Assembly: GCA_043807085.1 (NCBI GenBank)
Contig: JAZDGI010000012.1
Span: 1-53,731 of the forward strand
Length of the DNA stretch: 53,731 nucleotides
DNA from: a bacterium
GTDB lineage: Bacteria > Patescibacteriota > Minisyncoccia > Minisyncoccales > JAZDGI01
Direction: 5' to 3'
Part shown: one piece after another, positions 1 through 53,731 of the stretch
How positions within the stretch are numbered: the first letter of the stretch is position 1
Layout: each line of letters opens with the position of its first letter
Notes under the pieces: model-generated
What the model was told of the DNA's origin: nothing
Databases searched by the model: none
What the model saw: the letters and a program-made list of their open reading frames with translations, nothing else
Made by a program: the position numbers and the translations under genes

Positions 1-3000
1 GCCGGACTTTATGAAAAGTGGGGGCCATATGTAGAAATTAACAAGGGAATCAAAGAAGAATTCAAACAGCAGCTGGTTAAAGAGCTAGGCGATGAAATTG
101 TTTTCGCGGCAGAAATATACAACGAGAATCTGGCGCAAAAAGAAAAGAAGGGGTCCGTCTTTAGCGTAATAAAATCAGCGTTAACCAGCGCAATGGATTT
201 GATTAAAAAGCAGATTGGAGAAATAAATAATAAGATTAAGGAAATGGCTAACTTGGGCGGAGCTCAAGTGAGCCAGATAACAATTGAATACGAGCCGCCA
301 GCTCCAGAGACAGAAGAAAAGAAAGAAGAAGGGAGGGCGGAAAAGAAAGAGTCGCCAGAATCCGTCCTTTCTGAATTTTCTGTTGCCGAATATTCGGTTC
401 TTGATATCAATCCGGCGGAAGAATCTGCCTCTGAACCGGCAGATGATTTGATAGAAGAAGAAGCAGTGGAAAAAAATGAGCATCAAGAGCCGCCGGAATT
501 AGTTGATATGGAAATAAGCGAGCCGCCAATAACGGAAACAGACAGGGAATTTTGCGAGAAAAAAATCGGCAGCCAGCCCTTAAAAAATAGCATAGTCTTT
601 GACGAAATTGCCTGGATGGGGACAAAAGCTTCGGCGGCTGACGAATGGATCAAATTAAAAAATATTTCGGAAAAAGGCGTTAATCTAACCAATTGGCAGA
701 TTTTAGACAAAGACCAGCAAATTAAAATAATTTTTACCGATGGAAAGCCAGTTTTGAGCAAGGGATTTTATATCTTAGAAAGAACGGATGATAATTCTCT
801 ACCCGATGCCTCGGCTGATTTAATCTATACTGGCAGCCTTAACGATACTGACGAGGCCTTGTATCTTTTTGACGCAGAATGCCATCTGATGGATGAAATT
901 CTGGCCAGTCCAAATTGGCCGGGCGGCGATAAAGAAAACCGAATCGCGATGAAAAGGAGCGGCAATTTAAGCTGGCAGGCTTTGCCGGGCGAAACAACCG
1001 TAATTTTTAATTACAGCGCTCCTCCCCCTCCGCCGTCTTCAGATATTTCTGCCGCGATTTTAAAAATTTTAATATCCGAAGTTAAAATTTCTCCGATCGG
1101 CGAAAGATTTGTTGAACTTTATAATCCTAACGCTAACGAAATTGATTTGACCGGCTGGTATATTCAGAGAAAAACAAAGACAAGCGATTCTTGGTCGTCT
1201 TTTATCACTTCAACGGATTTTGAGGCAAAAATTATTCAGCCCGGAAGTTATTTTCTCGTTGCCAGCTCTTCCGAAGCTGATATTTTCAAGGGATTGACTT
1301 TGACCGAGAGCAACTTCTTGATTTTAAAAAACGCAGAAAGAGAAATCATAGATGAAATAAATTGGGAAACCGTAGAAACTGGAAAGAGCTTTGGCAGAAA
1401 ATGGTTTAACGATAGCCAGGGTTATGGCGACTTTGAAATTCAAGAGCCGACTCCTAGGGCGAGAAATGAAAGTCAAGCGGCGGACGCGGCGATTGACGGC
1501 AATCCAACATTAGCCGTTGTCATTAATGAAATCGCCTGGATGGGGACAAAAGCTTCGGCGGCTGACGAATGGATTGAGCTTTATAACAATTCAAGCTCTA
1601 CGATTGATCTTGACGACTGGACATTGAAAGCTGGAGACGGAACGCCCTCGCTTACTCTCTCTTCTTCAACCGGCGCCGCCGCCATAACAGGTGGCGGTTT
1701 TTTACTTTTGGAAAGAACTGGCAGCAATACCACCGATATTACTGAAGACTATATTTTTACAGGCGGATTGAGCAATAGCGGGGAGAATCTAGAATTAAGA
1801 GATTCTTCGGGCGTCTTGATTGATTTGGTTGATTTTTCTTTAGGCTGGCCGGCTGGCGCCACGACATCGGCTTACATTTCTATGGAAAGAATAAACCCCT
1901 TAATTTCCGGAACCAGCTCTGGAAATTGGGCGAATAATAATTTGCTGACCCGCAACGGCAAAGACGCAGAAGGAAACAATATTAACGGCACCCCGAGGGC
2001 AAAAAATTCAGTTTCTTATTCCCGTACAAACATTTTTTCTCTGTCGGCGTTTGATGAGTTTCCAGAGATTAATTTAACCAAGCTCGGCAGTCCTTATATA
2101 ATTCAGGCCGATTTGACCGTACCGCTAGGCAAAAATTTAACGATTGAGCCTGGCGTGATTCTGAAGTTTAATAATCAAAAAAGAATGGAAATTGACGGAA
2201 GTCTGGAAGCCGCGGCCGAAACCGCCGACTCAATTATTTTCACCTCCTGGAAAGATGATCAATTCGGCGGCGATACAAACGAAGACGGAACCTCTAATTC
2301 GCCTTTCTATGGAGATTGGAGAGGGCTTTATTTTAAAGATAGTTTCGGCTCTAAATTAAATAATATATTGATAAAATATGGGCAAGAGAATATCGGAGTT
2401 GAAGGCGGAGAGATCTCCATAGAGGATTCAACGATAAGTTACAGCGAATATAAAGGGATTTGGCTTAAGAATGCTTCAACCACAATTGAAAACGTTGAGC
2501 TGCTTGATACTAACGGTCACCCCGATTCAATAGCTCTTCTGATTGAAGGCGGAGTGTCTTTGGTGAAAGACTCTTCTTTGAACGAGAGTTCATTTGGCAT
2601 AAAAATCACTGATTTTGCCACTGCCACTATAAAAAATAATTCTTTCGCCAAAAGCTCGTGGCCGATTTATCTCCAAGGGTCGGTGTCGCCTGAAATTTTT
2701 GAAAACCAAGCTTCGGAAAACGCCATAAACGGGATTGTGGTTGACGGGGGCGACATAGATTCCGACGTTGTTTGGTATGGAGGAAACCTTCCTTATGTAA
2801 TGGACGAGGCCAAATCAATTGCCGAAAGCGGCTCTTTGACTTTGGAAGCTGGAACAGTGGTGAAATTTAAAAACGAAGGGTATTTGAATGTTTACGGCCG
2901 ACTTATAGCCGAGGGAGAAGGGACAACGACAAATCCGGTCGTCTTCACTTCAATTCATGACGATACGTTTGGCGGAGACACTGATAATGCCGTTCATGTT

Positions 3001-3306
3001 TGGCCTCCTCTTAAGGCGATTTGGCGGGGGATTAAATTTTATAATACAGCGGCGTTATCCAGTTTAGACGGAGCGAGAATCAGATACGGCGGCGGGGGAA
3101 GCTGGGGCGCGATAACCCAAGAAGCGGATGTGGCGATTGAAATTAAGAATTCTATGATTGAAGAAAGCAGCTGGGCGATTTACAGCAACGAAGCTGACTG
3201 CGCAAAGGCTTTTGAAAAAATCAAGCTGGAAAAGACAACTTTCAGAGCCAATAATATAAATATTTATTTGCCAGCGCCAGTTGACCTCCAGTGCGAGCTT
3301 TTTTGA
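1..3306 (+). CDS. Large surface protein with three lamin-tail-like (LTD) domains and a C-terminal parallel beta-helix region; 5'-truncated by the window edge
   Basis: Frame 1 is open from base 1 (AGLYEKWGPY...) into the ORF called at 193. LTD-type motifs: (V/I)xF/INEIAWMG...DEWIEL (twice) and ILISEV...FVELYNP...IDLTGW. C-terminal FTSxxDDxFGGDT motif occurs twice among beta-helix-like repeats. Confidence 0.75.
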   Translation, partial: AGLYEKWGPYVEINKGIKEEFKQQLVKELGDEIVFAAEIYNENLAQKEKKGSVFSVIKSALTSAMDLIKKQIGEINNKIKEMANLGGAQVSQITIEYEPPAPETEEKKEEGRAEKKESPESVLSEFSVAEYSVLDINPAEESASEPADDLIEEEAVEKNEHQEPPELVDMEISEPPITETDREFCEKKIGSQPLKNSIVFDEIAWMGTKASAADEWIKLKNISEKGVNLTNWQILDKDQQIKIIFTDGKPVLSKGFYILERTDDNSLPDASADLIYTGSLNDTDEALYLFDAECHLMDEILASPNWPGGDKENRIAMKRSGNLSWQALPGETTVIFNYSAPPPPPSSDISAAILKILISEVKISPIGERFVELYNPNANEIDLTGWYIQRKTKTSDSWSSFITSTDFEAKIIQPGSYFLVASSSEADIFKGLTLTESNFLILKNAEREIIDEINWETVETGKSFGRKWFNDSQGYGDFEIQEPTPRARNESQAADAAIDGNPTLAVVINEIAWMGTKASAADEWIELYNNSSSTIDLDDWTLKAGDGTPSLTLSSSTGAAAITGGGFLLLERTGSNTTDITEDYIFTGGLSNSGENLELRDSSGVLIDLVDFSLGWPAGATTSAYISMERINPLISGTSSGNWANNNLLTRNGKDAEGNNINGTPRAKNSVSYSRTNIFSLSAFDEFPEINLTKLGSPYIIQADLTVPLGKNLTIEPGVILKFNNQKRMEIDGSLEAAAETADSIIFTSWKDDQFGGDTNEDGTSNSPFYGDWRGLYFKDSFGSKLNNILIKYGQENIGVEGGEISIEDSTISYSEYKGIWLKNASTTIENVELLDTNGHPDSIALLIEGGVSLVKDSSLNESSFGIKITDFATATIKNNSFAKSSWPIYLQGSVSPEIFENQASENAINGIVVDGGDIDSDVVWYGGNLPYVMDEAKSIAESGSLTLEAGTVVKFKNEGYLNVYGRLIAEGEGTTTNPVVFTSIHDDTFGGDTDNAVHVWPPLKAIWRGIKFYNTAALSSLDGARIRYGGGGSWGAITQEADVAIEIKNSMIEESSWAIYSNEADCAKAFEKIKLEKTTFRANNINIYLPAPVDLQCELF

Positions 3307-3338
3307 TATTTTTGGAAGTTCTTGATAATATGGAAAAG

Positions 3339-4094
3339 ATGAAATTCAAGTTTATCACCTTGAACCTTTGGTTTGGAGGCGTTCTTTTTGACGCCATTTT
3401 GGACTTTCTAAAAAAGGAAAATCCGGATATTTTGGCTTGCCAAGAGATTTACGACAGCAAGGATTTGTTTCTGGATAAGCGATATCGCTCTTTTGGCGTT
3501 TTGAAAAACGAACTCAAATACGGTTGGGCGAGCTTTGCGCCTACTTTTTCAGATGAATTGGTAAAGGGAAAATCCGAGCAGGGCAATGCTATTTTTTCCC
3601 GTTTTCCCATTATTTCCTCAAAAACAATTTTTTACGACGTGCCTTACAGCGCCAATTATTTGGTGCCGCTAACAGGTCCTTTTTATGTTCCTAGAAATCT
3701 TCAGCAAGCCGCGATTAAAGCAGGCGACATCGAGTTTAATATTTTTAATACGCAGGGAATCTGGGGAACAGACGGCAAAGACAATGAGCGGAGGTTGAAA
3801 ATGGGTCAGATAATCGCTGGCGCGGTAAAAGGCAAAGAAAACGCGATTCTGGCCGGCGATTTTAATATAGAGCCGGCTACCGAAACCATAGCCAAAATCA
3901 AAAAACACTTGAAAAGCGTGTTTGAAAACGAGCTGACAACTTCTTTTAATATGAAGCGAAAAGATAAGCCAGGGTTTGCCGAAGCTGTGGCTGACCAGGT
4001 TTTTGCCAGCGAAAACATAAAAGTTGTTGAGCATTATTGTCCGCAAGCGGATATCTCCGATCATTTGCCGTTAGTCTGCGTTTTTGAGGTATAA
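3339..4094 (+). CDS. Endonuclease/exonuclease/phosphatase (EEP) family protein
   Basis: Motifs ITLNLW, LACQE, GNAIFSR, AGDFN, DQVF, SDHLP. Start taken at ATG 3339 (3330 is possible). Confidence 0.85.
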   Translation: MKFKFITLNLWFGGVLFDAILDFLKKENPDILACQEIYDSKDLFLDKRYRSFGVLKNELKYGWASFAPTFSDELVKGKSEQGNAIFSRFPIISSKTIFYDVPYSANYLVPLTGPFYVPRNLQQAAIKAGDIEFNIFNTQGIWGTDGKDNERRLKMGQIIAGAVKGKENAILAGDFNIEPATETIAKIKKHLKSVFENELTTSFNMKRKDKPGFAEAVADQVFASENIKVVEHYCPQADISDHLPLVCVFEV

Positions 4095-4104
4095 TCTTTT
4101 TAAA

Positions 4105-4635
4105 ATGGACAAAGATTTTTTAATTCAACTTACCAAAAGACTTTATCGTTTAACCTTGCTTTTTCCCCAAAAAGAACCTTTGCGTTATAAAATGAGGGAG
4201 CAAGCTGATGAAATTTTAGCTGGTTTTATAGGCAATTCAGCTGGGTTTGCCGACTTGGCCGGCCGGGAAAAACTGGAGATTTTAGATGGTTTTTTTGAGA
4301 TAGCCAAATCTCAAGATTGGGTCAGCTCAAAAGATTGCTTAATTTTGCAGGAGGAGTATAATAAATTAAAAGAATTTGCGGCCGCAGCGATTAATTTGCC
4401 GCAAAAAGAAACTGAGCAAGTTGCGGCTTTTTTAACGCGACAGGAAAAGATTTTGGGATTTCTTAAAGAAAAGGGGAGGGCTCAAGTAGGGGAGCTAAAG
4501 CAAGTTTTCCCCCAGATCAGCAAAAGGACGTTGCGCCGCGATTTTGAAAACTTGCTTGGCCAGGGATTGATTGAAAGAAGGGGGAATAAAAACGATACTT
4601 TTTATCAGCTTAGACAAATAACGACCGAGATTTAA
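4105..4635 (+). CDS. Four-helix-bundle protein with a C-terminal DeoR-like winged HTH
   Basis: N-terminus LYRLTLLFPQKEPLRYKMRE resembles four-helix-bundle (IVS-protein/Avd-like) folds. C-terminus RQEKILGFL...ISKRTLRRDFENLLGQGLIERRG is a DeoR-type wHTH. ATG at 4105. Confidence 0.7.
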   Translation: MDKDFLIQLTKRLYRLTLLFPQKEPLRYKMREQADEILAGFIGNSAGFADLAGREKLEILDGFFEIAKSQDWVSSKDCLILQEEYNKLKEFAAAAINLPQKETEQVAAFLTRQEKILGFLKEKGRAQVGELKQVFPQISKRTLRRDFENLLGQGLIERRGNKNDTFYQLRQITTEI

Positions 4636-4636
4636 G

Positions 4637-4678
4637 GTAGGACATACATATATAGATAGTAGGACAGGTTGTCCTACT
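4637..4678. promoter_or_regulatory. Candidate operator: GTAGGACA direct repeat plus 9-bp inverted repeat
   Basis: GTAGGACA at 4637-4644 and 4659-4666. AGTAGGACA-ggt-TGTCCTACT at 4658-4678, 9 nt before the sigma ATG. Confidence 0.5.
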
Positions 4679-4687
4679 TATCAATTT

Positions 4688-5194
4688 ATGGAAGAAAACA
4701 AAGCAAAATTCAGTAAAATCTACGACCAGTATATTGAAAAGATATACCGATTTGTATTTTTGAAAGTAAACTCCCAAGAAACAGCTGAAGATATAACTGC
4801 TGACACTTTTACGAACGCCTGGGAAGCCTTTCAAAAGGGGCTAATTGAAAACCCGCAGCCGTTTTTGTATCAAATTGCCCGCAATCTTATAACCGACCAT
4901 TATAGAGAAAAGGGCAAGGCGCAATTCGTTTCAATTGACTGCGAGCCGATTATTGATCCGAACTTTAACCTAGAAGCTAGCGCCGCCATAAATTCAGACC
5001 TAGCGATCGTTCGCAAGGCCTTAGTCGGCCTGAAAGAAGATTACCAAAACGTGATTATTTGGCATTATTTGGATGACCTACCTATTTGTCAGGTTGCCAA
5101 GCTTATGGATAGGTCAGAAGATGCTACTCGTGTCCTACTTCATAGAGCGTTAAAATCTCTTAAAAATGACCTCAAATTAACCAAGGAAGTTTAA
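4688..5194 (+). CDS. ECF RNA polymerase sigma factor (sigma-70 family, regions 2 and 4 only)
   Basis: IYRFVFLKV...AEDITADTF...AW...FLYQIARNLITDHYR (region 2); ...QVAKLMDRSEDATRVLLHRALKSLK (region 4.2); 168 aa. Confidence 0.92.
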   Translation: MEENKAKFSKIYDQYIEKIYRFVFLKVNSQETAEDITADTFTNAWEAFQKGLIENPQPFLYQIARNLITDHYREKGKAQFVSIDCEPIIDPNFNLEASAAINSDLAIVRKALVGLKEDYQNVIIWHYLDDLPICQVAKLMDRSEDATRVLLHRALKSLKNDLKLTKEV

Positions 5195-5207
5195 GAGGTT
5201 TAAGGGG

Positions 5208-5235
5208 TGTAATAGATTGGTCTTTTTTCCGTCAT
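5208..5235 (+). promoter_or_regulatory. Putative ECF-type promoter TGTAAT-N16-CGTCAT upstream of the anti-sigma-like gene
   Basis: TGTAAT 5208-5213 and CGTCAT 5230-5235 with a 16-nt T-rich spacer. Resembles the Bacillus SigW/SigX/SigM-type TG(A/T)AAC-N16-CG(T/A)(A/C) consensus. Confidence 0.5.
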
Positions 5236-5245
5236 AATAAGTGAA

Positions 5246-6001
5246 ATGGGTGAAAACCTTCTCATAAATAAGCTTAAGAAGCTTAATCAAATTAAGCCCA
5301 GGCAGAACTGGGTTTTATCCGTTAAAAACAGGATTCTTTTTGAGGCCGAAGATATTCAAATTAAGCCTCAAACTCATAATATCTTTAGCGTATTATTTCA
5401 GCCGAAAACCGCCCTAATCGGGACCATGTCGCTTGCTTTGATTTCCGGACTTTTTAGCTTCGCCAGCAATTCGTTGCCCGGCGATTTTTTGTATTCCCTA
5501 AAGAGGGTGGCGGAAAAGGGTCAGGTTGCCTTAGTCCCGGAGAACAATCTGGCTGAAGCCCAGATGGAATTTACCAATAAGCGCCTGGAAGAATTAACCA
5601 AAATCGCTCAAGATAATAAGGTCAAAAAATTAGCTCCGGCAATCCAAGAATACCAGGCAAGCGTGGCGGAAATAGTCAAGAATTTGGCTAGGGTCAAGAC
5701 TTCAACTTCCAGCACCGAGGCGATTAAAGGAATTGCCGAACAAGTCCAAAAATTTGAGAAGAATAAGGAGATACTGAAAAATACTTACGGAATTGCCGGG
5801 CTGGAAGCAGAGGATGCTGTCAACCCGACTAAGCTGGTTGTTGAATGGTTGATAAGGGATCTTGAAGGGAGAACAATGGATCAGGATCGGACGCAAATTT
5901 TTAACGTGATAAAAGCAGATTATAACGCAGGAGATTACGTCTTGTCGCTGGAGAAAATCTTAAAGCTGAGCGAAATGGGTTATCCACAGGAAACCTATTG
6001 A
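5246..6001 (+). CDS. Single-TM DUF5667-like protein, probable anti-sigma factor
   Basis: One hydrophobic segment (ALIGTMSLALISGLFSFA) followed by SLPGDFLYSLKRVAEK and a helical extracellular region; lies directly downstream of the ECF sigma. Confidence 0.7.
   Translation: MGENLLINKLKKLNQIKPRQNWVLSVKNRILFEAEDIQIKPQTHNIFSVLFQPKTALIGTMSLALISGLFSFASNSLPGDFLYSLKRVAEKGQVALVPENNLAEAQMEFTNKRLEELTKIAQDNKVKKLAPAIQEYQASVAEIVKNLARVKTSTSSTEAIKGIAEQVQKFEKNKEILKNTYGIAGLEAEDAVNPTKLVVEWLIRDLEGRTMDQDRTQIFNVIKADYNAGDYVLSLEKILKLSEMGYPQETY
5980..5988 (+). promoter_or_regulatory. Perfect DnaA box (TTATCCACA)
   Basis: Exact consensus R-box, 9 nt upstream of the -35 of the S-layer-like gene promoter. Confidence 0.45.
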
Positions 6002-6026
6002 TTGGATGTTTGGCTGTTGTTAGAAT
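5998..6026 (+). promoter_or_regulatory. Sigma70-type promoter of the S-layer-like gene
   Basis: TTGATT (5998-6003), 17 nt, TAGAAT (6021-6026), with an extended -10 TG at 6018-6019. Confidence 0.65.
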
Positions 6027-6163
6027 AATTGAAATTACGGCTAAGAACTGGAAGTGATTTTTTTTGCTTTCCAGACTCTTGGTAAAGGTCGACGTAAAAA
6101 ATAGAATTAAAGATTATTAATTCAAAAAAACAAACAAAATCTACGCGAAAAAGATTAAAATAA

Positions 6164-9100
6164 ATGTCTAATATCACAAAAAAGATTATCGCTTGTGTTA
6201 CCGCTTTGACAGTTTCAGTTTGGTTAGTAGGTCCTGGCACGGTCCAAGCCCTTACTGCCGATGAATTGCAGGCGCAGATAAGCACCTTATTGGCTCAATT
6301 GACCCAGCTGCAATCGCAATTGTCAACATTGCAAGGCCAGTCAACAACTGGCTCCGGCAGTTCTCTGGCCGCTTGTTCCGGAATCACATTTGACCGGAAT
6401 TTAAGCCAGGGTATGTCTGGAAACGACGCCAAATGCTTGCAAGCCCTGTTAAATCAGAGCAGTGACACGAAAATAGCCTCGTCAGGAGCCGGCTCTCCGG
6501 GAAATGAAACTACCTTCTTTGGCGCTTTGACCAAAGCGGCAGTTGTCAAATTACAGGAGAAATATAAAGCCGAGATTTTAACCCCCGTGGGATTGACTGC
6601 TGGAACCGGATTTTTCGGACCGTCCACAAGGACTAAAGCAAATTCGCTTTTGTCTTCTGGCGTTCCGACCACTCCAACCACTCCAACCACTCCAACCACT
6701 CCGACTACCCCTGTGGGAGGCGAAAACAAAGTTTATTTAGCCGCTGACACTCCGTCTGCCAGATCCGTTGCCAAGGGAGCACAGAATGTTACTTTCGCAA
6801 AAATTAATTTCTGCGCCGCTTCCGAGGCCAATACCGTGTCCAAGCTTACTTTCAGCAGGACAGGTATCGCGGCTGACGCTGATATCAGCAATGTTAAATT
6901 ATGGGAGGGCATAACTCAGGTTGGTTCTACCCAAGCCATTAATTCCACTACTCATAAAGCGGTTTTTTCGTCTTTAAGTTGGACGATTGCCGCTAATTCC
7001 TGCAGAGTCCTAACTCTGACGGCTAGCATTGCCAATGGCGCGACGGCCGGCGATACTCCGAAACTGGAGATTGTTTCAGCTTCAGACATCACCTCAACCG
7101 TTGCCCTGGACGGTGTTTTCCCGATTCAGAGCAATTCCTTCACTATTGCCGGAATCGCAGTGGGAGCCTTAAACGTGGCTACCACTACTCCCTCCGGATC
7201 AGTAGTTGCCGGCGGACAAGAGCAGGGAATAGCTGGATTTATCCTGACCGCTTCTTCGTCTGAAGGAGTGAAAGTCACTTCTATTAAAATTACTGAAGTC
7301 GGTTCTTCTGTTAACGACGACCTTTCCAACGTCAAGCTAATGTATCAGTCAGCCCAGCTTGGCTCAACCGTTGCGGCTTTGGATGCCGCCGGCGCCGCTG
7401 TCTTTGATTTGACGGCAGCTCCATTGGAGCTTTTGGCCGGCACTTCCAAGACACTGACTGTTTATGTTGATGTTGGTTCTGGCACTGGCATTAAAGACAG
7501 AACGATTCAGTTTGAAATTACGGACAAGAACCATATTTCCGCTTTTGGCACCAACTCCGGAGGCAGTATTCTCTCTTGGGGAGCCAGCGGAGTTTGGAGC
7601 ACGACTAACGATGCCTGGCCGCAAAAAGCAGCTTCCATCACGGTTAATCTGGGAAGCTTGACTGTGGCTCAGGATACAGCTTACAGCCCGTCAGCCCAGC
7701 AATACACCAGAGGCACCAGCCAGAACAAGGTTGTCGCCTTTAAGTTTACATCTGGAGCTAACGAAGATGTCAGAATTTCTTCTTTAAAGCTTCGTTCAGC
7801 ATCGGGCGCTGGATTGCCTGACGCCAGCATTGCCAATATTACCCTTTACGACGCCGTAACCGGCGAACAGTTAAAGGATACAGCGGGCAATCTGATACCA
7901 GCAGCTGGAATGAGTTCTGCTTACGTCACTTTTGGTTCTTACACTACCGGGCTTGACACGGTTGGCTTGTTTGATGTTCCCAAGTCCACCTTTAAGAGCA
8001 TTTTGGTTAAGGCCGATATCCCGCAGGGAGCGGCTACAGCCACTGCGATTTTTGGTCTTGAAATCAACAATCCCACCACCCAGATTTGGGCTGACGGAAT
8101 CAATTCCAAGAATGACATTCCCGCAGCTTCAATTAACGCCGGATCTGCCACTAAAGTTCCCAGCACTGCTTTAACGCACGACATTATTGAGAAAGGAACT
8201 TTGACCGTAGCTCCGAGCTCGCAAACGCCTGCTTCGGCAAATTACGGAGTTGGCATAAGCAGCTTTACCATTGCCAAGTTTGATTTGACGGCAACTGGAG
8301 AAGACATTAATGTTACTCAATTTAATGTTCTCTTTGCCACCAACACCGCCGGCAACGCCACCACAACAGTGGCTGACTCCGCCGATGTCAACAATATCAA
8401 GCTTTACGACGGTTCAACTTTGCTAGCTTCCGATTCCCAGGTTTCTACGGGATACGCGGAATTTGCCGTTAATTTTGACGTAGCCAAAGCCACCACTAAA
8501 ACTTTGACAGTGGTTGTTGATATTCCTACAGGATCTGACGCCGGAGGTTTGCAAGCTTGGCTGGAAAAAGCCAGCGATGTTTCAGCAACCGGCCGAAGCT
8601 CCAACGTCACCATTACCGCAACAGCGGCCAGTTGGTCTCTTGTTAAGGGTAATGTGATGACCAAGGGTACGCCTATAGTCACAGTCAGAGCAGCGACCAC
8701 ACCAGCCAGCCAGACTTACATTCAGAATGCCACTCAAGTTTCGGTTTTAAGCCTTTTGCTTACCGCTACTCCGACTGAAGACGTTAAAATTACCAGAATT
8801 CAGATTGCTGTTGACGCCACTTCGTCTGCCACCAGCACAGTCGGAACAGCTTCAACTACTTTCAGCTACGGAGATCCGACTGGAGTAGTTGTCACCGTAG
8901 CTTCTTCCACTACTGGTTTGGGAACTGAATCTGTTAAAGACTACTTTGCCAATATGAAACTGTTTGACGGCTCAACCCAGGTTGGCAATAACGCGCCGAC
9001 AATTACCGATGGCACGGCTTACGACTACGCTGACTTTACCGGTTTGAATTTGGTTATTACAAAAGGAACAACCAAAGTTATTACCGTCAAAGTGGACGTG

Positions 9101-10702
9101 GCTAAAGGCACGACAACAACCGGAAACGTTCCTGCTTTCTTCTTTGGAGTTGCTACCACGACCGGATCGTCAATTGATATTTCCGGCTCTGGCGTCCTAT
9201 CAGGATTAGCAGCCACCTTTGCTATGTCAGCAGGAGGCGTTGGTTCTCAGCCAATGTACTTTGGTTCAGCCGGCAGTTTGGTTGTGGCGCTTGACACCAA
9301 CACTCCGAATTCATCAGTTGTTATGGAAGGAACCACAGCTACTCTTGGCAAGTGGAAGTTCACTGGCGTTAACGAAGGCATTAAAATTTCTAAGTTGAGA
9401 TTTGATGTCCGCCACAGCGATTTGGCTTCAACGACTGTTTATGTCACGGAAGCCAGACTTCTCGCCTTGGCAACCAGCACCAGATTGGCGAAAGATTATG
9501 CCTTTGACTATTCCATTAATAACGCCGCGACCGAGACCTGCTCTTTTGCATGGGATTCGCCGACCACGACTGCTGCTACCGACCGATTCATCGCTTATAT
9601 AAACTCGGCCAGCTCAAGCTGCGCCGCTGATATCGCTGCTGCCGCTGCCACAACGACTGACGCCGCTGTTATTCTTTACGCTTCGCCTTCTGGAAATTCC
9701 TTAATGATTTACGACTATCCCAATCCTTACGGCGGAGGTAATAATGCCAGCAACGTGGCTGACAACCTGCGAATCGGTTTGAAATACGGCCCAGCTGATG
9801 CGACCGGCCGTGAAGTTATTTCCAGATACGAAGGCGCTGATTCCAGCTTGGTTGCCGGAAAAGTTGCCATTTGGGACGGAACCACTAAATTAGCTGAAAC
9901 CAGCTTAAGCGGTTCTGTTAATAGTCAGGCAATCTTTACCTTCACTCCGGAAATTGAAATTCCCAAAGGCAGTAAGGTTCTAACTCTAACAGCCGATCTC
10001 ACAGATTATATGGCCGCGGTTGAAGGAAGTACCATTCTGTTCAGTATCGGCACTTCAACCGTTACCAGCGCTTCAGACACAGACTACATTACTGCTAAAG
10101 GAGCTAGCTCTAACACGCCTCTTACCAGCGCCAGCATTACTATGGACGCTGAAAAAGCCAGCAACGAAATGTGGATTTACGCCACTTATCCGACTGTTTC
10201 GCTGAATGCCTCTTCGCCTTCAGGCGCCCAGACAGCCAACGCTATGGCCGAGGTCTTCAGGTTTGATGTCAAGAATATCAATCCTTCAATTAGCCTGGAC
10301 ATTAATGCCATCAGATTTACTCTGAACACTAATGCTTCTTCGGCTATTTCAGACAAGACCTTCAGGCTCTACAATAAATCCACTGACCCGACTATGAACA
10401 CTATTATCGGGACCACGGTTTCTTGGGGAACTGGCACGAGCACGGCTGTTACTCTGTACGCTACAATCTATCCTTATAGGGACTACACAGTGCCGGAAGG
10501 AACAACGTTCACCTATGTCTTGAAGGCCAATACCTCATCTATGAATGAAGGCACTTCAAAGACTGAAACTCTGACAGTCAGCATTGAAGACGGCGACTTT
10601 TACTGGGATGATTCATCGGGCGTAATGGATGGAGTCAATGCCGCCAATGCCAATCAGAAGGTTCTGAACCTGCCGGTTACCGGAGGCACTCTGCAGTACT
10701 AA
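6164..10702 (+). CDS. 1512-aa secreted S-layer-like surface protein: signal peptide, coiled coil, peptidoglycan-binding-like domain, PT linker, about 7 beta-sandwich repeats
   Basis: Signal peptide (...VGPGTVQA/LTA). LQAQISTLLAQLTQLQSQL coiled coil. LSQGMSGNDAKCLQALLN...FFGALTKAAVVKLQ...FFGPSTR is PG_binding_1-like. Ser/Thr/Ala/Gly-rich. Recurring NxKL(Y/W/F)DG motif. Codons look visibly more C-ending than in neighbours. Confidence 0.8.
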   Translation: MSNITKKIIACVTALTVSVWLVGPGTVQALTADELQAQISTLLAQLTQLQSQLSTLQGQSTTGSGSSLAACSGITFDRNLSQGMSGNDAKCLQALLNQSSDTKIASSGAGSPGNETTFFGALTKAAVVKLQEKYKAEILTPVGLTAGTGFFGPSTRTKANSLLSSGVPTTPTTPTTPTTPTTPVGGENKVYLAADTPSARSVAKGAQNVTFAKINFCAASEANTVSKLTFSRTGIAADADISNVKLWEGITQVGSTQAINSTTHKAVFSSLSWTIAANSCRVLTLTASIANGATAGDTPKLEIVSASDITSTVALDGVFPIQSNSFTIAGIAVGALNVATTTPSGSVVAGGQEQGIAGFILTASSSEGVKVTSIKITEVGSSVNDDLSNVKLMYQSAQLGSTVAALDAAGAAVFDLTAAPLELLAGTSKTLTVYVDVGSGTGIKDRTIQFEITDKNHISAFGTNSGGSILSWGASGVWSTTNDAWPQKAASITVNLGSLTVAQDTAYSPSAQQYTRGTSQNKVVAFKFTSGANEDVRISSLKLRSASGAGLPDASIANITLYDAVTGEQLKDTAGNLIPAAGMSSAYVTFGSYTTGLDTVGLFDVPKSTFKSILVKADIPQGAATATAIFGLEINNPTTQIWADGINSKNDIPAASINAGSATKVPSTALTHDIIEKGTLTVAPSSQTPASANYGVGISSFTIAKFDLTATGEDINVTQFNVLFATNTAGNATTTVADSADVNNIKLYDGSTLLASDSQVSTGYAEFAVNFDVAKATTKTLTVVVDIPTGSDAGGLQAWLEKASDVSATGRSSNVTITATAASWSLVKGNVMTKGTPIVTVRAATTPASQTYIQNATQVSVLSLLLTATPTEDVKITRIQIAVDATSSATSTVGTASTTFSYGDPTGVVVTVASSTTGLGTESVKDYFANMKLFDGSTQVGNNAPTITDGTAYDYADFTGLNLVITKGTTKVITVKVDVAKGTTTTGNVPAFFFGVATTTGSSIDISGSGVLSGLAATFAMSAGGVGSQPMYFGSAGSLVVALDTNTPNSSVVMEGTTATLGKWKFTGVNEGIKISKLRFDVRHSDLASTTVYVTEARLLALATSTRLAKDYAFDYSINNAATETCSFAWDSPTTTAATDRFIAYINSASSSCAADIAAAAATTTDAAVILYASPSGNSLMIYDYPNPYGGGNNASNVADNLRIGLKYGPADATGREVISRYEGADSSLVAGKVAIWDGTTKLAETSLSGSVNSQAIFTFTPEIEIPKGSKVLTLTADLTDYMAAVEGSTILFSIGTSTVTSASDTDYITAKGASSNTPLTSASITMDAEKASNEMWIYATYPTVSLNASSPSGAQTANAMAEVFRFDVKNINPSISLDINAIRFTLNTNASSAISDKTFRLYNKSTDPTMNTIIGTTVSWGTGTSTAVTLYATIYPYRDYTVPEGTTFTYVLKANTSSMNEGTSKTETLTVSIEDGDFYWDDSSGVMDGVNAANANQKVLNLPVTGGTLQY
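6665..6712 (+). repeat. 9-bp tandem repeat (ACTCCAACC x3 plus degenerate units) encoding a PTT linker
   Basis: ccgacc-actccaacc-actccaacc-actccaacc-actccgact-acccct = PTTPTTPTTPTTPTTP. Confidence 0.9.
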
Positions 10703-10737
10703 AGACACGAAGCTCTTTTTACCCTTCCTTGTGGGGT

Positions 10738-10774
10738 AACCGAAAAACCGCTCCTTTGGGAGCGGTTTTCGGTT
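10738..10774 (+). terminator. Intrinsic terminator after the S-layer-like gene
   Basis: AACCGAAAAACCGCTCC-TTTG-GGAGCGGTTTTCGGTT, a 16-bp stem with one bulged A. A smaller TTACCC...GGGTAA hairpin lies at 10719-10739. Confidence 0.85.
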
Positions 10775-10821
10775 GGCCGGGTCTTTTATTTTTTATTATT
10801 TTTTTGTATTATTAAAAAAGC

Positions 10822-12507
10822 ATGCGGTTTAAGATATTTTTAATTTTTTTTGCGGTTTTTCTAATTCCTCTTCCTGCTCAAGCGACAGAAGGAGAGTTTA
10901 ATGTTGATCCTTCTTACGATTATTTGGCGCGGAGCAAGGTAAGCGCCTTTTTATACCAGATAGGAGAGAATGCTTATTTTTATGTTGAAGAAGGATACTA
11001 TAATAATTTGGACATAGACAAGAAAAAAGAATTTTCCGAAGCCATCAAAAATTTGTCGCAGGAGTTTGATAATAAAATTTATCCGAAATTAAAAGAAGTT
11101 TTCGGTTCGGAGCCTAATCCGGGGATTGACAAAGACCCAAGACTGATAGTCTTAATAACTCAAATAAAAGGGGAGGCGGGCGGTTATTTTAATTCCGGAG
11201 ACGAATATCCCAAAGCCCAATCGCCTGATTCCAACGAGCGCGAAATGCTTTATCTTAACGCGACCTATATTGCCAGTCCTTTGGTCAAAAGCTATTTGGC
11301 GCATGAGTTCACTCATTTAATAATTTTTAACCAGAAAAACAATCTTCATAATGTTGAGGAAGAAGTTTGGCTGAACGAAGCCAGGGCTGAAGCCGCTGTA
11401 TCTCTGCTTGGCTATGATTTGAATTATCAGGGATCCAATCTTCAAAAAAGAGTCAGGACTTTTTCCCAGAATCCGACCGATCCTTTGACCGAGTGGAAAA
11501 ACCTGGCACCGGATTACGGCGTGGCGAATATTTTCGTTCAGTATCTGCTTGACCATTATGACGTGAAAATACTTTCTGATTCTTTGCATTCGGATAAAAT
11601 CGGCATTGCCTCTCTGGACGAGGTTTTGCAAAGAAGCGGGTCGGTTAAAAATTTTGCCCAGATTTTTACCGATTGGTCAATTGCCGTTTTGGTCAACGAC
11701 TGCAGTTTGGGCAGAGAATACTGCTATTTAAATCCAAATTTGCAAAACCTAAGGATTCTGCCCAAGTTAAACTATCTGCCCCTGTCGGACGAAAGCGTTT
11801 TAACGGTAATAGATTATACAAAAAACTGGGCTGGCAATTGGATTAAGTTTATCGGCGGCCGCGGCACGTTAAAGCTTGAATTTGTCGGGGAAACCGGCGA
11901 AAAATTTAACGTTCCGTATCTGACAAAAAATTTTTACGGAAATTATTCTATTAGTTTTTTCAATCTGGACAACAATCAGCGGGGGATAGTCTACCTTCCG
12001 GGGTTCGGCAGGGATTATGAGTCTTTGGTCATTGTTCCCTCTTTGCAAAAGAAAACAGCTGGTTTTGACGGGCTGGAATCTTTTCATAAATTTATCTGGT
12101 CAACCTCTTTGACAAACGAAGAGACTCCTCAAAAAGAGCAGGAAGCTAAATTGATTCAGCAGCTTTTGTCCCAGATTGAGTCTTTGAAAAAAGAGATTGC
12201 GATTGCGCAGGCAAAAATAAGCGCGATTTTGCTAGCTCGCCAAAAGCCGGTTTCTCCGAATAGCGGGCTGGCTTGCCCCGCCTTTAGCCAAGATCTTTAT
12301 TTCGGCCTGGCGGATAACAGCGAAGTCAGATGCTTGCAAAAGTTTTTGTTAAACCAGGGTCCGGAGATTTATCCCGAAGGTTTGATTACCGGCAACTTCG
12401 GAGCTTTAACTAAAGCCGCTTTAATCCGTTTTCAGAAAAAAAACTCAATCCCGGGCACAGGCTATTTTGGGCCTTTAACCCGTCAGTTGCTTAATTCGTC
12501 TGATTAG
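10822..12507 (+). CDS. Secreted zinc metallopeptidase (HExxH, gluzincin-type) with C-terminal coiled coil and peptidoglycan-binding-like domain
   Basis: Signal peptide; LAHEFTHLI...WLNEARAE. C-terminus VRCLQKFL...ITGNFGALTKAALIRFQ...GYFGPLTR. Confidence 0.78.
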   Translation: MRFKIFLIFFAVFLIPLPAQATEGEFNVDPSYDYLARSKVSAFLYQIGENAYFYVEEGYYNNLDIDKKKEFSEAIKNLSQEFDNKIYPKLKEVFGSEPNPGIDKDPRLIVLITQIKGEAGGYFNSGDEYPKAQSPDSNEREMLYLNATYIASPLVKSYLAHEFTHLIIFNQKNNLHNVEEEVWLNEARAEAAVSLLGYDLNYQGSNLQKRVRTFSQNPTDPLTEWKNLAPDYGVANIFVQYLLDHYDVKILSDSLHSDKIGIASLDEVLQRSGSVKNFAQIFTDWSIAVLVNDCSLGREYCYLNPNLQNLRILPKLNYLPLSDESVLTVIDYTKNWAGNWIKFIGGRGTLKLEFVGETGEKFNVPYLTKNFYGNYSISFFNLDNNQRGIVYLPGFGRDYESLVIVPSLQKKTAGFDGLESFHKFIWSTSLTNEETPQKEQEAKLIQQLLSQIESLKKEIAIAQAKISAILLARQKPVSPNSGLACPAFSQDLYFGLADNSEVRCLQKFLLNQGPEIYPEGLITGNFGALTKAALIRFQKKNSIPGTGYFGPLTRQLLNSSD

Positions 12508-12533
12508 TGTTGTGTGAGCCTTGTTGACCCCTC

Positions 12534-12562
12534 TTGACACCTCCTCTTGAGTGCTCTATTAT
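12534..12562 (+). promoter_or_regulatory. Near-consensus sigma70 promoter heading the glycan locus
   Basis: TTGACA (12534-12539), 17 nt, TATTAT (12557-12562). Confidence 0.75.
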
Positions 12563-12590
12563 AGGGGTAGATAATCTTTTTGTGATATTA

Positions 12591-12621
12591 GACATTTCCC
12601 GCTAGAGGCGGGTGTCTTTTT
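12591..12621 (+). promoter_or_regulatory. Leader hairpin followed by a T-tract (attenuator/terminator-like)
   Basis: GACA-ttt-CCCGC-tagag-GCGGG-TGTC-TTTTT, located between the promoter and the first ATG (12629). Confidence 0.5.
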
Positions 12622-12628
12622 ATGATTT

Positions 12629-12874
12629 ATGCCAGAGATTAAGCCAAACGAAATCTATACGACCCAAGAGGCCCAAACCTTTCTAAAAGTAAGCAAAAGC
12701 ACAATTAAAAGATTTCTGAAGGGAGGAATTATCAGGGCTTACAAGGTTGGCGGAAGCTACCGGATCTGGGGCAGCGAAATTTTGCGTTTGGTTTCGCCGG
12801 AAGTGGAATCCAAAGTTTACCGGGTTTACAAAAAGGTCAAAGATAAAACAAGAGAAACTCTGGAAAAATGGTAA
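12629..12874 (+). CDS. Small helix-turn-helix DNA-binding protein (excisionase/MerR-like HTH_17)
   Basis: YTTQEAQTFLKVSKSTIKRFLKGGIIRAYKVGGSYRI; 81 aa. Confidence 0.85.
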   Translation: MPEIKPNEIYTTQEAQTFLKVSKSTIKRFLKGGIIRAYKVGGSYRIWGSEILRLVSPEVESKVYRVYKKVKDKTRETLEKW

Positions 12875-13326
12875 ATAGAAACAAAAAAATCATTGTGGCG
12901 GTCAGCGGCGGATTTGACCCACTGCACGTTGGCCATGTCAGACTATTCAGAAAGGCTAAGAGCTTGGGCGATAAATTAGTGGTTATTTTAAATAACGATA
13001 ATTGGCTGAAGCAGAAAAAAGGATTTTCTTTCATTCCCGAAGAAGAGCGCAAAGAAATAATTGAATCTTTAAAATGGGTGGACAAGGTTATATTGACAAA
13101 ACACCGCTCGGGAACGAAAGATAAAACCGTTTGCCGAGAGCTGGAAGAGCTAAGTCCGAATATTTTTGCCAACGGCGGAGACAGGACGGACAAAAACGTT
13201 CCGGAAGTCGCGATTTGCCAAAAAATAAATTGCCAAATGGTTTTTAATGTCGGCGAAGGCGGAAAGGTCCAATCGAGTTCTTGGTTATTGAAAAAATTTC
13301 TCAAAGATGCCAGAAAACAAAATTAA
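12868..13326 (+). CDS. Cytidylyl/adenylyltransferase (HIGH-motif, TagD-like family)
   Basis: VSGGFDPLHVGH, VVILNND, ANGGD, KVQSSS. Confidence 0.85.
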   Translation: MVNRNKKIIVAVSGGFDPLHVGHVRLFRKAKSLGDKLVVILNNDNWLKQKKGFSFIPEEERKEIIESLKWVDKVILTKHRSGTKDKTVCRELEELSPNIFANGGDRTDKNVPEVAICQKINCQMVFNVGEGGKVQSSSWLLKKFLKDARKQN

Positions 13327-14032
13327 AATTGGGATATTGGGATATGGCGAGGTGGGGCAGGCGATTGCCAAGTTTTATTCTAAGCCGAAGATAAAAGACC
13401 TGGCCAGAAATGACGGCTTGGAAGGAGTTGACATTCTTAACGTTTGCCTTCCCTGGAGCAAAAATTTTGTCAGCATAGTTAAAAAAGAAATAAAAAAAAT
13501 AAGGCCTAAGCTGACAATCATCCACTCAACTGTCGCCCCGGGAGCGACAAAGAAAATCGGAGGCGCGGTCGTTCACAGTCCGGTCAGAGGGGTTCATCCA
13601 AAGCTTTTTGAAGGAATCAAGACCTTTGTCAAATACATAGGAGCTGACAATAAAAAAGCCGGCAAAATGGCGCAAGACCATCTGCAAGGATTAGGCATCA
13701 AGACTAAAATATTTTATCCTTCAATGACCACGGAAATCGCCAAGCTTTTGGACACCACTTATTACGGCCTGTGTATTGCATGGCACGGCGAAATGAAAAA
13801 AATGTGCGATAAATTCGGCGTCAGTTTTGACGAGGCCATCAGTGATTTTAACAAGACTTATAACGAGGGCTATGCAAAACTTGGCAAAACAAACGTTATC
13901 AGGCCGGTTCTCTATCCTCCCGCAGGCGGCATCAAAGGCCATTGTGTTGTGGCCAACGCCAAAATCCTTAAAAAATATTTTAAAAAAAGCCGGGCATTGG
14001 ATTTCCTGCTGGAGTATAAGCCCAAAAATTAA
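13307..14032 (+). CDS. Short nucleotide-sugar dehydrogenase-like protein (UDP-Glc/GDP-Man dehydrogenase family) lacking the C-terminal domain
   Basis: GYGEVG Rossmann motif, IHSTVAPG, TEIAKLLDT, GGIKGHC (catalytic Cys position); only 241 aa. Confidence 0.7.
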   Translation: MPENKIKIGILGYGEVGQAIAKFYSKPKIKDLARNDGLEGVDILNVCLPWSKNFVSIVKKEIKKIRPKLTIIHSTVAPGATKKIGGAVVHSPVRGVHPKLFEGIKTFVKYIGADNKKAGKMAQDHLQGLGIKTKIFYPSMTTEIAKLLDTTYYGLCIAWHGEMKKMCDKFGVSFDEAISDFNKTYNEGYAKLGKTNVIRPVLYPPAGGIKGHCVVANAKILKKYFKKSRALDFLLEYKPKN

Positions 14033-14034
14033 CT

Positions 14035-15168
14035 ATGAAAAATATAATTATTATTGTTATTGACGCCTTCAGGCCAAAAAATTTGAGCTTATTCGGCTAT
14101 GCTAAAGAAACTGATAAAAACTTAAAAGCGATTGCCAAAGAAGGATTTTTTCTCAAGAATTTTTTTTCCAGCTCAAATGCCACCGCTCCTTCTTTGATGT
14201 CTATTTTCACCGGCCGGCTTCCGTCAAATCACGGAATAGTGCATCAGTTTCCTTATACTAAGGATGAGGAAGTTGAGAAAATGTACCGAGAGAGGAAATT
14301 TTGGCTCCCTTCTTTTTTGAAAAGCAAAGGATATGAGACCATTGCCGTAGATTGGCTGGGGATGTTTTTTGAAGACGGGTTTGATTATTACAAAGAAAGG
14401 GAAGATTGGCAGGGAGAATTGAAAACCTTTACTAAATTTTCTCCGGCCAAAGATACTATGGATTTGGCTATTTCTAAAATAGCAACAGCCCAAAAGCCAT
14501 TTTTTGCCTTTGTTCATTTTTGGGACACCCATTTCCCGTTTCTGACGACAGAATATCGGGGAACACCGGCTAAAGACATCAGCGAAGTCCTAGAGGGGAT
14601 AAATGGCGATTCTCAAAAAGAGCATTATAAAAAAAGGGTTATGGTTGAAGGCAACGCTCTTTACCCAGTCAGCGGCATGATTGAAAAATACGACGAAGCC
14701 ATTAAAGAGGTTGATAAGCAAATTGGCAAGCTTGAGCAATATCTAAAAGAGAACAATCTTTGGGACAACACGATTTTTATGGTCCTCGGCGATCACGGAA
14801 CCAATTTGACGGAGCATAATATTTATTTCAGCTCCTGCTCGCTTTTTGACGAAACAATTCACGCTCCATTTATCGCTCGTTTTCCGGGCATAACCAAAGA
14901 AGAAACAGAAAGTTTTGTCCAAAATACCGATATTACGCCCACTATCTTAGAATTAATCGGCCAAAAGCCGGAGATGCTAAGTGACGGAAAATCAATGCTT
15001 GACAACAAAGAAAGGGATAAGGTTTTCTTTTTTGACGGGCTGGCCGAAGATATCAGCGGAGAAAGAACAAAAACTAAAAAAATAATTATTGCCAAAGGTC
15101 GAAAATGCCATCTTTGCAAATCGGAACACCACCAGGAAAGGGAAGAATGCGATTTGCAACAGGCTTAA
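14035..15168 (+). CDS. Sulfatase-like / alkaline-phosphatase-superfamily hydrolase or transferase 1
   Basis: IVIDAFRP, TAPSLMSIFTG, HFWDTH, YDEAIKEVD, GDHG. No CxPxR motif. Confidence 0.8.
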   Translation: MKNIIIIVIDAFRPKNLSLFGYAKETDKNLKAIAKEGFFLKNFFSSSNATAPSLMSIFTGRLPSNHGIVHQFPYTKDEEVEKMYRERKFWLPSFLKSKGYETIAVDWLGMFFEDGFDYYKEREDWQGELKTFTKFSPAKDTMDLAISKIATAQKPFFAFVHFWDTHFPFLTTEYRGTPAKDISEVLEGINGDSQKEHYKKRVMVEGNALYPVSGMIEKYDEAIKEVDKQIGKLEQYLKENNLWDNTIFMVLGDHGTNLTEHNIYFSSCSLFDETIHAPFIARFPGITKEETESFVQNTDITPTILELIGQKPEMLSDGKSMLDNKERDKVFFFDGLAEDISGERTKTKKIIIAKGRKCHLCKSEHHQEREECDLQQA

Positions 15169-15197
15169 TTAATAATTAACTAATAATTATTTACGAT

Positions 15198-15959
15198 ATG
15201 AGCGCTATAAATTTTACTTCAGCGAGAACAAAAGGATGTGAAGAACTGATGAATCCCGAAGCTAGGGAATGTCTCAATCTTTCATTAGACGAAAAAGTCA
15301 AAAAAAGCCAAAGCGTTATAAGGGAGGCCTTGGAAAAGTATTCTAAGGTGGGATTAGGGTTTAGCGGCGGCACCGACAGTCTGGTTTTATTGCATTTGGT
15401 TCTGTCTTTGAAACCCGATATCACGACTATTTACGTTGATACGCAAGATGATTTTCCCGAATGCCACGAATTTGTGGAAAAAATAAGAAAAGAATGGAAT
15501 TTAATTGACCATCATGAGGCCAAGGCAGAGACAAAAAGATTTGACGAATTCAAGGAGAAGTTCGGCTTAAAGAGCCCGGAGTTTACTACGGTCTGCTGCA
15601 ACCATCACAAAATAAGCCCGATGATGAAAGCTATCGGCGATTCTGGATTTGACGCTTTTTTTGTCGGCTTGAGAGGGGTTGAACACGAAGAAAGGGCCAA
15701 GGAAACTTTCTTTTCTCCGAGAAAAAACCCTGATCATATGAGAGTGCACCCTCTTTTGTTTTGGCGAAAGGACGATATCTTGGAGTATGTCAAAAAGAAT
15801 AATATAGAATGCAACCCCCTTTATAAGCTAGGCTATACTTCTTTGGGCTGCGTTATGTGCACCGAAAAAAATCTTGATCCCAATGCCCACGAGCGAGCCG
15901 GTCGAGGCAGGGTCAGAGAAGAGATTATGAAAAGATTAAGAGATCTCGGTTATACGTAA
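15198..15959 (+). CDS. PP-loop PAPS-reductase-family protein, most similar in motif pattern to sulfate adenylyltransferase subunit 2 (CysD-like)
   Basis: FSGGTDS, CC, GLRGVEHEERAKETFFSPR, RVHPLL, YTSLGCVMC, ERAGR...RLRDLGY. Lacks the C-terminal ECG(L/I)H motif of APS/PAPS reductases. Confidence 0.7.
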   Translation: MSAINFTSARTKGCEELMNPEARECLNLSLDEKVKKSQSVIREALEKYSKVGLGFSGGTDSLVLLHLVLSLKPDITTIYVDTQDDFPECHEFVEKIRKEWNLIDHHEAKAETKRFDEFKEKFGLKSPEFTTVCCNHHKISPMMKAIGDSGFDAFFVGLRGVEHEERAKETFFSPRKNPDHMRVHPLLFWRKDDILEYVKKNNIECNPLYKLGYTSLGCVMCTEKNLDPNAHERAGRGRVREEIMKRLRDLGYT

Positions 15960-15978
15960 AAATCGCTATCGGCAATTT

Positions 15979-16368
15979 ATGGAAAAAAACATCTATATCC
16001 TGCGAAAAACCAGAGACGAATTCAAGAACGCGGCGATATTATGGACGGCGAATAAGGATTCCGATCAGCTTTTATCTTTGTGCAAAAAAGCATTTTTCGG
16101 GAAAGTGCCTTTTCCGATAATTTGCCTTGGAGATTGCCGCGGCGGCGAAATTGCCAAAGAGCAGGGGGTTAATTTAATATCCGGCGAAGCTGGAACGTTG
16201 AAAAAAACGGTTGACGAGCGCGGGCTTGACGCTCTCGTGGTTCTTAATGATTTTGATCCAGCCGTTGATCTGCCGGGCGTTTCTTTAATCAAGATCAATC
16301 TTTCCCCCGAGAAGGCCAATGAAAAAGAAGAAATAATGCGCAGGCTGCGCGATCTCGGCTATAGGTAA
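15979..16368 (+). CDS. Miniature degenerate CysD-like protein (129 aa)
   Basis: IYILR...FKNAAILWTANKDS...LCKKAFFGKVPFPII matches the CysD N-terminus. Ends KEEIMRRLRDLGY, like the upstream gene. Central catalytic motifs are missing. Confidence 0.6.
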   Translation: MEKNIYILRKTRDEFKNAAILWTANKDSDQLLSLCKKAFFGKVPFPIICLGDCRGGEIAKEQGVNLISGEAGTLKKTVDERGLDALVVLNDFDPAVDLPGVSLIKINLSPEKANEKEEIMRRLRDLGYR

Positions 16369-16369
16369 T

Positions 16370-17770
16370 ATGCCAGGAAAACCCAATATCATTTTTATTA
16401 CCGTTGATTGCTTGAGGGCCGACCACTTGGGTTTTATGGGATACTCAAAAGACGTCAGCCCGAACATTGACAAATTAGCCAAAGAATCGGCTGTTTTTAC
16501 CCAAGCCTTTGCTATTGGGCCGGGCACGCCCTGTTCTTTCCCTTCAATTTTAACCTCAACCTATCCCTTGGATTATCAGGGACCACAGATAAAAGAACCG
16601 AGGTTAATGATCAGCCAGGCTTTGAAAGAACAGGGCTATGTCACGGCCGCTTTCCACTCCAGCTGCTGGCTTTCAAGCTTTTTCGGCTACGATCGCGGCT
16701 GGGATTTCTTTGAAGATATAACGCCTGACAGCGAAATGTGGCTTGAAACCGGCCCGCAGGAGGAAACTAAAATAAAGGCAAGGTTTCTTTTGTCTGGATT
16801 CTTAAGGCCGATAGAAAGAGTTGTCGCCGGATTTTTACCCGAACTTTATTTTCCTCTAAGGTACTTAGCTTATAAATTAAGAGGAGGGAGCACGAATATC
16901 AAGGTTAAGGCCGAGGCGGTTAATCTGTTAGTTAAGGATCTGATCAGGGCAAAAAAAGAAGAAGGGCCGCCTCTTTTCATCTGGATTCATTATATGGACG
17001 TTCACGGCCCTTATTTGCCTTATTTGACTTACGTCAACGACAAGCCTCTTTCTTACCAAGAAACCGTTGTCAAATCATTTCCGAGCTTTCTGCAGTCTTG
17101 TTTTTTCAGGAAAATCGCTAAAAGATTCATCAGAAAATATCTTAAAAAAACCATTGGCCTTTATGATCAGGGAATAGAATATGCTGATGAAAAAATAGGG
17201 GAATTGCTTGATTTTCTGCGCGCCGAAGATATTTTTCAGAATTCAATCATTTGTTTTTGCGGCGACCATGGAGATGAGTTTATGGAGCATAACGAGTCTT
17301 CTCATAATAACAAACTTTACAATGAGCTTTTGCATGTACCTCTTTTAATAAGAGCGCTGGGAGTTATGCCTCAAAGAATTGATAAAAAAGTTTCTTTGAT
17401 TGATTTGCCTCCGACTTTCTGCTCTCTGGCCGGAATTGGAATCAGTCGTTCTTTCAAAGGGAAAAATTTATTCAGCCCCCAATCCACAGAAGTTTTTCAT
17501 CAGGCGATATCGCCCAAAGTCAGAGGAATTAAGCACGACGCCGACATCAAGGACGCAAAATACACTATGGTTGGCTATCAATCTAACGATTGGAAATATA
17601 TTTTAGACCATGCAACCTCAAAAGAGGAGCTTTATTGTCTGAAAAACGATCAAGGGGAAAAAGTCAACGTTGCCAAGTTGCGGCCTGAAATTATTTCAGC
17701 AATGAGAAAAAAAATTGAAGAATTTGAGAGAAAAAATCCGCCGCTCGCTAACTTGATAAAAAATGGATAA
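16370..17770 (+). CDS. Sulfatase-like hydrolase/transferase 2
   Basis: ITVDCLRADH, GTPCSFPSILTS, HYMDVHGPY, YDQGIEYAD, GDHG. Confidence 0.8.
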   Translation: MPGKPNIIFITVDCLRADHLGFMGYSKDVSPNIDKLAKESAVFTQAFAIGPGTPCSFPSILTSTYPLDYQGPQIKEPRLMISQALKEQGYVTAAFHSSCWLSSFFGYDRGWDFFEDITPDSEMWLETGPQEETKIKARFLLSGFLRPIERVVAGFLPELYFPLRYLAYKLRGGSTNIKVKAEAVNLLVKDLIRAKKEEGPPLFIWIHYMDVHGPYLPYLTYVNDKPLSYQETVVKSFPSFLQSCFFRKIAKRFIRKYLKKTIGLYDQGIEYADEKIGELLDFLRAEDIFQNSIICFCGDHGDEFMEHNESSHNNKLYNELLHVPLLIRALGVMPQRIDKKVSLIDLPPTFCSLAGIGISRSFKGKNLFSPQSTEVFHQAISPKVRGIKHDADIKDAKYTMVGYQSNDWKYILDHATSKEELYCLKNDQGEKVNVAKLRPEIISAMRKKIEEFERKNPPLANLIKNG

Positions 17771-19157
17771 AAAACCCAATATAATTTTAATAACTGTTGA
17801 CGCTTTGAGGTCAGACCGCCTTGGCTTTTTGGGCTGTCCGAAAAACATTAGTTCCAATATTGATAATTTAGCCAGAGAATCAGCTGTTTTTACGCGGGCT
17901 TTTTCGGTCGGTCCAAACAGCCCACATTCTTTTCCAGCCATTTTGACGTCAACCTATCCTTTGGATTTTCAAGGGCTTTACAAGATTGAGAAGCCTCGGA
18001 AAATTTTGAGTGAGGTCTTAAAGGAGCATGGCTATGTCACCGCCGCTTTCCATTCCACCCCTTATCTTTCAGATTTTTTCGGTTACAACCGAGGCTGGGA
18101 TTTTTTTGAGTATATCACCTCGCCCGTGAATCCCGACTTTTTCCCGGGCCAGGGCAAGTTAGCCGAGTTAAAGCTATATCTCAAAGACTCTTTAAAGGGC
18201 CTGTTTAAAAAAATCGCGGTAAATTTCTATCCTAAAATCTTGTTTAAACTGATGTACCGGCGTTATCTGCCAAAATTCAAAGAAGAAAATGAGCCGCAGA
18301 TTAAAGCTGTTTTTGTCAATAAAATCATCAAAGACTTTGTTCTGGCTGCCAAAGCCAAGGAACAGCCTTTCTTTTTGTTCGCGCATTATATGGATGTCCA
18401 TTCGCCTTACATCCCCAAAGAAAAAGATCTTAGCCAGCCGCTTTCTTTCGCTGAATTTGTTTCGGCCTGGCTGCCCGGCTATTTGGGATACGCAAAAAAA
18501 AGACTTTTTAGAAATTTTATCAAGCCTTACTTTGAAATGATGGTTGATTCTTACGACCAGGGGATCAAAGATCTGGACGGCCAGCTGGGGAGTCTTTTTG
18601 ACTTTTTGAAAAAAGAAGCCGTTTTTCAAAACAGCATTATCTGCTTTACGGCCGATCACGGCGAGGAGCTTTTAGAGCACGGCGAAGGTTTCCACAACGC
18701 CAAGCTTTACAACGAACTTTTAGCCGTGCCGCTTTTGATTAAAATTCCCGGCCAAGGAAGCCAAAAAATAGAAAAAAAAGTTTCACAGATTGATTTGCCC
18801 TCAACCCTGTGCGAGCTGGCCGGGATAAAGCCGCCAGCAAACTTTAAGGGTAAAAATATTTTTGAATCTTTTCGGGAAATAATTTTTCATGAGTCAGGCG
18901 CAGGATCCAAAGAAAAAATGAACGGCTGGATAGAAATTGAAAAGCTCAAAGAGTGCAAGTTTGCCTGCCAGTCCGACGACTGGAAATATATTTTAGATAA
19001 TCCCTTAAAGAGAGAAGAGCTTTATTGTCTGGAAAAAGACCCTAAAGAGCAGAATGATCTTTCTAAGTCCTGCCCGGAAGTTTTGGTCAAAATGAGAAAA
19101 ATTATGGAAGATTTTCAAAAGGAAAACAAGCCGCTTTCTTTATTGGCTAAAAAATAA
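17763..19157 (+). CDS. Sulfatase-like hydrolase/transferase 3 (tandem paralog of 2)
   Basis: ITVDALRSDR, NSPHSFPAILTS, HYMDVHSPY, ADHG. Colinear similarity to the 16370 gene in both protein and DNA. Confidence 0.8.
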   Translation: MDKKPNIILITVDALRSDRLGFLGCPKNISSNIDNLARESAVFTRAFSVGPNSPHSFPAILTSTYPLDFQGLYKIEKPRKILSEVLKEHGYVTAAFHSTPYLSDFFGYNRGWDFFEYITSPVNPDFFPGQGKLAELKLYLKDSLKGLFKKIAVNFYPKILFKLMYRRYLPKFKEENEPQIKAVFVNKIIKDFVLAAKAKEQPFFLFAHYMDVHSPYIPKEKDLSQPLSFAEFVSAWLPGYLGYAKKRLFRNFIKPYFEMMVDSYDQGIKDLDGQLGSLFDFLKKEAVFQNSIICFTADHGEELLEHGEGFHNAKLYNELLAVPLLIKIPGQGSQKIEKKVSQIDLPSTLCELAGIKPPANFKGKNIFESFREIIFHESGAGSKEKMNGWIEIEKLKECKFACQSDDWKYILDNPLKREELYCLEKDPKEQNDLSKSCPEVLVKMRKIMEDFQKENKPLSLLAKK

Positions 19158-19159
19158 TT

Positions 19160-20626
19160 ATGGCGATTATCAGCATCAGCAAAACTAAATCGTTCCTGTT
19201 TGATCACCAAACGGTGAAGCAGACAATTTTTAAGAATACTTTTTGGCTTGGTTTGGCCGAGGGTATAAGCCGGCTGGCTACGTTTGCTTTGTTCATTTTC
19301 GTTGCCAGGATTCTGGGAGCCACTGAATACGGAAAGTTTTCTTTTGTCCTGGCGGTTGTCGGCCTGCTGCTCTTGCTGCCTGGATTTGTTTCGTCGGAAA
19401 TCATTACCAGAGAATTCTCCAAGGATAAAGAGAAAGAAAAAGAATTTTCCAGCCTTTTTACCTTAAAATTGCTTTTTGGCCTGGCGTCAATTTTATTTTT
19501 GTTCGGCATTTCGTTTTTTGTCACTGCCGACGCCATTATCAGAAAGGTAATCTGGATTATGTCAGCTTACTGGATTTTAAACAGCCTGGTGGATATTGTT
19601 TACGCTTTTTTCAGGGCTCGGCAAAGAATGGAATACGAATCTTTTTTTAAGATTTTTGACGCTCTGCTGACGACCGGCTTCGGTTTGTTTGTTATTTTTA
19701 AATTTCCCTCAATTGAAAATTTAAGCTATGCTTATTTACTTGAGGGACTGGTTCTTTGCGGCGTTATTTTATTGTTTTTTCATTTTAAAATCAGAAAAAT
19801 GTCGTTTGGGTTTAACAAAAAAATCTGGAAGAAAATCCTGTCTCTTTCCTGGCCAATGGCTTTAATCGGGCTGACAGCCGGAATTTACAGCCAAATTGAC
19901 ACGGTGATGATGGGCTTTTTCAATCAAATAACCGAAACCGGCTGGTATAACGCCTCTTTTAAAATCACCAGAATGGCCCTTGTCCCAGTTGCCCTTATTT
20001 CGCAGAGTTTTTATCCCGTCTTGAGTAAATTTTTTCAGGAATCAAAAGACAAATTGCAGGAGGCGTGGACTTTTCAGGCAAAAATTATGATCTGGCTGGC
20101 TTTTCCCCTGATGGCTGGCGGCGTGGTTTTGGCTCCTAGGATCATTGACTTTTTATACGGCCGAAGCTATCTCCCGGCAATTATGTCTTTTCAAATGCTT
20201 ATCATTATGACGGGCGTAATGTTTCTTTACGATACTTTCAGGCAGGTTTTGATTGTCTCCAATCAGCAAAAAAAGGTTTTTTGGGCAATTTTGGCCGGAG
20301 CCATAGTCAATATAGCCTTAAACCTTATTCTGATTCCCAGATTCAGTCTGAATGGAGCGGCTTTAGCCACTCTTTTTACCAATATCTTGATTTTCTTTCT
20401 GTTTTTGAAATTTATATTAAAGTACACCGAAATTAAGCCGTTTAATCAGGAAATTTTACGGGAAACAATAAGCGCCTTGGCGGCCTGCGTGATAATGTAT
20501 CTGATTATTTCCCGGGCCTTTGTTTATAGCTTGCCGGTCGTTTTTTCAATCTTAATCGGAATAGCAACTTATTTTATTGCGTTGTTTATTCCAAAAAAAA
20601 TATGCCAAATTATAAAAAAGCGTTAA
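19160..20626 (+). CDS. wzx: Wzx-type oligosaccharide flippase
   Basis: Many TM helices; [54 protein letters not shown]. Confidence 0.88.
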
Positions 20627-21657
20627 TAACGGGCGTAGCCGGTCAGGACGGCTCTTATTTAACCGAACTGCTGTTGAGCAAAGGATACGAAGTTCACGGC
20701 ATGATCAGATGGGACAGCATTTTTACCACGCAAAGACTTGACCATCTTTCTTTGGACCCCCATATTCATGGTATAAGATTTTTCGGCCATTACGGCGATT
20801 TAACCGACGCCAACAGCATTGAAAAACTAATCAGACAGATTGAGCCGGACGAGATATATCATCTGGGCGCGATGTCGCACGTAAGAGTAAGTTTTGATAT
20901 GCCCGAATACACCGCCAATACGGACGCTTTGGGTACGTTAAGGGTTTTGGAAGCGATAAAAAACTCCGGCCGGCAGATAAAATTTTATATGGCGGCTTCA
21001 TCTGAAATGTTCGGCAACAGCCCGGGTCCTCAAGACGAAAAAGCCGCTTTTGATCCGCGGAGTCCTTACGCCTGCGCCAAAGTTTTTTCTTTTTACACCA
21101 CCAAGCTTTACCGCGACGCTTATAGATTATTTGCCGCCAACGGCGTGCTCTATAATCACGAGTCGCCGAGAAGGGGGCCGACTTTTGTGACGAAAAAAAT
21201 CACCAGAGCCATCGCCAGAATCAAGGCTGGTCTTGATAAAAAAGTTTATTTGGGAAATTTGGCGTCCAAGCGCGACTGGGGATTCGCCCCGGAGTATATA
21301 GAGGCGATGTGGGCTATTTTACAGCAGGAAAAGCCTGACGATTTCGTTATCGCCACGGGGGAGACTCATTCGGTCCAGGAGTTTTTGGCCGAAGCCTTTC
21401 AGTATGCCGGACTTGGAAACTGGCAGTCTTATGTGGAAATTGACAAGCGCTATTTCAGGCCGACAGATGTGGATGCTTTAGTCGGAAACGCCCAAAAAGC
21501 TAAAGAAAAATTAGGTTGGGAGCCGAAAATCAAATTTAAAGATTTAGTCAAGATAATGATTGACGCCGATTTCAGGGCGCAAAAATTAGAGCCGCCGGGG
21601 CAGGGAGACAAAATTTTAAAAGAAAAATTCCCTGATAAATGGTGGAAAGTTGATTAA
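20602..21657 (+). CDS. gmd: GDP-mannose 4,6-dehydratase
   Basis: [55 protein letters not shown]. Confidence 0.96.
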
Positions 21658-21658
21658 A

Positions 21659-22591
21659 ATGACAAATCTGCAAAACAAAAAAATATTGGTTACCGGCGGA
21701 GCGGGCTTTCTGGGGAAATATGTCGTAAAAAACCTGATTGAAAGAGGCGTCAAAAAGGAAAATATATTTATTCCTTTTTTTGGCGATTGCGATTTACGGA
21801 AAAAAGAAGACTGCCAAAGGGTAGTTGAAGGCCAAGACATAATTTTGCATTTGGCCGGCGTAGTCGGAGGCATCGGTTTTACGAGAACGCATCCTGGCCA
21901 GAGCTTCTATGATAATGCTTCCATGTCTCTGCATATGCTGGAAGCCGCCAGAATCAAAGGAGTTGAAAAATTTGTCGGCATAGGTTCGGTTTGCGAATAC
22001 CCGAAGTACGCACCTATTCCTTTTCAGGAAAAAGACCTTTGGCGCGGCTATCCCGAAGAGACTAATGGCCCTTACGGCATGGCAAAAAAATTTATGCTGG
22101 TGCAGTCTCAAGCCTATCATAAAGAATACGGCTTGAACGCTATTCATTTGCTGATGATTAATCTTTACGGACCAGGAGACAATTTTGATTTAAAATCGTC
22201 CCATGTTATCCCGGCTTTGATCAGAAAGATTTCCGAAGCCAAGAAAGAGAGCAAAGATTATATTGAGGCTTGGGGCACGGGATTGCCGACCAGAGAGTTT
22301 TTATATGTGGAAGATGCGGCCGAAGGAATAATTCTAGCAGCTGAAAGATACGATAAACCGGAACCTGTCAATCTAAGCTCCGGCCACGAAATTTCAATCA
22401 GGGATTTGGTTGAGCTGATTTCAAGACTGATGGATTTTGAAGGAGAAATCCGCTGGGACAAAACTAAGCCAGACGGCCAGCCCAAACGCCGTTTTGATAT
22501 GAGTTTGGCAAAAAAAGAATTCGGTTTTGAGGCAAAAATCGATTTTACGGAAGGATTGAAAAAAACCATTAATTGGTATTTAAATTTATGA
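21659..22591 (+). CDS. fcl: GDP-L-fucose synthase
   Basis: VTGGAGFLG, HLAGVVGGIG, YPEETNGPYGMAKK, NLYGPGDNF, SSHVIPALIRK, REFLYVED, DGQPKR. ATG at 21659. Confidence 0.94.
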   Translation: MTNLQNKKILVTGGAGFLGKYVVKNLIERGVKKENIFIPFFGDCDLRKKEDCQRVVEGQDIILHLAGVVGGIGFTRTHPGQSFYDNASMSLHMLEAARIKGVEKFVGIGSVCEYPKYAPIPFQEKDLWRGYPEETNGPYGMAKKFMLVQSQAYHKEYGLNAIHLLMINLYGPGDNFDLKSSHVIPALIRKISEAKKESKDYIEAWGTGLPTREFLYVEDAAEGIILAAERYDKPEPVNLSSGHEISIRDLVELISRLMDFEGEIRWDKTKPDGQPKRRFDMSLAKKEFGFEAKIDFTEGLKKTINWYLNL

Positions 22592-23667
22592 AAATACTTT
22601 TCATTAGCAACACTTACAAGGCCGGCGAGCCAGCTCGGGGTTTTTGTTATTCTTATCTTAATTATTATCCCAGCCTGACGAAAATGGATAATGCCCGGCA
22701 TCAGATTATTTATTTTCCGGTGGACGAAAATGTGATGAAGGAAGGATTAGAAGCGGCCAAGGAAAAATTAATAGAAATCGTTAACCGAGAAAAGCCAGCC
22801 TTGATTTTTTACGATGAAGGAGAGCTGGGCAATGATGGTCTGGCCAAAATGAAAACGGCCGCGGAAAAAGTCGGGGCCAAAACATTTTTTTGGGCGTGCG
22901 ACGACAACTGGGCTTTTGACACGGCTTCCAAGCAATTTTTTCCTTATTTTCATTGGATAGCGACTATGGATTCTTTGGCTCCTCCTAAATATAAAAAGCT
23001 GGGATTTAAAAATATTATCCACGCCCAATGCGCCTGTAATCATTTTGACTTTAAACCTCCTTCCCAGGGTTTGCCCAAAATCTACGACGTTACCTTCGTC
23101 GGCCAGCCTCACGGCCAGAGAAGAAAAAAAATTGAGCAGCTGAAAAAAATAGGCATAAAGGTGAATTGCTGGGGTTATGGCTGGCCGGCTGGAGTAGTTG
23201 ACTTCAAAGAGATGCTAAGAATCATTTACCAGAGCAAGATTAATCTTAATTTCACGGAATGTTCGGGCACCCTGACTAAAAGACTGGCTTCAATTTTTTT
23301 GCGCCGGGCCGGAGAGAGAAACCGAAAGATTTTTGTTAATAATCCGAAGGGCTGGTCAAATAATGTAAAATCGTTTTGCGGGTCTTTCAGGCCGCAGATA
23401 AAAGGAAGAAATTTTGAGATTCCGGCCTGTCGATCTTTCCTTTTGACTGAATACGCCGACAACTTAAAAGACTATTACGATATTGGCAGGGAGATTGCTT
23501 GTTTTGACGGGATAAAAGATTGCGCCAAAAAGATAGGGTATTATCTGGCGCGCGATAAAGAGCGTGAAGAAATAGCCAAAGCCGGCTACGAAAGGACTAT
23601 CAGAGATCATACTTACGAAAAAAGATTCAATGAAATTTTCAAAGCAATAGGTTTATCAGCTGATTAA
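22588..23667 (+). CDS. CgeB/Glyco_trans_1_2-type glycosyltransferase
   Basis: WACDD, DVTFVGQPH, SKINLNF, KGRNFEIPAC, FLLTEY, HTYEKRF. ATG 22588 overlaps the fcl TGA. Confidence 0.8.
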   Translation: MKILFISNTYKAGEPARGFCYSYLNYYPSLTKMDNARHQIIYFPVDENVMKEGLEAAKEKLIEIVNREKPALIFYDEGELGNDGLAKMKTAAEKVGAKTFFWACDDNWAFDTASKQFFPYFHWIATMDSLAPPKYKKLGFKNIIHAQCACNHFDFKPPSQGLPKIYDVTFVGQPHGQRRKKIEQLKKIGIKVNCWGYGWPAGVVDFKEMLRIIYQSKINLNFTECSGTLTKRLASIFLRRAGERNRKIFVNNPKGWSNNVKSFCGSFRPQIKGRNFEIPACRSFLLTEYADNLKDYYDIGREIACFDGIKDCAKKIGYYLARDKEREEIAKAGYERTIRDHTYEKRFNEIFKAIGLSAD

Positions 23668-23672
23668 AAATT

Positions 23673-24695
23673 ATGGAAAACAATAAATCTCAAATAAATA
23701 TCGCGGTGGTCGGAGCCGGCTATTGGGGGCCGAATTTTATCAGGAATTTTTATCAGTTAGACAACGTCAAAGTTGCCGCGGTTTGCGACAAAAACCAGGC
23801 CAGACTTGATTTTGTCAAAAAGCTCTATCCGGCGGTAAAAACCACCGTGGATTTTAACGAGGTCTTAAATAATCCGGCTATTCAGGCCGTCGTCATCGCC
23901 TTGCCAACCGAATTGCATTATGAATTTGCCAAAAAAACATTGCAAGCCAAAAAGCATGTTTTGCTGGAAAAACCAATGACTTCAAATTCTGAACAAGCCA
24001 AGGAGCTGATCAAGCTGGCCAGAGATCAAAAAATGATTCTGATGGTTGACCACACCTTTATTTATTACGGCCCTGTTTTGAAAATCAAGGAAATTATTGA
24101 GTCCGGAGAACTGGGAAAGATTTATTATTTTGACTCCCAAAGAATTAATCTCGGTCTAGTCAGGCGGGACGTCAATGTTATCTGGGATCTGGCCTGCCAC
24201 GATATTTCAATTATGGATTTTTTGATCAAGGAAAATCCAATATCAGTTTCAGCCTCGGGCACTTCTCATATCGGTTCCGGGCAGGAAGAGCTGGCGCATC
24301 TGACCATAAAATACGAAAAAGGCCTCTCCTGCCATTGCCACGTAAGCTGGCTTTCTCCGGTAAAAATAAGACAGATTTCAATCGGCGGGACTAAAAAAAT
24401 GGTTTATTTTGACGACATAGAGCCTTCGGAAAAAATAAAAATTTACGACCGGGGCATTCAGGCTGATTTTTCCAAAGAAACGCCGTCTGAACCCATTTAC
24501 CGTCTGGGGGAAGTAAGGATTCCGGTTTTTGACCAAGGCGAAGCTTTGCTAAAAGAATGCCGGCATTTTATTGAATGCATTAAGAATCAAAAGACGCCCT
24601 TAACCGACGGGGAAAGCGGTTTGAGAGTGATTAAGATTCTAGAAGCCTGCGGCCGGTCTTTGAAAGAAAAAGGCCGCGAAGCTCCGTTGATATAA
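23673..24695 (+). CDS. Gfo/Idh/MocA oxidoreductase (WbpB/WlbA-like sugar 3-dehydrogenase)
   Basis: VVGAGYWG, HVLLEKP, VDHTF, WDLACHD. Confidence 0.88.
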   Translation: MENNKSQINIAVVGAGYWGPNFIRNFYQLDNVKVAAVCDKNQARLDFVKKLYPAVKTTVDFNEVLNNPAIQAVVIALPTELHYEFAKKTLQAKKHVLLEKPMTSNSEQAKELIKLARDQKMILMVDHTFIYYGPVLKIKEIIESGELGKIYYFDSQRINLGLVRRDVNVIWDLACHDISIMDFLIKENPISVSASGTSHIGSGQEELAHLTIKYEKGLSCHCHVSWLSPVKIRQISIGGTKKMVYFDDIEPSEKIKIYDRGIQADFSKETPSEPIYRLGEVRIPVFDQGEALLKECRHFIECIKNQKTPLTDGESGLRVIKILEACGRSLKEKGREAPLI

Positions 24696-24696
24696 A

Positions 24697-25656
24697 ATGG
24701 AAAACTTGAAAGCTGTAAAATACAATAAATATTGGCAGAAAAAGTGGGATGAATTTGTTGCCTCTTCCTGCAACGGAACTATTTTCCATTGCCAGAAATT
24801 TTTGTCTTATCATTCTAGCGAGAAGTTTAAAGACTTTTCTTTGCTTCTGTCAGAATCAGGGCAAATTAAGAGCGTATTTCCGGCCGCTGCCAAAGAAATT
24901 GAGGGCAAAAGATATTTTTTCTCGCATCCAGGCTCTTCTTACGGGGGGCTGGTGGTCAATGAAAACATTAGCATAGCCGAAGCGTTTGAATATCTAAAAA
25001 TAGTCATTGATTTTGCCAAAAAAAATAGTTTTGACGGAATTATTATCAGACATTCAGAAAGAATTTTTCAGAAGTCCCCGGCTGAAGTTCTGGATTTTGC
25101 CATGACTTGGCTTGGCTTTGGCTATTATGCCAGAGAGCTGTCCAGCTCCGTGGATCTTGCGAGATTCAATTTCAATAAAAAAGCGCGCAACGCCGTACGC
25201 AAGGCGGAAAAACTCGGCTTAACTGGCAGCCTCTCGCAAGACTACGACGGATTTTTTAAGCTTCTTTGCGATAATTTGGCAAAAAAGCACAATTCTTTGC
25301 CGACTCACAGCCTGGAAGAAATGAAAAAAATTAAAAATTTGTTTCCCGAAGACGTTTTTTTGATGTCGGTTTTTCTGAAGGAAAAAATGATTGCCGGAAT
25401 CTGGTTTTTCCGCTGTAACGAGGTCGGTCTCCATACTTTTTATATTGCTCAAGATTATGATTTTCAGGAATACCGGCCGCTTAATCTCGCGGCGCAAGAG
25501 CTGATCAGGTGGGCGATCGAAAAAAAATTAAGATATTTGAATTTTGGCATTTCCACCGAGGAAAAAGGAAAGGTCATTAATTGGAACTTGTTTAAATTTA
25601 AAGAGAGCTTCGGGGCTTTCGGAACGAGGAGAGACGCTTATATTTTGAATTTTTAA
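24697..25656 (+). CDS. GNAT/FemAB-like acyltransferase
   Basis: WDEFV...NGTIFH...FLSYH, SHPGSSYGG, NFGISTE...LFKFKESFG. Confidence 0.72.
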   Translation: MENLKAVKYNKYWQKKWDEFVASSCNGTIFHCQKFLSYHSSEKFKDFSLLLSESGQIKSVFPAAAKEIEGKRYFFSHPGSSYGGLVVNENISIAEAFEYLKIVIDFAKKNSFDGIIIRHSERIFQKSPAEVLDFAMTWLGFGYYARELSSSVDLARFNFNKKARNAVRKAEKLGLTGSLSQDYDGFFKLLCDNLAKKHNSLPTHSLEEMKKIKNLFPEDVFLMSVFLKEKMIAGIWFFRCNEVGLHTFYIAQDYDFQEYRPLNLAAQELIRWAIEKKLRYLNFGISTEEKGKVINWNLFKFKESFGAFGTRRDAYILNF

Positions 25657-25661
25657 GTCTT

Positions 25662-27131
25662 ATGAAATTTAAAATTTTATTGATAAAACCGAATCTTTGC
25701 GTGAGAAAAGGATTTTATCTGCAGGAAAAGATGTGCCCGCCTTTGGGCCTTGCCTATCTGGCAGGTTCCCTTATTGAGGCTGGCTATGAAGTGGAAATAC
25801 TGGATATGGTGGCGGCTTCTTCGGAAAGCTGGCCGTATAAAACAACCCATATCGCTCACGGACTGACCGACCAAGGATTGATTGAAAAAATAAAAGAGTA
25901 TGGCCCGGATTTGGCGGGCGTAGGCGGTTTTACCAGTCAATACTCAAGGATTAAAGATATTATCGCCGCGATCAAGGCGTTTAACCCGGAGATAAAAATT
26001 GTGGCGGGCGGAGTTCATGCCACTGTTATGCCAGAGCAAATGATGAAAGAAACTAAGGTTGATTTTGTCATCCGGGGAGAGGGAGAGCTAGCTATGGTCG
26101 CTTTGACTCGGGCTCTTGAGGCAAAAGATTATAAAAAAATTGAAAGCATTGACGGCATCGGCTACCGAGATGGCGATAAGATCGTTATTAATCCGAAAGT
26201 AAACTTTGAACAGAATCTGGACAATTTGCCTTGGCCAGCCCGTCAATTGTTTGATTATAAAAAATACATAGAAGACGACCAGGCTATGCCTGTTATTACT
26301 TCAAGAAGCTGTCCGGGCCGATGTTCTTTTTGCAGCGTGCATTTGTTTTCCGGCTATGCTTGGCGCGCCCGCGATCCGATTAAAGTCGTTGACGAAATAG
26401 AAGCTTTTGTCAAAAGATGGGGCTATAAAACCGTATCCATATTTGACGATGCCTGTAATATCATACCGCAAAGACTGATCACTATACTTCAGGAAATCAT
26501 CCGGCGGCAATTGAAAATAAAAATCACTTTTCCCGGAGGGCTGGTGACAAAATATATTACCAAAGATTTGCTTTATTGGATGAAGCAATCGGGCGTTGTT
26601 TCCTTAATCATTCCCCTTGAACATTCTAACGAGCATATGCGAAACAACGTGATTGGAAAAAACTTAGATATTGAAAAGGCGTTTGAGGTGCTTAATTGGT
26701 GCCGCGAGTTGGAAATTCTGACGATGGTAAACTTTGTTATCGGCATGCCCGGAGAAACCAAAGAGAGCATTGAAGATATTATCCAGTTCATCAAAAAAAA
26801 CGCTTTGCTAGTGGACGCTTTGGCGGTTTATATCGCCACTCCTTTTCCCGGCTCGCCTTTTTACGACCAGTGCCTTGAAAAAGGTTATTTGCTGAATCCC
26901 GTCAGAAACAATTTTTTGGATTTTGATCTTTATTCCACCCATATTGAAACCACGACAATGCCTTCTTCTTTGCTGGAAAATTACAAAAAAACAATAGAGC
27001 AGGCGTTTCTGGAAGCCCGCGGAAAAGATTTCCCGGCCGATTACATCAGAAAAGCCATCCGCAAGCCGGATGAAGAAACCAGCGATTATATCCACAATGC
27101 TTATTTTAAAAATTTAAAATCGCCAAGATGA
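25662..27131 (+). CDS. B12-binding radical SAM protein 1
   Basis: PPLGLAYLA, GGVHAT, VIRGEGE (cobalamin domain); TSRSCPGRCSFC; NFVIGMPGET; TPFPGS. Confidence 0.9.
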   Translation: MKFKILLIKPNLCVRKGFYLQEKMCPPLGLAYLAGSLIEAGYEVEILDMVAASSESWPYKTTHIAHGLTDQGLIEKIKEYGPDLAGVGGFTSQYSRIKDIIAAIKAFNPEIKIVAGGVHATVMPEQMMKETKVDFVIRGEGELAMVALTRALEAKDYKKIESIDGIGYRDGDKIVINPKVNFEQNLDNLPWPARQLFDYKKYIEDDQAMPVITSRSCPGRCSFCSVHLFSGYAWRARDPIKVVDEIEAFVKRWGYKTVSIFDDACNIIPQRLITILQEIIRRQLKIKITFPGGLVTKYITKDLLYWMKQSGVVSLIIPLEHSNEHMRNNVIGKNLDIEKAFEVLNWCRELEILTMVNFVIGMPGETKESIEDIIQFIKKNALLVDALAVYIATPFPGSPFYDQCLEKGYLLNPVRNNFLDFDLYSTHIETTTMPSSLLENYKKTIEQAFLEARGKDFPADYIRKAIRKPDEETSDYIHNAYFKNLKSPR

Positions 27132-28240
27132 TAATTAAATTCGTTGACCTGCAAGGGCAATATCAAAAGATTAAAAAGGAAATAGAAAAAGAAGTTTTGG
27201 AGGTTTTAGCTTCGGGCCGTTATTCTGCCGGGCTGAAAACCGAAGCTTTTGAAAAAAAATTCGCTGAATTCTGCCGGACAAAATACGCTTTGGCTGTTAA
27301 CAACGGCAGTTCGGCTCTTCTTTTGGCGCTTTTGGCGCTGAACTTAAAAAAAGGCAGTGAGGTCATTACCCAGCCCAATACTTTCGTGGCCACGGTCGCG
27401 GCTATAATTTTTGCCGGATTAAAGCCTGTTTTTTGCGACATTAATCCTGAAACATATAATCTTGACGCAAAAAAAATTGAGAAAGTCATTACCAAAAAAA
27501 CCAAGGTTATTTTGCCGGTCCATCTTTTCGGCCAGACAGCTGATATGGGGGCGATTTTAAAGATTGCCAGGAAGTATAAATTATTTGTGGTTGAAGACTG
27601 CGCTCAAGCTCACGGAGCAGAATATCATAAAAAGAGAGCGGGATCTTTCGGAGATATCGGGTGCTTTAGCTTTTATCCGACAAAAGTTTTAGGCGCTTGC
27701 GGCGAAGGAGGAGCCGTGGTTGTAAATAATCAGGAACTGGTTGAGAAAATGAAAAGATTGAGAGATCATGGTTCCGCCAAAAAATATTATCATTCAGAGG
27801 TCGGCTTTAATTTCAGGCTGGAAGAAATTCAGGGAGCGATTCTGGGAGTGAAGATGAAATACTTGGGCCAATGGATAAAATCGCGCCAAAAAGCCGCCAG
27901 GATTTACGATAAGCTTTTAAAAAACAGCGGGGTTGCCACTCCTTTTGCGCCAAAAGGATTCAAAGGCGTTTATTATGTTTATGTTGTCAGGGCAAAAAAT
28001 AGAAACGAGCTACAGGAATATCTGGCTAAATCCGGAATCGGAACAATGATTCATTATCCCTTGCCCATTCATCTGCAGGAAGGATACAAATTTTTAGGAT
28101 ATAAGACGGGCGATTTTCCGGAAGCTGAAAAAGCGGCTGATGAAATTTTGTCTTTGCCATTTTATCCGGAAATAAAATTGAGCGAGCAAAAACTGGTCGC
28201 CCAGAAAATAAAAGAGTTTTATGCCGGTTATGCAAAATAA
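27128..28240 (+). CDS. DegT/DnrJ/EryC1/StrS PLP sugar aminotransferase 1
   Basis: VNNGSSAL, PVHLFGQ, EDCAQAHG, FSFYPTKVLG, FNFRL. Confidence 0.93.
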   Translation: MIIKFVDLQGQYQKIKKEIEKEVLEVLASGRYSAGLKTEAFEKKFAEFCRTKYALAVNNGSSALLLALLALNLKKGSEVITQPNTFVATVAAIIFAGLKPVFCDINPETYNLDAKKIEKVITKKTKVILPVHLFGQTADMGAILKIARKYKLFVVEDCAQAHGAEYHKKRAGSFGDIGCFSFYPTKVLGACGEGGAVVVNNQELVEKMKRLRDHGSAKKYYHSEVGFNFRLEEIQGAILGVKMKYLGQWIKSRQKAARIYDKLLKNSGVATPFAPKGFKGVYYVYVVRAKNRNELQEYLAKSGIGTMIHYPLPIHLQEGYKFLGYKTGDFPEAEKAADEILSLPFYPEIKLSEQKLVAQKIKEFYAGYAK

Positions 28241-29714
28241 ACTGCGCTTATTTATCAGCGAATTAAGGGAAAAAGGATTGCCTTATGCTCTTAAAAGGGT
28301 GGTCAATCTTATTTTACGTCCGATTAATGATCTGGTTGAAAGCCGCGTTTCTCTAATTGAATTGCGGTATGGGATATTGCCAAAAATTTTGCCTGATTTC
28401 TCTTCGGGTCCTGATAAATTTTACCAGTCAAATCTGGTAAAATCAGCCAGGGAGTTCTGGCTCCAAAATAAACCAGGCAGCTTTGATCTGGACGGCCAAA
28501 AGATTACGAGAAAAGAAATTTTTATATACGGCGGGCCTGACTCGAAAATTATTTGTCCTGTTTGCCAAAAATCAGAGTGGCTTTCAAGAATCAGGCAGAA
28601 AAATTTATTTTCGCCGCATTTCTGCAAGCGGAGCAAATTGGGCGAAGTTTTGTGTTCCAGGCAGGGAGACGAAATGTGGACTCATTGCCATCAAAATTTT
28701 GATTTTTCTTTTGGCTGCGACGCCAAACTGCCGGCTGCCAAATGCCTCTATCTCATACACAAGGGGAAAGAAAATTTTCTTAATCCCCGCTGCGAGCCCT
28801 GGCTTTTGGTTATGAGGAGACGTCTGGCTTTTGCCTGCCAGGTTGACGTGGCTGACAGCGCTCGCGGCATTAACTGGTCTGACTACGACTTTGTCTTTAC
28901 AATAAACGGCGGGAATAATCCGAAATTTTCTAGGCCAAACATTCCGATTATTATGTACGGCCACGACTTTTGGCCATTATCAAACAAAGGATTTCAGTGG
29001 GTTATAGACTGGATGAAGCCTGATATTTTTATGGCTTCGGACATCAGCCAGTGGAAAAAGAATTTCAGTTTTCCAGTCCGGACAAGATTCGTTTTTTACC
29101 CGCTTTTTGAATCATCTTTTTTCTCCCGGCCCAACTTAGCCGGCAAGAGACTTGATCTTTTGCTGGTCGGCGCCAAAGCGTCTTTGGTTTACAAGGCGCG
29201 GGCAGAGCTTTTAAAGCAGATTGAGCAATTTGCCAAGGGCCTTGGCCGGCGCTACAAAATTGAAATTTCCACGGCCAACGGCTCCAACAACGTTCTAAGA
29301 GAAGGGAGCTTGATTAAGAAAGACGCCGAATCCGGCCAGACAATCCGTCTTTTGAATAAATGGTCGGAATATTTGGGTTCGGCCCGCTACGCGATTTTTG
29401 GCGGAACTCTTTACCCGAGTTTAACCTATAAGCATTATGAGTTTTTGGGCTCTGGCGCCATACCGATTTTTCCGGAAACTCCCGATTTGAAATTTTTGAA
29501 TATCAGGCCTTTTGAGCATTACATTCCTCTTTCAGCTGTTTTAGGAGATAACGAAAAATTGTCTCATTTTTTGGACAATTACGACAAGTATAAATACATT
29601 GCCCGGAACGGGGTAAGATGGTATAAAGAATACTCCGATAAGATGATTTTTAACGATTTTGAAGACTTGGTCGGCGAAATTACCGATAATAAATTTCCTA
29701 AAAGATTAATTTAA
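28221..29714 (+). CDS. Uncharacterised protein: Cys/His-rich N-terminal domain plus GT-B-like C-terminal half
   Basis: CPVC, HFC, HCH cluster. C-terminal DLLLVG...EYLGSARYAIFG...KHYEFLGSG resembles the Glyco_trans_1_2 domain. Start may be 28230. Confidence 0.5.
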   Translation: MPVMQNKLRLFISELREKGLPYALKRVVNLILRPINDLVESRVSLIELRYGILPKILPDFSSGPDKFYQSNLVKSAREFWLQNKPGSFDLDGQKITRKEIFIYGGPDSKIICPVCQKSEWLSRIRQKNLFSPHFCKRSKLGEVLCSRQGDEMWTHCHQNFDFSFGCDAKLPAAKCLYLIHKGKENFLNPRCEPWLLVMRRRLAFACQVDVADSARGINWSDYDFVFTINGGNNPKFSRPNIPIIMYGHDFWPLSNKGFQWVIDWMKPDIFMASDISQWKKNFSFPVRTRFVFYPLFESSFFSRPNLAGKRLDLLLVGAKASLVYKARAELLKQIEQFAKGLGRRYKIEISTANGSNNVLREGSLIKKDAESGQTIRLLNKWSEYLGSARYAIFGGTLYPSLTYKHYEFLGSGAIPIFPETPDLKFLNIRPFEHYIPLSAVLGDNEKLSHFLDNYDKYKYIARNGVRWYKEYSDKMIFNDFEDLVGEITDNKFPKRLI

Positions 29715-29728
29715 AAAAAATAAAATAT

Positions 29729-30721
29729 ATGCCAAAAAAAATTTTAATTACGGGAGCTGCCGGCTTTGTCGGCCATCACTGCGTTGACCACTTGCTGAAA
29801 AACACTGATTTTAACATCGTGGTTCTGGATTCGCTGAATTACGCCGGCGAAATGAACAGAATAACCGACAGCGAAGTTTTTAGCCATGAAAGAGTCAAAT
29901 TCGTCTGGCACGATTTGCGGGCTCCTGTTTCCAGAACCGTCAATAAGCTGCTTGGCGATTTGGATTACTGCGTGCATTTTGCCGCCGAAAGCCACGTTGA
30001 CAAAAGCTTGGAAGACAGCGTTCCTTTTGTTCAGAGCAATGTGCTGGGAACGGCAAACTTGCTGGAATACTTCAAGCATTTTCAGCCGCAATGCAAAATT
30101 ATAATATTTTCCACAGACGAGGTTTTCGGCCCGGCCGCAGAAGGAGTTTATTTTAAGGAAGACGACAGCTTCAAGCCGTCAAATCCTTATTCGGCTTCCA
30201 AAGCCGGCGAAGAAATGATCGCTTATTCTTTTGCTCACGCTTTCGGCTTGCCGATTTCCATTGTCAGATCAATGAATATCGTGGGCGAGCGCCAATTTCC
30301 GGAAAAGTTTGTGCCCAAGACCATTAAAGCCATTTTAAACAACGAAAAAATTATGCTGCACGGCCGGGGAAGAAACGATTTGTCTTCAAGGTGCTGGATA
30401 CACGCCAGGAACGTGGCTGACGCTTTGCTCTTTTTGCTGGACAGGGCGAAAAAAGAGGAGTTCTATCACATTGTGGGCGAAGAGCGAAACGTTTTAGAAA
30501 TAGCCGACTGGATTTCAGAGGTAATCAGGGACCGAAAAATCAAGGACGACGAGATTGAGTGGGTTGATTATGAAATTGCCCGATCGGGCCATGATAAGAG
30601 ATACGCGCTTTCCGGAGAAAAATTGGCAAAAATGGGCTGGCAGCCGCCGGTTGATTTGGAAGCCTCTGTTAAAAAGACGGTCAAATGGACATTAGAGCAT
30701 CAAAAATGGCTGAATGTATGA
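29729..30721 (+). CDS. rfbB: dTDP-glucose 4,6-dehydratase-like NAD-dependent dehydratase
   Basis: ITGAAGFVG, HFAAESHVD, STDEVFG, PSNPYSASK, QFPEKFVP, GHDKRYA. Confidence 0.85.
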   Translation: MPKKILITGAAGFVGHHCVDHLLKNTDFNIVVLDSLNYAGEMNRITDSEVFSHERVKFVWHDLRAPVSRTVNKLLGDLDYCVHFAAESHVDKSLEDSVPFVQSNVLGTANLLEYFKHFQPQCKIIIFSTDEVFGPAAEGVYFKEDDSFKPSNPYSASKAGEEMIAYSFAHAFGLPISIVRSMNIVGERQFPEKFVPKTIKAILNNEKIMLHGRGRNDLSSRCWIHARNVADALLFLLDRAKKEEFYHIVGEERNVLEIADWISEVIRDRKIKDDEIEWVDYEIARSGHDKRYALSGEKLAKMGWQPPVDLEASVKKTVKWTLEHQKWLNV

Positions 30722-31122
30722 TGAAAAAAGTTAAATATAAAATCAAAAAATTAAAAGTCCATTTAGACGACCGGGGTTGGCTGGTTGAACTGCTCAAAGC
30801 CGATCAGATAGAAAAGCCGGTAAAGCAAATCCATATTTCTTCCATTAACCCGGGTTATGTCAGAGGGAATCATTACCATTTAAAAAGAATGGAGTGGTTT
30901 TTTGTCATTGCCGGCGAGACAGAGCTCGGGCTTGAAGACATCAAGACCAAAAAGAAAGTTCGTTTTAAGCTTTCTTCTAAAAATCCAAGAGTTATTACTA
31001 TCTTTCCGAGAGTGGCTCACGCGGTAAAAAACATCGGTCAAGGCATGGCTTATTTTGTCAGCGCCCAGAGCGATATTTTCAATCCCAAAAAATCAGACAG
31101 GATTCTTTATAAAATTTTATGA
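30718..31122 (+). CDS. Cupin sugar 3,4-ketoisomerase/epimerase (FdtA/WxcM-like)
   Basis: DDRGWL, RGNHYH, VAHAVKN. ATG 30718 overlaps the upstream TGA. Confidence 0.8.
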   Translation: MMKKVKYKIKKLKVHLDDRGWLVELLKADQIEKPVKQIHISSINPGYVRGNHYHLKRMEWFFVIAGETELGLEDIKTKKKVRFKLSSKNPRVITIFPRVAHAVKNIGQGMAYFVSAQSDIFNPKKSDRILYKIL

Positions 31123-32360
31123 AAGGAAATTTTATCCACAAAAAAAATTGCCGGATCTGTCAAAGCTCCAGCTTGCTGAAAGTTTTGGATTTGGGCCGAA
31201 TGCCTTTGGCGAATTTGTTTTTAAAGAAAAGAGAGCTGCCAAAGCCTGAACTAAAATTTCCTTTAGCCGCTTACTTCTGTCAAAGTTGCGGGCTTTTTCA
31301 GATATTGGATGTTGTTAATCCAAAAATCCTTTTCCGGCATTACTATTATCTGACATCAACCAGCTCGCCTTTGGCCGACCATTTCGTGGCTTCTGGCCGA
31401 GAACTGGCGTCTAGATTTATCAAATCAAAAAAAGATTTATTTGTTGACATCGGCGGAAACGACGCTGTTTTGCTGGCCAGCTTAAAAAATAAATGCCGGG
31501 TTTTGAATGTAGAGCCGGCGCAAAATATAGCAAAAATATCTAGGGAAAAGGGCGTTGAAACAATGGAGGAATTTTTCGGCTCCAGCCTGGCCGAAAGAAT
31601 TTTTAGAAAATACGGCTCGGCAAAAGTCGTGACAGCCAGCAACGTCATCGCCCAGATGGACGACCTCAAGGATTCTTTTATGGGAGTAAAAAAAATAATC
31701 GGCCAAACCGGAGTCTTTGTGCTTGAAGTTCATTGGGTCGCCAATTTGCTGGGATTGGCGGGCATTGGCGGTTTTGACCAGATTTACCATGAGCACCTTT
31801 CTTATTTTTCCCTGACAGCGCTAAAGAAGCTGGTTGAAGCCGTTGGCCTGAAAATTTTTGACGTAAAATTGATTCCGATTCACGGAAAATCTTTGAGAGT
31901 TTATGCCGCGAAATCTCGCAAGGCCGCAGGTTCGGTTAAGAATTTTTTGCAGAAAGAAAAAGATTTGGGCCTGGACAAAGCCAAAACTTATATTGATTTT
32001 GCCGAGAGGGTGGAGCAGAACAAAAAAGAATTAAAGGATTTGCTTTTGAAGCTGAAAAAGGAGAATAAAAAAATTGTCGGCTACGGCGCTCCGGCCAAAG
32101 GCAATATCTTGCTCAACTATTTTGGGATAGACAATAAAATCCTGGACTTTATCATTGACGATTCTCCTTTAAAGCAGGGGACGTATGCCCCGGGTAGCCA
32201 TATTCCGGTTTTTTCTCCAGCCAGATTAAGGGAAAATCGGCCAGATTATTTATTGGTTTTGGCCTGGAATTACGCTAAATCAATTTTTGAAAAAGAAAAG
32301 AAATTGCATGATCAGGGAGTCAAATTTATTATTCCGGTTCCCAAAGTAAAAATTACTTGA
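31119..32360 (+). CDS. NDP-hexose C-methyltransferase (zinc-binding N-terminus, class I SAM domain, C-methyltransferase C-terminus)
   Basis: CRIC...LDLGRMPLAN...CQSC, DIGGNDAVLL, DQIYHEHLSYFS, GYGAPAKGN, LAWNY. Confidence 0.88.
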   Translation: MKGNFIHKKNCRICQSSSLLKVLDLGRMPLANLFLKKRELPKPELKFPLAAYFCQSCGLFQILDVVNPKILFRHYYYLTSTSSPLADHFVASGRELASRFIKSKKDLFVDIGGNDAVLLASLKNKCRVLNVEPAQNIAKISREKGVETMEEFFGSSLAERIFRKYGSAKVVTASNVIAQMDDLKDSFMGVKKIIGQTGVFVLEVHWVANLLGLAGIGGFDQIYHEHLSYFSLTALKKLVEAVGLKIFDVKLIPIHGKSLRVYAAKSRKAAGSVKNFLQKEKDLGLDKAKTYIDFAERVEQNKKELKDLLLKLKKENKKIVGYGAPAKGNILLNYFGIDNKILDFIIDDSPLKQGTYAPGSHIPVFSPARLRENRPDYLLVLAWNYAKSIFEKEKKLHDQGVKFIIPVPKVKIT

Positions 32361-32366
32361 TTTATT

Positions 32367-33830
32367 ATGAAGATATGCTTAATCAAGCCGCCGCAAATTA
32401 CGCCATTGGAATGGGGCAGACAAGCCCCTTTGCAGCCTTTGGGTTTGGCTTATTTAGCCGCTGTTTTGGAAAAAGACCATGAGGTGTCTATTCTTGACGC
32501 GCAGGCTGAAGCGTGGGATCAGGTCAAAAAAATCGGCGATAAATATTATTTCGGCTTGCCGCCAGAAGAAATAGAAAAGAAAATTAAAGATCTTAATCCT
32601 GAATTGGTAGGTATTTCCGTTCAGTTTTCAATTGACGAAGAAAGCTCGCTGGCTGTGGCCAAGTTAGTAAAGTCAATCAATAAAAAAATAATAACGGTTT
32701 TGGGCGGCCCGCATTGTTCGGTCAGGCCATTAGATGTCCTTTCAAATCCTGACGTGGATTTCGTCGTTCTGCGCGAAGGCGAAGAAACGTTTTTTGAGCT
32801 AGCCAGGGAATTGGCCGGCGGCAATTACGGGTCTTTGGAAAAAGTTTTGGGCATAGCCTACAAAAAAGACGGCCAGCCGTTCTTTACTCCTCCGAGGCCC
32901 TTTATCCAGAATCTTGATCTGCTTCCGCTTCCGGCCCGGCATTTGCTGCCTATGGAGAAATATTTTCAGGCGGCTGAAAGCGGCCAAGTTCCCAGGGATA
33001 TTTATACTTTCAGTCCGCGTTGGGCGAGCGTCATTACGAGCCGGAGTTGTCCTTACAATTGCGCTTTTTGCAGCGTGCATTTGTCAATGGGCAGAGGCTT
33101 CAGGCCAAGGAGTCCTGAAAATGTCGTTGAGGAAATTGAGCAATTGGTTAGGGATTACCGCATAGAACATATAAATTTTGAAGACGATAATATGACGTTG
33201 GATAAAAAGAGATTTAAAGATATTTGCGATTTGATGGTTGCCAGAAACATCAAGATTACCTGGAGCACGCCCAACGGCATCAGAGCCGACGCCATAGACG
33301 AGGAGCTGGTTCAAAAGATGAAAAAATCCGGATGCAAAAGAGTGGTCGTGTCTCCAGAGTCCGGCGTTCAAAGAGTGGTCAGCCAAATTATAAAAAAGAA
33401 TCTGGATTTAAAGAAAATAGAGGAAGCGGTGGCGCTTTTTAAAAAACACGGGATTGAAGTTGACGCTTCTTTTGTGGTCGGCATGATAGGGGAAACGAAA
33501 AAAGACATTTGGGCCACCATTCGCTACGGCTTAAAGCTCAAACGGCTGGGCATGAGCAAGGCTGGATTCAATATCGCCACGCCGCTCTACGGAACAGAGC
33601 TATACGAGTTGGCCAAACAGAAGAATTATTTAAAAAAAGATATGTCAAGCTCCCTTCTCTCGCCATCCTCCTGCCTTATTGATACGCCCGAATGGACCGG
33701 GCAGGAAGTAAGGGCTTTCTGCGCTTTAGGCAATTGGCTGGTCAATTATAATTTGCGGGAAAAGATTTTAAAAGGCTTTTCCGGATTTCATAAGTATTTT
33801 AAACATATCGGGAAATTATTAAATTTATGA
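32367..33830 (+). CDS. B12-binding radical SAM protein 2
   Basis: QPLGLAYLAA, GGPHCS, REGEE, TSRSCPYNCAFC, FEDDN, PESG, TPLYGT. Confidence 0.9.
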   Translation: MKICLIKPPQITPLEWGRQAPLQPLGLAYLAAVLEKDHEVSILDAQAEAWDQVKKIGDKYYFGLPPEEIEKKIKDLNPELVGISVQFSIDEESSLAVAKLVKSINKKIITVLGGPHCSVRPLDVLSNPDVDFVVLREGEETFFELARELAGGNYGSLEKVLGIAYKKDGQPFFTPPRPFIQNLDLLPLPARHLLPMEKYFQAAESGQVPRDIYTFSPRWASVITSRSCPYNCAFCSVHLSMGRGFRPRSPENVVEEIEQLVRDYRIEHINFEDDNMTLDKKRFKDICDLMVARNIKITWSTPNGIRADAIDEELVQKMKKSGCKRVVVSPESGVQRVVSQIIKKNLDLKKIEEAVALFKKHGIEVDASFVVGMIGETKKDIWATIRYGLKLKRLGMSKAGFNIATPLYGTELYELAKQKNYLKKDMSSSLLSPSSCLIDTPEWTGQEVRAFCALGNWLVNYNLREKILKGFSGFHKYFKHIGKLLNL

Positions 33831-34900
33831 AAAGAGAACTAAAAGAAGCAATCAGTCTTTCTAAAGGAGCTTTGCAAACTTTGGCCTTTAGGGCGTTAAG
33901 AAGGCGGCCAAAATTGCGCGGAATGGTTTACGAAATTACAGATCTTTGCAATTCGCGCTGCCGGCATTGCAGTATTTGGCGACAGAAACCGGCTCCCAAT
34001 CCTTTAACTCCGGCTGAGATTGAAAAGATATTCCAAGACCCGTTTTTCAGAAATTTGAAAGAGGTTATTATCACCGGGGGCGAGCCTATGGTCAGGCCGG
34101 ATTTGGAAGAAATTGTTTTCATCCTGCGAAAATATATTCATCCCGACGCCATTATAAGTTTGAGCACCAACGGCATCCTGCCGGAAAGAGCCATTAAAGC
34201 AATAAAAACATTTTTGGCCGCTGGTATGCGTCTGGTGGCCGGCGTGTCTCTTGACGGCATCGGTCAAAAACATGATGAAATCAGGGGAATTAAGGGCAAC
34301 TTCCAAAAAGTGGATTTCTTGCTGCACGAGTTAAAGCTGCTGCAGAACCAATATAAAGACAGCTTTAGCGTTACAGCGGGATTCACTTTTTCTCCTCTGA
34401 CCTTTGGCTCAATGGAAGAGGTGAAAAATTACGTTGAAAGCTTCGGATTTTATTTTTTGCCCCAGGTCTACGAAGAAGTTTCTTATTACTCAAACGAAAA
34501 CGGCGTTAGGTCCGATAAAAGCGAAGAGCTAATCAAGGCTATCCAGGAGTTCCCGCCTTCTTTTCAAAAGGAAATGATGCTGATGGCGGTCAAGGGTTTG
34601 CCTTTTAAATTTAGCTGCTCCAGCATGAACACATTTTTCCTTTTGCACAGCAACGGCGATATTTCGCCTTGTCTGCGCTACAGCCACTTAAAACTCGGCA
34701 ATCTTAAGAATCAATCAATTGAAGAAATTTGGCAAAGCAAAGCTGTCAAAGACGCGAGAAAAATGATTAAAAACTGCAATAAATGCTACAATACCTGGGC
34801 GACTGGTTGGAGCATGGAAACCTGGTTTCCGCCATTCTTGCCTTTGCTGGCCAAGGTTTATTGCCTGAAGAAAAAATCAGCCAAAAGCAAAAAACAATGA
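33827..34900 (+). CDS. Radical SAM protein with SPASM/twitch-type C-terminus
   Basis: EITDLCNSRCRHC, TGGEP, LSTNG, SLDG; C-terminal CSS...GDISPC...LGNL...CNKC. Confidence 0.88.
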   Translation: MKRELKEAISLSKGALQTLAFRALRRRPKLRGMVYEITDLCNSRCRHCSIWRQKPAPNPLTPAEIEKIFQDPFFRNLKEVIITGGEPMVRPDLEEIVFILRKYIHPDAIISLSTNGILPERAIKAIKTFLAAGMRLVAGVSLDGIGQKHDEIRGIKGNFQKVDFLLHELKLLQNQYKDSFSVTAGFTFSPLTFGSMEEVKNYVESFGFYFLPQVYEEVSYYSNENGVRSDKSEELIKAIQEFPPSFQKEMMLMAVKGLPFKFSCSSMNTFFLLHSNGDISPCLRYSHLKLGNLKNQSIEEIWQSKAVKDARKMIKNCNKCYNTWATGWSMETWFPPFLPLLAKVYCLKKKSAKSKKQ

Positions 34901-36003
34901 GAGTCACTTTTATATTAACCAGCTATTCCAGAAAACCCATTGGCGGTTTCAGGGTAGTATATGAATATGCCAACCGATTGGTTAAGAGGGGCTATCGGGT
35001 TAATATAGTTTATTGCAAGCGATTAAAAAATATACCTGAATCTTTGGGTCCGTTGAAGAGATTAAAGTCGGAAATTTATTATTTATACAAGATTTTATTT
35101 AAGCCAAAGCCTGACTGGCAGCTAATTGATTCCAGGATAAAAACTTTTCACGTTCCAGAGCCTGAAGCAAGATATATTCCCGAAGCTGACGCGGTTTTTG
35201 CCACTTATTGGGCAATCGCAGAATATATGGAAAAGTATCCCGAGGAAAAAGGAAGAAAATGCTATCTTTTCCAGCATTATGAAACTTTCGGCAGCAAGGA
35301 TACGGGAGAGGTTGCCGCTACCTGGCTGTCGTCTTTTCCCAAGATAATTATTTCCAAATGGCTTTATGACATAGGCCTCTCTTTTAACGCCAAGGATATG
35401 GTTTATATTCCCAATGGCATAGACCATGATCATTTTAAGATGACCGCGGCTATAAAAGATCGGCCGGCTCGCGTTGCAATGATGTATTCGGAAATTCCTT
35501 GGAAAGGCGCTTGGGACGGCATATCAGCCATTGATTTGGCCAAAAAGCAATTTCCCGACTTGCAAGCTGTTTTATTTGGCGTTGGAAAAAGAGCCAGAGA
35601 TATTCCGAGCTGGATTGAATATCGCGAAAATCCCGGCCAAAAAGAGCTGTCAGAGAGTATCTATAATTATAGCTCAATATGCTTGTGCCCAAGCCATACC
35701 GAAGGATTTGCCTTGCCGCCGGCTGAAGCTATGTCCTGCGGCTGCGCCGTGGCAACGACTGATTGCGGCGGGATAAAAGACTTCTGCCAAAACGAAAAAA
35801 CCGCTCTGATTTCTCCCGTCAGACAGCCCGAAGCTTTAGCCAAAAACCTTATTAGATTTTTGGAAGACGACGGCTTGAGGATCAAGATCGCTCAAGCGGG
35901 CTATGATTATATCCAGCGGTTTTCCTGGGAAAACAGCCTTGATTTAATGGAGAATTTTTTAAAAAAATATGGCAACGCCGAAAGTTTCAATAGTAATTCT
36001 TAA
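34897..36003 (+). CDS. GT4 family glycosyltransferase
   Basis: GGFRVVYEYAN, IPNGID, EGFALPPAEAMSCG. ATG 34897 overlaps the upstream TGA. Confidence 0.9.
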   Translation: MRVTFILTSYSRKPIGGFRVVYEYANRLVKRGYRVNIVYCKRLKNIPESLGPLKRLKSEIYYLYKILFKPKPDWQLIDSRIKTFHVPEPEARYIPEADAVFATYWAIAEYMEKYPEEKGRKCYLFQHYETFGSKDTGEVAATWLSSFPKIIISKWLYDIGLSFNAKDMVYIPNGIDHDHFKMTAAIKDRPARVAMMYSEIPWKGAWDGISAIDLAKKQFPDLQAVLFGVGKRARDIPSWIEYRENPGQKELSESIYNYSSICLCPSHTEGFALPPAEAMSCGCAVATTDCGGIKDFCQNEKTALISPVRQPEALAKNLIRFLEDDGLRIKIAQAGYDYIQRFSWENSLDLMENFLKKYGNAESFNSNS

Positions 36004-36862
36004 CTGGAATAATTATAAAGATACGAAAGAGTGTCTGGAATCTTTGGAGAAGATCACTTACCCCAATTTTGAATTGGTGGTGGTTGATAACGGCTCCAGC
36101 GATAATTCCACCAAGAATATCCAGAAAGAATTCCTGCGGCATATTTTTATTTACAATAATGACAACTTGGGCTATGCCGGCGGGATTAACGCCGGCATAA
36201 GGCGGGCTTTTGACAACGGAGCGGATTACATTTTCACTATGAACAACGATATGCTGGCTGACAAAAGTTTTTTGGAGCCCCTGATTGAGGTAATGGAGAA
36301 AGACGAAAAAATAGGTTTGGCTGGACCAGCCACTTATTGTTATCCAGCCAAAGAAAAATTATATACCGCTGGCGAAATGATAAAATACTGGAAGGGGGGA
36401 GTAAGGCAGATCGGTCTGCCAAAAGATGTTGTGGAAGTTGACTGCTTGGGCGGCTGTTTTCTGATTAAAAGAGAGGTGATAGAAAAAATCGGCTATTTTT
36501 ACGAACCTTATTTTCTTGATTTTGAGGAGACCGAATACTGCCTGCGAGCTGCCAGGGCCGGTTTTAAAATAGTCAGCCACCCCAAATCAAAAATCTGGCA
36601 TAAGGTCAGCTTGACTCTGAACAAGATTCCAGCTTCTTCAGCCTACTATTATTACCGGAACAAACTTTTGTTTGTCAAAAGAAACGCCCCTTTTTACATT
36701 AAATATCCTTTTTATTTTTACGGCAGTTTGTATCTTGTTTTAAAAATCGCTGAAAATTTGGCCAAGGGCGACAAAACAATGGCTTTTTCCATTAAAAATT
36801 CTTTGACTGACTTTTGGCAAGGCAATTTTTGTAAAGGCAATCCGATTAAAAAATATGAATAA
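35969..36862 (+). CDS. GT2 family glycosyltransferase
   Basis: VILNWN, VVDNGSSD, NLGYAGGIN, MNND, FEETEYC. Confidence 0.9.
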   Translation: MATPKVSIVILNWNNYKDTKECLESLEKITYPNFELVVVDNGSSDNSTKNIQKEFLRHIFIYNNDNLGYAGGINAGIRRAFDNGADYIFTMNNDMLADKSFLEPLIEVMEKDEKIGLAGPATYCYPAKEKLYTAGEMIKYWKGGVRQIGLPKDVVEVDCLGGCFLIKREVIEKIGYFYEPYFLDFEETEYCLRAARAGFKIVSHPKSKIWHKVSLTLNKIPASSAYYYYRNKLLFVKRNAPFYIKYPFYFYGSLYLVLKIAENLAKGDKTMAFSIKNSLTDFWQGNFCKGNPIKKYE

Positions 36863-37871
36863 CCAGCCGCTAAAAATTTTAATTATCCACACCTGGGGCA
36901 TCGGAGATCTGATTATGTTCACGCCGGCCTTAAGATTGATCAGACAAAATTTCCATGAAGCCCAAATTGATATCTTGATCACTGATAAGCCGGTTTCAGC
37001 CCAGGTACTGGAGGAAAACAGGACGGTTAACAAAATTATTACTTTTTATTGGAAAGAAGGAAGTTTTTTTGAAAAATTAAAACTGATTTCTGAATTAAGA
37101 AAAGAGAAATACGACTGGGCCGTTGTCACCAGCTGGACCAATCAATTCAAGGGCGGGTTGCTGGCATATTTTATCGGCGCCAAAAACCGGATAGGAGTTT
37201 ATAAAAGATTCAAATCTCCTTTTTATACCAAGCAGGCGCCGGGAAAGGAAAGCCGGCCTCGGAGAGAGACTAATCTGGCTCTGGTCAGTCTTATGGGAAT
37301 TAAAGCCGGGGAAAGGCCTGAAGAATTTTTTGAATTCAGCGCCGAAGACGCGGAGTTTGCCAGGGAGTTTGTTCAAAAATCGCCAGGTCCGTTAGATAAA
37401 GTTTTAATCGGCTTTCATCCCGGAGCCGAACCTGTTCATCGGTATTTGCTTTGGCCCAAGGATTATTTTGTGGCGCTGGCGAAAAAAATAACAGAGAATT
37501 ATAAAAACGCGGTTTTGCTGGTTTTTGCCGGTCCCGGGGAAAAAGATATTTGTGATCAAATACTGGCCGAAGTCAAGGAAAATATTCTTTTAGCCAGCGA
37601 TCTGTCCTTAAAGCAGGTGGCGGCTTTAATAGACGTTTGCCGGGTTTTTGTGGCTTCAGACAGCGGCTTGGCCCAAGTAGCTTCAGCCACCAGAACAAAT
37701 TTGATCACGATTTTCGGGCCGTCGGAATCGCGCTTGTTCGCTGGCCAAGGTCCGAGAGTCAAGGTTTTTCAGGCTGAATGTCATCATCCTTATCAGGAAA
37801 ACCGCCAGCACGCCTGCTTAAAAAAAATAACGCCGGAAATGGTTTTTCATGAGCTTAAAAAATTTTTATGA
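36855..37871 (+). CDS. GT9 family glycosyltransferase (heptosyltransferase-like)
   Basis: GIGDLIMFTP, FHPGA...WP, SLKQVAALI, SDSGLAQVA, IFGPS. Confidence 0.88.
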   Translation: MNNQPLKILIIHTWGIGDLIMFTPALRLIRQNFHEAQIDILITDKPVSAQVLEENRTVNKIITFYWKEGSFFEKLKLISELRKEKYDWAVVTSWTNQFKGGLLAYFIGAKNRIGVYKRFKSPFYTKQAPGKESRPRRETNLALVSLMGIKAGERPEEFFEFSAEDAEFAREFVQKSPGPLDKVLIGFHPGAEPVHRYLLWPKDYFVALAKKITENYKNAVLLVFAGPGEKDICDQILAEVKENILLASDLSLKQVAALIDVCRVFVASDSGLAQVASATRTNLITIFGPSESRLFAGQGPRVKVFQAECHHPYQENRQHACLKKITPEMVFHELKKFL

Positions 37872-39136
37872 AGATAATTTTAATAATTCCGCCGTCTCCT
37901 TTTTTAGGAGACCAAAAAAGGAACCCTTCTCTGGGAGTAATGTATATAGCCGCTTTTTTGGAGAAGCAGGGTTATGATGTTGGCATATCCGATTTGAGAA
38001 ATTTGAAGGAGGAATATTGGCTGGATAAAGCGCCAGTAGCCGATGTTTACGGCCTGACCGCGGCTACGCCGGAATATCCTTTGGCGGTAAAAATAGCCCG
38101 TCATTTGAAATCGCGGGACAAAAAATGCTTGATTGTTTTAGGCGGCATTCACGCGACAGCGGACAAAAATAATTTAGACCCTGTTTTTGATTCAGTTATT
38201 ACCGGCGAGGGAGAACTGGCAATGCTGGATTTGCTGAAAGATTTTGAAAAAGGGTCAAGTAAAAAATATTATCAGGGATCTTTTATAGAAAATCTGGACG
38301 AATTGCCTTTTCCAGCTCGGCATTTGTTGCCCCTTGACTCTGTTTTTTCAGATAAACTTTGCATTAAAGGGGAAATGGCGACTTCCATTATCGCCAGCCG
38401 AGGATGCCCTTATAATTGTTCTTTTTGCGCTTCTAAGGCTATGTGGGGCAGAAAAGTTAGATTTCGGAGTCCGGACAACGTCATTGCCGAGATCAAGGAA
38501 GTTATTGAAAAATATAATGTCCGCCAATTCAGGTTTCAGGACGACACCATAGCCGCCAATAGAGACTGGCTGTTTGAGCTTGCAGAGAAAATGAAGCCCT
38601 TAAATATTGTCTGGCGCGCCAACAACAGAGTCAACTGTTCCCAGAAAGATATTCTTTTGGCTATGAAAGAGGCCGGCTGTTATGAAATTGATTACGGTAT
38701 AGAGAGCCTGTCGGAAAACGTGCTGAAAATAAACAATAAATTGATAAAAGTAGAAGATATTTACGCCGCGGTCAAAACCGCCAAGGATGTCGGGCTGAAG
38801 ATCAGATTATTTTTTATGATCGGTTTGCCTGGCCAGAACAAAGACGAAGGCGATAAAATAATAAAATTTATTGAGGAGGTAAGGCCGGACGGAGTTGACG
38901 TGTCAACCTTGATACCTTTTCCGGGCTGCGATATTTACAACGATCCCTCAAAATACAACATAGAAATTTTAAACAGAGATTTCAGCTCTTACGTTTTTAC
39001 TCTCGGGCTGTACGGAGACGAAGCGGAAAAAGACTTTATTTTTAAGCACGATATTTTAAGCAACGAAGAATTAAAGCAAGAAAGGCGGAAAATCCTTGAA
39101 TATATCAGGAATTACAACTTGACATTAAACAAATAA
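37868..39136 (+). CDS. B12-binding radical SAM protein 3
   Basis: PSLGVMYIAA, GGIHAT, GEGE, ASRGCPYNCSFC, FQDD, GIES, MIGLPG. Confidence 0.9.
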   Translation: MKIILIIPPSPFLGDQKRNPSLGVMYIAAFLEKQGYDVGISDLRNLKEEYWLDKAPVADVYGLTAATPEYPLAVKIARHLKSRDKKCLIVLGGIHATADKNNLDPVFDSVITGEGELAMLDLLKDFEKGSSKKYYQGSFIENLDELPFPARHLLPLDSVFSDKLCIKGEMATSIIASRGCPYNCSFCASKAMWGRKVRFRSPDNVIAEIKEVIEKYNVRQFRFQDDTIAANRDWLFELAEKMKPLNIVWRANNRVNCSQKDILLAMKEAGCYEIDYGIESLSENVLKINNKLIKVEDIYAAVKTAKDVGLKIRLFFMIGLPGQNKDEGDKIIKFIEEVRPDGVDVSTLIPFPGCDIYNDPSKYNIEILNRDFSSYVFTLGLYGDEAEKDFIFKHDILSNEELKQERRKILEYIRNYNLTLNK

Positions 39137-39156
39137 GTATGTATTATTAAACGAGT

Positions 39157-39729
39157 ATGCAGGAAGAAATCAGAGCGCAATTCAACCAGAATATTGAGCT
39201 TCACAAAAGGTCTTTGGAAGGGCTGGTTCCCAAAATCGTTCAAGCCGCTGATTTGATTATCAAGGCTTACGAGGCTGGAAACAAATTATTGCTTTGCGGC
39301 AACGGAGGTTCGGCCGCCGATTGCCAGCATTTGGCCGCTGAATTTGTCGGCCGCTTCAAAAAAGAAAGAAAGGGCCTGCCAGCCATTGCCTTGACAACAG
39401 ACACCTCTATAATGACTTCGGTGGCTAATGACTATTGGTATGATTTTCTGTTTGCCAGGCAGGTTGAGGCCCTAGGCCAAAAAGGAGATGTCTTGCTGGC
39501 TATTTCCACCAGCGGAAACTCCACCAATATCGTCAGAGCGGTTGAAATGGCGAATTTTGAGGGATTAAAAACAATCGGGCTTTTGGGCGGGGCCGACGGC
39601 GGGAAATTGAAAGATTTGGTGCAGGTTCCCCTGATTGTTCCCTTTGACGGTTCAGATAGGGTGCAGGAAGTCCATATTTTAATCGGCCATATCATCTGCA
39701 GTTTAATAGATTCTCATTTTTCTAAATAA
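39157..39729 (+). CDS. gmhA: Phosphoheptose isomerase
   Basis: CGNGGSAADCQHLAAE, ALTTDTS, ISTSGNS, RVQEVH. Confidence 0.95.
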   Translation: MQEEIRAQFNQNIELHKRSLEGLVPKIVQAADLIIKAYEAGNKLLLCGNGGSAADCQHLAAEFVGRFKKERKGLPAIALTTDTSIMTSVANDYWYDFLFARQVEALGQKGDVLLAISTSGNSTNIVRAVEMANFEGLKTIGLLGGADGGKLKDLVQVPLIVPFDGSDRVQEVHILIGHIICSLIDSHFSK

Positions 39730-39733
39730 TTAT

Positions 39734-40714
39734 ATGGAACAATTTTTAAATATCGTTAAAAATTTCAAAAATCTAAAGATTTTAGTGGTGGGCGATGTTA
39801 TGCTTGACGAGTACGTCAAGGGAGATGTCAATCGGATTTCTCCGGAAGCTCCCATTCCCGTTTTAGACATTAAAGACATTTTTTATACCCCGGGCGGAGC
39901 GGCTAATACGGCTTGCAACGCGAGTTCTCTGGGAGGGAAAGTTTTTCTGGCCGGAGTCATAGGCGGGGAGGATAAAGGCAAACTTTTGACAAAACTTTTA
40001 AGGGAAAAAGGAATTAATACCGACGGAGTTTTTATTGAAGAAAACCGAAAGACCACAACCAAAACCAGGGCCGTGGCTAGGTCCCAGCAGCTGGTCCGTC
40101 TTGACTGGGAAGACAAAAATCCTATTTTGCCGGAGACCGAACAAAAAATCATTAATTTTGTTTCAGCCAGCGTCAAAGACGTCAACGCACTTATAATTTC
40201 CGATTACGCCAAGGGAGTCATCACTCCAGTCTTGGCCAGGAAACTTTTGGATATTGCTTTTCATGCTAATATCCAATGCTTTGTTGATCCAAAGGGAGAG
40301 GATTATTCAAAATATCGGGGATGCGGCATTGTTACGCCCAATGAGAAAGAGCTGGCTCAAGCTTTAAAGCTGGAGATTAAAGACGACCAAACCGTTATCC
40401 AGGCCGGGAAAATGCTTTTGGCTCATGTGATGTGCGAAAACGTGCTGGTGAAAAGAGGAGGAAAAGGAATGATGCTTTTTGAGAAAAACGGAAATATAAT
40501 TTTATCTCCGGCCACTAATAAAAGCGCTGTTGATGTTTCCGGAGCCGGCGATACGGCTATTGCCGCTTTTGTTCTGGCGCGGACAGGCGGCGCCAGCTTG
40601 AAAGAAGCAATGGATATTGCCAGCTGCGCCTGCGGCATTGAAGTCGGCAAAGCCGGCACAGCCGTTGTCTTGCCCGAAGAGCTGGAAGAAAGCATTAAAA
40701 CCAATTTGTCTTAA
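39734..40714 (+). CDS. hldE: Heptose 7-phosphate kinase (stand-alone HldE kinase domain, RfaE1/HldA-type)
   Basis: VGDVMLD, RISPEAPIP, GGAANTA, SDYAKG, DVSGAGDT. Confidence 0.88.
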   Translation: MEQFLNIVKNFKNLKILVVGDVMLDEYVKGDVNRISPEAPIPVLDIKDIFYTPGGAANTACNASSLGGKVFLAGVIGGEDKGKLLTKLLREKGINTDGVFIEENRKTTTKTRAVARSQQLVRLDWEDKNPILPETEQKIINFVSASVKDVNALIISDYAKGVITPVLARKLLDIAFHANIQCFVDPKGEDYSKYRGCGIVTPNEKELAQALKLEIKDDQTVIQAGKMLLAHVMCENVLVKRGGKGMMLFEKNGNIILSPATNKSAVDVSGAGDTAIAAFVLARTGGASLKEAMDIASCACGIEVGKAGTAVVLPEELEESIKTNLS

Positions 40715-41721
40715 TGGCCAGTCAAAAAATAAAAAACCGGAAAGAAATCGTCCGGATTGTTAAAAATCTTAAAAAACAAGGCAAGAAAATCGTAACCTAT
40801 AACGGCTCTTTTGATCTTTTGCATTCGGGACACATTACTTCTCTGGAAGAAGCGAAAAGCCGCGGCGACATACTTATTGTTCTTTTGAACAGCGACCAGT
40901 CGGTGAAATCATACAAGGGCCCGACGCGGCCGATAATTCCCGAAGGCGAAAGAGCCAGAATGCTGGCGGCTTTAGCCTGCGTGGATTATCTTGTTCTTTT
41001 TGACGAGATAAATCCGAAAAAGATATTGTCTGAAATAAAATCCAATGTCCACTGCAACGGCGCTGATTGGGGCAGAGACTGCGTGGAAAGGGAGGCAGTG
41101 GAGAAAAACAACGGAATAATATATATTTTAAAATGGGCGCCCGGTTTTTCAACGACCAGATTGATTGAAAGCGTCCAGAAAGCCTGCGCCAGCCAAGAAG
41201 TTAAAGCGGTTTTTTTTGACCGAGACGGCACAATAAATTATAACCGGCCCGAGTATCTCCACAAAATAGAAGATTTCAGGTTTGTTAAGGGCGCGATACC
41301 GGCTCTTTTGAAATTAAGCAAAACAGATTACAAGATTATCATTATCACCAATCAATCGGGCATTGGCCGGGGATATTTCAAAGAAAGCGATTTTCAAAAG
41401 CTGACCAAATGGCTGATTAGCTATCTTAAAAAACGGAAAATCAGGATTGATAGAGTTTATCATTGCCCCCATGATCCGGAAGCAGGCTGTTCCTGCCGGA
41501 AGCCGGCAATTGGCATGCTGACGAAGGCGGTCAAAGAGCTCGGCGTCAGTTTAAATCATAGCTGGATTATTGGCGACGACGAAAGGGACGTCATTATGGG
41601 CAGGGAGGCGAACGTCAAAACAATAAAACTCGGAGAAAAAATGAAGAAAAGTTTCAGGCTTCAGCCTAATTTTTACGCTAAGAATTTAGGCGAAGCGGTT
41701 AAAATTATTTGCGCCAAATGA
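40714..41721 (+). CDS. Fusion of heptose-1-phosphate adenylyltransferase (HldE C-terminal/HldC-type) and GmhB heptose bisphosphate phosphatase
   Basis: N-terminal GSFDLLHSGH, NSDQSV..YKGPTRP, STT; C-terminal FDRDGTIN, TNQSG, CPH...CSCRKP, IGD. Confidence 0.88.
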   Translation: MASQKIKNRKEIVRIVKNLKKQGKKIVTYNGSFDLLHSGHITSLEEAKSRGDILIVLLNSDQSVKSYKGPTRPIIPEGERARMLAALACVDYLVLFDEINPKKILSEIKSNVHCNGADWGRDCVEREAVEKNNGIIYILKWAPGFSTTRLIESVQKACASQEVKAVFFDRDGTINYNRPEYLHKIEDFRFVKGAIPALLKLSKTDYKIIIITNQSGIGRGYFKESDFQKLTKWLISYLKKRKIRIDRVYHCPHDPEAGCSCRKPAIGMLTKAVKELGVSLNHSWIIGDDERDVIMGREANVKTIKLGEKMKKSFRLQPNFYAKNLGEAVKIICAK

Positions 41722-43055
41722 AAATCAAAGGAGACAAAAGCTATATTTTCCACCGGCGGCTGGACTATGCCTATCCGATTATTACTCATGGAAAAGGAAT
41801 TTACCTTTATGACGAGGAGGGTAAACGTTATATTGATGCTTGCGGCGGGGCTATTGTGGCGAATTTAGGGCACGGCTTAAAAGGAATCGCCAGGGAAATC
41901 GGAAAATTAGCCGCAAGGTTTAATTATCTTCACGGCTCCCAGTTTACGACCAGAGTAATGGAAGATTATGCCCGGAATTTGGTAAAAACAGCCCCCAAGG
42001 GATTAAATAAAGTTTTTTTTGTTTCCGGCGGTTCGGAAGCAGTAGAATCGGCGATAAAATTGGCCAGGCAATACCATTATGACGCCGGAAGCAAATCAAA
42101 ATATAAGATAATCTGCCGGCAGCCGGCTTATCACGGCTCAACGATTTTAACTTTATCTTTGTCCAGCAAGCCGGGTATGAGAAAACCGCAGGAGCCTTTT
42201 ATTCTGAAATTTCCGACGATTCCCGCTCCCTTTTGCTACCGGTGTCCTTTTGGCAGAGCTTATCCTGGCTGCGGTTTAAAATGCGCCAAAGCATTAGAAG
42301 AGACTATTAAAAAAGAAGGGCCAGAAACCGTTTGCGCTTTTATCGCAGAGCCGGTAATCGGAGCTTCTATCGGAGCTGTGGTGCCGCCTTTTGAATATCT
42401 TTCCGCTGTCAAAAAGATTTGCGCCAAATACAACGTGCTTTTGATTTCAGATGAAGTAATGTCCGGGTTCGGCCGGACCGGAAAATGGTTTGCCTCGCAG
42501 CATTTCAATTGTGCGCCGGATATCGCGGTAATAGGCAAGGGGATTGGCGGCGGTTTTGTGCCTCTGGCAGCCGTCTTTTGCCAGGAAAAGATTTTAACGA
42601 CTATCAAAAAGGGGAGTGGAAATTTTATTCACGGCTTTACTTTTGAAAACAATCCTTTTACAACCGGTGTGGGCCAGTTAGTCTTAAGGTACGTTAGAAA
42701 ACGCCAGCTCGTTGAAAAATGCGCCAAAATGGGAAAATATCTTATGACACAACTTAAAACATTAGATAAAATTAGCATTGTTGGCGATGTCCGCGGGCTG
42801 GGCCTTTTGACAGCCGTGGAGTTTGTTCAAAACAAAAAAACAAAAAAGCCTTTTTCGCGTGAAAACCATCTGGCGGAAAAAATCGTCCAGGCGGCGATGA
42901 GAAAAGGTCTGAATTTGTATTTTGCCGTTGGCTTTGAAAGGGGTCAGGGAGACGCGGTAATGGTCGCTCCGCCCCTGACGGTGACCAAAAAAGAAATTGA
43001 TAAAATTGTCGCTATTTTTAAAGAAGCAATAAATGAAGGAGCATCAAATTCATAA
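41718..43055 (+). CDS. Class III PLP aminotransferase
   Basis: YIDACGG, SGGSEAVE, YHG, AEPV, DEVMSGFGRTG, GKG, RGLGL. ATG at 41718. Confidence 0.92.
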   Translation: MKIKGDKSYIFHRRLDYAYPIITHGKGIYLYDEEGKRYIDACGGAIVANLGHGLKGIAREIGKLAARFNYLHGSQFTTRVMEDYARNLVKTAPKGLNKVFFVSGGSEAVESAIKLARQYHYDAGSKSKYKIICRQPAYHGSTILTLSLSSKPGMRKPQEPFILKFPTIPAPFCYRCPFGRAYPGCGLKCAKALEETIKKEGPETVCAFIAEPVIGASIGAVVPPFEYLSAVKKICAKYNVLLISDEVMSGFGRTGKWFASQHFNCAPDIAVIGKGIGGGFVPLAAVFCQEKILTTIKKGSGNFIHGFTFENNPFTTGVGQLVLRYVRKRQLVEKCAKMGKYLMTQLKTLDKISIVGDVRGLGLLTAVEFVQNKKTKKPFSRENHLAEKIVQAAMRKGLNLYFAVGFERGQGDAVMVAPPLTVTKKEIDKIVAIFKEAINEGASNS

Positions 43056-44226
43056 ATTTTCCAATAAACTCCTGCAAAGATCTGTTTTTCCTCATTTGAA
43101 AAAATATATTAGCTGGCAGCTGGGCCAAGATAAATTTGAATATGAAGCAAACGGCTATTCTTTCGCTCCCTTGTCCATAAACCTTGACCTGACGACTGCC
43201 TGCAACAACCAATGCCCCTTTTGCATAGACAAGCTTGTTTTAAATACCGGAAAAATTTTGGACTTTAATTATTTATCCGGCCTGATAAAAAAATGGAGTA
43301 AAGACGGCTTAAAATCGGTCATCATCCTGGGAGGAGGGGAGCCGACCATTTATCCTGATTTTGAAAAAGTAATTCAGCTTTTGAAAGAACACGGCCTGCA
43401 GATAGGAATTGTGACTAACGGGCTTCAGATGCAGAGAATAGAAAACGTCGGCGATTTATTCCGAGAAAAAGATTGGATCAGGCTTTCTCTTGACGCCGGA
43501 ACTGACGAAACTTTTCAGAGGCTTCATCTACCGCGCCTGAAAATAACTCTGGAAAAAATTTTGGATGATGTTTCCAGACTAAAGAAAAAAAATCCCAAAC
43601 TGCAGATTGGTTTTTCCTTTCTGGTAATACCGGGCAGCGTTTGCTCTGGCATTAAGCTTGCCGATAATCTTGGCGAGATTTTTTCGGCCGCTCAAAAAGC
43701 CAAAGAGTCGGGCTTCTCTTACCTTTCTTTGAAACCTTTTATAAATTTTGACATCTCCCGCCAGACCGATTTTCCAGCCGATCGGCTTGAGGAATTAAAA
43801 AGTCAGGTGAAAAAAGCCAAAGAGGAGTGCGATGATGAAAATTTTAAAGTGATGGAAAGCGTCAATCTTTTAGCTCTGCTTGAGGCTAAAGATCTGGAAA
43901 ACCAGGAAAAATGCAAAACCTGCCATTACCAGTTTTTCCGGCTGGCGGTTATGCCTGACGGAGTTTTTATTTGTCCTTTGTGGCGGGGAGTAAAACTCAA
44001 AGAAGCCCGCATTCAAGACGCCAACAGAGAAATAAACGACGAGTATTTTTCAGAGCTTCATAAAAACAGAGTCAGAGCGATAAAAGAATTTAACGCCCAG
44101 AAAATTTGCGCTCATTCTTTTTGCCTGCCCAATTCTTCAAACCAAATGATAGACGAACTGATCAAGAATAAGCAGGTCAGAGAAAAATTGGGGCCAATAG
44201 ACGATTTCAACGATTATTTTTTATGA
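43033..44226 (+). CDS. Radical SAM protein with twitch-like C-terminal Cys cluster
   Basis: DLTTACNNQCPFC, GGGEP, VTNG, SLDAG; C-terminal CKTC...DGVFIC. Confidence 0.85.
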   Translation: MKEHQIHKFSNKLLQRSVFPHLKKYISWQLGQDKFEYEANGYSFAPLSINLDLTTACNNQCPFCIDKLVLNTGKILDFNYLSGLIKKWSKDGLKSVIILGGGEPTIYPDFEKVIQLLKEHGLQIGIVTNGLQMQRIENVGDLFREKDWIRLSLDAGTDETFQRLHLPRLKITLEKILDDVSRLKKKNPKLQIGFSFLVIPGSVCSGIKLADNLGEIFSAAQKAKESGFSYLSLKPFINFDISRQTDFPADRLEELKSQVKKAKEECDDENFKVMESVNLLALLEAKDLENQEKCKTCHYQFFRLAVMPDGVFICPLWRGVKLKEARIQDANREINDEYFSELHKNRVRAIKEFNAQKICAHSFCLPNSSNQMIDELIKNKQVREKLGPIDDFNDYFL

Positions 44227-45251
44227 TTTCAGTAATTATTCCCTGCCGCAACGAGCAAAATTATATCGCCCAATGCCTGGACTCAATCGTTTCCCAGAAT
44301 TTTCCCAAAGAGAATCTGGAAGTTTTGTTGGTGGACGGCAATTCGCAGGACAAGACAAAAGAAATTGTCCAAGACTACATTCAGAAATATCCCTTTTTGA
44401 GGCTTTTGGAAAATCCCAGAAAATTTGCGGCGTTTGGATTGAATATCGGAATAAAAAAAGCCAGCGGCGAAATTATCGTCAGGATGGACGCCCACGCAGC
44501 TTACCAAAAAGATTATGTCTCAAAATGCGTAAAATATCTGAAAGAATACGAGAAGGCTGATAATGTCGGCGGAGCGATCAAGACTTTGCCAGCCGAAAAT
44601 ACTTTGGCCGCCAAAGCTATTGCCATTATTTTATCCGGTCGGCTGGGGGCGGCCAGCTCTTTCAGGCTTGGTTCAGATAAGGTTATGGAAGTTGATACGG
44701 TTTTTGGCGGCTGTTTTAGGAAAAAGATTTTTGACAAAATCGGTTTTTTTGACGAGAGAATGGCTAGGGCCCAGGATATTGAATTCAATAAAAGGCTGAT
44801 AAGGTCTGGCGGAAAAATTATCTTGGCTCCGGATATTTTGGCTGTTTATTATCCGGAATCAACTCTTTTGGGCTTTTGGAAACATAATTTTCAAGACGGA
44901 TTCTGGGTTATTTACCCCTTAAAATTCGGCGTAAGGTATTTCTCTTTGAGGCACCTGCTTCCTTTGGCCTTGACCGGAGCAGTTCTCTTTAGCTTGTTTT
45001 TAAGCCTTTTTTTATTTTTGGGAAAAGTCCTGTTTGTTCTGGCCTTCGGCCCTTATCTTTTTTTCGTTTCCCTGCTTTGCCTGCAGATTTCGTTCAAAAG
45101 AAAGGAGGGATTAAAGATTTTTCCTTATTTGATATTGGCTGTTTTTTGTCGGCATTTTGGCTACGGTATAGGCTCCTTATTTGGCATGATAAAAATACTC
45201 AAAGAGAAGTTGCATGAGGTCGGACATCATGCAAAACCTTATACGAAATAA
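44223..45251 (+). CDS. GT2 glycosyltransferase with C-terminal TM helices (ExoA-like)
   Basis: VIIPCRNE, VDGNSQD, RMDAH, QDIEFNKR, three hydrophobic C-terminal segments. Confidence 0.88.
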   Translation: MISVIIPCRNEQNYIAQCLDSIVSQNFPKENLEVLLVDGNSQDKTKEIVQDYIQKYPFLRLLENPRKFAAFGLNIGIKKASGEIIVRMDAHAAYQKDYVSKCVKYLKEYEKADNVGGAIKTLPAENTLAAKAIAIILSGRLGAASSFRLGSDKVMEVDTVFGGCFRKKIFDKIGFFDERMARAQDIEFNKRLIRSGGKIILAPDILAVYYPESTLLGFWKHNFQDGFWVIYPLKFGVRYFSLRHLLPLALTGAVLFSLFLSLFLFLGKVLFVLAFGPYLFFVSLLCLQISFKRKEGLKIFPYLILAVFCRHFGYGIGSLFGMIKILKEKLHEVGHHAKPYTK

Positions 45252-45255
45252 TTTT

Positions 45256-46005
45256 ATGGAAGAAAGAAAAGAAGTTGAAATCAAGCACTATGATCAAAAG
45301 GCTGAAAAGATTTCCGAAGAATATTTTTTTGAGAAGTTTAAGTCGCCGGAATTGGCAAGCTTTAAGTTTGTTTACGGGCTTTTAAAAAAGCGCTGCCAAG
45401 ATAAAATAGTTTTGGATTACGGCTGCGGCAATGGCGTTCATGCTCTTGCCATAGCCAAAATGGGCGCGCGAAAAGTTATGGCCATTGATTTGTCGGAAAA
45501 GTCGCTGGAAATTGCCAGACGCCTGGCTCCCAATGTTGAGTTTTTGGTTATGGATTGCGAAAAAATGGATTTTCCGAATAATTATTTTGACGTTATTTTT
45601 GACGGCGGCATTTTTTCTTCTCTGGACCTGAAATTAGCTTATCCGGAATTGGCCAGGGTTTTAAAGCCGCAGGGCTTATTGATTGGTATTGAGACTTTTG
45701 GCCATAATCCCATTGCCAATCTATATAGAAAGTTTAATAAATTGGCCGGTAAAAGAACGAGCTGGGCGGTAAACCATATTTTGCAGGAAAAAGATTTCAA
45801 ACTTGCTGAAAATTATTTCCAGAAAATTGAGGCTGAATATTTTCATTTAATCTCGTGGCTAGCTTTTCCTTTTTTAAAGTTGCCTGGCGGAAAAATTCTT
45901 TTAAGAATGTCTGAAACGGCTGATAAAATTTTTCTTTCCATTCCTTTTTTCAAAAAATACGCCTTTAAAGTAGTGTTCGTTTTTTATGGCAAAAAGATTA
46001 TTTGA
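45256..46005 (+). CDS. Class I SAM-dependent methyltransferase
   Basis: VLDYGCGNG, AIDLS, MDCE...FDVI. ATG at 45256. Confidence 0.85.
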   Translation: MEERKEVEIKHYDQKAEKISEEYFFEKFKSPELASFKFVYGLLKKRCQDKIVLDYGCGNGVHALAIAKMGARKVMAIDLSEKSLEIARRLAPNVEFLVMDCEKMDFPNNYFDVIFDGGIFSSLDLKLAYPELARVLKPQGLLIGIETFGHNPIANLYRKFNKLAGKRTSWAVNHILQEKDFKLAENYFQKIEAEYFHLISWLAFPFLKLPGGKILLRMSETADKIFLSIPFFKKYAFKVVFVFYGKKII

Positions 46006-46579
46006 TGTTATTTTTTCGTTTTTGGGGCTGGCTGTTGTCTGGCCGGTTTTGATTTTGCTGGCGGTTTTAATTAAAAAAGAATCCACGGGGTCGGTTTTTT
46101 ATTGCGGCCAGAGAGCGGGCAAAGGAGGCAGGCCGTTTAAAATGCTTAAGTTTCGGAGCATGGTTGTAGACGCTGATAAAATCGGCGGACCTTCAACGTC
46201 TGGCGACGATCCTCGGCTGACTAAAACCGGCAAATTTTTAAGGAGACACAATCTGGATGAGCTTCCTCAACTGATTAATATATTGAAGGGAGAAATGAGT
46301 TTTGTCGGGCCAAGACCCGAGGTGCTTTCAGAAGTGGAAACTTACGACGAAGAAACTAAAAGGATTATTTTGTCCGTAAGGCCCGGGCTGACCGATTTGG
46401 CTACGTTGGAAGATGTTCATGAAGAAGAAATTTTAAAAGGAAGCCCGGATCCTCACGAAGCTTATTGCCGGTTAATCAGGCCTAAAAAACTGGCTTTAGC
46501 CAAAGAGTACGTCCAGAAGAGATCCTTCTGGCTGGATATCAAAATAATTCTCAAAACTCTTCGCGCCGCCATTTTTTAA
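45986..46579 (+). CDS. Initiating phosphoglycosyltransferase (Bac_transf; PglC/WcaJ C-terminal type)
   Basis: KRLFD, FKMLKFRSM, DPRLT..G.FLR...LDELPQL.N...GEMSFVGPRP. Confidence 0.93.
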   Translation: MAKRLFDVIFSFLGLAVVWPVLILLAVLIKKESTGSVFYCGQRAGKGGRPFKMLKFRSMVVDADKIGGPSTSGDDPRLTKTGKFLRRHNLDELPQLINILKGEMSFVGPRPEVLSEVETYDEETKRIILSVRPGLTDLATLEDVHEEEILKGSPDPHEAYCRLIRPKKLALAKEYVQKRSFWLDIKIILKTLRAAIF

Positions 46580-46592
46580 AAGGTTTCGGTAA

Positions 46593-46620
46593 TTGATTTT
46601 TAGGGAAATTCAGTTATAAT
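46593..46620 (+). promoter_or_regulatory. Internal sigma70-type promoter before the transketolase genes (possibly leaderless)
   Basis: TTGATT (46593-46598), 16 nt, TATAAT (46615-46620); ATG at 46628. Confidence 0.5.
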
Positions 46621-46627
46621 GGCGAAT

Positions 46628-47434
46628 ATGGCGCATTATCTGGCGGATGAAATCAAGGGAATAAGGCGAGATATTTTGGAAATACTTTACAGGACAAAAA
46701 GCCCTCATATCGGCTCTTGTTTTTCAATGGTTGAATTATTGACGGCTTTGTATTTTAAGATATTGAAGATTGATCCCAAAAACCCGGCCGACCCAAATCG
46801 GGACAGGTTTGTTTTGAGCAAGGGGCATGGCGCGCCGGCTCTTTACGCGGTTCTGGCAAAAAGAGGGTTTATCGGCAAAGAAGCTTTGGCTGGTTTTGCC
46901 AAAGACGGCGGAACATTGGAGCAGCATCCGAACAGAAATGTTTCTCAAGGAATTGAAATTACTTCCGGCTCTTTAGGCCATGGATTGTCAATTGCCGCGG
47001 GCATGGCTCTGGCCGGAAAGTACGACAAAGCTAATTGGCGGGTTTTTGCTTTTTCCAGCGACGGCGACCTGGAAGAAGGTTCTTCTTGGGAAGCGATAAT
47101 GTTCGCCGGTCATCATAAATTGGATAATTTAATAGCTATTGTTGATTATAACAAGCTTACGGCCATGGGCAGGATTAAAGAAATTTTAGACTTAGATCCT
47201 TTGGCGGAAAAGTGGCGGGCTTTTGACTGGGAAGTCAAGGAAGTTGATGGCCACAATATGGAAGAAATCATCAATGCTTTGGAAAATATTCCTTTCAAGA
47301 ATGGGAAGCCGAGCTGTTTGATCTCTCATACTATAAAGGGCAAGGGTGTTTCTTTTATGGAAAACGACCCGAAGTGGCATGACAAATGCCCTGACGAGCA
47401 GGAATATGAAAAAGCCGCAGAAGAATTAAAATGA
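46628..47434 (+). CDS. Transketolase, N-terminal (ThDP-binding) subunit
   Basis: PHIG, DRFVLSKGH, GSLGHG, SDGDLEEG...N, HTIKGKG. ATG 46628 preferred over 46619. Confidence 0.92.
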   Translation: MAHYLADEIKGIRRDILEILYRTKSPHIGSCFSMVELLTALYFKILKIDPKNPADPNRDRFVLSKGHGAPALYAVLAKRGFIGKEALAGFAKDGGTLEQHPNRNVSQGIEITSGSLGHGLSIAAGMALAGKYDKANWRVFAFSSDGDLEEGSSWEAIMFAGHHKLDNLIAIVDYNKLTAMGRIKEILDLDPLAEKWRAFDWEVKEVDGHNMEEIINALENIPFKNGKPSCLISHTIKGKGVSFMENDPKWHDKCPDEQEYEKAAEELK

Positions 47435-47439
47435 TAGGC

Positions 47440-47490
47440 GATGAGGGATAAACCCTCATCTAAGATATTTCGTTTTCGCAAAGCGAAAAC
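47440..47490. repeat. Two adjacent perfect 8-bp inverted repeats between the transketolase halves
   Basis: GATGAGGG-ataaa-CCCTCATC (47440-47460) and GTTTTCGC-aaa-GCGAAAAC (47472-47490). Confidence 0.75.
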
Positions 47491-47494
47491 TCAT

Positions 47495-48421
47495 ATGAGA
47501 AAGGTTTTTTTTAAGACATTAGAAGATATCGCTAAAGAAGACAAAAGCATTTTTTTGCTGGCCGCTGACTTGGGCGTGAAGTTTTTCCAGAATTTTAAGG
47601 ATATTGATCCCAAGAGAGCGATTAACGTCGGCGTGGCCGAGCAAAATATGATTGGCGTTGCCGCGGGATTGGCAATGTCAGGCAAGAATGTTTACTGCTA
47701 TTCCATAATTCCTTTTTTGACAATGCGGGCTTTTGAGCAGGTTCGGGTTGATCTTTGCGGCCATAATTTAAACGTAAAATTGCTGGGAGCTGGCGGGGGA
47801 TTGGTTTACGGCCTGGAAGGAATGACTCATCATGCTCTTGAAGACATTGCCATAATGAGGTCTTTGCCCAATATGACTGTGACAGCTCCGGGCGATGCCA
47901 AAGAAGCTGAAGCTTTGGCCATAGCTTCAGTAAATTTTTCCGGGCCTCTTTACGTTCGTTTTGGCCGCGATATAGATCCAGTTGTTCATAAGAATAATCC
48001 GGAGTTTAAAATCGGCAAGGGAATTGTTATAAATGAAGGAAAGGACATCTGTCTGATTGCAACCGGCAGTATGCTGTACCCGGCTGCAACTGTTCAGGAA
48101 ATTTTAAAGGAAAAGGGATTTGCTCCCGGCCTTGTCAGCATGCACACTATTAAGCCGATTGACGAGGAACTGACAAAAGACTGCGCTAAAAAATATCAAG
48201 CCATTTTTACCCTTGAAGAACACAGCGTGATTGGCGGCTTGGGTTCGGCGGTAGCTGAAGTTCTGGCGGAATCTAATTATGGAAAAACCTTCAAAAGAAT
48301 CGGTATTGCCGATCGTTATACTTTTCCTATTATCGGATCGCCTGACTATTTAAAGGAAAGGGCTGGGCTGTCGCCGGGAAAAATAGTCGAAACTATATTA
48401 AAAGATTTAAATAGGCGATGA
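47495..48421 (+). CDS. Transketolase, C-terminal subunit
   Basis: ADLG, NVGVAEQNM, RAFEQ, THHALED, GPLYVRFG, EEHSVIGGLG. ATG at 47495. Confidence 0.92.
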   Translation: MRKVFFKTLEDIAKEDKSIFLLAADLGVKFFQNFKDIDPKRAINVGVAEQNMIGVAAGLAMSGKNVYCYSIIPFLTMRAFEQVRVDLCGHNLNVKLLGAGGGLVYGLEGMTHHALEDIAIMRSLPNMTVTAPGDAKEAEALAIASVNFSGPLYVRFGRDIDPVVHKNNPEFKIGKGIVINEGKDICLIATGSMLYPAATVQEILKEKGFAPGLVSMHTIKPIDEELTKDCAKKYQAIFTLEEHSVIGGLGSAVAEVLAESNYGKTFKRIGIADRYTFPIIGSPDYLKERAGLSPGKIVETILKDLNRR

Positions 48422-48429
48422 TTCGTTAT

Positions 48430-49569
48430 ATGAAGTACAAAGTAGATTTTATTAATTCAAGTTATCGTCGATATTATAAGGCTCACAGGAGAGAGATATT
48501 AAGGGCAATTGATAAATGTTTTTCTTTGGGCAATTTTGTTTTAAGGAAAGACGTTTTGGAGTTTGAAGGGAAACTGGCAAAATTTGTGGGGGTAAAGTAC
48601 GCTGTTGGAGTTAATTCCGGGACAGACGCCTTGAAGCTTTCGTATAAAGTTTTAGGGTGCGGTCCGGGAGACGAGGTTGTTACTGTGGGACATACTTTTA
48701 TCGCTTCTATTGAGGAAATTGTCCATTTGGGCGCAAAACCCATTTTGGTTGACGTCAAAGAAGACGGACTAATGGATGTTTCTAAAATTGAGAAAGCGAT
48801 TACTAAAAAAACAGTAGGAATAGTTCCGGTTCATTTGTCTGGGAAAGTATGCGATATGGATGAAATTATGAGAATAGCTAAGAAATACAAGCTATGGGTT
48901 GTGGAGGATGCTTGCCAGGCCTTGGGAGCGTATTGGGGCACAAGACCAGCTGGGAGCATAGGAAACACAGGCTGCTTCAGTTTTATATCTCCAAAGACTC
49001 TGGGCGGCGCCGGAGATGCCGGCGGAATAGTTACTAACGATAGAAAATTATACGAAAAGCTGTTGTTGATGAGAAATCATTGGAATATCACTCAAGGGGC
49101 GCTGCATGGCGTTCAGCCCAAAGCGCCAAAAATTATGGATTGGGGATATAATACCAGGCTTGATAATATCCAGGCGGCAATTTTAAACGTAAAATTTAAA
49201 TATTATCCGGCTATGCTGAAAAGAAGAAGGGCTATAGGCATGATGTACAATAAGGCGCTGAAAAATTTGCCCTGCGTCCTGCCGATTCAACAGCCAAAGC
49301 AGATTTACCAGGAATATATTGTCAAGATAAAAGAAATGTGGAAATTCAAAAAGTATATTAATGAGAAAGGGGTGGAGCTTTTAATCAGAGATACGGTTCC
49401 GAACCATAAGCTAAGGGGATTGGGAATGGAACATTTCAATCTGCCGATTACCGAAAGAATAGCTAAGGAGTCCGTGCGGCTGCCGATTTACCCCGAATTG
49501 ACGAATAAAGAGGTGGAGTACGTCATTGCTTGCGTAAGAAACTTTTATTTGAAGCAAAATGCCGGTTAA
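48430..49569 (+). CDS. DegT/DnrJ/EryC1/StrS PLP sugar aminotransferase 2
   Basis: VNSGTDAL, PVHLSG, EDACQALG, FSFISPKTLG, YNTRLDNIQAA. ATG at 48430. Confidence 0.92.
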   Translation: MKYKVDFINSSYRRYYKAHRREILRAIDKCFSLGNFVLRKDVLEFEGKLAKFVGVKYAVGVNSGTDALKLSYKVLGCGPGDEVVTVGHTFIASIEEIVHLGAKPILVDVKEDGLMDVSKIEKAITKKTVGIVPVHLSGKVCDMDEIMRIAKKYKLWVVEDACQALGAYWGTRPAGSIGNTGCFSFISPKTLGGAGDAGGIVTNDRKLYEKLLLMRNHWNITQGALHGVQPKAPKIMDWGYNTRLDNIQAAILNVKFKYYPAMLKRRRAIGMMYNKALKNLPCVLPIQQPKQIYQEYIVKIKEMWKFKKYINEKGVELLIRDTVPNHKLRGLGMEHFNLPITERIAKESVRLPIYPELTNKEVEYVIACVRNFYLKQNAG

Positions 49570-51427
49570 TTTTCAAAAGATTTTAATTAAAAATCGGAAA
49601 ATAATCCGAAAGGTATTTTTTTTGGCAGCCGACGCTGTCTCAATTTGCTTTGCCGTTTTTTTGGCTTTTTTGGTAAGGTTTGAAGGTCAAATCCCGGAGC
49701 GGTATTTCTTTAATATCTACGGGATAATCGTTTTGTTTCTAATTTTTTTCCTGCCAGCCTTCTTTCTCTTCCGCCTATATTCTTTTTCTTGGGCGTATGT
49801 TTCGGCCCAAGAGCTGGTTTCGCTGACTAAAGCGGTCTTTCTGGCCTTCCCCCTGCTGCTTTTTTTCTTTTTTGTTTTGAGGAGCCAAGAGCTGTTTTCC
49901 GGCTTTCCCCGCTCCACTCTTTTAATGAGTTTTATTTTTATTTTTATTTTTTCGGGGGCGATCCGTTTTGCCAAAAGAATTTATTTCCAGATTTTCAAGG
50001 GCGAAAGCGGCCAGAAAGAAAGAATTTTGATAGTGGGGGCAGGCGCAGCCGGCGAACAGATTTTGAGAAGCATTTTAAATTCCAGAGAAAGCAATTATCT
50101 GCCCGTTGGGTTTTTAGACGATAATCCGTCAAAGCAGGAAATTTTAATCCACGGGATAAAGGTTCTTGGAAAGATCAAGGATATTCCGATGATTGTTGAG
50201 AAAAAAGAGATCGAGGGAATTATTATCGCTCTTCCTTCCGCCGGCTCAAAAACAATAAAGCAGGCGATAGAGCTGGCCAGGCAGGCAAAGCTGAAAAAAA
50301 TAAGGATTGTGCCCTCTTTGGGTGAAATTATCAGCGGCCAAGTTTCTTTAGCTAACGTCAGGGGAGTGGAAATGGAGGATCTGCTGGGGCGGGAGCCGGT
50401 TTCTCTGGATAAAAACGAGATTTCTGGATTTCTGGACCAAAAAAAAGTTTTGGTTACGGGAGCCGCCGGTTCTATTGGTTCTGAGCTTTGCCGGCAGATT
50501 TCTAAGTTTAATCCGGCTCGGCTTTTGATTCTTGACCAGGACGAAACAGGCATTTTTAACATTGACGAAGAATTAAAAGATAAGTTTCCCAATCTTGAAA
50601 TTACAGCCTTCGTCGCCGACATATACGATGATAAAAAAATTTCTAAAATTTTTCGAGAATTCAGGCCGGAGATTGTTTTTCACGCAGCCGCTTACAAACA
50701 CGTGCCTTTAATGGAGGCTAATATTGACGAGGCGGTGAAAAACAATGTCTTCGGAACAAAAAATATCGCCAGAGCGGCTTTAGAAAACAAAGCGGAAAAA
50801 TTTGTTTTTATTTCCACTGACAAAGCGGTCAAACCCATATCGGTTATGGGAGCTACCAAGAGAATCGGAGAAATGATCTGCCAGTCCTTGAACCAAAAAG
50901 GAGAAACAAGATTTATTTCCGTACGTTTCGGAAATGTTTTAGACAGTCGCGGAAGCGTTATACCGATTTTCCGGGAGCAGATCAGAAAAGGGGGTCCGGT
51001 GGAAATTACGGACCCCGGAATGAAAAGATATTTTATGCTTACATCGGAAGCCTGTCTTTTGGTGCTTCAGTCGGGCGCCATGGGCCAGGGCGGGGAAGTT
51101 TTTATTCTGGATATGGGAAAACCAGTTGAGATTTTGAGTTTGGCTAAAGAAATGATCCGTCTTTCAGGCTTTGAATCGGACAAAGATATCCCGATTGTCT
51201 TTACCGGAATCAGACCCGGAGAAAAATTAGTGGAAAAAATACTTACAGCTAAAGAAAACACTTTAGCCACTAAAAATCAAAAGATTTTTGTTTCTAGACT
51301 TTCTCCGTTAAACGAGGCAGTATTAAACGAAGGATTAAAAAAGCTGTCTGACGGCATTGAGGATCAGGACGTAGAGAAGATCGCCGCCGTCTTGAGCAGT
51401 TTTATTTCAACCTATCATCATGGGTAA
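49559..51427 (+). CDS. Membrane-bound UDP-GlcNAc 4,6-dehydratase (PglF/CapD/WbpM family)
   Basis: Four N-terminal TMs; IVGAGAAG; EDLLGRE; VTGAAGSIGSE; FHAAAYKHVP; STDKAV; VRFGNVL; GIRPGEKL. Confidence 0.92.
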   Translation: MPVNFQKILIKNRKIIRKVFFLAADAVSICFAVFLAFLVRFEGQIPERYFFNIYGIIVLFLIFFLPAFFLFRLYSFSWAYVSAQELVSLTKAVFLAFPLLLFFFFVLRSQELFSGFPRSTLLMSFIFIFIFSGAIRFAKRIYFQIFKGESGQKERILIVGAGAAGEQILRSILNSRESNYLPVGFLDDNPSKQEILIHGIKVLGKIKDIPMIVEKKEIEGIIIALPSAGSKTIKQAIELARQAKLKKIRIVPSLGEIISGQVSLANVRGVEMEDLLGREPVSLDKNEISGFLDQKKVLVTGAAGSIGSELCRQISKFNPARLLILDQDETGIFNIDEELKDKFPNLEITAFVADIYDDKKISKIFREFRPEIVFHAAAYKHVPLMEANIDEAVKNNVFGTKNIARAALENKAEKFVFISTDKAVKPISVMGATKRIGEMICQSLNQKGETRFISVRFGNVLDSRGSVIPIFREQIRKGGPVEITDPGMKRYFMLTSEACLLVLQSGAMGQGGEVFILDMGKPVEILSLAKEMIRLSGFESDKDIPIVFTGIRPGEKLVEKILTAKENTLATKNQKIFVSRLSPLNEAVLNEGLKKLSDGIEDQDVEKIAAVLSSFISTYHHG

Positions 51428-53678
51428 AATGTCTCGTGAAAAAAAAGAAAGAAGACTGCAGACTGGTGTTAATTCGGCAGCCGCCCAGATTCGCAAAAGC
51501 CCCTTGGAGAATATTTCTCTCTGGGCTTTGCAGATCTTAGTTTACGCTAGCCTATTTACGCCTTTGATCATTGACAGCAGTTTTTTCTTCCCTTATGTTT
51601 CTCCCAAAACCATTTTTTTTCGGGTTATCGTTGATATCATTTTAATATTCTATATTATATTGATTGTGGCTAACCGCCGCTACTTGCCCAAATTTAATTT
51701 TTTTACTATCTCCCTAGCTTCTTTCATCGCGGTCGCTTTCGTAACTTCCCTGACTGGAATAAATTTTTCAAAAAGCTTTTGGAGCGTTTTTGAAAGAATG
51801 GGCGGCCTTTTAACTTTTTGCCATCTTTTTGTCTTTTTCCTCGTTTTGACCAGCGTTTTCCGCGAAAGGAAATACTGGGAAAGGTTTTTTACCGCTTCTA
51901 TTTTTGTGGGCATTATTCTTACCTTTTATGTTTTTAATTCAGAAGAAGGCACGGCCCGCGGCGGGGGCACTATTGGCAATACCTCCTTTCTTTCAGCTTA
52001 CCTGATTTTTGATATATTTTTTGCGATTATATTGTTTTTCAGCAAGTCGGGCTTTTGGCGAGTTTTTTACGGCTTGGCTTTGGTACCTTTGATATGGCTC
52101 TTGCTTTTTCCGCCAAAAGAGCCGACCCAAGGCGCTATCGGCGCTTTTTACGGAGGACTAGCCTTGTTAGCTTTCGGTTTTGGCTTGTATTATGTTTATT
52201 CTTCAGGCCGCCGGCTGCTTAAAAAAATAACGCCGATTCTTTTGGCTATTTTGGTTTTAGCTGTAGTCGGAATTTCCCAGACAAGCTTTGTCAAAAACAA
52301 AATTAACGGCATCGCGCAATCCAGCAGCTGGCAGTCCCGGGCGGTTGTCTGGAAAATGGGATACCTTGCCTGGCAGGATAGGCCTTGGCTTGGCTGGGGC
52401 CAGGAAAATTTTAACGTTCCTTTTACCAGGCATTTTAATCCCTCTCTGCCCTTGACAGTTGATATTTGGTATGACCGCGTGCACAATATTGTTTTTGATA
52501 ATTTAGTGACGTCCGGCGTTATCGGACTTTTAAGCTATTTAACGATTTTTGGCGCGGCGATTTTCGGGCTGATAAAAACCTTGCCCAAAATTACCGATAA
52601 AAAAAATGTTTTTTTGCCCTTGGGAATGATTTCTCTTTTGGCTGTATACTTTGTTCAGGACCTATGGGTTTTTGATATGATCTCAAGCTATATGATGTTT
52701 TTTCTTTCTATGGCTTTTATTAATTTTTTACTCTCTGGCCGTCAGCCGGAGCCGGTTTTAGATTCCGCGGAAAAACCGAGGGGGATTAGCCCGCTCTTGG
52801 CTGGATTTTTGATCATTGGCAGTCTTTTTGCTCTTTATTTCGGCAATATCCAGCCGGCCCGCGCTTCCAAATACATTATTGAAGGCGTTTCGCAGAAGCT
52901 GGAAACGGGTATGGCGTTTTTCCAAAAAGCGCTTGACGCCTCGCCTATGGCCATTATTGAAGCTCCCGAGCAGTTCTCCCGAGTACTCGGCAATCTGGTT
53001 TTTAACGAGAAAGTTGACAGGGTTGTTTTGGGTCAGGGATTTGAACTGGCGATCGGAGACCTTAAAAAAGCCATCGTTAAAAATCCGGAAGACTTCCGTT
53101 TTTATCTGCTCTTAGGAAAGCTTTACAGCGATTTTTATTTCGTTGATAAAGATCCCAAGCATCTTGAAGATTCAGAGAGCGTTTTAACGAAAGCCATTGA
53201 GCTGTCGCCTAAAAATCAGCAGGGGTATTGGAGCTTGTCGCAAACCAGAATTTCCCAGGGCAGAGAGCAAGACGCCATTGATTTGATGCAAAAAGCCGTA
53301 GACTTGGAGCCGAGATTCGGCCTGTCCCATTGGTATTTGGCAATGACTTACAAGATTGTCGGCGGCGGTCGGGAAATGGCGCTGGAAGAAGTGGCAAAAG
53401 CCGAAGCGAACGGATACGATTGGCGAGCGAATGTAGATAATATTAAAAAAGTAATTGAGTTGTACCAGGACTCAGACGACGATCAAAAATTAGCCGAACT
53501 TTACTCTTTGGCAGTTGAAAAATCTCCGGAAAACGCCCAATTCTGGATGGGTCTGTCTGTTTCCCAGGCTAATCTCGGAAAATTTGATCAGGCGAGAGCG
53601 TCGGCCCAAAAAGCCCTTTCCCTCAAGCCTGATTTTGCGGCCCAGATAGAGGAATTTTTAGACAGCCTGCCGAAATAA
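51420..53678 (+). CDS. O-antigen ligase / O-oligosaccharyltransferase-like membrane protein (Wzy_C) with C-terminal TPR repeats
   Basis: About 12 TMs; GTIGNTSFLSAYL; SR..VW....W.DRPWLGWG; DRVHN; TPR-like C-terminus (KAIELSPKNQ, KAVDLEP, KSPENA). Confidence 0.85.
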   Translation: MGKMSREKKERRLQTGVNSAAAQIRKSPLENISLWALQILVYASLFTPLIIDSSFFFPYVSPKTIFFRVIVDIILIFYIILIVANRRYLPKFNFFTISLASFIAVAFVTSLTGINFSKSFWSVFERMGGLLTFCHLFVFFLVLTSVFRERKYWERFFTASIFVGIILTFYVFNSEEGTARGGGTIGNTSFLSAYLIFDIFFAIILFFSKSGFWRVFYGLALVPLIWLLLFPPKEPTQGAIGAFYGGLALLAFGFGLYYVYSSGRRLLKKITPILLAILVLAVVGISQTSFVKNKINGIAQSSSWQSRAVVWKMGYLAWQDRPWLGWGQENFNVPFTRHFNPSLPLTVDIWYDRVHNIVFDNLVTSGVIGLLSYLTIFGAAIFGLIKTLPKITDKKNVFLPLGMISLLAVYFVQDLWVFDMISSYMMFFLSMAFINFLLSGRQPEPVLDSAEKPRGISPLLAGFLIIGSLFALYFGNIQPARASKYIIEGVSQKLETGMAFFQKALDASPMAIIEAPEQFSRVLGNLVFNEKVDRVVLGQGFELAIGDLKKAIVKNPEDFRFYLLLGKLYSDFYFVDKDPKHLEDSESVLTKAIELSPKNQQGYWSLSQTRISQGREQDAIDLMQKAVDLEPRFGLSHWYLAMTYKIVGGGREMALEEVAKAEANGYDWRANVDNIKKVIELYQDSDDDQKLAELYSLAVEKSPENAQFWMGLSVSQANLGKFDQARASAQKALSLKPDFAAQIEEFLDSLPK

Positions 53679-53685
53679 TTCACTC

Positions 53686-53713
53686 TTGACAAAATAATTA
53701 AATATCGTAGAAT
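53686..53713 (+). promoter_or_regulatory. Sigma70-type promoter for the next, off-window transcription unit
   Basis: TTGACA (53686-53691), 16 nt, TAGAAT (53708-53713). Confidence 0.65.
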
Positions 53714-53731
53714 TGAGCCAACTCGCCATAG

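Follow-up and report, generated by a model that had tools for sequence, protein, structure and literature searches.

Where does a tiny-genome bacterium of the Patescibacteria (CPR) deposit a glycan that is assembled by a large dedicated locus and carried across its membrane? This question is raised by the DNA analyzed here, a contig of 53,731 nucleotides (JAZDGI010000012.1 of assembly GCA_043807085.1), referred to below as the window. All 46 genes of the locus lie on one strand (+). A glycan island of approximately 41 kb ends with the gene of a 752-aa protein with Wzy_C and TPR parts (Wzy_C-TPR), and a surface-protein gene lies at its other side. Our tentative answer, for which the case is nearly balanced, is a system for surface glycoconjugates that relies on a polyprenyl-phosphate carrier, with Ser/Thr residues of the neighboring 1512-aa protein as the most likely acceptor and pilins as a possible one. 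The features, with their supporting evidence, are as follows.

4084–6001 (+): three regulatory genes ahead of the surface-protein gene (Pfam; kept in relatives)
4084–4635 (+): wHTH protein (Pfam)
4688–5194 (+): ECF sigma factor (Pfam)
5246–6001 (+): DUF5667 anti-sigma-like membrane protein (Pfam)
6164–10702 (+): candidate major surface (S-layer-like) protein, 1512 aa (translation, composition, weak PG_binding_1)
10822–12507 (+): secreted HExxH/PG_binding_1 protein, 561 aa (Pfam, NCBIfam, sequence)
12534–12562 (+): island-entry promoter, sigma-70-like, TTGACA-17-TATTAT (promoter scan, 11/12 matches)
12629–12874 (+): HTH_17 (excisionase/MerR-like) gene, 81 aa (ORF; orthologues PF12728)
12868–13326 (+): cytidylyl/adenylyltransferase-like protein, island entry (Pfam, NCBIfam)
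13307–14032 (+): nucleotide-sugar-dehydrogenase-like protein, 241 aa, island entry (Pfam, NCBIfam)
14035–19157 (+): decoration module (Pfam, NCBIfam, motif check)
14035, 16370, 17763 (+): three cytoplasmic sulfatase-fold proteins (Pfam, NCBIfam)
15198 (+): CysD/PAPS-reductase-like protein (Pfam, NCBIfam)
15979 (+): CysD-like fragment, 129 aa (Pfam, NCBIfam)
19160–20626 (+): Wzx-type (MOP/Polysacc_synt) flippase, about 12 TM (Pfam, hydropathy, weak NCBIfam matches)
20602–34900 (+): variable sugar-synthesis and tailoring block (Pfam, NCBIfam): GDP-mannose 4,6-dehydratase, epimerase/reductase, GT (22573), GFO oxidoreductase, FemAB/GNAT-like protein; B12-radical SAM, DegT (27128–28240), 497-aa soluble protein without assignment, NDP-sugar dehydratase; FdtA-like cupin, sugar C-methyltransferase, B12-radical SAM, radical SAM-SPASM
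34783–44226 (+): GT4, GT2, GT9 heptosyltransferase, then a heptose module of B12-radical SAM, GmhA (SIS), PfkB heptose kinase, adenylyltransferase-GmhB fusion, class III aminotransferase, radical SAM (Pfam, NCBIfam)
44223–51427 (+): core cassette for the reducing end (Pfam, NCBIfam; order kept in relatives)
44223 (+): membrane-associated GT2, core cassette
45214 (+): SAM methyltransferase, core cassette
45986–46579 (+): small PglC-type PGT, core cassette
46619, 47441 (+): split transketolase, core cassette
48418–49569 (+): DegT aminotransferase, core cassette
49559–51427 (+): membrane PglF-like UDP-HexNAc 4,6-dehydratase, core cassette
51420–53678 (+): Wzy_C-TM13-TPR protein, 752 aa, predicted terminal glycan transferase, i.e., ligase or O-oligosaccharyltransferase (Pfam, structure, topology)

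All components named in an earlier note on this DNA were recovered at their places by Pfam, NCBIfam, and translation, and the Wzx-dependent lipid-carrier pathway that it proposed is complete in gene content: the undecaprenyl-carrier pathway comprises a small PGT, a PglF-like dehydratase, a DegT aminotransferase, five GTs, one Wzx (19160, the sole flippase of the locus), and Wzy_C-TPR (Pfam, NCBIfam). Two details need correction. The estimate of about six GTs becomes five recognizable ones besides the PGT (22573, 34783, 35969, 36855, and 44223), and the three "sulfatases" retain the fold but lack the CxPxR formylglycine motif; their nucleophile positions are occupied by Thr, Thr, and Ser, and hydropathy reveals no TM segments in them. 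As Wzx, PglF, and Wzy_C-TPR are the only polytopic membrane proteins of the locus by hydropathy, it contains no separate Wzy. The lack of export and LPS genes, reported earlier for the window, extends to the genome: LpxC (the lipid A check), Wzz, Wza, Poly_export, and LCP were not found in a search of the 94%-complete assembly, and LCP is also missing in all 41 genomes sampled from the order.

No other ORF of the genome is as large as that of the 1512-aa protein, which the Pfam scan left without a match. It carries a signal peptide, a coiled coil, an anchor that weakly matches PG_binding_1, and a (PTT)n linker, followed by approximately 1300 aa that are rich in Ser, Thr, Ala, and Gly, acidic, and poor in Cys. 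Its description as highly Ser/Thr-rich is borne out: S+T reaches 25.2% against 10.2 ± 2.8%, i.e., 5 SD over the mean and the top value of the 414 ORFs that are 150 aa or longer, and is uniform along the protein (22–34% per 100 aa). Acidic residues outnumber basic ones (D+E 117, K+R 89), and the codon adaptation index (CAI) of the gene is only moderately high (rank 47/414). Composition and anchoring suggest an S-layer protein. Many of its 92 homologues are called "peptidoglycan-binding domain-containing protein" and occur in Paceibacteria-type MAGs.

The wHTH/ECF sigma/DUF5667 triad precedes every full-length homologue examined, and a glycan island follows the surface-protein homologue in five of six informative relatives. 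The pairing suggested by the earlier note is thereby conserved, and because the adjacency recurs in relatives, it is more than chance. The order sigma factor, DUF5667, surface protein, 561-aa protein, HTH_17, glycan island is shared by L041, L043, L044, and L045, whereas L046 has the island after the surface protein with the 561-aa gene missing. On one contig of GCA_043814215.1, the surface protein is followed by an island of about 43 kb and then by Wzy_C-TPR, MurB, and SecA; in G013 and G025, the surface-protein, 561-aa, and Wzy_C-TPR genes share a strand at 56 and 29 kb, respectively. The island is not directly downstream of the surface-protein gene, as had been stated, since the 561-aa and HTH_17 genes, absent from the earlier note, intervene. 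Orthologues of HTH_17 (PF12728, 69–80% identical) occupy the same position in four relatives, and those of the island-entry genes (12868, 13307) are 61–75% identical in L030, L041, L043, and L045.

The secreted, wall-bound 561-aa protein combines a coiled coil with an HEFTH (HExxH) motif and has a PG_binding_1 domain at its C-terminus. Its gene, single-copy and near-universal in the order (34/41 genomes), adjoins the Wzy_C-TPR gene in some genomes (G004, G006, G019, G030, G036, G039) and a surface-protein homologue in others (G013, G025, G032, G034, L003, L041, L043–45), and is thus a syntenic bridge between the two. Several observations count against the link. Between the Wzy_C-TPR and surface-protein genes lie 41 kb; the island is parted from the surface-protein operon by a regulator gene, the 81-aa HTH_17 ORF, and by the strong, near-consensus promoter-like site that precedes it; L003, with the closest homologue in the genome contigs searched, has the sigma, surface-protein, and 561-aa module and no glycan genes within 8 kb after it; and the tightest conserved neighbors of the ligase are the housekeeping envelope genes murB and secA and the 561-aa protein.

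Wzy_C-TPR scores 57.9 bits with Pfam Wzy_C, and its AF2 model (pLDDT 86.7 overall and 74.2 in the TM part) has one significant structural match in Foldseek, 7tpg_B (E 1.4e-5, TM 0.53/0.63); 7TPG is also the only match of a profile search against the PDB (E 3e-4). In the profile alignment, R265 and H313 of WaaL face R307 and H355, which are invariant; the corresponding residues are R288/H338 in EcWaaL and R298/H349 in NmPglL (PMC3643930). The third conserved WaaL/PglL arginine (R215 in EcWaaL, R191 in CmWaaL) is Gln237 here and Arg in most family members. The WaaL-fold domain has 12 TM segments and is followed by a 13th and by a 261-aa TPR domain; the N-terminus is predicted inside by the positive-inside rule, and with the 13th helix the TPR domain is therefore extracytoplasmic. 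WsfB, an S-layer O-OTase candidate, and PglL are reported to have TPR motifs at the C-terminus (PMC2943079). Orthologues, 35–59% identical across families, are present in 27 of the order's 41 genomes (387 homologues in total); they are always accompanied upstream by PglF-DegT-transketolase-PGT, and downstream by MurB-SecA or the 561-aa protein and not by the surface protein itself, whereas the stretch toward the surface-protein gene is hypervariable. Given the WaaL fold, the catalytic Arg/His, the conserved enzyme beside a hypervariable island, and the surface-protein/island pairing, we infer a ligase rather than a polymerase. This agrees with the earlier assignment as a Wzy_C/TPR ligase. No other terminal enzyme is encoded in the locus.

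Pfam Wzy_C also takes in some polymerases, and the Wzy_C-like WpaA/WpaB of B. anthracis are implicated in SCWP assembly. It is conceivable, though quite improbable, that Wzy_C-TPR builds a capsule or a secondary cell-wall polysaccharide by polymerizing the flipped units, its TPR arm serving in export as a scaffold like those of PelB, BcsC, and PgaA, and that the polymer is released or joined by another enzyme, perhaps a divergent paralogue. Weak NCBIfam TPR matches to PgaA and PrsT fit this, and scaffolds for polysaccharide export characteristically contain such domains, to judge from the reference list of PMC2943079. A second Wzy_C-like-TPR protein that could be the ligase is indeed encoded at C8:22359-24611, but its catalytic positions carry Lys and a displaced His, its TM part has no Pfam match in hmmscan even at E 10, and its Wzy_C score in the whole-genome scan (23.9 bits) is below the 31.7-bit cut-off. 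Further, no meaningful alignment with E. coli O16 Wzy was obtained, neither the genome nor the order yielded LCP or a chain-length regulator (Wzz or Wzc), and the WaaL/PglL catalytic residues are invariant. Wzy polymerases change in step with the repeat unit that they join, unlike this enzyme, conserved as it is beside hypervariable islands.

A ligase need not have a protein acceptor, and WaaL, matched in fold and residues, is itself a lipid-acceptor ligase. In the monoderm S. pneumoniae, the Wzy_C-domain protein TacL joins an Und-PP-linked chain to Glc-DAG, the reducing sugar of the chain being AATGal, a 4-amino-2,4,6-trideoxy-HexNAc (PMC5727136); the PglF-like dehydratase, DegT, and small PGT would yield the same class of reducing-end sugar here. 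Transfer of the flipped glycan to a membrane glycolipid, giving a lipoteichoic-acid-like or lipoglycan coat, is therefore a serious rival, not considered in the earlier note, if a rather unlikely one; the link with the surface protein would then reflect only a shared envelope-biogenesis neighborhood, in line with conservation of the ligase beside murB and secA and not beside a protein substrate. However, TacL has about 400 aa and no TPR domain (PMC5727136), whereas the outward arm is invariant in the present family and fits a protein or macromolecular partner better. Pneumococcus has LCP enzymes and a polymerase of the Wzy type besides TacL, neither of which is present here; a non-systematic search identified no glycolipid-anchor synthase; and the island following five of six surface-protein homologues is left unexplained.

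Protein transfer may also be broader than the preferred reading has it. Wzy_C-TPR would then be an O-oligosaccharyltransferase acting mainly on type IV pilins and/or many secreted proteins with Ser/Thr/Pro low-complexity regions, with the 1512-aa protein at most one substrate. We consider this improbable. The genome has at least four pilin-like ORFs (C3:15588-16145, C3:16189-16671, C9:6628-7143, C18:32565-33464), two of which hold its highest CAI values; in L045, pilus genes (T2SSE, T2SSF, and two N_methyl pilins) precede the surface-protein gene at a distance of 8 kb; the ligase gene adjoins no single substrate gene; and the PglL-type enzymes of Neisseria are general and not encoded beside pilE (PMC3643930). 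On the other hand, PglL homologues are pilin-adjacent in 21 of 31 cases (PMC3643930), and no pilin gene occurs in the window or beside the approximately 14 Wzy_C-TPR orthologues examined; PglL_A (PF15864) was not detected by hmmscan even at E 10.

Under the preferred reading, with the 1512-aa protein as acceptor, PglF-like 49559 and DegT 48418 would make the first sugar, possibly changed by the split transketolase and methyltransferase, and the small PGT (45986) would load this 4-amino-2,4,6-trideoxy-HexNAc-type sugar onto the lipid carrier inside the cell. The five GTs would elongate it from at least three further nucleotide-sugar pathways (GDP-6-deoxyhexose, C-methyl/amino-deoxyhexose, and ADP-heptose), with decoration by radical-SAM, methyl-, acyl-, and sulfatase-fold enzymes. 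Since there is neither a separate Wzy nor Wzz, Wzx probably flips a single unpolymerized unit. Outside, Wzy_C-TPR would use its Arg307/His355 loop to take the glycan off its pyrophosphate carrier and, with the TPR arm holding the partner, transfer it en bloc, most likely to Ser/Thr of the wall-anchored 1512-aa neighbor, possibly to pilins. Such a locus resembles Gram-positive S-layer glycosylation (slg) clusters and would be their CPR counterpart if this protein is the acceptor; the literature searched holds no description of such a system for CPR bacteria. Further points against the preferred reading are the missing PglL_A, Gln237, the moderate CAI, the C8 paralogue, and the surface-protein homologue carried by three of the 14 related genomes (of 41) in which Wzy_C-TPR was undetected.

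The gene content of the sugar-synthesis and tailoring block varies from relative to relative, the block from GT9 to the radical SAM gene recurs in G032, and the core-cassette order is kept beside the Wzy_C-TPR orthologue in G006, G018, G032, G034, G036, L039, and L040. The related island of L043 carries two PAPS_reduct genes, a GTP_EFTU (CysN-like) gene, and two sulfatase-fold genes.

The genome that carries the window is assembled into 20 contigs with a total length of 529 kb (94% complete, 2.3% contaminated), and its nearest database relatives carry the labels Patescibacteria, Paceibacteria or Nealsonbacteria. The 2.1-kb contig C2 bears at 526-2112 a second S5/L18/L6/S8 ribosomal-protein gene set that differs from the copies on contig C13; hence, C2 probably stems from another organism or strain, and the bin contains a little foreign DNA. 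The contig of the window itself is of uniform composition, and an Rfam scan of the window gave no match. All substantial open reading frames (ORFs) of the window are located on the forward strand and are tightly packed. Their order, derived from Pfam and NCBIfam scans, is as follows.

Gene order in the window
Window start, + strand: LTD/beta-helix surface protein (open at its 5' end), then an endonuclease/phosphatase
4084, + strand: wHTH protein
4688, + strand: ECF sigma factor
5246, + strand: DUF5667 anti-sigma-like protein
6164-10702, + strand: 1512-aa Ser/Thr-rich protein
10822-12507, + strand: 561-aa protein (signal peptide, HEFTH motif, PG_binding_1 domain at the C-terminus)
After the 561-aa gene, + strand: a 360-nt gap, then 38 biosynthetic genes through the Wzy_C-TPR gene
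51420-53678, + strand: Wzy_C-TPR gene, ending 53 nt short of the contig end

The 1512-aa protein is encoded by the largest ORF of the genome. Its signal peptide is followed by a Gln/Leu coiled coil, then by a weak PG_binding_1 segment and by a (PTT)5 linker, while the remaining ~1300 residues have no Pfam match; at E 1, Pfam returns the marginal PG_binding_1 and nothing else. Ser and Thr together make up 25.2% of the chain, the highest value among 414 ORFs of at least 150 aa (mean 10.2%, SD 2.8), and the enrichment is even along its whole length. The protein is acidic, contains seven Cys and four His, and shows no internal repeats by self-BLAST. The codon adaptation index (CAI) of its gene relative to ribosomal-protein genes ranks 47th of 414, a moderately high value that, as an expression proxy, is only a moderate signal. 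Homologues form 92 clusters; the annotated ones come from Patescibacteria-type MAGs, except for one partial sequence labelled Aminicenantales, and are named in their sources "hypothetical" or "peptidoglycan-binding domain-containing" protein. We consider it a candidate S-layer-type protein, as its composition and predicted anchoring are traits usual for S-layer proteins, without being proof. Elsewhere in the genome, two tandem pilin-like ORFs (N-terminal ...AFTLIELLVV; C3:15588-16671) have CAI ranks 1 and 3 of 414.

The next gene encodes a protein in which Ser and Thr account for 11%, i.e., it is not rich in these residues. In addition to HExxH and PG_binding_1 it has a coiled coil; its N-terminal ~450 residues have no Pfam model, and a comparison with PDB sequences gave no informative match. 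It may be a wall-bound metalloprotease. The 561-aa gene is near-universal and single-copy in the order (34 of 41 genomes, 36-52% identity). The 360-nt gap behind it holds a near-consensus promoter (12534-12562, 11/12 matches), a short GC hairpin with a T-run (12598-12612) and, absent from the earlier note, an ORF for an 81-aa HTH_17 protein (12629-12874). The HTH_17 protein is the most conserved one of the neighborhood, with 69-80% identity where the surface protein has 50-59%, and its gene is always found at the entry of the glycan island, behind the near-consensus promoter and the hairpin. As this window shows, the 561-aa protein and the HTH_17 protein are conserved borders of the island.

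The island comprises ~8% of the DNA of the genome. Its genes, all on the + strand, can be arranged into the following pathway.

Predicted pathway genes of the island
Initiation: PglC-type PGT (197 aa, Bac_transf 201 bits)
Reducing-end block: membrane PglF-like 4,6-dehydratase, DegT aminotransferase, split transketolase, methyltransferase
Elongation: five glycosyltransferases, GT1-like (22573), GT4 (34783), GT2 (35969), GT9 (36855), membrane GT2 (44223)
GDP-6-deoxyhexose route: GDP-mannose 4,6-dehydratase and epimerase/reductase
C-methyl/amino-deoxyhexose route: dehydratase, FdtA-like cupin, C-methyltransferase, DegT, GFO oxidoreductase, FemAB-like protein
ADP-heptose route (complete): GmhA, PfkB kinase, adenylyltransferase-GmhB fusion, with a class III aminotransferase
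Tailoring (25662-44226): five radical-SAM enzymes, three of them B12-binding
Decoration (14035-19157): three cytoplasmic sulfatase-fold proteins and CysD-like proteins
Flipping: one Wzx

Heptose and 6-deoxyhexose sugars also occur in Aneurinibacillus S-layer glycans, and a diNAcBac-type reducing sugar is made by homologues of PglF, PglE, and PglC in Neisseria and in Campylobacter-type pathways. By hydropathy, the only polytopic membrane proteins of the locus are Wzx, the PglF-like dehydratase, and the Wzy_C-TPR protein. The 497-aa protein without Pfam matches (28221) was considered as a hidden Wzy and rejected, since it has no TM segment and is soluble; thus, the locus contains no separate polymerase. 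The two C-terminal TM helices of the GT2 at 44223 led us to consider a GtrB/ArnC-type polyprenyl-phosphate sugar synthase; its NCBIfam matches are generic EpsD/PgaC-like ones only.

The sulfatase-fold proteins have T-A-P-S-L, T-P-C-S-F, and S-P-H-S-F where the formylglycine motif C/S-x-P-x-R is expected (Thr, Thr, and Ser at the nucleophile position). As the motif is missing in all three, we rejected the assignment of true sulfatases served by an anSME maturase (the radical SAM-SPASM protein at 33827). Between their genes are a CysD-like one and a 129-aa CysD fragment; in one related island (L043), two such sulfatase-fold proteins are accompanied by two PAPS_reduct genes and a CysN-like GTPase. 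This gene content suggests that sulfo- or phospho-decoration takes place by an unusual chemistry at the cytoplasmic face. The split transketolase pair (46619-48421; 5700-7020 in the related loci L039/L040) lies between PGT and DegT/PglF in almost every orthologous cassette, and in many relatives its second half is reduced to a 168-aa pyrimidine-binding domain. Conceivably, the pair transfers a C2 unit in a thiamine-dependent reaction onto the reducing-end sugar in its 4-keto or 4-amino form; we know of no characterized precedent for a transketolase at such a position. Five radical-SAM enzymes occur in this one glycan locus of a 0.53-Mb genome, and in a related locus (L044) genes for cobalamin lower-ligand synthesis or salvage (CobU, CobT-like, CobS) and a FecCD/ABC importer are located just upstream of the surface-protein module.

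The last gene of the island encodes the candidate terminal glycan transferase. By Pfam score and by the modeled 12-TM WaaL fold, its product can be assigned to the Wzy_C/O-antigen-ligase-like superfamily. Pfam PF04932 (Wzy_C) matches residues 245-374 with 57.9 bits against a cut-off of 31.7 (62.4 bits in the genome scan) and is the sole family model matched, the O-antigen-polymerase and EpsG models giving no match even at E 10. An alignment-based AF2 model of the full chain (pLDDT 86.7, pTM 0.82) retrieved only TPR proteins in Foldseek; the TPR of OGT is among the best structural matches to residues ~540-750. When residues 1-500 were folded separately (pLDDT 74.2), the top match was WaaL of Cupriavidus metallidurans (CmWaaL; 7tpg_B, E 1.4e-5, TM 0.53/0.63), the one significant match, followed by FtsW at E 1.7e-2. 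A profile of the TM domain compared with 177,635 PDB sequences found the structures 7TPG/7TPJ only (E 3e-4). Alignment of the family profile by hhalign with the single E. coli WaaL sequence extended over 226 columns, with Arg and His aligned, at a probability of 0.65%, and that with E. coli Wzy (WbbH) covered 14 columns only; both agree with a likeness to WaaL but are too weak to serve as a test. A related-loci search with the protein in genome_contigs gave no confirmed relative.

Residues R307 and H355, which do not vary among 30 homologues, correspond in the alignment to R265 and H313 of CmWaaL; these positions are essential and common to E. coli WaaL (R288, H338) and Neisseria PglL (R298, H349) (PMC3643930). 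Combining the model helices with the positive-inside rule, we predict 13 TM helices with the N-terminus inside, a 70-aa catalytic loop (287-356) outside, between TM9 and TM10, and a 261-aa TPR domain that the thirteenth helix would likewise place outside. The likeness to WaaL of C. metallidurans and E. coli thus extends from the fold and the 12-TM core to the large outside loop and to an Und-PP-linked donor that would be delivered by Wzx. The differences are a sequence identity of ~14%, the added TM13 and outside TPR, the absence of a lipid A-core acceptor (no LpxC was found), and the third conserved Arg (R215 in E. coli WaaL, R191 in CmWaaL), which is Gln237 here, although Arg in most relatives.

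A Wzy_C-domain protein could be a ligase or a polymerase, and the pattern of conservation bears on this choice. At E <= 1e-10, the protein collection contains 387 homologues, and of 41 genomes sampled from the order, 27 have orthologues with 35-59% identity, each genome representing another family. The gene directly follows PglF in the related genomes and loci G006, G018, G032, G034, G036, G009, L039, and L040, most of which have the full cassette of GT2, methyltransferase, PGT, split transketolase, DegT, and PglF ahead of it. Downstream, relatives have either MurB and SecA or the 561-aa HExxH protein, whereas the genes farther upstream of the cassette vary from genome to genome. WaaL and PglL recognize the sugar proximal to the lipid pyrophosphate, while Wzy co-varies with the repeat unit. 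Hence, conservation of the terminal enzyme along with the reducing-end genes, while the other glycan genes change, is the behavior of WaaL or PglL, and this pattern and the lack of Wzz lead us to favor a ligase that acts on a single unit. From these gene comparisons, the Wzy_C-TPR protein is likely a ligase rather than a polymerase. A polymerase role seems very unlikely: co-variation with the repeat unit is not seen, the enzyme keeping 35-59% identity beside variable islands, and the genome contains no Wzz to act as a partner. The window is a clean case, with the ligase in the PglF-adjacent, MurB-flanked clade and at the far end of the island, not beside the surface protein.

The absence of lipid A and export genes, noted earlier for the window, holds genome-wide. 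No match to LpxC, LCP (LytR_cpsA_psr), Wzz, or Poly_export (Wza) was found in the 94%-complete genome, while control genomes gave the expected matches; for lipid A, LpxC was the sole marker searched (not kds/waaA), with positive controls in diderms. The genome thus lacks LPS and capsule export machinery. The present analysis adds that LCP enzymes are absent order-wide, from all 41 sampled genomes, 34 of which are of high quality. Therefore, the usual way in which monoderms fix Und-PP-linked polymers to peptidoglycan is not available.

The earlier note proposed synteny across relatives as a check of its reading, and the result is largely positive. In four loci from relatives (L041, L043, L044, and L045), the order is the same: wHTH protein, ECF sigma factor, DUF5667 protein, surface protein, 561-aa protein, HTH_17 protein, and glycan island. 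Their surface-protein homologues are full-length, with 48-61% identity to the 1512-aa protein, and are located on long contigs. A more distant homologue (L046, 39%) is directly followed by genes for GT4, a dehydrogenase, DegT, and AsnB. In the exception, L003, the genes that come after the module encode more giant Ser/Thr-rich proteins. In GCA_043814215.1, a single 190-kb contig contains the surface protein at ~61-66 kb and PGT, transketolase, DegT, PglF, Wzy_C-TPR, MurB, and SecA at ~1-13 kb, with the island between them, which is exactly the architecture of the window. The genomes G013 and G025 carry a surface-protein homologue, the 561-aa gene, and a Wzy_C-TPR orthologue on one strand, at distances of 56 and 29 kb. 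Overall, a surface-protein gene beside a glycan cluster recurs in these two genomes and in L041, L043, L044, L045, and L046; in the window, the surface-protein gene extends to 10702 and the island begins at 12629.

The 561-aa gene ties the two flanks together. It directly follows the surface-protein homologue in G013, G025, G032, G034, L041, L043, L044, L045, and L003, and directly adjoins the Wzy_C-TPR gene in six other genomes (G004, G006, G019, G030, G036, and G039). In G004 and G019 it comes after the Wzy_C-TPR gene with no island between, and in G004 MurB is next. The entry genes (HTH_17 with 69-80% identity, a cytidylyltransferase-like gene, and a 241-aa protein) and the exit cassette are conserved, and the content between them differs: the islands of L044 and L045 include a GHMP kinase and a B12-radical SAM protein, that of L041 phosphonate-type ABC genes and a CDP-alcohol transferase. 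Conserved flanks with a variable center are likewise found in O-antigen and capsule loci.

The Gram-positive S-layer glycosylation (slg) clusters are the published precedents for the mechanism that we propose. We compared the window with those of Geobacillus stearothermophilus NRS 2004/3a (sgsE, wsaA-wsaP) and Paenibacillus alvei CCM 2051T (spaA, wsfA-wsfP). These systems and that of the window share a monoderm-type envelope without LPS, a glycan cluster adjoining the surface-protein gene, an initiating polyprenyl-phosphate sugar-1-phosphate transferase, and a tagD-like cytidylyltransferase gene in the cluster. WsaB and WsfB are predicted O-oligosaccharyltransferases with a Wzy_C domain; a C-terminal TPR is found in WsfB and, according to the review, in PglL; the terminal slg enzyme combines Wzy_C and TPR, fused in WsfB and with a separate WsaA in Geobacillus (PMC2943079). 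Compared with this published description of WsaB/WsfB, the same combination is present in the window. Unlike slg, the window has a Wzx flippase and no polymerization, and a small PglC-type PGT with a PglF/DegT-made amino sugar in place of a Gal-1-P transferase. The island is 3-4 times larger than slg and much more tailored (five radical SAM enzymes, a C-methyltransferase, sulfatase-fold enzymes), and the candidate S-layer-type protein has PG_binding_1 as an anchor instead of SLH.

In our best reading, which we hold with slightly less than an even chance, a single, heavily tailored hexa- to heptasaccharide would be assembled on a lipid carrier, flipped by Wzx, and transferred en bloc outside the cell by the Wzy_C-TPR enzyme. 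Ser/Thr residues of the wall-anchored 1512-aa protein would act as acceptors, and pilins might be further substrates. The enzymes PglL, TfpO (PilO), and PglS resemble the Wzy_C-TPR protein in the Wzy_C domain, in the catalytic Arg/His as in WaaL (PMC3643930), in en bloc transfer of a single Und-PP-linked unit, which is what we propose here, and in a gene located outside any LPS locus. O-glycosylation directed at pilins or of a general kind we consider quite unlikely. The PglL_A motif (PF15864), which separates PglL from WaaL, has no match at E <= 0.001 in the protein, nor at E <= 10 in the TM domain alone. A gene for pilin or another target protein adjoins the PglL-type gene in 21 of 31 cases (PMC3643930), whereas no pilin was found beside the Wzy_C-TPR gene in the window or in the neighborhoods of relatives; its neighbors are PglF and the contig end here, and MurB or the 561-aa gene in relatives. 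The host without an outer membrane and the long TPR arm, fused behind an additional TM helix, are further differences.

The main rival, added by the present analysis, is a TacL-type reaction, in which the Wzy_C-TPR enzyme would ligate the Und-PP-linked glycan onto a glycolipid. TacL of Streptococcus pneumoniae, a Wzy_C ligase of 397 aa without TPR, transfers an Und-PP-linked chain to a glycolipid, and the first sugar of its donor chain is a 4-amino-2,4,6-trideoxy-HexNAc (PMC5727136). Both are Wzy_C-domain enzymes of monoderms with a reducing-end sugar pathway of the same class, and the conserved PglF/DegT/PGT core and the housekeeping neighborhood of the predicted ligase fit this reaction. On the other hand, the TacL system involves a polymerized chain, LCP enzymes alongside, and a Glc-DAG acceptor, none of which is present or demonstrable in the system of the window. 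The lack of polymerase and LCP, the invariant outward TPR arm of a 752-aa protein with TM13, and the synteny with the surface protein fit less well, and we regard this rival as unlikely. With respect to the arm, eukaryotic OGT and TMTC1-4 also fuse a glycosyltransferase to a protein-binding TPR superhelix; the likeness is an analogy only, the catalytic fold, donor, and compartment all being different.

A broader combination of the protein-acceptor mechanism with the synteny is somewhat less probable than our best reading, and we offer it tentatively. The Wzy_C-TPR proteins would constitute a new class of O-oligosaccharyltransferases, Patescibacteria-wide, whose outward TPR arm would dock the Ser/Thr-rich wall-anchored protein, which in turn would be the S-layer subunit of these ultra-small bacteria. 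The 30-55-kb island between the surface-protein operon and the PGT-PglF-ligase cassette would then, by analogy with O-antigen and capsule loci, be a hypervariable "serotype" locus, diversifying the outermost glycan coat under phage and host-recognition pressure.

A large part of bacterial diversity belongs to the Patescibacteria (CPR), which live attached to host cells; to our knowledge, their surface molecules are essentially uncharacterized. Searching the literature, we found no paper that deals with protein glycosylation, S-layer glycoproteins, or Wzy_C-TPR enzymes of Patescibacteria/CPR. The locus supplies a candidate major surface protein together with a candidate terminal glycan transferase that has a relative of solved structure, and its conserved-flank, variable-center architecture predicts strain-specific surface glycans in organisms with ~0.5-Mb genomes. 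If the acceptor is a protein, WaaL-fold O-oligosaccharyltransferases reach a lineage without LPS and LCP enzymes; in the case of a lipid, a TacL-like lipoglycan would exist in CPR. Either would be new for the phylum.

Elsewhere in the genome, a second, very divergent Wzy_C-like-TPR paralogue of 750 aa (C8:22359-24611; locus C8:22359-27420) is encoded immediately upstream of rpoB/rpoC, with an 887-aa ORF on its other side, upstream, that reaches the contig end; in the profile alignment, it has Lys at the catalytic Arg position and a displaced His. Two or more such divergent paralogues, with matches of 25-30% identity, are present in many relatives. Finally, contig C14 encodes a PMT_2 GT-C glycosyltransferase along with DegT-like and cytidylyltransferase/HAD-like matches (C14:1383-1781, C14:5548-10307); these genes resemble a small additional glycan locus, which could provide another protein or lipid glycosylation route.

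Follow-up and report, generated by a model that had tools for sequence, protein, structure and literature searches.

In Halobacterium salinarum, Agl30 (VNG1056C) and Agl31 (VNG1057C) have been proven genetically to be N-glycan sulfotransferases (Zaretsky et al., 2025, mBio, PMC11980604). Both have the sulfatase fold, one being bound to the membrane and the other cytosolic, and sulfate the DolP-linked N-glycan before it is flipped; the structures nearest to them are 5G2U and 6HHM, they are functional in Hfx. volcanii, and no donor is named and the nucleophile residue is not discussed (PMC11980604). As the control of our APS-kinase search, Hfx. volcanii yielded an APS-kinase-like gene, and therefore PAPS is a possible donor for Agl30 and Agl31. 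The locus reported here lies in a window of 53,731 nucleotides (the whole stretch of DNA that was analysed) from the 529-kb, 94% complete genome of an ultrasmall CPR bacterium. Compared by fold and context, it resembles the Agl30/Agl31 system in the AP-superfamily sulfatase fold, the glycan cluster, the cytoplasmic side and 5G2U and 6HHM as the nearest structures, but differs in the CPR host, in having three paralogs and in their coupling to a PAPS-reductase-family enzyme, here termed type A.

Positions 14035-19157 encode three Pfam Sulfatase proteins (Sulf1, Sulf2 and Sulf3), the 253-aa type A enzyme and a 129-aa decayed CysD, set in a sugar-coat gene cluster immediately 5′ of a Wzx-type flippase gene (Table 1). 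The genes are closely packed or overlapping, the start of Sulf3 overlapping the end of Sulf2 by 8 nt and Wzx, at which the operon ends, starting 2 nt past the Sulf3 stop; these ORF coordinates agree with the initial annotation, which had placed the sulfatase-fold genes around a CysD-like gene and directly before the flippase. Pfam scans revealed a complete Bac_transf/GT/Wzx/Wzy_C glycan pathway in the window, indicating that a lipid-linked acceptor exists, and many related loci have a Wzx gene no more than 10 kb from type A. DH241 has UDP-ManNAcA dehydrogenase 4r16 as its best PDB match; its orthologues stand immediately upstream of the module in three other loci (L005, L007 and L065), and it holds the upstream position in the CPR versions.

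Table 1. Features of the module and its neighbours, in window coordinates
Feature	Position	Strand	Match
TagD/RfaE-like nucleotidyltransferase (cytidylyltransferase)	12868..13326		
DH241, 241-aa truncated NDP-sugar-dehydrogenase-like protein	13307..14032	+	weak UDPG_MGDP_dh matches
Sulf1, 377 aa, candidate sulfotransferase, conserved type A partner	14035..15168	+	PF00884, 4e-50
Type A PAPS-reductase-family enzyme, 253 aa	15198..15959	+	PF01507, 3e-43
Decayed CysD, 129 aa	15979..16368	+	NF003587 match at residues 3-49 only, 41 bits
Sulf2, 466 aa, Thr53 (GTPCSF), GDHG metal site	16370..17770	+	PF00884, 7e-39
Sulf3, 464 aa, Ser53 (NSPHSF)	17763..19157	+	PF00884, 2e-40
Wzx-type flippase	19160..20626	+	Polysacc_synt PF01943, 3e-30

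Sulf1-3 share with the type I S1 sulfatases the Pfam family, the fold, the metal-binding Asp and Asp-His and the conserved His of HxP, but lack the C/S-x-P-x-R motif, FGE/anSME, a signal peptide and the K-x-H motif. HMMER alignments to solved sulfatases (7lha for Sulf1, the choline sulfatase 7oz8 for Sulf2) placed T50 of T-A-P-S-L in Sulf1 and T53 of T-P-C-S-F in Sulf2 at the Cys/FGly position, and S53 of S-P-H-S-F in Sulf3 shares the MAFFT column of the Thr nucleophile position; in the alignments, the Pro and Arg of the formylglycine motif are missing from all three, and the metal ligands D, T/S, D and H are retained. The earlier description of three sulfatase-fold proteins without the formylglycine motif is thus borne out by the PF00884 matches and the FGly column. 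The sulfate-binding Lys-x-His after β-strand 3 is lost in all three paralogs, with VDWLG (Sulf1) and HSSCW (Sulf2) aligned opposite GKWHL and GKMHW of true sulfatases, and the later Lys is also lost in Sulf1. Thr50 is invariant across 22 Sulf1-type orthologues, together with D10, N48, H70, Q71, Y74, D106, W107, H161, D164, T165, H166, D253, H254, C358, C361, H365 and H366, and the C-terminus bears a CxxCK..HH knuckle. Sulf3 is 46.8% identical to Sulf2 (tblastn), and Sulf2 orthologues occur in L007, L051, L039 and L042 and in haloarchaea (L069, 123 bits), whose glycan clusters carry Thr-type AP enzymes of the Sulf2/3 subfamily; another Hbt. salinarum strain has a homologue, P0189, with a Thr nucleophile and the C-terminal tail described below, in a Wzx cluster.

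No signal peptide was found in Sulf1-3, as had been noted before: the first catalytic β-strand begins at residues 3-7, and no 19-residue stretch rises above a Kyte-Doolittle value of 1.4 (maximum KD19 ≤1.35). The basic inserts previously ascribed to the second and third paralogs were located at residues 218-262 of Sulf2 (10 K+R versus 2 D+E) and 105-200 of Sulf3 (18 K+R versus 10 D+E), and a membrane association of both proteins via these inserts is plausible. The AF2 model of Sulf1 (pLDDT 85.7) has S1 carbohydrate sulfatases, including 5g2u and 6hhm, as its top Foldseek matches (TM ~0.72-0.75); the structure prediction and active-site comparison that the initial annotation had suggested therefore place Sulf1 closer to S1 sulfatases than to LtaS/EptA, with Thr50 at the FGly position. 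LtaS, EptA and OpgB carry transmembrane domains at the N-terminus and use lipid donors on the extracytoplasmic side. Sulf1-3 resemble them in the AP-superfamily core and in the Thr nucleophile, which in those enzymes serves transfer and not hydrolysis, but are soluble proteins of the cytoplasm whose scores fall far short of the cut-offs of those families (15-42 bits with the LtaS and EptA models against cut-offs of 500-970); PF01663 matches are likewise weak.

The name 'CysD-like' that the type A gene had received fits its RGVEHEERAKE (RAKE) block and its CysD-like tail (EEIMKRLRDLGYT, ...RLRDLGYT), but not its profile scores, which are higher for CysH than for CysD and below the cut-off for both: 132 bits on the CysH model NF002537 (cut-off 154) and 93.8 bits on the CysD model NF003587 (cut-off 195), with 105.8 bits on TIGR02055 (cut-off 235.3). 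By its sequence, type A is a CysH/CysD hybrid and no true CysD. It shares with the CysD of CysD-CysN (E. coli; P. syringae, PDB 1ZUN) the fold, the PP-loop, the RAKE block, ERxGR and the ...GY(F/M/T) tail, but is ~50 residues shorter, carries APS-reductase-type cysteines, scores 94 bits against the cut-off of 195 and lacks a GTPase partner, both here and in 30 of 37 carriers. CysH (PDB 2GOY, 7LHR) provides its best sequence and structure matches, with the CC...CxxC [4Fe-4S] ligands of the APS-specific branch, the Lys and ERxGR in common, whereas the PP-loop of type A (GFSGGTDS, intact) follows the full ATP-type consensus and the C-terminal catalytic Cys (ECGLH) is missing, no Cys occurring past C221; therefore, type A can neither form the thiosulfonate intermediate nor reduce sulfate. 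C133, C134, C218 and C221 align with the M. tuberculosis and P. aeruginosa APS reductases, K138 aligns with the lysine after the CC pair in APS reductase, and type A has an ERAGRG motif, ERxGR being common to CysH and APS reductase; C133, C134 and C221 are lost together in three of 22 homologues, with C218 retained. GFSGGTDS, HERAGRG and RLRDLGYT, Y252 included, are invariant across 66 sequences, and homologues in DPANN and CPR are 65-85% identical. Foldseek matched the AF2 model (pLDDT 94.5) to CysH, APS reductase, FAD synthase, CysD and FMN adenylyltransferase. Type A is a candidate GTPase-independent sulfate-activating or APS-handling enzyme.

The true CysD-lineage gene is not type A, where it had been placed, but the degraded 129-aa ORF that follows it. 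This ORF keeps the N-terminus and the C-terminal tail (EEIMRRLRDLGYR), while its catalytic core is deleted and its PP-loop degraded to TANKDS; it is homologous to an intact 260-aa CysD (288 bits, above the cut-off) of L007, the most syntenic CPR locus, and to a 204-aa intermediate in L064. Judged by this homology, it is the relic of a CysD that pairs with a CysN-like GTPase in related loci. A bona fide CysD with an EF-1alpha/CysN-like GTPase lies within the module at two loci, L007 and L038, a further likeness to CysD-CysN, and their CysDs (type B) score 288 and 274 bits, both above the NCBIfam cut-off.

Co-occurrence with CysD-like genes, which had been put forward as a check, was found to be nearly universal: 43 of the 44 loci that could be evaluated, from DPANN archaea and a few CPR bacteria, have an AP-superfamily gene of PF00884 or PF01663 type no more than 3 kb from type A, and in 36 of the 44 a second protein carries the same LGY tail. 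Within the order of the host bacterium, type A itself is rare, being present in two of 41 genomes. True CysD was found in only seven of the 37 carrier genomes, which keep CysD and type A together; 30 of the 37 have no other sulfate-activating enzyme or GTPase partner, and APS kinase and Sat were each found in none. Within the window, all ORFs of 150 aa or more were scanned with Pfam, and no APS kinase (CysC), CysN or sulfotransferase domain was detected, in agreement with the initial annotation. The whole genome gave no match to PF01583, PF01747 or FGE (PF03781), APS kinase and Sat thus being absent; its best anSME (TIGR03942) match reached 18.5 bits against a cut-off of 349, and it has no additional EF-Tu-like GTPase, CysN being absent, so the proposed genome search for cysN, cysC and FGE/anSME brought up no canonical set elsewhere. 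A tblastn search of this genome with the L038 CysN-like protein retrieved only three GTPase matches (23-34% identity), which are presumably EF-Tu, EF-G and IF2, all translation factors. Since APS kinase is absent from this genome and from the 37 other carrier genomes, PAPS cannot be made. The cross-genome sulfotransferase search used PF03567 alone, and its control gave no signal.

Based on these findings, we propose, with about as much confidence as doubt, that the region is a cytoplasmic, APS-based and PAPS-independent module sulfating a lipid-linked glycan, and we infer as follows which donor is used, in what order the steps run and where the sulfate is accepted. First, type A would bind ATP and sulfate to produce APS, or at least handle APS, without a GTPase. 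The three Thr/Ser-nucleophile sulfatase-fold enzymes would act as sulfotransferases, probably via a metal-activated sulfo-Thr/Ser intermediate to which the formylglycine elimination route would be closed, and could, at the inner membrane face, sulfate as many as three positions of the undecaprenyl-phosphate-linked glycan, after which Wzx would flip the sulfated glycan. Support comes from Thr/Ser in place of FGly, beside retained metal ligands and in a genome devoid of FGE/anSME, from the PP-loop, K138, ERxGR, four cluster cysteines, CysD-like block and tail kept by type A, from its pairing with AP genes, and from CysD with the CysN-like GTPase in L007 and L038. Against it stand the loss of the sulfate-binding Lys-x-His in Sulf1-3 and, in this window, the decay of CysD and absence of CysN; moreover, Thr nucleophiles are typical of phosphoryl, not sulfuryl, transfer, and making APS with neither a GTPase nor a pulling kinase is thermodynamically difficult. 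A role of type A and its AP partners in sulfation appears partly supported, by the comparative analysis and by the literature. Of the two transfers envisaged in the initial annotation, that of sulfate has gained from the 43/44 pairing, the CysD/CysN loci, the missing PAPS route and Agl30/Agl31, whereas that of a phospho-group is less supported, as the cytidylyltransferase at 12868 is not a companion of the module in other loci.

We consider it unlikely, and a weaker alternative than sulfation, that the Thr/Ser AP enzymes are cytoplasmic phosphotransferases which, like LtaS, EptA and OpgB, would transfer a phospho-alcohol, such as glycerol phosphate or phosphoethanolamine, onto the glycan from a nucleotide-activated donor. 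The Thr nucleophile with the D/T/D/H metal site is a phosphoryl-transfer signature, the K-x-H is lost, LtaS, EptA and PF01663 give weak matches, and many loci have genuine PF01663 phosphodiesterase-type proteins as partners; the donor could be supplied by the TagD/RfaE-like nucleotidyltransferase or by type A, whose fold also resembles FMN adenylyltransferase and FAD synthase. However, the nucleotidyltransferase is not conserved with the module, which co-occurs instead with CysD/CysN, type A retains the ERxGR and Lys common to adenylyl-sulfate-binding enzymes, Sulf1 is far closer to carbohydrate sulfatases than to LtaS/EptA, and sulfation has a precedent in Agl30 and Agl31. To our knowledge, CysD/CysN enzymes are known only for sulfate activation.

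The tail of type A, with the pattern hydrophobic-x-x-[KR]-L-[KR]-x-L-G-Y-x, recurs on RHH proteins, peptides of 38-40 aa, decayed CysDs and AP enzymes. It could suggest that type A, instead of producing APS, consumes it (from CysDN or the host) and passes the sulfuryl group to its tail tyrosine, comparable to the Cys-S-SO3 on the CysH tail, and that the sulfatase-fold enzymes use this protein-bound aryl sulfate as donor, which appears decidedly improbable to us. Such a relay would be consistent with the four APS-reductase cluster cysteines of type A and its best alignment with APS/PAPS reductases, with the invariance of the ...RLRxLGY tail in 66 sequences, with the spread of the tail, with the retention of both CysD and type A in seven genomes, and with a sulfatase fold built for binding aryl and alkyl sulfates; but any other sulfate-activating enzyme is missing from 30 of the 37 carrier genomes, and the PP-loop of type A is of the canonical ATP type. 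Canonical CysD, moreover, bears a similar GY tail without a known covalent role, in line with which NF003587 profile positions 243-301 match the tail region. It would be a long shot to regard the shared C-terminal peptide as a swinging arm or docking tag that serves a new kind of sulfuryl relay, in which the invariant Tyr of the peptide would enter the CysD-like/type A active site as the CysH Cys tail does, be O-sulfated there or gate APS release, and then deliver aryl sulfate to the sulfatase-fold transferase, with tail-bearing RHH proteins reading the pathway state for transcription and tail mini-proteins, such as the 129-aa CysD relic, serving as carriers or competitors.

Finally, it is very unlikely that the AP proteins are hydrolases (sulfatases, phosphodiesterases or APS/nucleotide pyrophosphatases) with a task in trimming, proofreading or scavenging, or that the module is decaying here and functionless: the family annotation is indeed that of hydrolases, the adjoining CysD is visibly decayed with CysN gone, and the rarity of type A within its order fits a dispensable accessory function, but every family-invariant residue is kept in type A and Sulf1, the operon, which Wzx closes, leaves little or no space between its genes, a classical sulfatase is disfavoured by the cytoplasmic location beside glycan assembly genes and the lack of FGly machinery, and exchanging FGly for Ser in human arylsulfatases reportedly traps the sulfo-enzyme and blocks hydrolysis.

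In conclusion, glycan sulfation by sulfatase-fold proteins is a recent discovery, and its coupling to type A would be a new form of it. The pairing of type A with AP-superfamily enzymes recurs in ultrasmall archaea and bacteria, and if the proposed APS-based sulfation is true, these organisms would bypass the usual PAPS cofactor.

The sulfatase-fold proteins Sulf1, Sulf2 and Sulf3 match the Pfam Sulfatase family at 4e-50, 7e-39 and 2e-40, respectively, and HMMER alignments to solved sulfatases place Thr50 of Sulf1 (TAPSL) and Thr53 of Sulf2 (TPCSF) at the formylglycine position, with Ser53 of Sulf3 (SPHSF) in the same alignment column, which bears out the nucleophile motifs read in the initial annotation. 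The motif Pro and Arg of C/SxPxR are replaced in the alignments of Sulf1 and Sulf2, and the sulfate-binding Lys-x-His is gone from all three proteins, as is a later Lys from Sulf1; the metal ligands (the N-terminal Asp and GDHG) and the HxP histidine are retained. As also claimed earlier, none of the three has a signal peptide, nor a hydrophobic segment, and Sulf2 and Sulf3 carry basic inserts. A classical sulfatase is ruled out by the missing C/SxPxR motif, the cytoplasmic location and the lack of FGE and anSME in the genome. Ser or Thr replacing formylglycine should, by analogy, stabilise the sulfo-enzyme and not hydrolyse it, as Cys-to-Ser mutants of human arylsulfatases reportedly do, and a stabilised sulfo-enzyme would suit a transferase. 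Additionally, the Sulf1-type C-terminus ends in an invariant C-x-x-C-K-x-x-H-H...EEYDL element that looks like a zinc knuckle; ordinary sulfatases have no such element.

Sulfatase-fold proteins of the alkaline-phosphatase (AP) superfamily are known from Hbt. salinarum, where deletion of the membrane-bound Agl30 (VNG1056C) and cytosolic Agl31 (VNG1057C) removes sulfate from the N-glycan and their expression in Hfx. volcanii yields a sulfated glycan there; 5G2U and 6HHM are their nearest structures, and the sulfate donor is not named nor the nucleophile residue discussed (Zaretsky et al., 2025, PMC11980604). The same two structures are among the top ten matches of the predicted structure of Sulf1, and the Sulf2/3 type of the window reaches 123 bits against one haloarchaeal Thr-type protein. 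Clusters of Thr-type AP enzymes, all ending in ...LRELGYLE, occur in haloarchaeal genomes (Halorubellus), and one Hbt. salinarum strain encodes, beside Wzx, a tail-bearing Thr-type sulfatase-like protein of 445 aa and two tail-bearing mini-AP proteins. Haloferax Agl7 was also weighed as a precedent, and no family assignment for it was found in the literature searched (PMC3892788).

The window, contig C12 of a genome of 529 kb (94% complete), codes for an ECF-type sigma factor of bacterial kind and for a protein that binds peptidoglycan, and on these grounds we take the organism to be a CPR/Patescibacteria bacterium. All genes from about 12.6 kb to its end lie on the plus strand and form a single glycan assembly pathway, comprising a Bac_transf initiating transferase, GT1, GT2 and GT9 enzymes, sugar-nucleotide tailoring enzymes, five radical SAM proteins, a Wzx flippase and a Wzy_C/TPR protein, and the ORFs of the module are separated by 1-29 nt or, once, overlap by 8 nt. 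Three of the radical SAM enzymes have B12-binding domains and one a SPASM domain, none reaching the anSME cut-off, and the same region holds a heptose-type set of genes. In CPR loci, the module is immediately preceded by a conserved gene for an NDP-sugar-dehydrogenase-like protein of about 240 aa. Two long ORFs match no Pfam family at the thresholds used, and around the longer one the GC content is higher (0.48) and the GC skew reversed.

Coordinates of the features discussed, in the window and in numbered loci of other genomes
Feature	Locus	Position	Strand	Description
1512-aa ORF	window	6164-10702		no Pfam match
NDP-sugar-dehydrogenase-like	window	13307-14032		~240 aa, without C-terminal domain
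NDP-sugar-dehydrogenase-like	L005	3772-4500		as above
NDP-sugar-dehydrogenase-like	L065	607-1326		as above
Sulf1	window	14035-15168	+	sulfatase-fold
Sulf1 C-terminal element	window	15105-15168		CxxCKxxHH...EEYDL
Type A	window	15198-15959	+	PAPS-reductase-family gene
129-aa ORF	window	15979-16368	+	degraded CysD-lineage gene; decay series, 129 aa
Sulf2	window	16370-17770	+	sulfatase-fold
Sulf3	window	17763-19157	+	sulfatase-fold
Wzx	window	19160-20626	+	flippase
Radical SAM and heptose-type region	window	25662-44226		five radical SAM enzymes; GT9, SIS, PfkB kinase, cytidylyltransferase-HAD
497-aa ORF	window	28221-29714		no Pfam match
CysD decay series	L007	9158-9940		intact 260-aa CysD, 288 bits, above cut-off
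CysD decay series	L064	9768-10382		204-aa form, core deleted
CysD decay series	L005, L065			no CysD; tail carried instead by second sulfatase-like protein
Tail sites	window	15921-15959, 16330-16368
Tail site	L001	6306-6710
Tail site	L003	7715-7945
Tail site	L005	6488-7906
Tail sites	L073, L075
RHH-tail protein	L001	6480-6710
RHH-tail protein	L003	7715-7945
RHH-tail protein	L016	9696-9929
RHH-tail protein	L061	1782-2063
RHH-tail protein	L062	4550-4780
PQ-loop/SemiSWEET-like	L013	9699-9977		92 aa, PF04193, 4e-14
Similar ORF	L030	10768-10935		55 aa, recognised by sequence only

The 253-aa type A enzyme had been labelled CysD-like, which fits its RGVEHEERAKE block (RRDEEKSRAKE in CysD) and its C-terminal tail REEIMKRLRDLGYT, resembling the CysD end, but not its bit scores, which are higher for the CysH equivalog (132, cut-off 154) and APS reductase (106) than for CysD (94, cut-off 195). 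Its PP-loop is canonical (GFSGGTDS), its CC...CxxC cysteines align with the [4Fe-4S]-binding cysteines of APS reductases, and K138 aligns with the lysine after their CC pair; this lysine and the ERxGR common to CysH and APS reductase, present in type A as HERAGRG, reportedly bind sulfate in the 2GOY work. The ECGLH cysteine is missing, and type A therefore cannot be a reductase. Its AF2 model (pLDDT 94.5, tail helix ~88-91) matches CysH, APS reductase, FAD synthase and CysD structures. C133, C134 and C221 are lost jointly in 3 of 22 homologues, in which C218 is retained, and this marks the cluster cysteines as one unit; some lineages seem able to do without the Fe-S cluster. In the homologues P0091, P0105 and P0120, the CC pair reads YD and CxxC reads CxxF. 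A TtuA-like thiolation, brought to mind by the PP-loop, the Fe-S cluster and Foldseek matches from rank 42 on, is judged unlikely, because TtuA chemistry needs an open iron site on the cluster and four Cys ligands as in APS reductase leave none.

Pfam scans of the window ORFs of at least 150 aa found no APS kinase, CysN or sulfotransferase domain, in agreement with the absence of CysN, CysC and P-loop sulfotransferases noted before, and the genome search for cysN, cysC and FGE/anSME suggested at that time found none of them. In the whole 529-kb genome APS kinase, Sat, FGE and anSME were not found, and a CysN-like query gave no GTPase beyond three matches, which we take to be translation factors; without APS kinase, Sat or CysN, a canonical PAPS pathway elsewhere in the genome is ruled out. 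Among 37 carrier genomes, APS kinase and Sat occur in none and a true CysD in seven. This excludes PAPS as the donor and, in most of these genomes, leaves type A as the sole candidate for activating sulfate. A PF03567 sulfotransferase search has no bearing on this, as no control genome gave a match.

We propose, at about even odds, that type A and the Sulf enzymes perform a cytoplasmic, PAPS-independent sulfation of the lipid-linked glycan. First, type A would adenylate sulfate, or at least hold APS. The Thr/Ser sulfatase-fold enzymes could then accept the sulfuryl group and pass it to the lipid-linked glycan at the cytoplasmic face, Sulf1 perhaps as a soluble enzyme and Sulf2 and Sulf3, with their basic inserts, perhaps at the membrane surface, comparable to Agl31 and Agl30, and Wzx would export the sulfated product. 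The main doubts are that the classical sulfate pocket is lost, that the CysD of the window is decayed, and that it is thermodynamically difficult to synthesise APS with no GTPase.

An AP-superfamily gene, which may be of Sulf1 type, of Sulf2/3 type, of a short form of 240-280 aa or of PF01663 phosphodiesterase type, lies within 3 kb of type A in 43 of the 44 evaluable loci, and a second ORF with the LGY tail in 36 of them. L007, the most syntenic locus, and L038 have in addition a genuine CysD together with a GTPase resembling EF-1alpha/CysN. The initial annotation had left sulfate and phospho-group transfer side by side; the linkage to CysDN and the Agl30/Agl31 precedent speak for the former, whereas the phospho branch fared worse. 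Transfer of a phospho-alcohol by the Thr/Ser AP-superfamily enzymes would agree with the Thr chemistry and the cytidylyltransferase nearby, but the module is linked to CysDN and that cytidylyltransferase is not conserved with it, and we regard this as unlikely. In L013, the mini-AP gene and type A are separated by a gene for a PQ-loop/SemiSWEET-like membrane protein, and in L030 a similar ORF follows closely after type A; such a protein could carry a small solute, possibly sulfate, or sugar.

Type A homologues are 65-85% identical across two domains and are found mostly in DPANN archaea (Woese-, Pace-, Nano-, Micr- and Aenigmarchaeota) and a few CPR bacteria, the type A of this bacterium being 65-72% identical to those of DPANN archaea. 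Since only 2 of 41 genomes of its own order carry type A, it is an accessory trait, probably acquired horizontally, and the cross-domain identity together with this patchiness suggests that a surface-glycan trait has moved between domains among ultrasmall symbionts.

The shared tail (hydrophobic-x-x-[KR]-L-[KR]-x-L-G-Y plus 0-3 residues, then stop) forms the C-terminal end of type A, of CysD and CysD relics, of ribbon-helix-helix (RHH) proteins, of peptides of 38-40 aa and of many enzymes of the AP superfamily, including every AP enzyme inspected in two haloarchaeal glycan-type clusters (L073, L075) and a homologue at L069; within the genome of the window, it is limited to the two module ORFs. 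One of these is the 129-aa CysD-lineage ORF, which aligns to CysD models over no more than their first 50 positions, with its PP-loop degraded to TANKDS and the catalytic core missing, and keeps the tail EEIMRRLRDLGYR. Because the N-terminus and tail survive each decay step in one CPR lineage (260, 204 and 129 aa), it seems that the tail and not catalysis has been under selection. In the loci where a second ORF near type A has the tail, this is usually an RHH protein of 70-130 aa, which adjoins type A or CysD/CysN in most DPANN loci, and also CysD and the GTPase in Micrarchaeota that have them elsewhere in the genome; it may be a regulator sensing or docking to the enzyme. The window has no RHH-tail protein, and the CysD relic may stand in for it. 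On the role that the tail of CysD has within the 1ZUN complex, the literature searched gave no usable account. An APS-consuming sulfo-tyrosine relay via the tail is improbable, and it is slightly less probable still that the AP-superfamily proteins are hydrolases or that the module is decaying.

As far as our searches show, neither the type A family nor its obligate pairing with AP enzymes nor the tail they share has been described in the literature. It was only in 2025 that glycan sulfotransferases with a sulfatase fold were recognised, and in a single haloarchaeon. Both physically and in evolution, the module ties such enzymes to a dedicated, highly conserved CysD/APS-reductase-like enzyme, and it brings CPR bacteria and DPANN archaea, whose carriers cannot make PAPS, into the system; therefore, the question of the sulfate donor becomes testable with two or three soluble proteins. 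If the proposed PAPS-independent sulfation is true, the route would be of use in biocatalysis, and many metagenomic 'sulfatase' and 'PAPS reductase' annotations would need revision.

Follow-up and report, generated by a model that had tools for sequence, protein, structure and literature searches.

A candidate radical SAM and aminotransferase route from ADP-heptose to a surface amino-heptose in a patescibacterium without LPS

Introduction

What does a patescibacterium that lacks LPS make with a set of ADP-heptose genes, and what do the two radical SAM enzymes and the class III aminotransferase encoded among them contribute? The question is raised by a block of seven genes in the window, that is, the whole 53,731-nt stretch analysed here (contig JAZDGI010000012.1), which comes from a genome of 529 kb that is 94% complete. 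The best explanation, to which we give a probability of roughly 0.55, is that a cassette of six of these genes makes ADP-heptose, which is oxidised by one radical SAM enzyme (rSAM), aminated by the aminotransferase (AT3) and transferred by a GT9-family glycosyltransferase. If this is true, a tiny-genome, LPS-less bacterium most likely uses ADP-heptose to make an amino-heptose that goes into its surface glycan; such a constituent of a surface glycan, and a radical SAM/aminotransferase route to it, have not been described before.

Organization and conservation of the cassette

Profile matches and motifs bear out the original prediction of seven tightly coupled genes; all lie on the + strand. The first encodes the GT9-family, heptosyltransferase-like glycosyltransferase (36855..37871; PF01075, 98.6 bits), and is followed by those for a B12-binding (class B) radical SAM enzyme (B12-rSAM, 37868..39136; PF02310 and PF04055), the sedoheptulose-7-phosphate isomerase GmhA (39157..39729; TIGR00441, 216.7 bits, cutoff 209.45) and the D-glycero-beta-D-manno-heptose-7-phosphate kinase HldA (39734..40714; TIGR02198, 355.9 bits, cutoff 345; GAGD motif). 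Next come an HldC-GmhB fusion (40714..41721), AT3, a class III (omega-type) PLP aminotransferase ending at 43055 (PF00202, 320.6 bits; GRTGK lysine motif), and rSAM (43033..44226; PF04055), which carries a CNNQCPFC motif and a C-terminal (auxiliary-cluster) domain with four cysteines. In gene order the junctions measure −8, −4, +20, +4, −1, −13 and −23 nt, five of the seven being overlaps and two short gaps, and a further overlap of 4 nt leads into the next gene. The longest reading frame of AT3 opens at TTG 41709, and the likely start is ATG 41718, from which the −13 junction becomes a −4 overlap (ATGA) with the upstream stop.

GT9, heptose genes, AT3 and rSAM are found together again in other Patescibacteria, in Atribacterota and in a gammaproteobacterium. 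In L001 (Pacebacteria) and L007, the order GT9-GmhA-HldA-HldC/GmhB-AT3-rSAM forms a standalone cassette flanked by housekeeping genes; L092 (Atribacterota) has GmhA-HldA-HldC/GmhB-AT3-rSAM-GT9, and L093 and L044 (a gammaproteobacterium) have AT3-rSAM-GT9. L009 (Saccharibacteria), the closest syntenic heptose locus, has the cassette genes except GmhA, and its GT9, directly 5′ of HldA, is 50% identical to that of the window. Chance is far from sufficient to explain the arrangement: at least six further loci, drawn from several phyla, carry this set of genes in an identical or almost identical order. The original prediction had hinged on whether aminotransferase and radical SAM genes accompany heptose genes elsewhere; they do so, together with GT9, in L001, L007, L009, L092 and others. 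In our reading the functional cassette consists of GT9, GmhA, HldA, HldC-GmhB, AT3 and rSAM; the predicted presence and order of seven genes stand, but B12-rSAM lies inside the block only and is no part of the conserved cassette.

The association also holds when it is approached from the other genes. GT9, whose best NCBIfam match is heptosyltransferase II (111.8 bits, under the cutoff), is present in all nine AT3-type loci, and AT3 orthologues of 57–73% identity adjoin rSAM and/or GT9. When the search is reversed, AT3 orthologues with 57% identity or more accompany GT9 and usually rSAM as well; among the best AT3 matches, some two dozen have a longest contig of the same length as one in the rSAM matches. 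Against the preferred explanation, a marine lineage has AT3-GT9 with no rSAM inside 9 kb, so the aminotransferase can obtain its substrate otherwise, or rSAM is encoded elsewhere in the genome. AT3 itself reaches none of the NCBIfam equivalog cutoffs, among solved structures it is closest to 3i4j and then to amine, GABA and putrescine transaminases, and a paralogue of 50% identity occurs in an unrelated context.

ADP-heptose synthesis in a genome without LPS

The HldC-GmhB fusion comprises a heptose-1-phosphate adenylyltransferase domain (residues ~15–156) and a heptose-1,7-bisphosphate 7-phosphatase domain (residues ~162–312), contains HSGH and DRDGT motifs, and has as its best matches TIGR02199 (150.3 bits) and NF006506 (172.4 bits), both slightly under cutoff; the identical fusion type occurs in L001, L007, L009 and L092. 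With GmhA, encoded by a single gmhA copy in this genome, and HldA, it would, on the evidence of family models and motifs, convert sedoheptulose-7-phosphate to ADP-D-glycero-beta-D-manno-heptose. The supply of sedoheptulose-7-phosphate for GmhA is uncertain, a point against the preferred explanation; the only transketolase-like genes sit in the glycan-locus backbone downstream of the block.

The window shares GmhA, HldA, HldC, GmhB and a GT9 transferase with the canonical LPS inner-core pathway (GmhA, HldE or HldA/HldC, GmhB, HldD, WaaC/WaaF), but HldC is joined to GmhB and not to HldA, HldD and the lipid A and Kdo machinery are absent, two tailoring enzymes are added, and the sugar presumably goes onto a Wzx/Wzy lipid-linked glycan. 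The absence of HldD, originally noted for the window, extends to the rest of the 94%-complete genome, where the top TIGR02197 match scores 60 bits against a cutoff of 274.6, so that the heptose would stay in the D,D form. LpxC was likewise not found in the genome, in agreement with the predicted lack of LPS. The implication that heptose would be unique to this lineage among those without LPS is not supported, since HldA-type kinases are present in 36 of the 401 genomes sampled from the same phylum.

The radical SAM family and its partners

rSAM belongs to a large, uncharacterised family that is found in at least 588 species and whose genes adjoin those for GT9 and ADP-heptose synthesis, in most cases within LPS-core operons; biochemical data on any member were not found in the literature. 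Among 86 non-redundant loci obtained by unbiased clustering, the immediate neighbour of rSAM is a Gfo/Idh/MocA oxidoreductase in 61 and an aminotransferase in 10, with both in none (Fisher p = 9e-7), and at least 42 have a GT9 gene no more than 2.5 kb away. AT3-partnered members fall into at least three separately supported clades of the rSAM tree, on which the partner has switched at least three times. Comparison of the two partner classes revealed no convergent aminotransferase-specific changes in the alignment, and 64 columns are kept in both, including all seven cysteines, four of which belong to the auxiliary cluster. The CxxxCxxC cysteines are C57, C61 and C64, a GGGEP motif is present, and C297, H298, C314, C359 and C364 are invariant across 57 sequences.

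The AF2 model of rSAM (pLDDT 91.5) has its nearest folds in BlsE and DesII (TM 0.57–0.61; 14–16% sequence identity), and viperin-like dehydratases are also among its structural matches. The substrates of BlsE, DesII and viperin are all nucleotide-linked. Membership of the BtrN family was rejected, and with it the predicted "BtrN-type/twitch-like" label as a statement of family: the twitch model NF033640 reaches 28.6 bits where 170 are required, and the top 50 structural matches do not include BtrN. Its absence there, and a TM of only ~0.6 to the known sugar radical SAM enzymes, count against the preferred explanation.

A proposed route to an amino-heptose

In the route that we favour, the heptose, probably already linked to ADP, would lose a hydrogen atom from a carbinol carbon to rSAM, and the second electron would pass to the four-cysteine auxiliary cluster, giving a keto- or aldehydo-heptose. 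AT3 would then transaminate the carbonyl to yield an ADP-amino-deoxy-heptose, and GT9 may move the modified heptose onto the lipid-linked repeat unit of the surrounding Wzx/Wzy locus. In most other lineages, where rSAM is paired with the Gfo/Idh/MocA reductase, the carbonyl would instead be reduced to an epimeric or otherwise modified LPS-core heptose; because most family members have no aminotransferase, amination is a minority outcome, which speaks against the preferred explanation.

The originally predicted order, oxidation followed by amination, is the most parsimonious one. The minimal standalone cassettes of L001 and L007 contain no redox enzyme besides rSAM that could make the carbonyl a transaminase requires, and the NAD(P) oxidoreductase of sister loci fills the slot of the aminotransferase, the two being mutually exclusive. 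The two-electron oxidant BtrN has a fully ligated auxiliary cluster and the redox-neutral MoaA an open-site one (PMC9012708); the four invariant auxiliary cysteines of rSAM match the former and not the latter.

BtrN, which with BtrS belongs to the 2-deoxystreptamine pathway of butirosin, is a twitch radical SAM enzyme that uses a second four-cysteine Fe-S cluster for an oxygen-independent two-electron carbinol oxidation, and the ketone is then transaminated by a neighbouring PLP enzyme, much as is proposed for rSAM and AT3 (PMC9012708). The substrate there is an aminocyclitol and not a nucleotide heptose, the aminotransferase is of the DegT type and not class III, and the rSAM family has conserved partners of its own, namely GT9 and the ADP-heptose genes.

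Alternative functions of the tailoring enzymes

An unlikely alternative makes rSAM a radical dehydratase akin to AprD4 or viperin, which would strip water from a vicinal diol, for example at C6/C7 in the side chain of the heptose, to give a deoxy-keto- or deoxy-aldehydo-heptose that AT3 converts to an amino-dideoxy-heptose and the oxidoreductase loci to a deoxy-heptose. In the C3′ deoxygenation of apramycin, the diol dehydratase AprD4 makes a sugar carbonyl that the dedicated NAD(P)H reductase AprD3 uses, an arrangement mirrored by the rSAM-reductase pairing of 61 of the 86 loci (PMC5461906); in the window the aminotransferase stands in the place of the reductase. The viperin-like structural matches also fit, dehydration would explain the interchange of aminotransferase and reductase, and AprD4-type chemistry would give a carbonyl equally well, which tells against the preferred explanation. 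However, a redox-neutral dehydration needs no electron-accepting, fully ligated auxiliary cluster, and the rSAM family has four invariant auxiliary cysteines (PMC9012708). AprD4, whose substrate is a pseudodisaccharide, has a B12-like N-terminal domain and belongs to another family than rSAM, and within the block its model NF033070 matches B12-rSAM alone, at 75.8 bits where the cutoff is 500.

rSAM could also be a sugar epimerase like NeoN, HygY or AbmJ, with AT3 serving separately, for example in providing an amine substituent for the glycan. Radical SAM sugar epimerases are known in NeoN (PMC10991966) and, as cited in PMC9978623, AbmJ, the majority of the family operates without an aminotransferase, and HldD is missing in 11 of 15 rSAM-bearing genomes. 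This function is nevertheless improbable: an epimerase would have no need of either partner, yet a reductase or an aminotransferase, never the two together, adjoins rSAM in 71 of the 86 loci; the family has no invariant fifth cysteine as a hydrogen-atom donor; the other four genomes carry HldD and rSAM together; and the orthologues of AT3 are linked to GT9 and rSAM and occur in standalone cassettes with no other substrate pathway.

In the full original prediction B12-rSAM possibly C-methylates the heptose, which would give a methylated amino-heptose in the manner of GenK/GenQ/GenB1. The B12-rSAM gene does lie between those for GT9 and GmhA, overlapping the former by 4 nt, and more distant homologues occur within a few kb of rSAM in four of the ten aminotransferase-type loci (the window, L003, L011 and L068). 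The gentamicin pathway offers a precedent: in its GenK/GenQ/GenB1 system and in related 6′-amination, a class III aminotransferase acts on an oxidised exocyclic sugar carbon, and a class B radical SAM methylase targets the same carbon (PMC5461906). There the oxidant is a flavin dehydrogenase rather than a radical SAM enzyme, and the substrates are pseudo-oligosaccharides, whereas B12-rSAM is unlinked to the cassette. Downstream of the block, on the + strand, Pfam matches identify a GT2 (44223-45251), a methyltransferase (45214-46005), a small phosphoglycosyl transferase (45986-46579), a split transketolase-like pair (46619-48421), a DegT aminotransferase (48418-49569) and a PglF-like dehydratase (49559-51427), and this series (44223..51427) is the glycan-locus backbone into which the cassette is set; it recurs with heptose genes in L009 and without them in L103. 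B12-rSAM, which reaches none of the NCBIfam equivalogs, has orthologues of 75% and 65% identity in L103 and L104, glycan loci with NDP-hexose dehydratases/epimerases, DegT and a ThDP enzyme and with no heptose, GT9, AT3 or rSAM genes. One homologue forms a fusion with an NDP-sugar epimerase/dehydratase, two further B12-rSAMs of the window serve other sugars, and L001, L007, L009 and L092 lack the B12-rSAM of the block. Since the 75%-identical orthologue occurs where this backbone stands without heptose genes, methylation of the heptose is unsupported and distinctly unlikely; B12-rSAM belongs to the neighbouring hexose-tailoring backbone.

Least probable is the reverse order, in which AT3 would aminate a keto-heptose and rSAM would then deaminate it radically for a net deoxygenation, as DesI and DesII do in desosamine synthesis: DesII ranks with the closest structural matches (TMq 0.60) and an aminotransferase beside a radical SAM enzyme is the DesI/DesII arrangement, yet the minimal cassettes have no enzyme to make the keto substrate of AT3, a reductase could not replace the aminotransferase although the partners are mutually exclusive, and the DesII equivalog model TIGR04426 reaches 24.9 bits against a cutoff of 450. 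DesII is encoded beside an aminotransferase and can also work as a dehydrogenase. Like DesII, BlsE of blasticidin S acts on a substrate with a nucleotide handle.

The favoured order of oxidation before amination has a further parallel in septacidin, whose L-heptosamine is derived from the ADP-heptose pathway in an LPS-less bacterium by the oxidase SepI, the epimerases SepJ and SepA and the aminotransferase SepG (PMC9978623). SepI is FAD-dependent and SepG DegT/DesI-like, unlike rSAM and the class III AT3, the chemistry takes place once the heptose has been attached to adenine in a secondary metabolite, and rSAM, GT9 and a surface glycan are not involved; the sequence of oxidation and then transamination to an amino-heptose is the one proposed for the window.

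The Heptose Gene Block and Its Assigned Functions

Family scans identify the entire 53.7-kb window as a single surface-glycan locus on the + strand; it is contig C12 of a 20-contig, 529-kb genome with an estimated completeness of 94%, and the locus takes up about one tenth of the DNA of this symbiont-sized genome. The genes predicted at 36855-44226 were all confirmed by the scans. In order on the + strand, they encode GT9 (36855-37871), a B12-binding radical SAM enzyme (B12-rSAM, 37868-39136; PF02310 and PF04055), GmhA (39157-39729), HldA (39734-40714), an HldC-GmhB fusion (40714-41721), a class III PLP aminotransferase (AT3, 41709/41718-43055) and a separate radical SAM enzyme (rSAM, 43033-44226). 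Each of the six genes other than that of B12-rSAM, which make up the cassette, is present in one copy in the genome. The junctions throughout 36855-44226 are overlaps of 1 to 23 nt, except at two junctions, where the genes are separated by just 20 and 4 nt, and the AT3 start is most likely the ATG at 41718, which gives an ATGA overlap with the preceding stop.

GmhA and HldA exceed the cutoffs for sedoheptulose-7-phosphate isomerase (TIGR00441, 216.7 bits against 209.45) and heptose-7-phosphate kinase, or RfaE domain I (TIGR02198, 355.9 bits against 345), respectively. The fusion protein narrowly misses the cutoffs of its best-matching models in both the HldC (RfaE domain II) half (TIGR02199, 150.3 against 181.5; NF006506, 172.4 against 178) and the GmhB (1,7-bisphosphate phosphatase) half (TIGR00213, 148.3 against 149.6), and it carries the corresponding HxGH (HSGH) and DxDxT (DRDGT) motifs. 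On the basis of these family models and motifs, GmhA, HldA, GmhB and HldC would together produce ADP-D-glycero-β-D-manno-heptose. The 6-epimerase HldD was not found, the best TIGR02197 score genome-wide being 60 bits against a cutoff of 274.6, and its predicted absence from the window thus extends to the entire 94%-complete genome. This genome also has no PF03331 match that would indicate LpxC of lipid A synthesis (the controls behaved as expected, 4 of 14 reference genomes giving a match), which bears out the description of the lineage as one without LPS. Substitution of rSAM for HldD was considered and rejected, because bona fide HldD occurs in 4 of 15 rSAM-bearing genomes and HldD is missing from most controls too.

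GT9 scores 98.6 bits against PF01075 (cutoff 22) and reaches no named equivalog cutoff (for example, TIGR02195, 111.8 against 134.6); the heptosyltransferases WaaC, WaaF and WaaQ are equivalogs inside this family. AT3 is a class III (fold type I) PLP enzyme by its PF00202 score of 320.6 bits and its catalytic-lysine motif (DEVMSGFGRTGK; GRTGK). It groups by sequence with omega-amine, GABA and putrescine:pyruvate transaminases and BioA-like enzymes, reaches no NCBIfam equivalog (BioA TIGR00508, 310.5 against 405; PRK06917, 496.9 against 535), and its nearest solved structure, 3i4j, is itself uncharacterised.

A Distinct Radical SAM Family

Membership of rSAM in the radical SAM superfamily is clear from a PF04055 score of 65.3 bits and from the C57-x3-C61-x2-C64 (CNNQCPFC) and GGGEP motifs, which are invariant in 57 sequences. 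Beyond the CxxxCxxC motif, four further cysteines of the Cys-rich C-terminus (C297, C314, C359 and C364) are also invariant in this set. In an AlphaFold2 model computed from the same 57 sequences (pLDDT 91.5, pTM 0.92), these residues flank a β-hairpin and a helix, a predicted layout that is that of a twitch-type auxiliary-cluster domain. The best structural matches of the model in the PDB are BlsE, a cytosylglucuronate decarboxylase, and DesII, a TDP-sugar deaminase/dehydrogenase (TMq 0.57-0.61), followed by SuiB, SkfB, viperin-like enzymes, anSME and MoaA. Both of the nearest folds, BlsE and DesII, act on nucleotide-linked substrates. The rSAM protein had been proposed to belong to the BtrN family, and this assignment was not borne out: there is no PF13186 match, the twitch model NF033640 gives 28.6 against a cutoff of 170, and BtrN is missing from the best 50 structural matches. 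A search of PDB sequences with the rSAM profile returned generic radical SAM cores only. Because even the best structural matches reach only TMq 0.57-0.61 and BtrN lies outside the best 50, the rSAM family is considered distinct.

The putative auxiliary cluster bears on the type of reaction. In BtrN and other radical SAM enzymes that carry out two-electron oxidations, the auxiliary cluster is fully ligated by four cysteines, whereas redox-neutral MoaA leaves one iron site open (PMC9012708). The most serious competitor of an oxidation is that rSAM is a dehydratase, and the next is that it is an epimerase and the neighbouring aminotransferase is unrelated to it; by analogy with the characterised enzymes, the four cysteines of rSAM would favour dehydrogenation over both.

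The Cassette in Other Genomes

The original prediction had been staked beforehand on the co-occurrence of AT3 and rSAM with heptose genes elsewhere, and such co-occurrence was seen in loci from other genomes (L001, L007, L009 and L092). In L001 (Pacebacteria), GT9-GmhA-HldA-HldC/GmhB-AT3-rSAM forms a standalone block (2997-9185), flanked at one end by genes for ribosomal proteins and CTP synthase and at the other by an integrase (tyrosine recombinase) gene, gltX and mur/fts genes. These six genes also lie together in L007 (5128-11179), between carB and two NUDIX hydrolase genes, and neither a flippase nor a priming transferase is found near either standalone cassette. The Saccharibacteria locus L009 has GT9-HldA-HldC/GmhB-AT3-rSAM followed by the GT2-MT-PGT...TktN-TktC-DegT-PglF-Wzy series of the window, the Atribacterota locus L092 has GmhA-HldA-HldC/GmhB-AT3-rSAM-GT9, and AT3-rSAM-GT9 is the arrangement in both L093 and L044, the latter from a gammaproteobacterium. 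With detection by the family HMM and Pfam, each of the nine AT3-type loci contains a GT9 gene; a single-sequence phmmer search with the window GT9 misses the divergent GT9s of L001, L007 and L094. The association of heptose genes, rSAM and AT3 is therefore real.

AT3 orthologues with 57-73% identity were found on the same contigs as the rSAM matches, the longest contigs agreeing in length in about two dozen cases. The orthologue boundary was set with regard to a 50%-identical paralogue, because the latter, with a BKACE gene as neighbour, has an unrelated context. Across phyla, AT3 is the most conserved member (60-68% identity, versus 38-53% for rSAM and 22-50% for GT9). A scan of metagenome contigs with a single-protein AT3 query, whose patterns were over-specific, gave five loci, none of them orthologous.

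Among 401 evenly sampled genomes of the phylum, HldA-type kinases occur in 36, mostly from two families and none from the order or class of the window, and rSAM occurs in the window's own genome only. Heptose in this LPS-less phylum is uncommon, yet not unique, and its extension by rSAM and AT3 is rare and patchy. This patchy distribution, together with the integrase gene adjoining the L001 copy, suggests horizontal transfer of the cassette. The L001 cassette, next to its tyrosine-recombinase gene, is also close to a murG-ftsW-murD-mraY cluster.

Exchange of the Partner Enzyme

A protein-database search with rSAM retrieved more than 1,300 relatives, not one of which has a functional name, and a survey with a single genome for each species detected relatives in at least 588 species; the taxa include Thermodesulfobacteriota, Planctomycetota, Gammaproteobacteria, Acidobacteriota, Omnitrophota, Patescibacteria, and Nano- and Woesearchaeota. 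When all ORFs within 4 kb of rSAM were clustered in 86 non-redundant loci, with no probes chosen in advance, the recurrent neighbours were a Gfo/Idh/MocA oxidoreductase (~314 aa, directly upstream), GT9, HldE (17 loci) and a Kdo/WaaP-family kinase (~31 loci, an approximate single-linkage cluster count, as an HMM built from that cluster also matched rSAM ORFs). Locus L079 (8067-12722), for example, reads lipid-A acyltransferase-oxidoreductase-rSAM-GT9-HldC. In diderms, the family sits in LPS inner-core operons; in Thermodesulfobacteriota, Planctomycetota and Gammaproteobacteria, such an operon is a module for LPS inner-core tailoring that has not been described before. The diderm operon often includes a Kdo/WaaP-family kinase as well, and its HldC-like gene is standalone.

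The two kinds of partner exclude each other. By family HMMs, 61 of the 86 loci have the oxidoreductase adjacent to rSAM, 10 have an aminotransferase (8 AT3, 2 DegT) and none has both (Fisher p = 9e-7); the 15 loci with neither include several broken off at contig ends. In the maximum-likelihood tree, AT3-partnered rSAMs fall into at least three separately supported clades: the Patescibacteria AT3-type clade is sister to the DegT-partnered clade, L044/L092/L093 are sister to a large Thermodesulfobacteriota oxidoreductase clade, and L068 is nested in a Planctomycetota/Gammaproteobacteria oxidoreductase clade. In both partner classes, 64 alignment columns reach a conservation of 90% or more, among them all seven cysteines, H298 and many polar positions; at the nine columns where the classes differ, the changes are conservative or track the phylogeny, with no convergence. 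The simplest reading is a single conserved rSAM chemistry, whose product, necessarily a carbonyl, is used by either a reductase or an aminotransferase. Comparison of the oxidoreductase partner with PDB sequences gave only weak matches to inositol dehydrogenases in the Rossmann region, and no function was inferred from them.

The main misfit with an obligate relay from rSAM to AT3 is an abundant lineage from marine metagenomes (L094/L095), in which an AT3 orthologue (59% identity) is immediately followed by GT9. The surrounding genes include sulfotransferase-like genes, GT2s and an HldA-like kinase, and no rSAM lies within 9 kb. The AT3 protein is indexed in 58 blocks of the collection. The arrangement implies an alternative oxidase or a distant rSAM.

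Nanoarchaeota (L038) and Woesearchaeota (L050) have loci with rSAM, GT9 and HldC-like genes and with neither oxidoreductase nor aminotransferase; a bacterial-type heptose module in ultra-small DPANN archaea is unexpected.

The B12-Binding Enzyme and the Glycan Backbone

B12-dependent methylation of the heptose, which was a possible part of the original prediction and ranks third among the alternatives, draws on the position of the B12-rSAM gene between GT9 and GmhA, and it is unsupported by comparative evidence. The close relatives of B12-rSAM, at up to 75% identity, constitute a separate family, whose contigs are not those of AT3 and rSAM. In L103 (75% identity) and L104 (65%), they lie among genes for NDP-hexose dehydratases/epimerases, a ThDP enzyme, DegT and GT2, with no heptose, GT9, AT3 or rSAM genes in either locus. 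Conversely, B12-rSAM is absent from the cassette-bearing L001, L007, L009 and L092, and HldA directly abuts GT9 in L009. The L103 locus has the backbone of the window, B12-rSAM-GT2-GT2b-MT-PGT-TktN-TktC-DegT-PglF, with DegT 89% identical, so that the window gives the impression of an L103-type backbone in which the heptose cassette surrounds B12-rSAM.

An archaeal homologue of B12-rSAM (P0336, 738 aa) carries an NAD-dependent NDP-sugar epimerase/dehydratase domain as its fusion partner, which hints that the B12-rSAM family may act on NDP-(deoxy)hexoses. The high identity of DegT (L103 13808-14935; window 48418-49569) is found among flanking backbone genes that are merely 36-59% identical, and points to either strong constraint on this gene or its recent exchange.

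Proposed Pathway and Its Significance

Following synthesis of the ADP-heptose, rSAM would oxidise a carbinol carbon of the heptose to a carbonyl, AT3 would aminate this carbonyl, and GT9 would move the amino-heptose onto the lipid-linked repeat unit of the Wzx/Wzy locus. We infer that the oxidation would be a two-electron reaction of the BtrN type, from secondary alcohol to ketone, from two observations only, the exchange of partners and the four-cysteine cluster. Of the scheme originally envisaged, the link between heptose, rSAM and aminotransferase and the direction, oxidation before amination, are retained, the latter in view of the partner exchange; B12 methylation and BtrN-family membership are not. 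The DesI/DesII reaction order, which the fold of DesII brings to mind, runs against this direction and is the least probable alternative.

More generally, the rSAM family may define a widespread, oxygen-independent and undescribed branch from ADP-heptose, a reading given a probability slightly below one half (about 45%). In this branch, rSAM would make a carbonyl, and swappable partners, a Gfo/Idh/MocA reductase in the LPS cores of anaerobic diderms and an aminotransferase of class III or DegT type in Patescibacteria, Atribacterota and other lineages, would yield differing donor sugars for GT9; the window would then encode the synthesis of an amino-heptose, the first to be known from a glycan of the cell envelope. 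The full-text literature contains no paper linking a radical SAM enzyme to ADP-heptose or GT9, the one match being septacidin (PMC9978623), and in the searchable literature no radical SAM enzyme is connected with heptose or LPS-core biosynthesis. In the septacidin pathway, the FAD oxidase SepI and the DegT-like aminotransferase SepG generate a 4′-amino-heptose after heptose transfer (PMC9978623). The chemical sequence of an oxidation and then a transamination or reduction is known from BtrN/BtrS, GenQ/GenB1 and AprD4/AprD3 (PMC9012708, PMC5461906); relative to these, the enzyme family here is new, and its proposed substrate and product would be too.

The AT3 variant constrains the whole rSAM family, in that the product has to bear a carbonyl, and for this reason the family can be put to the test using the six genes of the cassette and a substrate that is commercially obtainable. 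If the proposed pathway is correct, the amino-heptose is a new building block of the bacterial surface. ADP-heptose is an innate-immune signal, and therefore enzymes that alter it could change the sensing of bacteria. The cell surface of ultra-small bacteria mediates host attachment, and the cassette would be a case of such bacteria acquiring, probably horizontally, elaborate anaerobic sugar chemistry for that surface.

Other Features of the Locus

The split transketolase-like genes TktN and TktC (46619-48421; L103 12499-13780; L009 14864-16562) are the sole such pair in the 529-kb assembly. A role as the dedicated supplier of sedoheptulose-7-phosphate to the cassette is unsupported, as L103 has the PGT-TktN-TktC-DegT-PglF series and no heptose genes; this conserved series recurs in glycan loci both with and without them. 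The pair may be a housekeeping enzyme, and hence a source of sedoheptulose-7-phosphate, or a two-carbon transferase of sugar tailoring.

Two long ORFs of the glycan locus, at 6164-10702 (1512 aa) and 28221-29714 (497 aa), have zero Pfam matches. Upstream of the heptose genes, three more radical SAM enzymes, two of them B12-binding and one of the SPASM type, are encoded at 25662-27131, 32367-33830 and 33827-34900, adjoining DegT, C-methyltransferase and GDP-mannose-dehydratase-like genes, so that a single glycan locus carries five radical SAM enzymes despite the small size of the genome.
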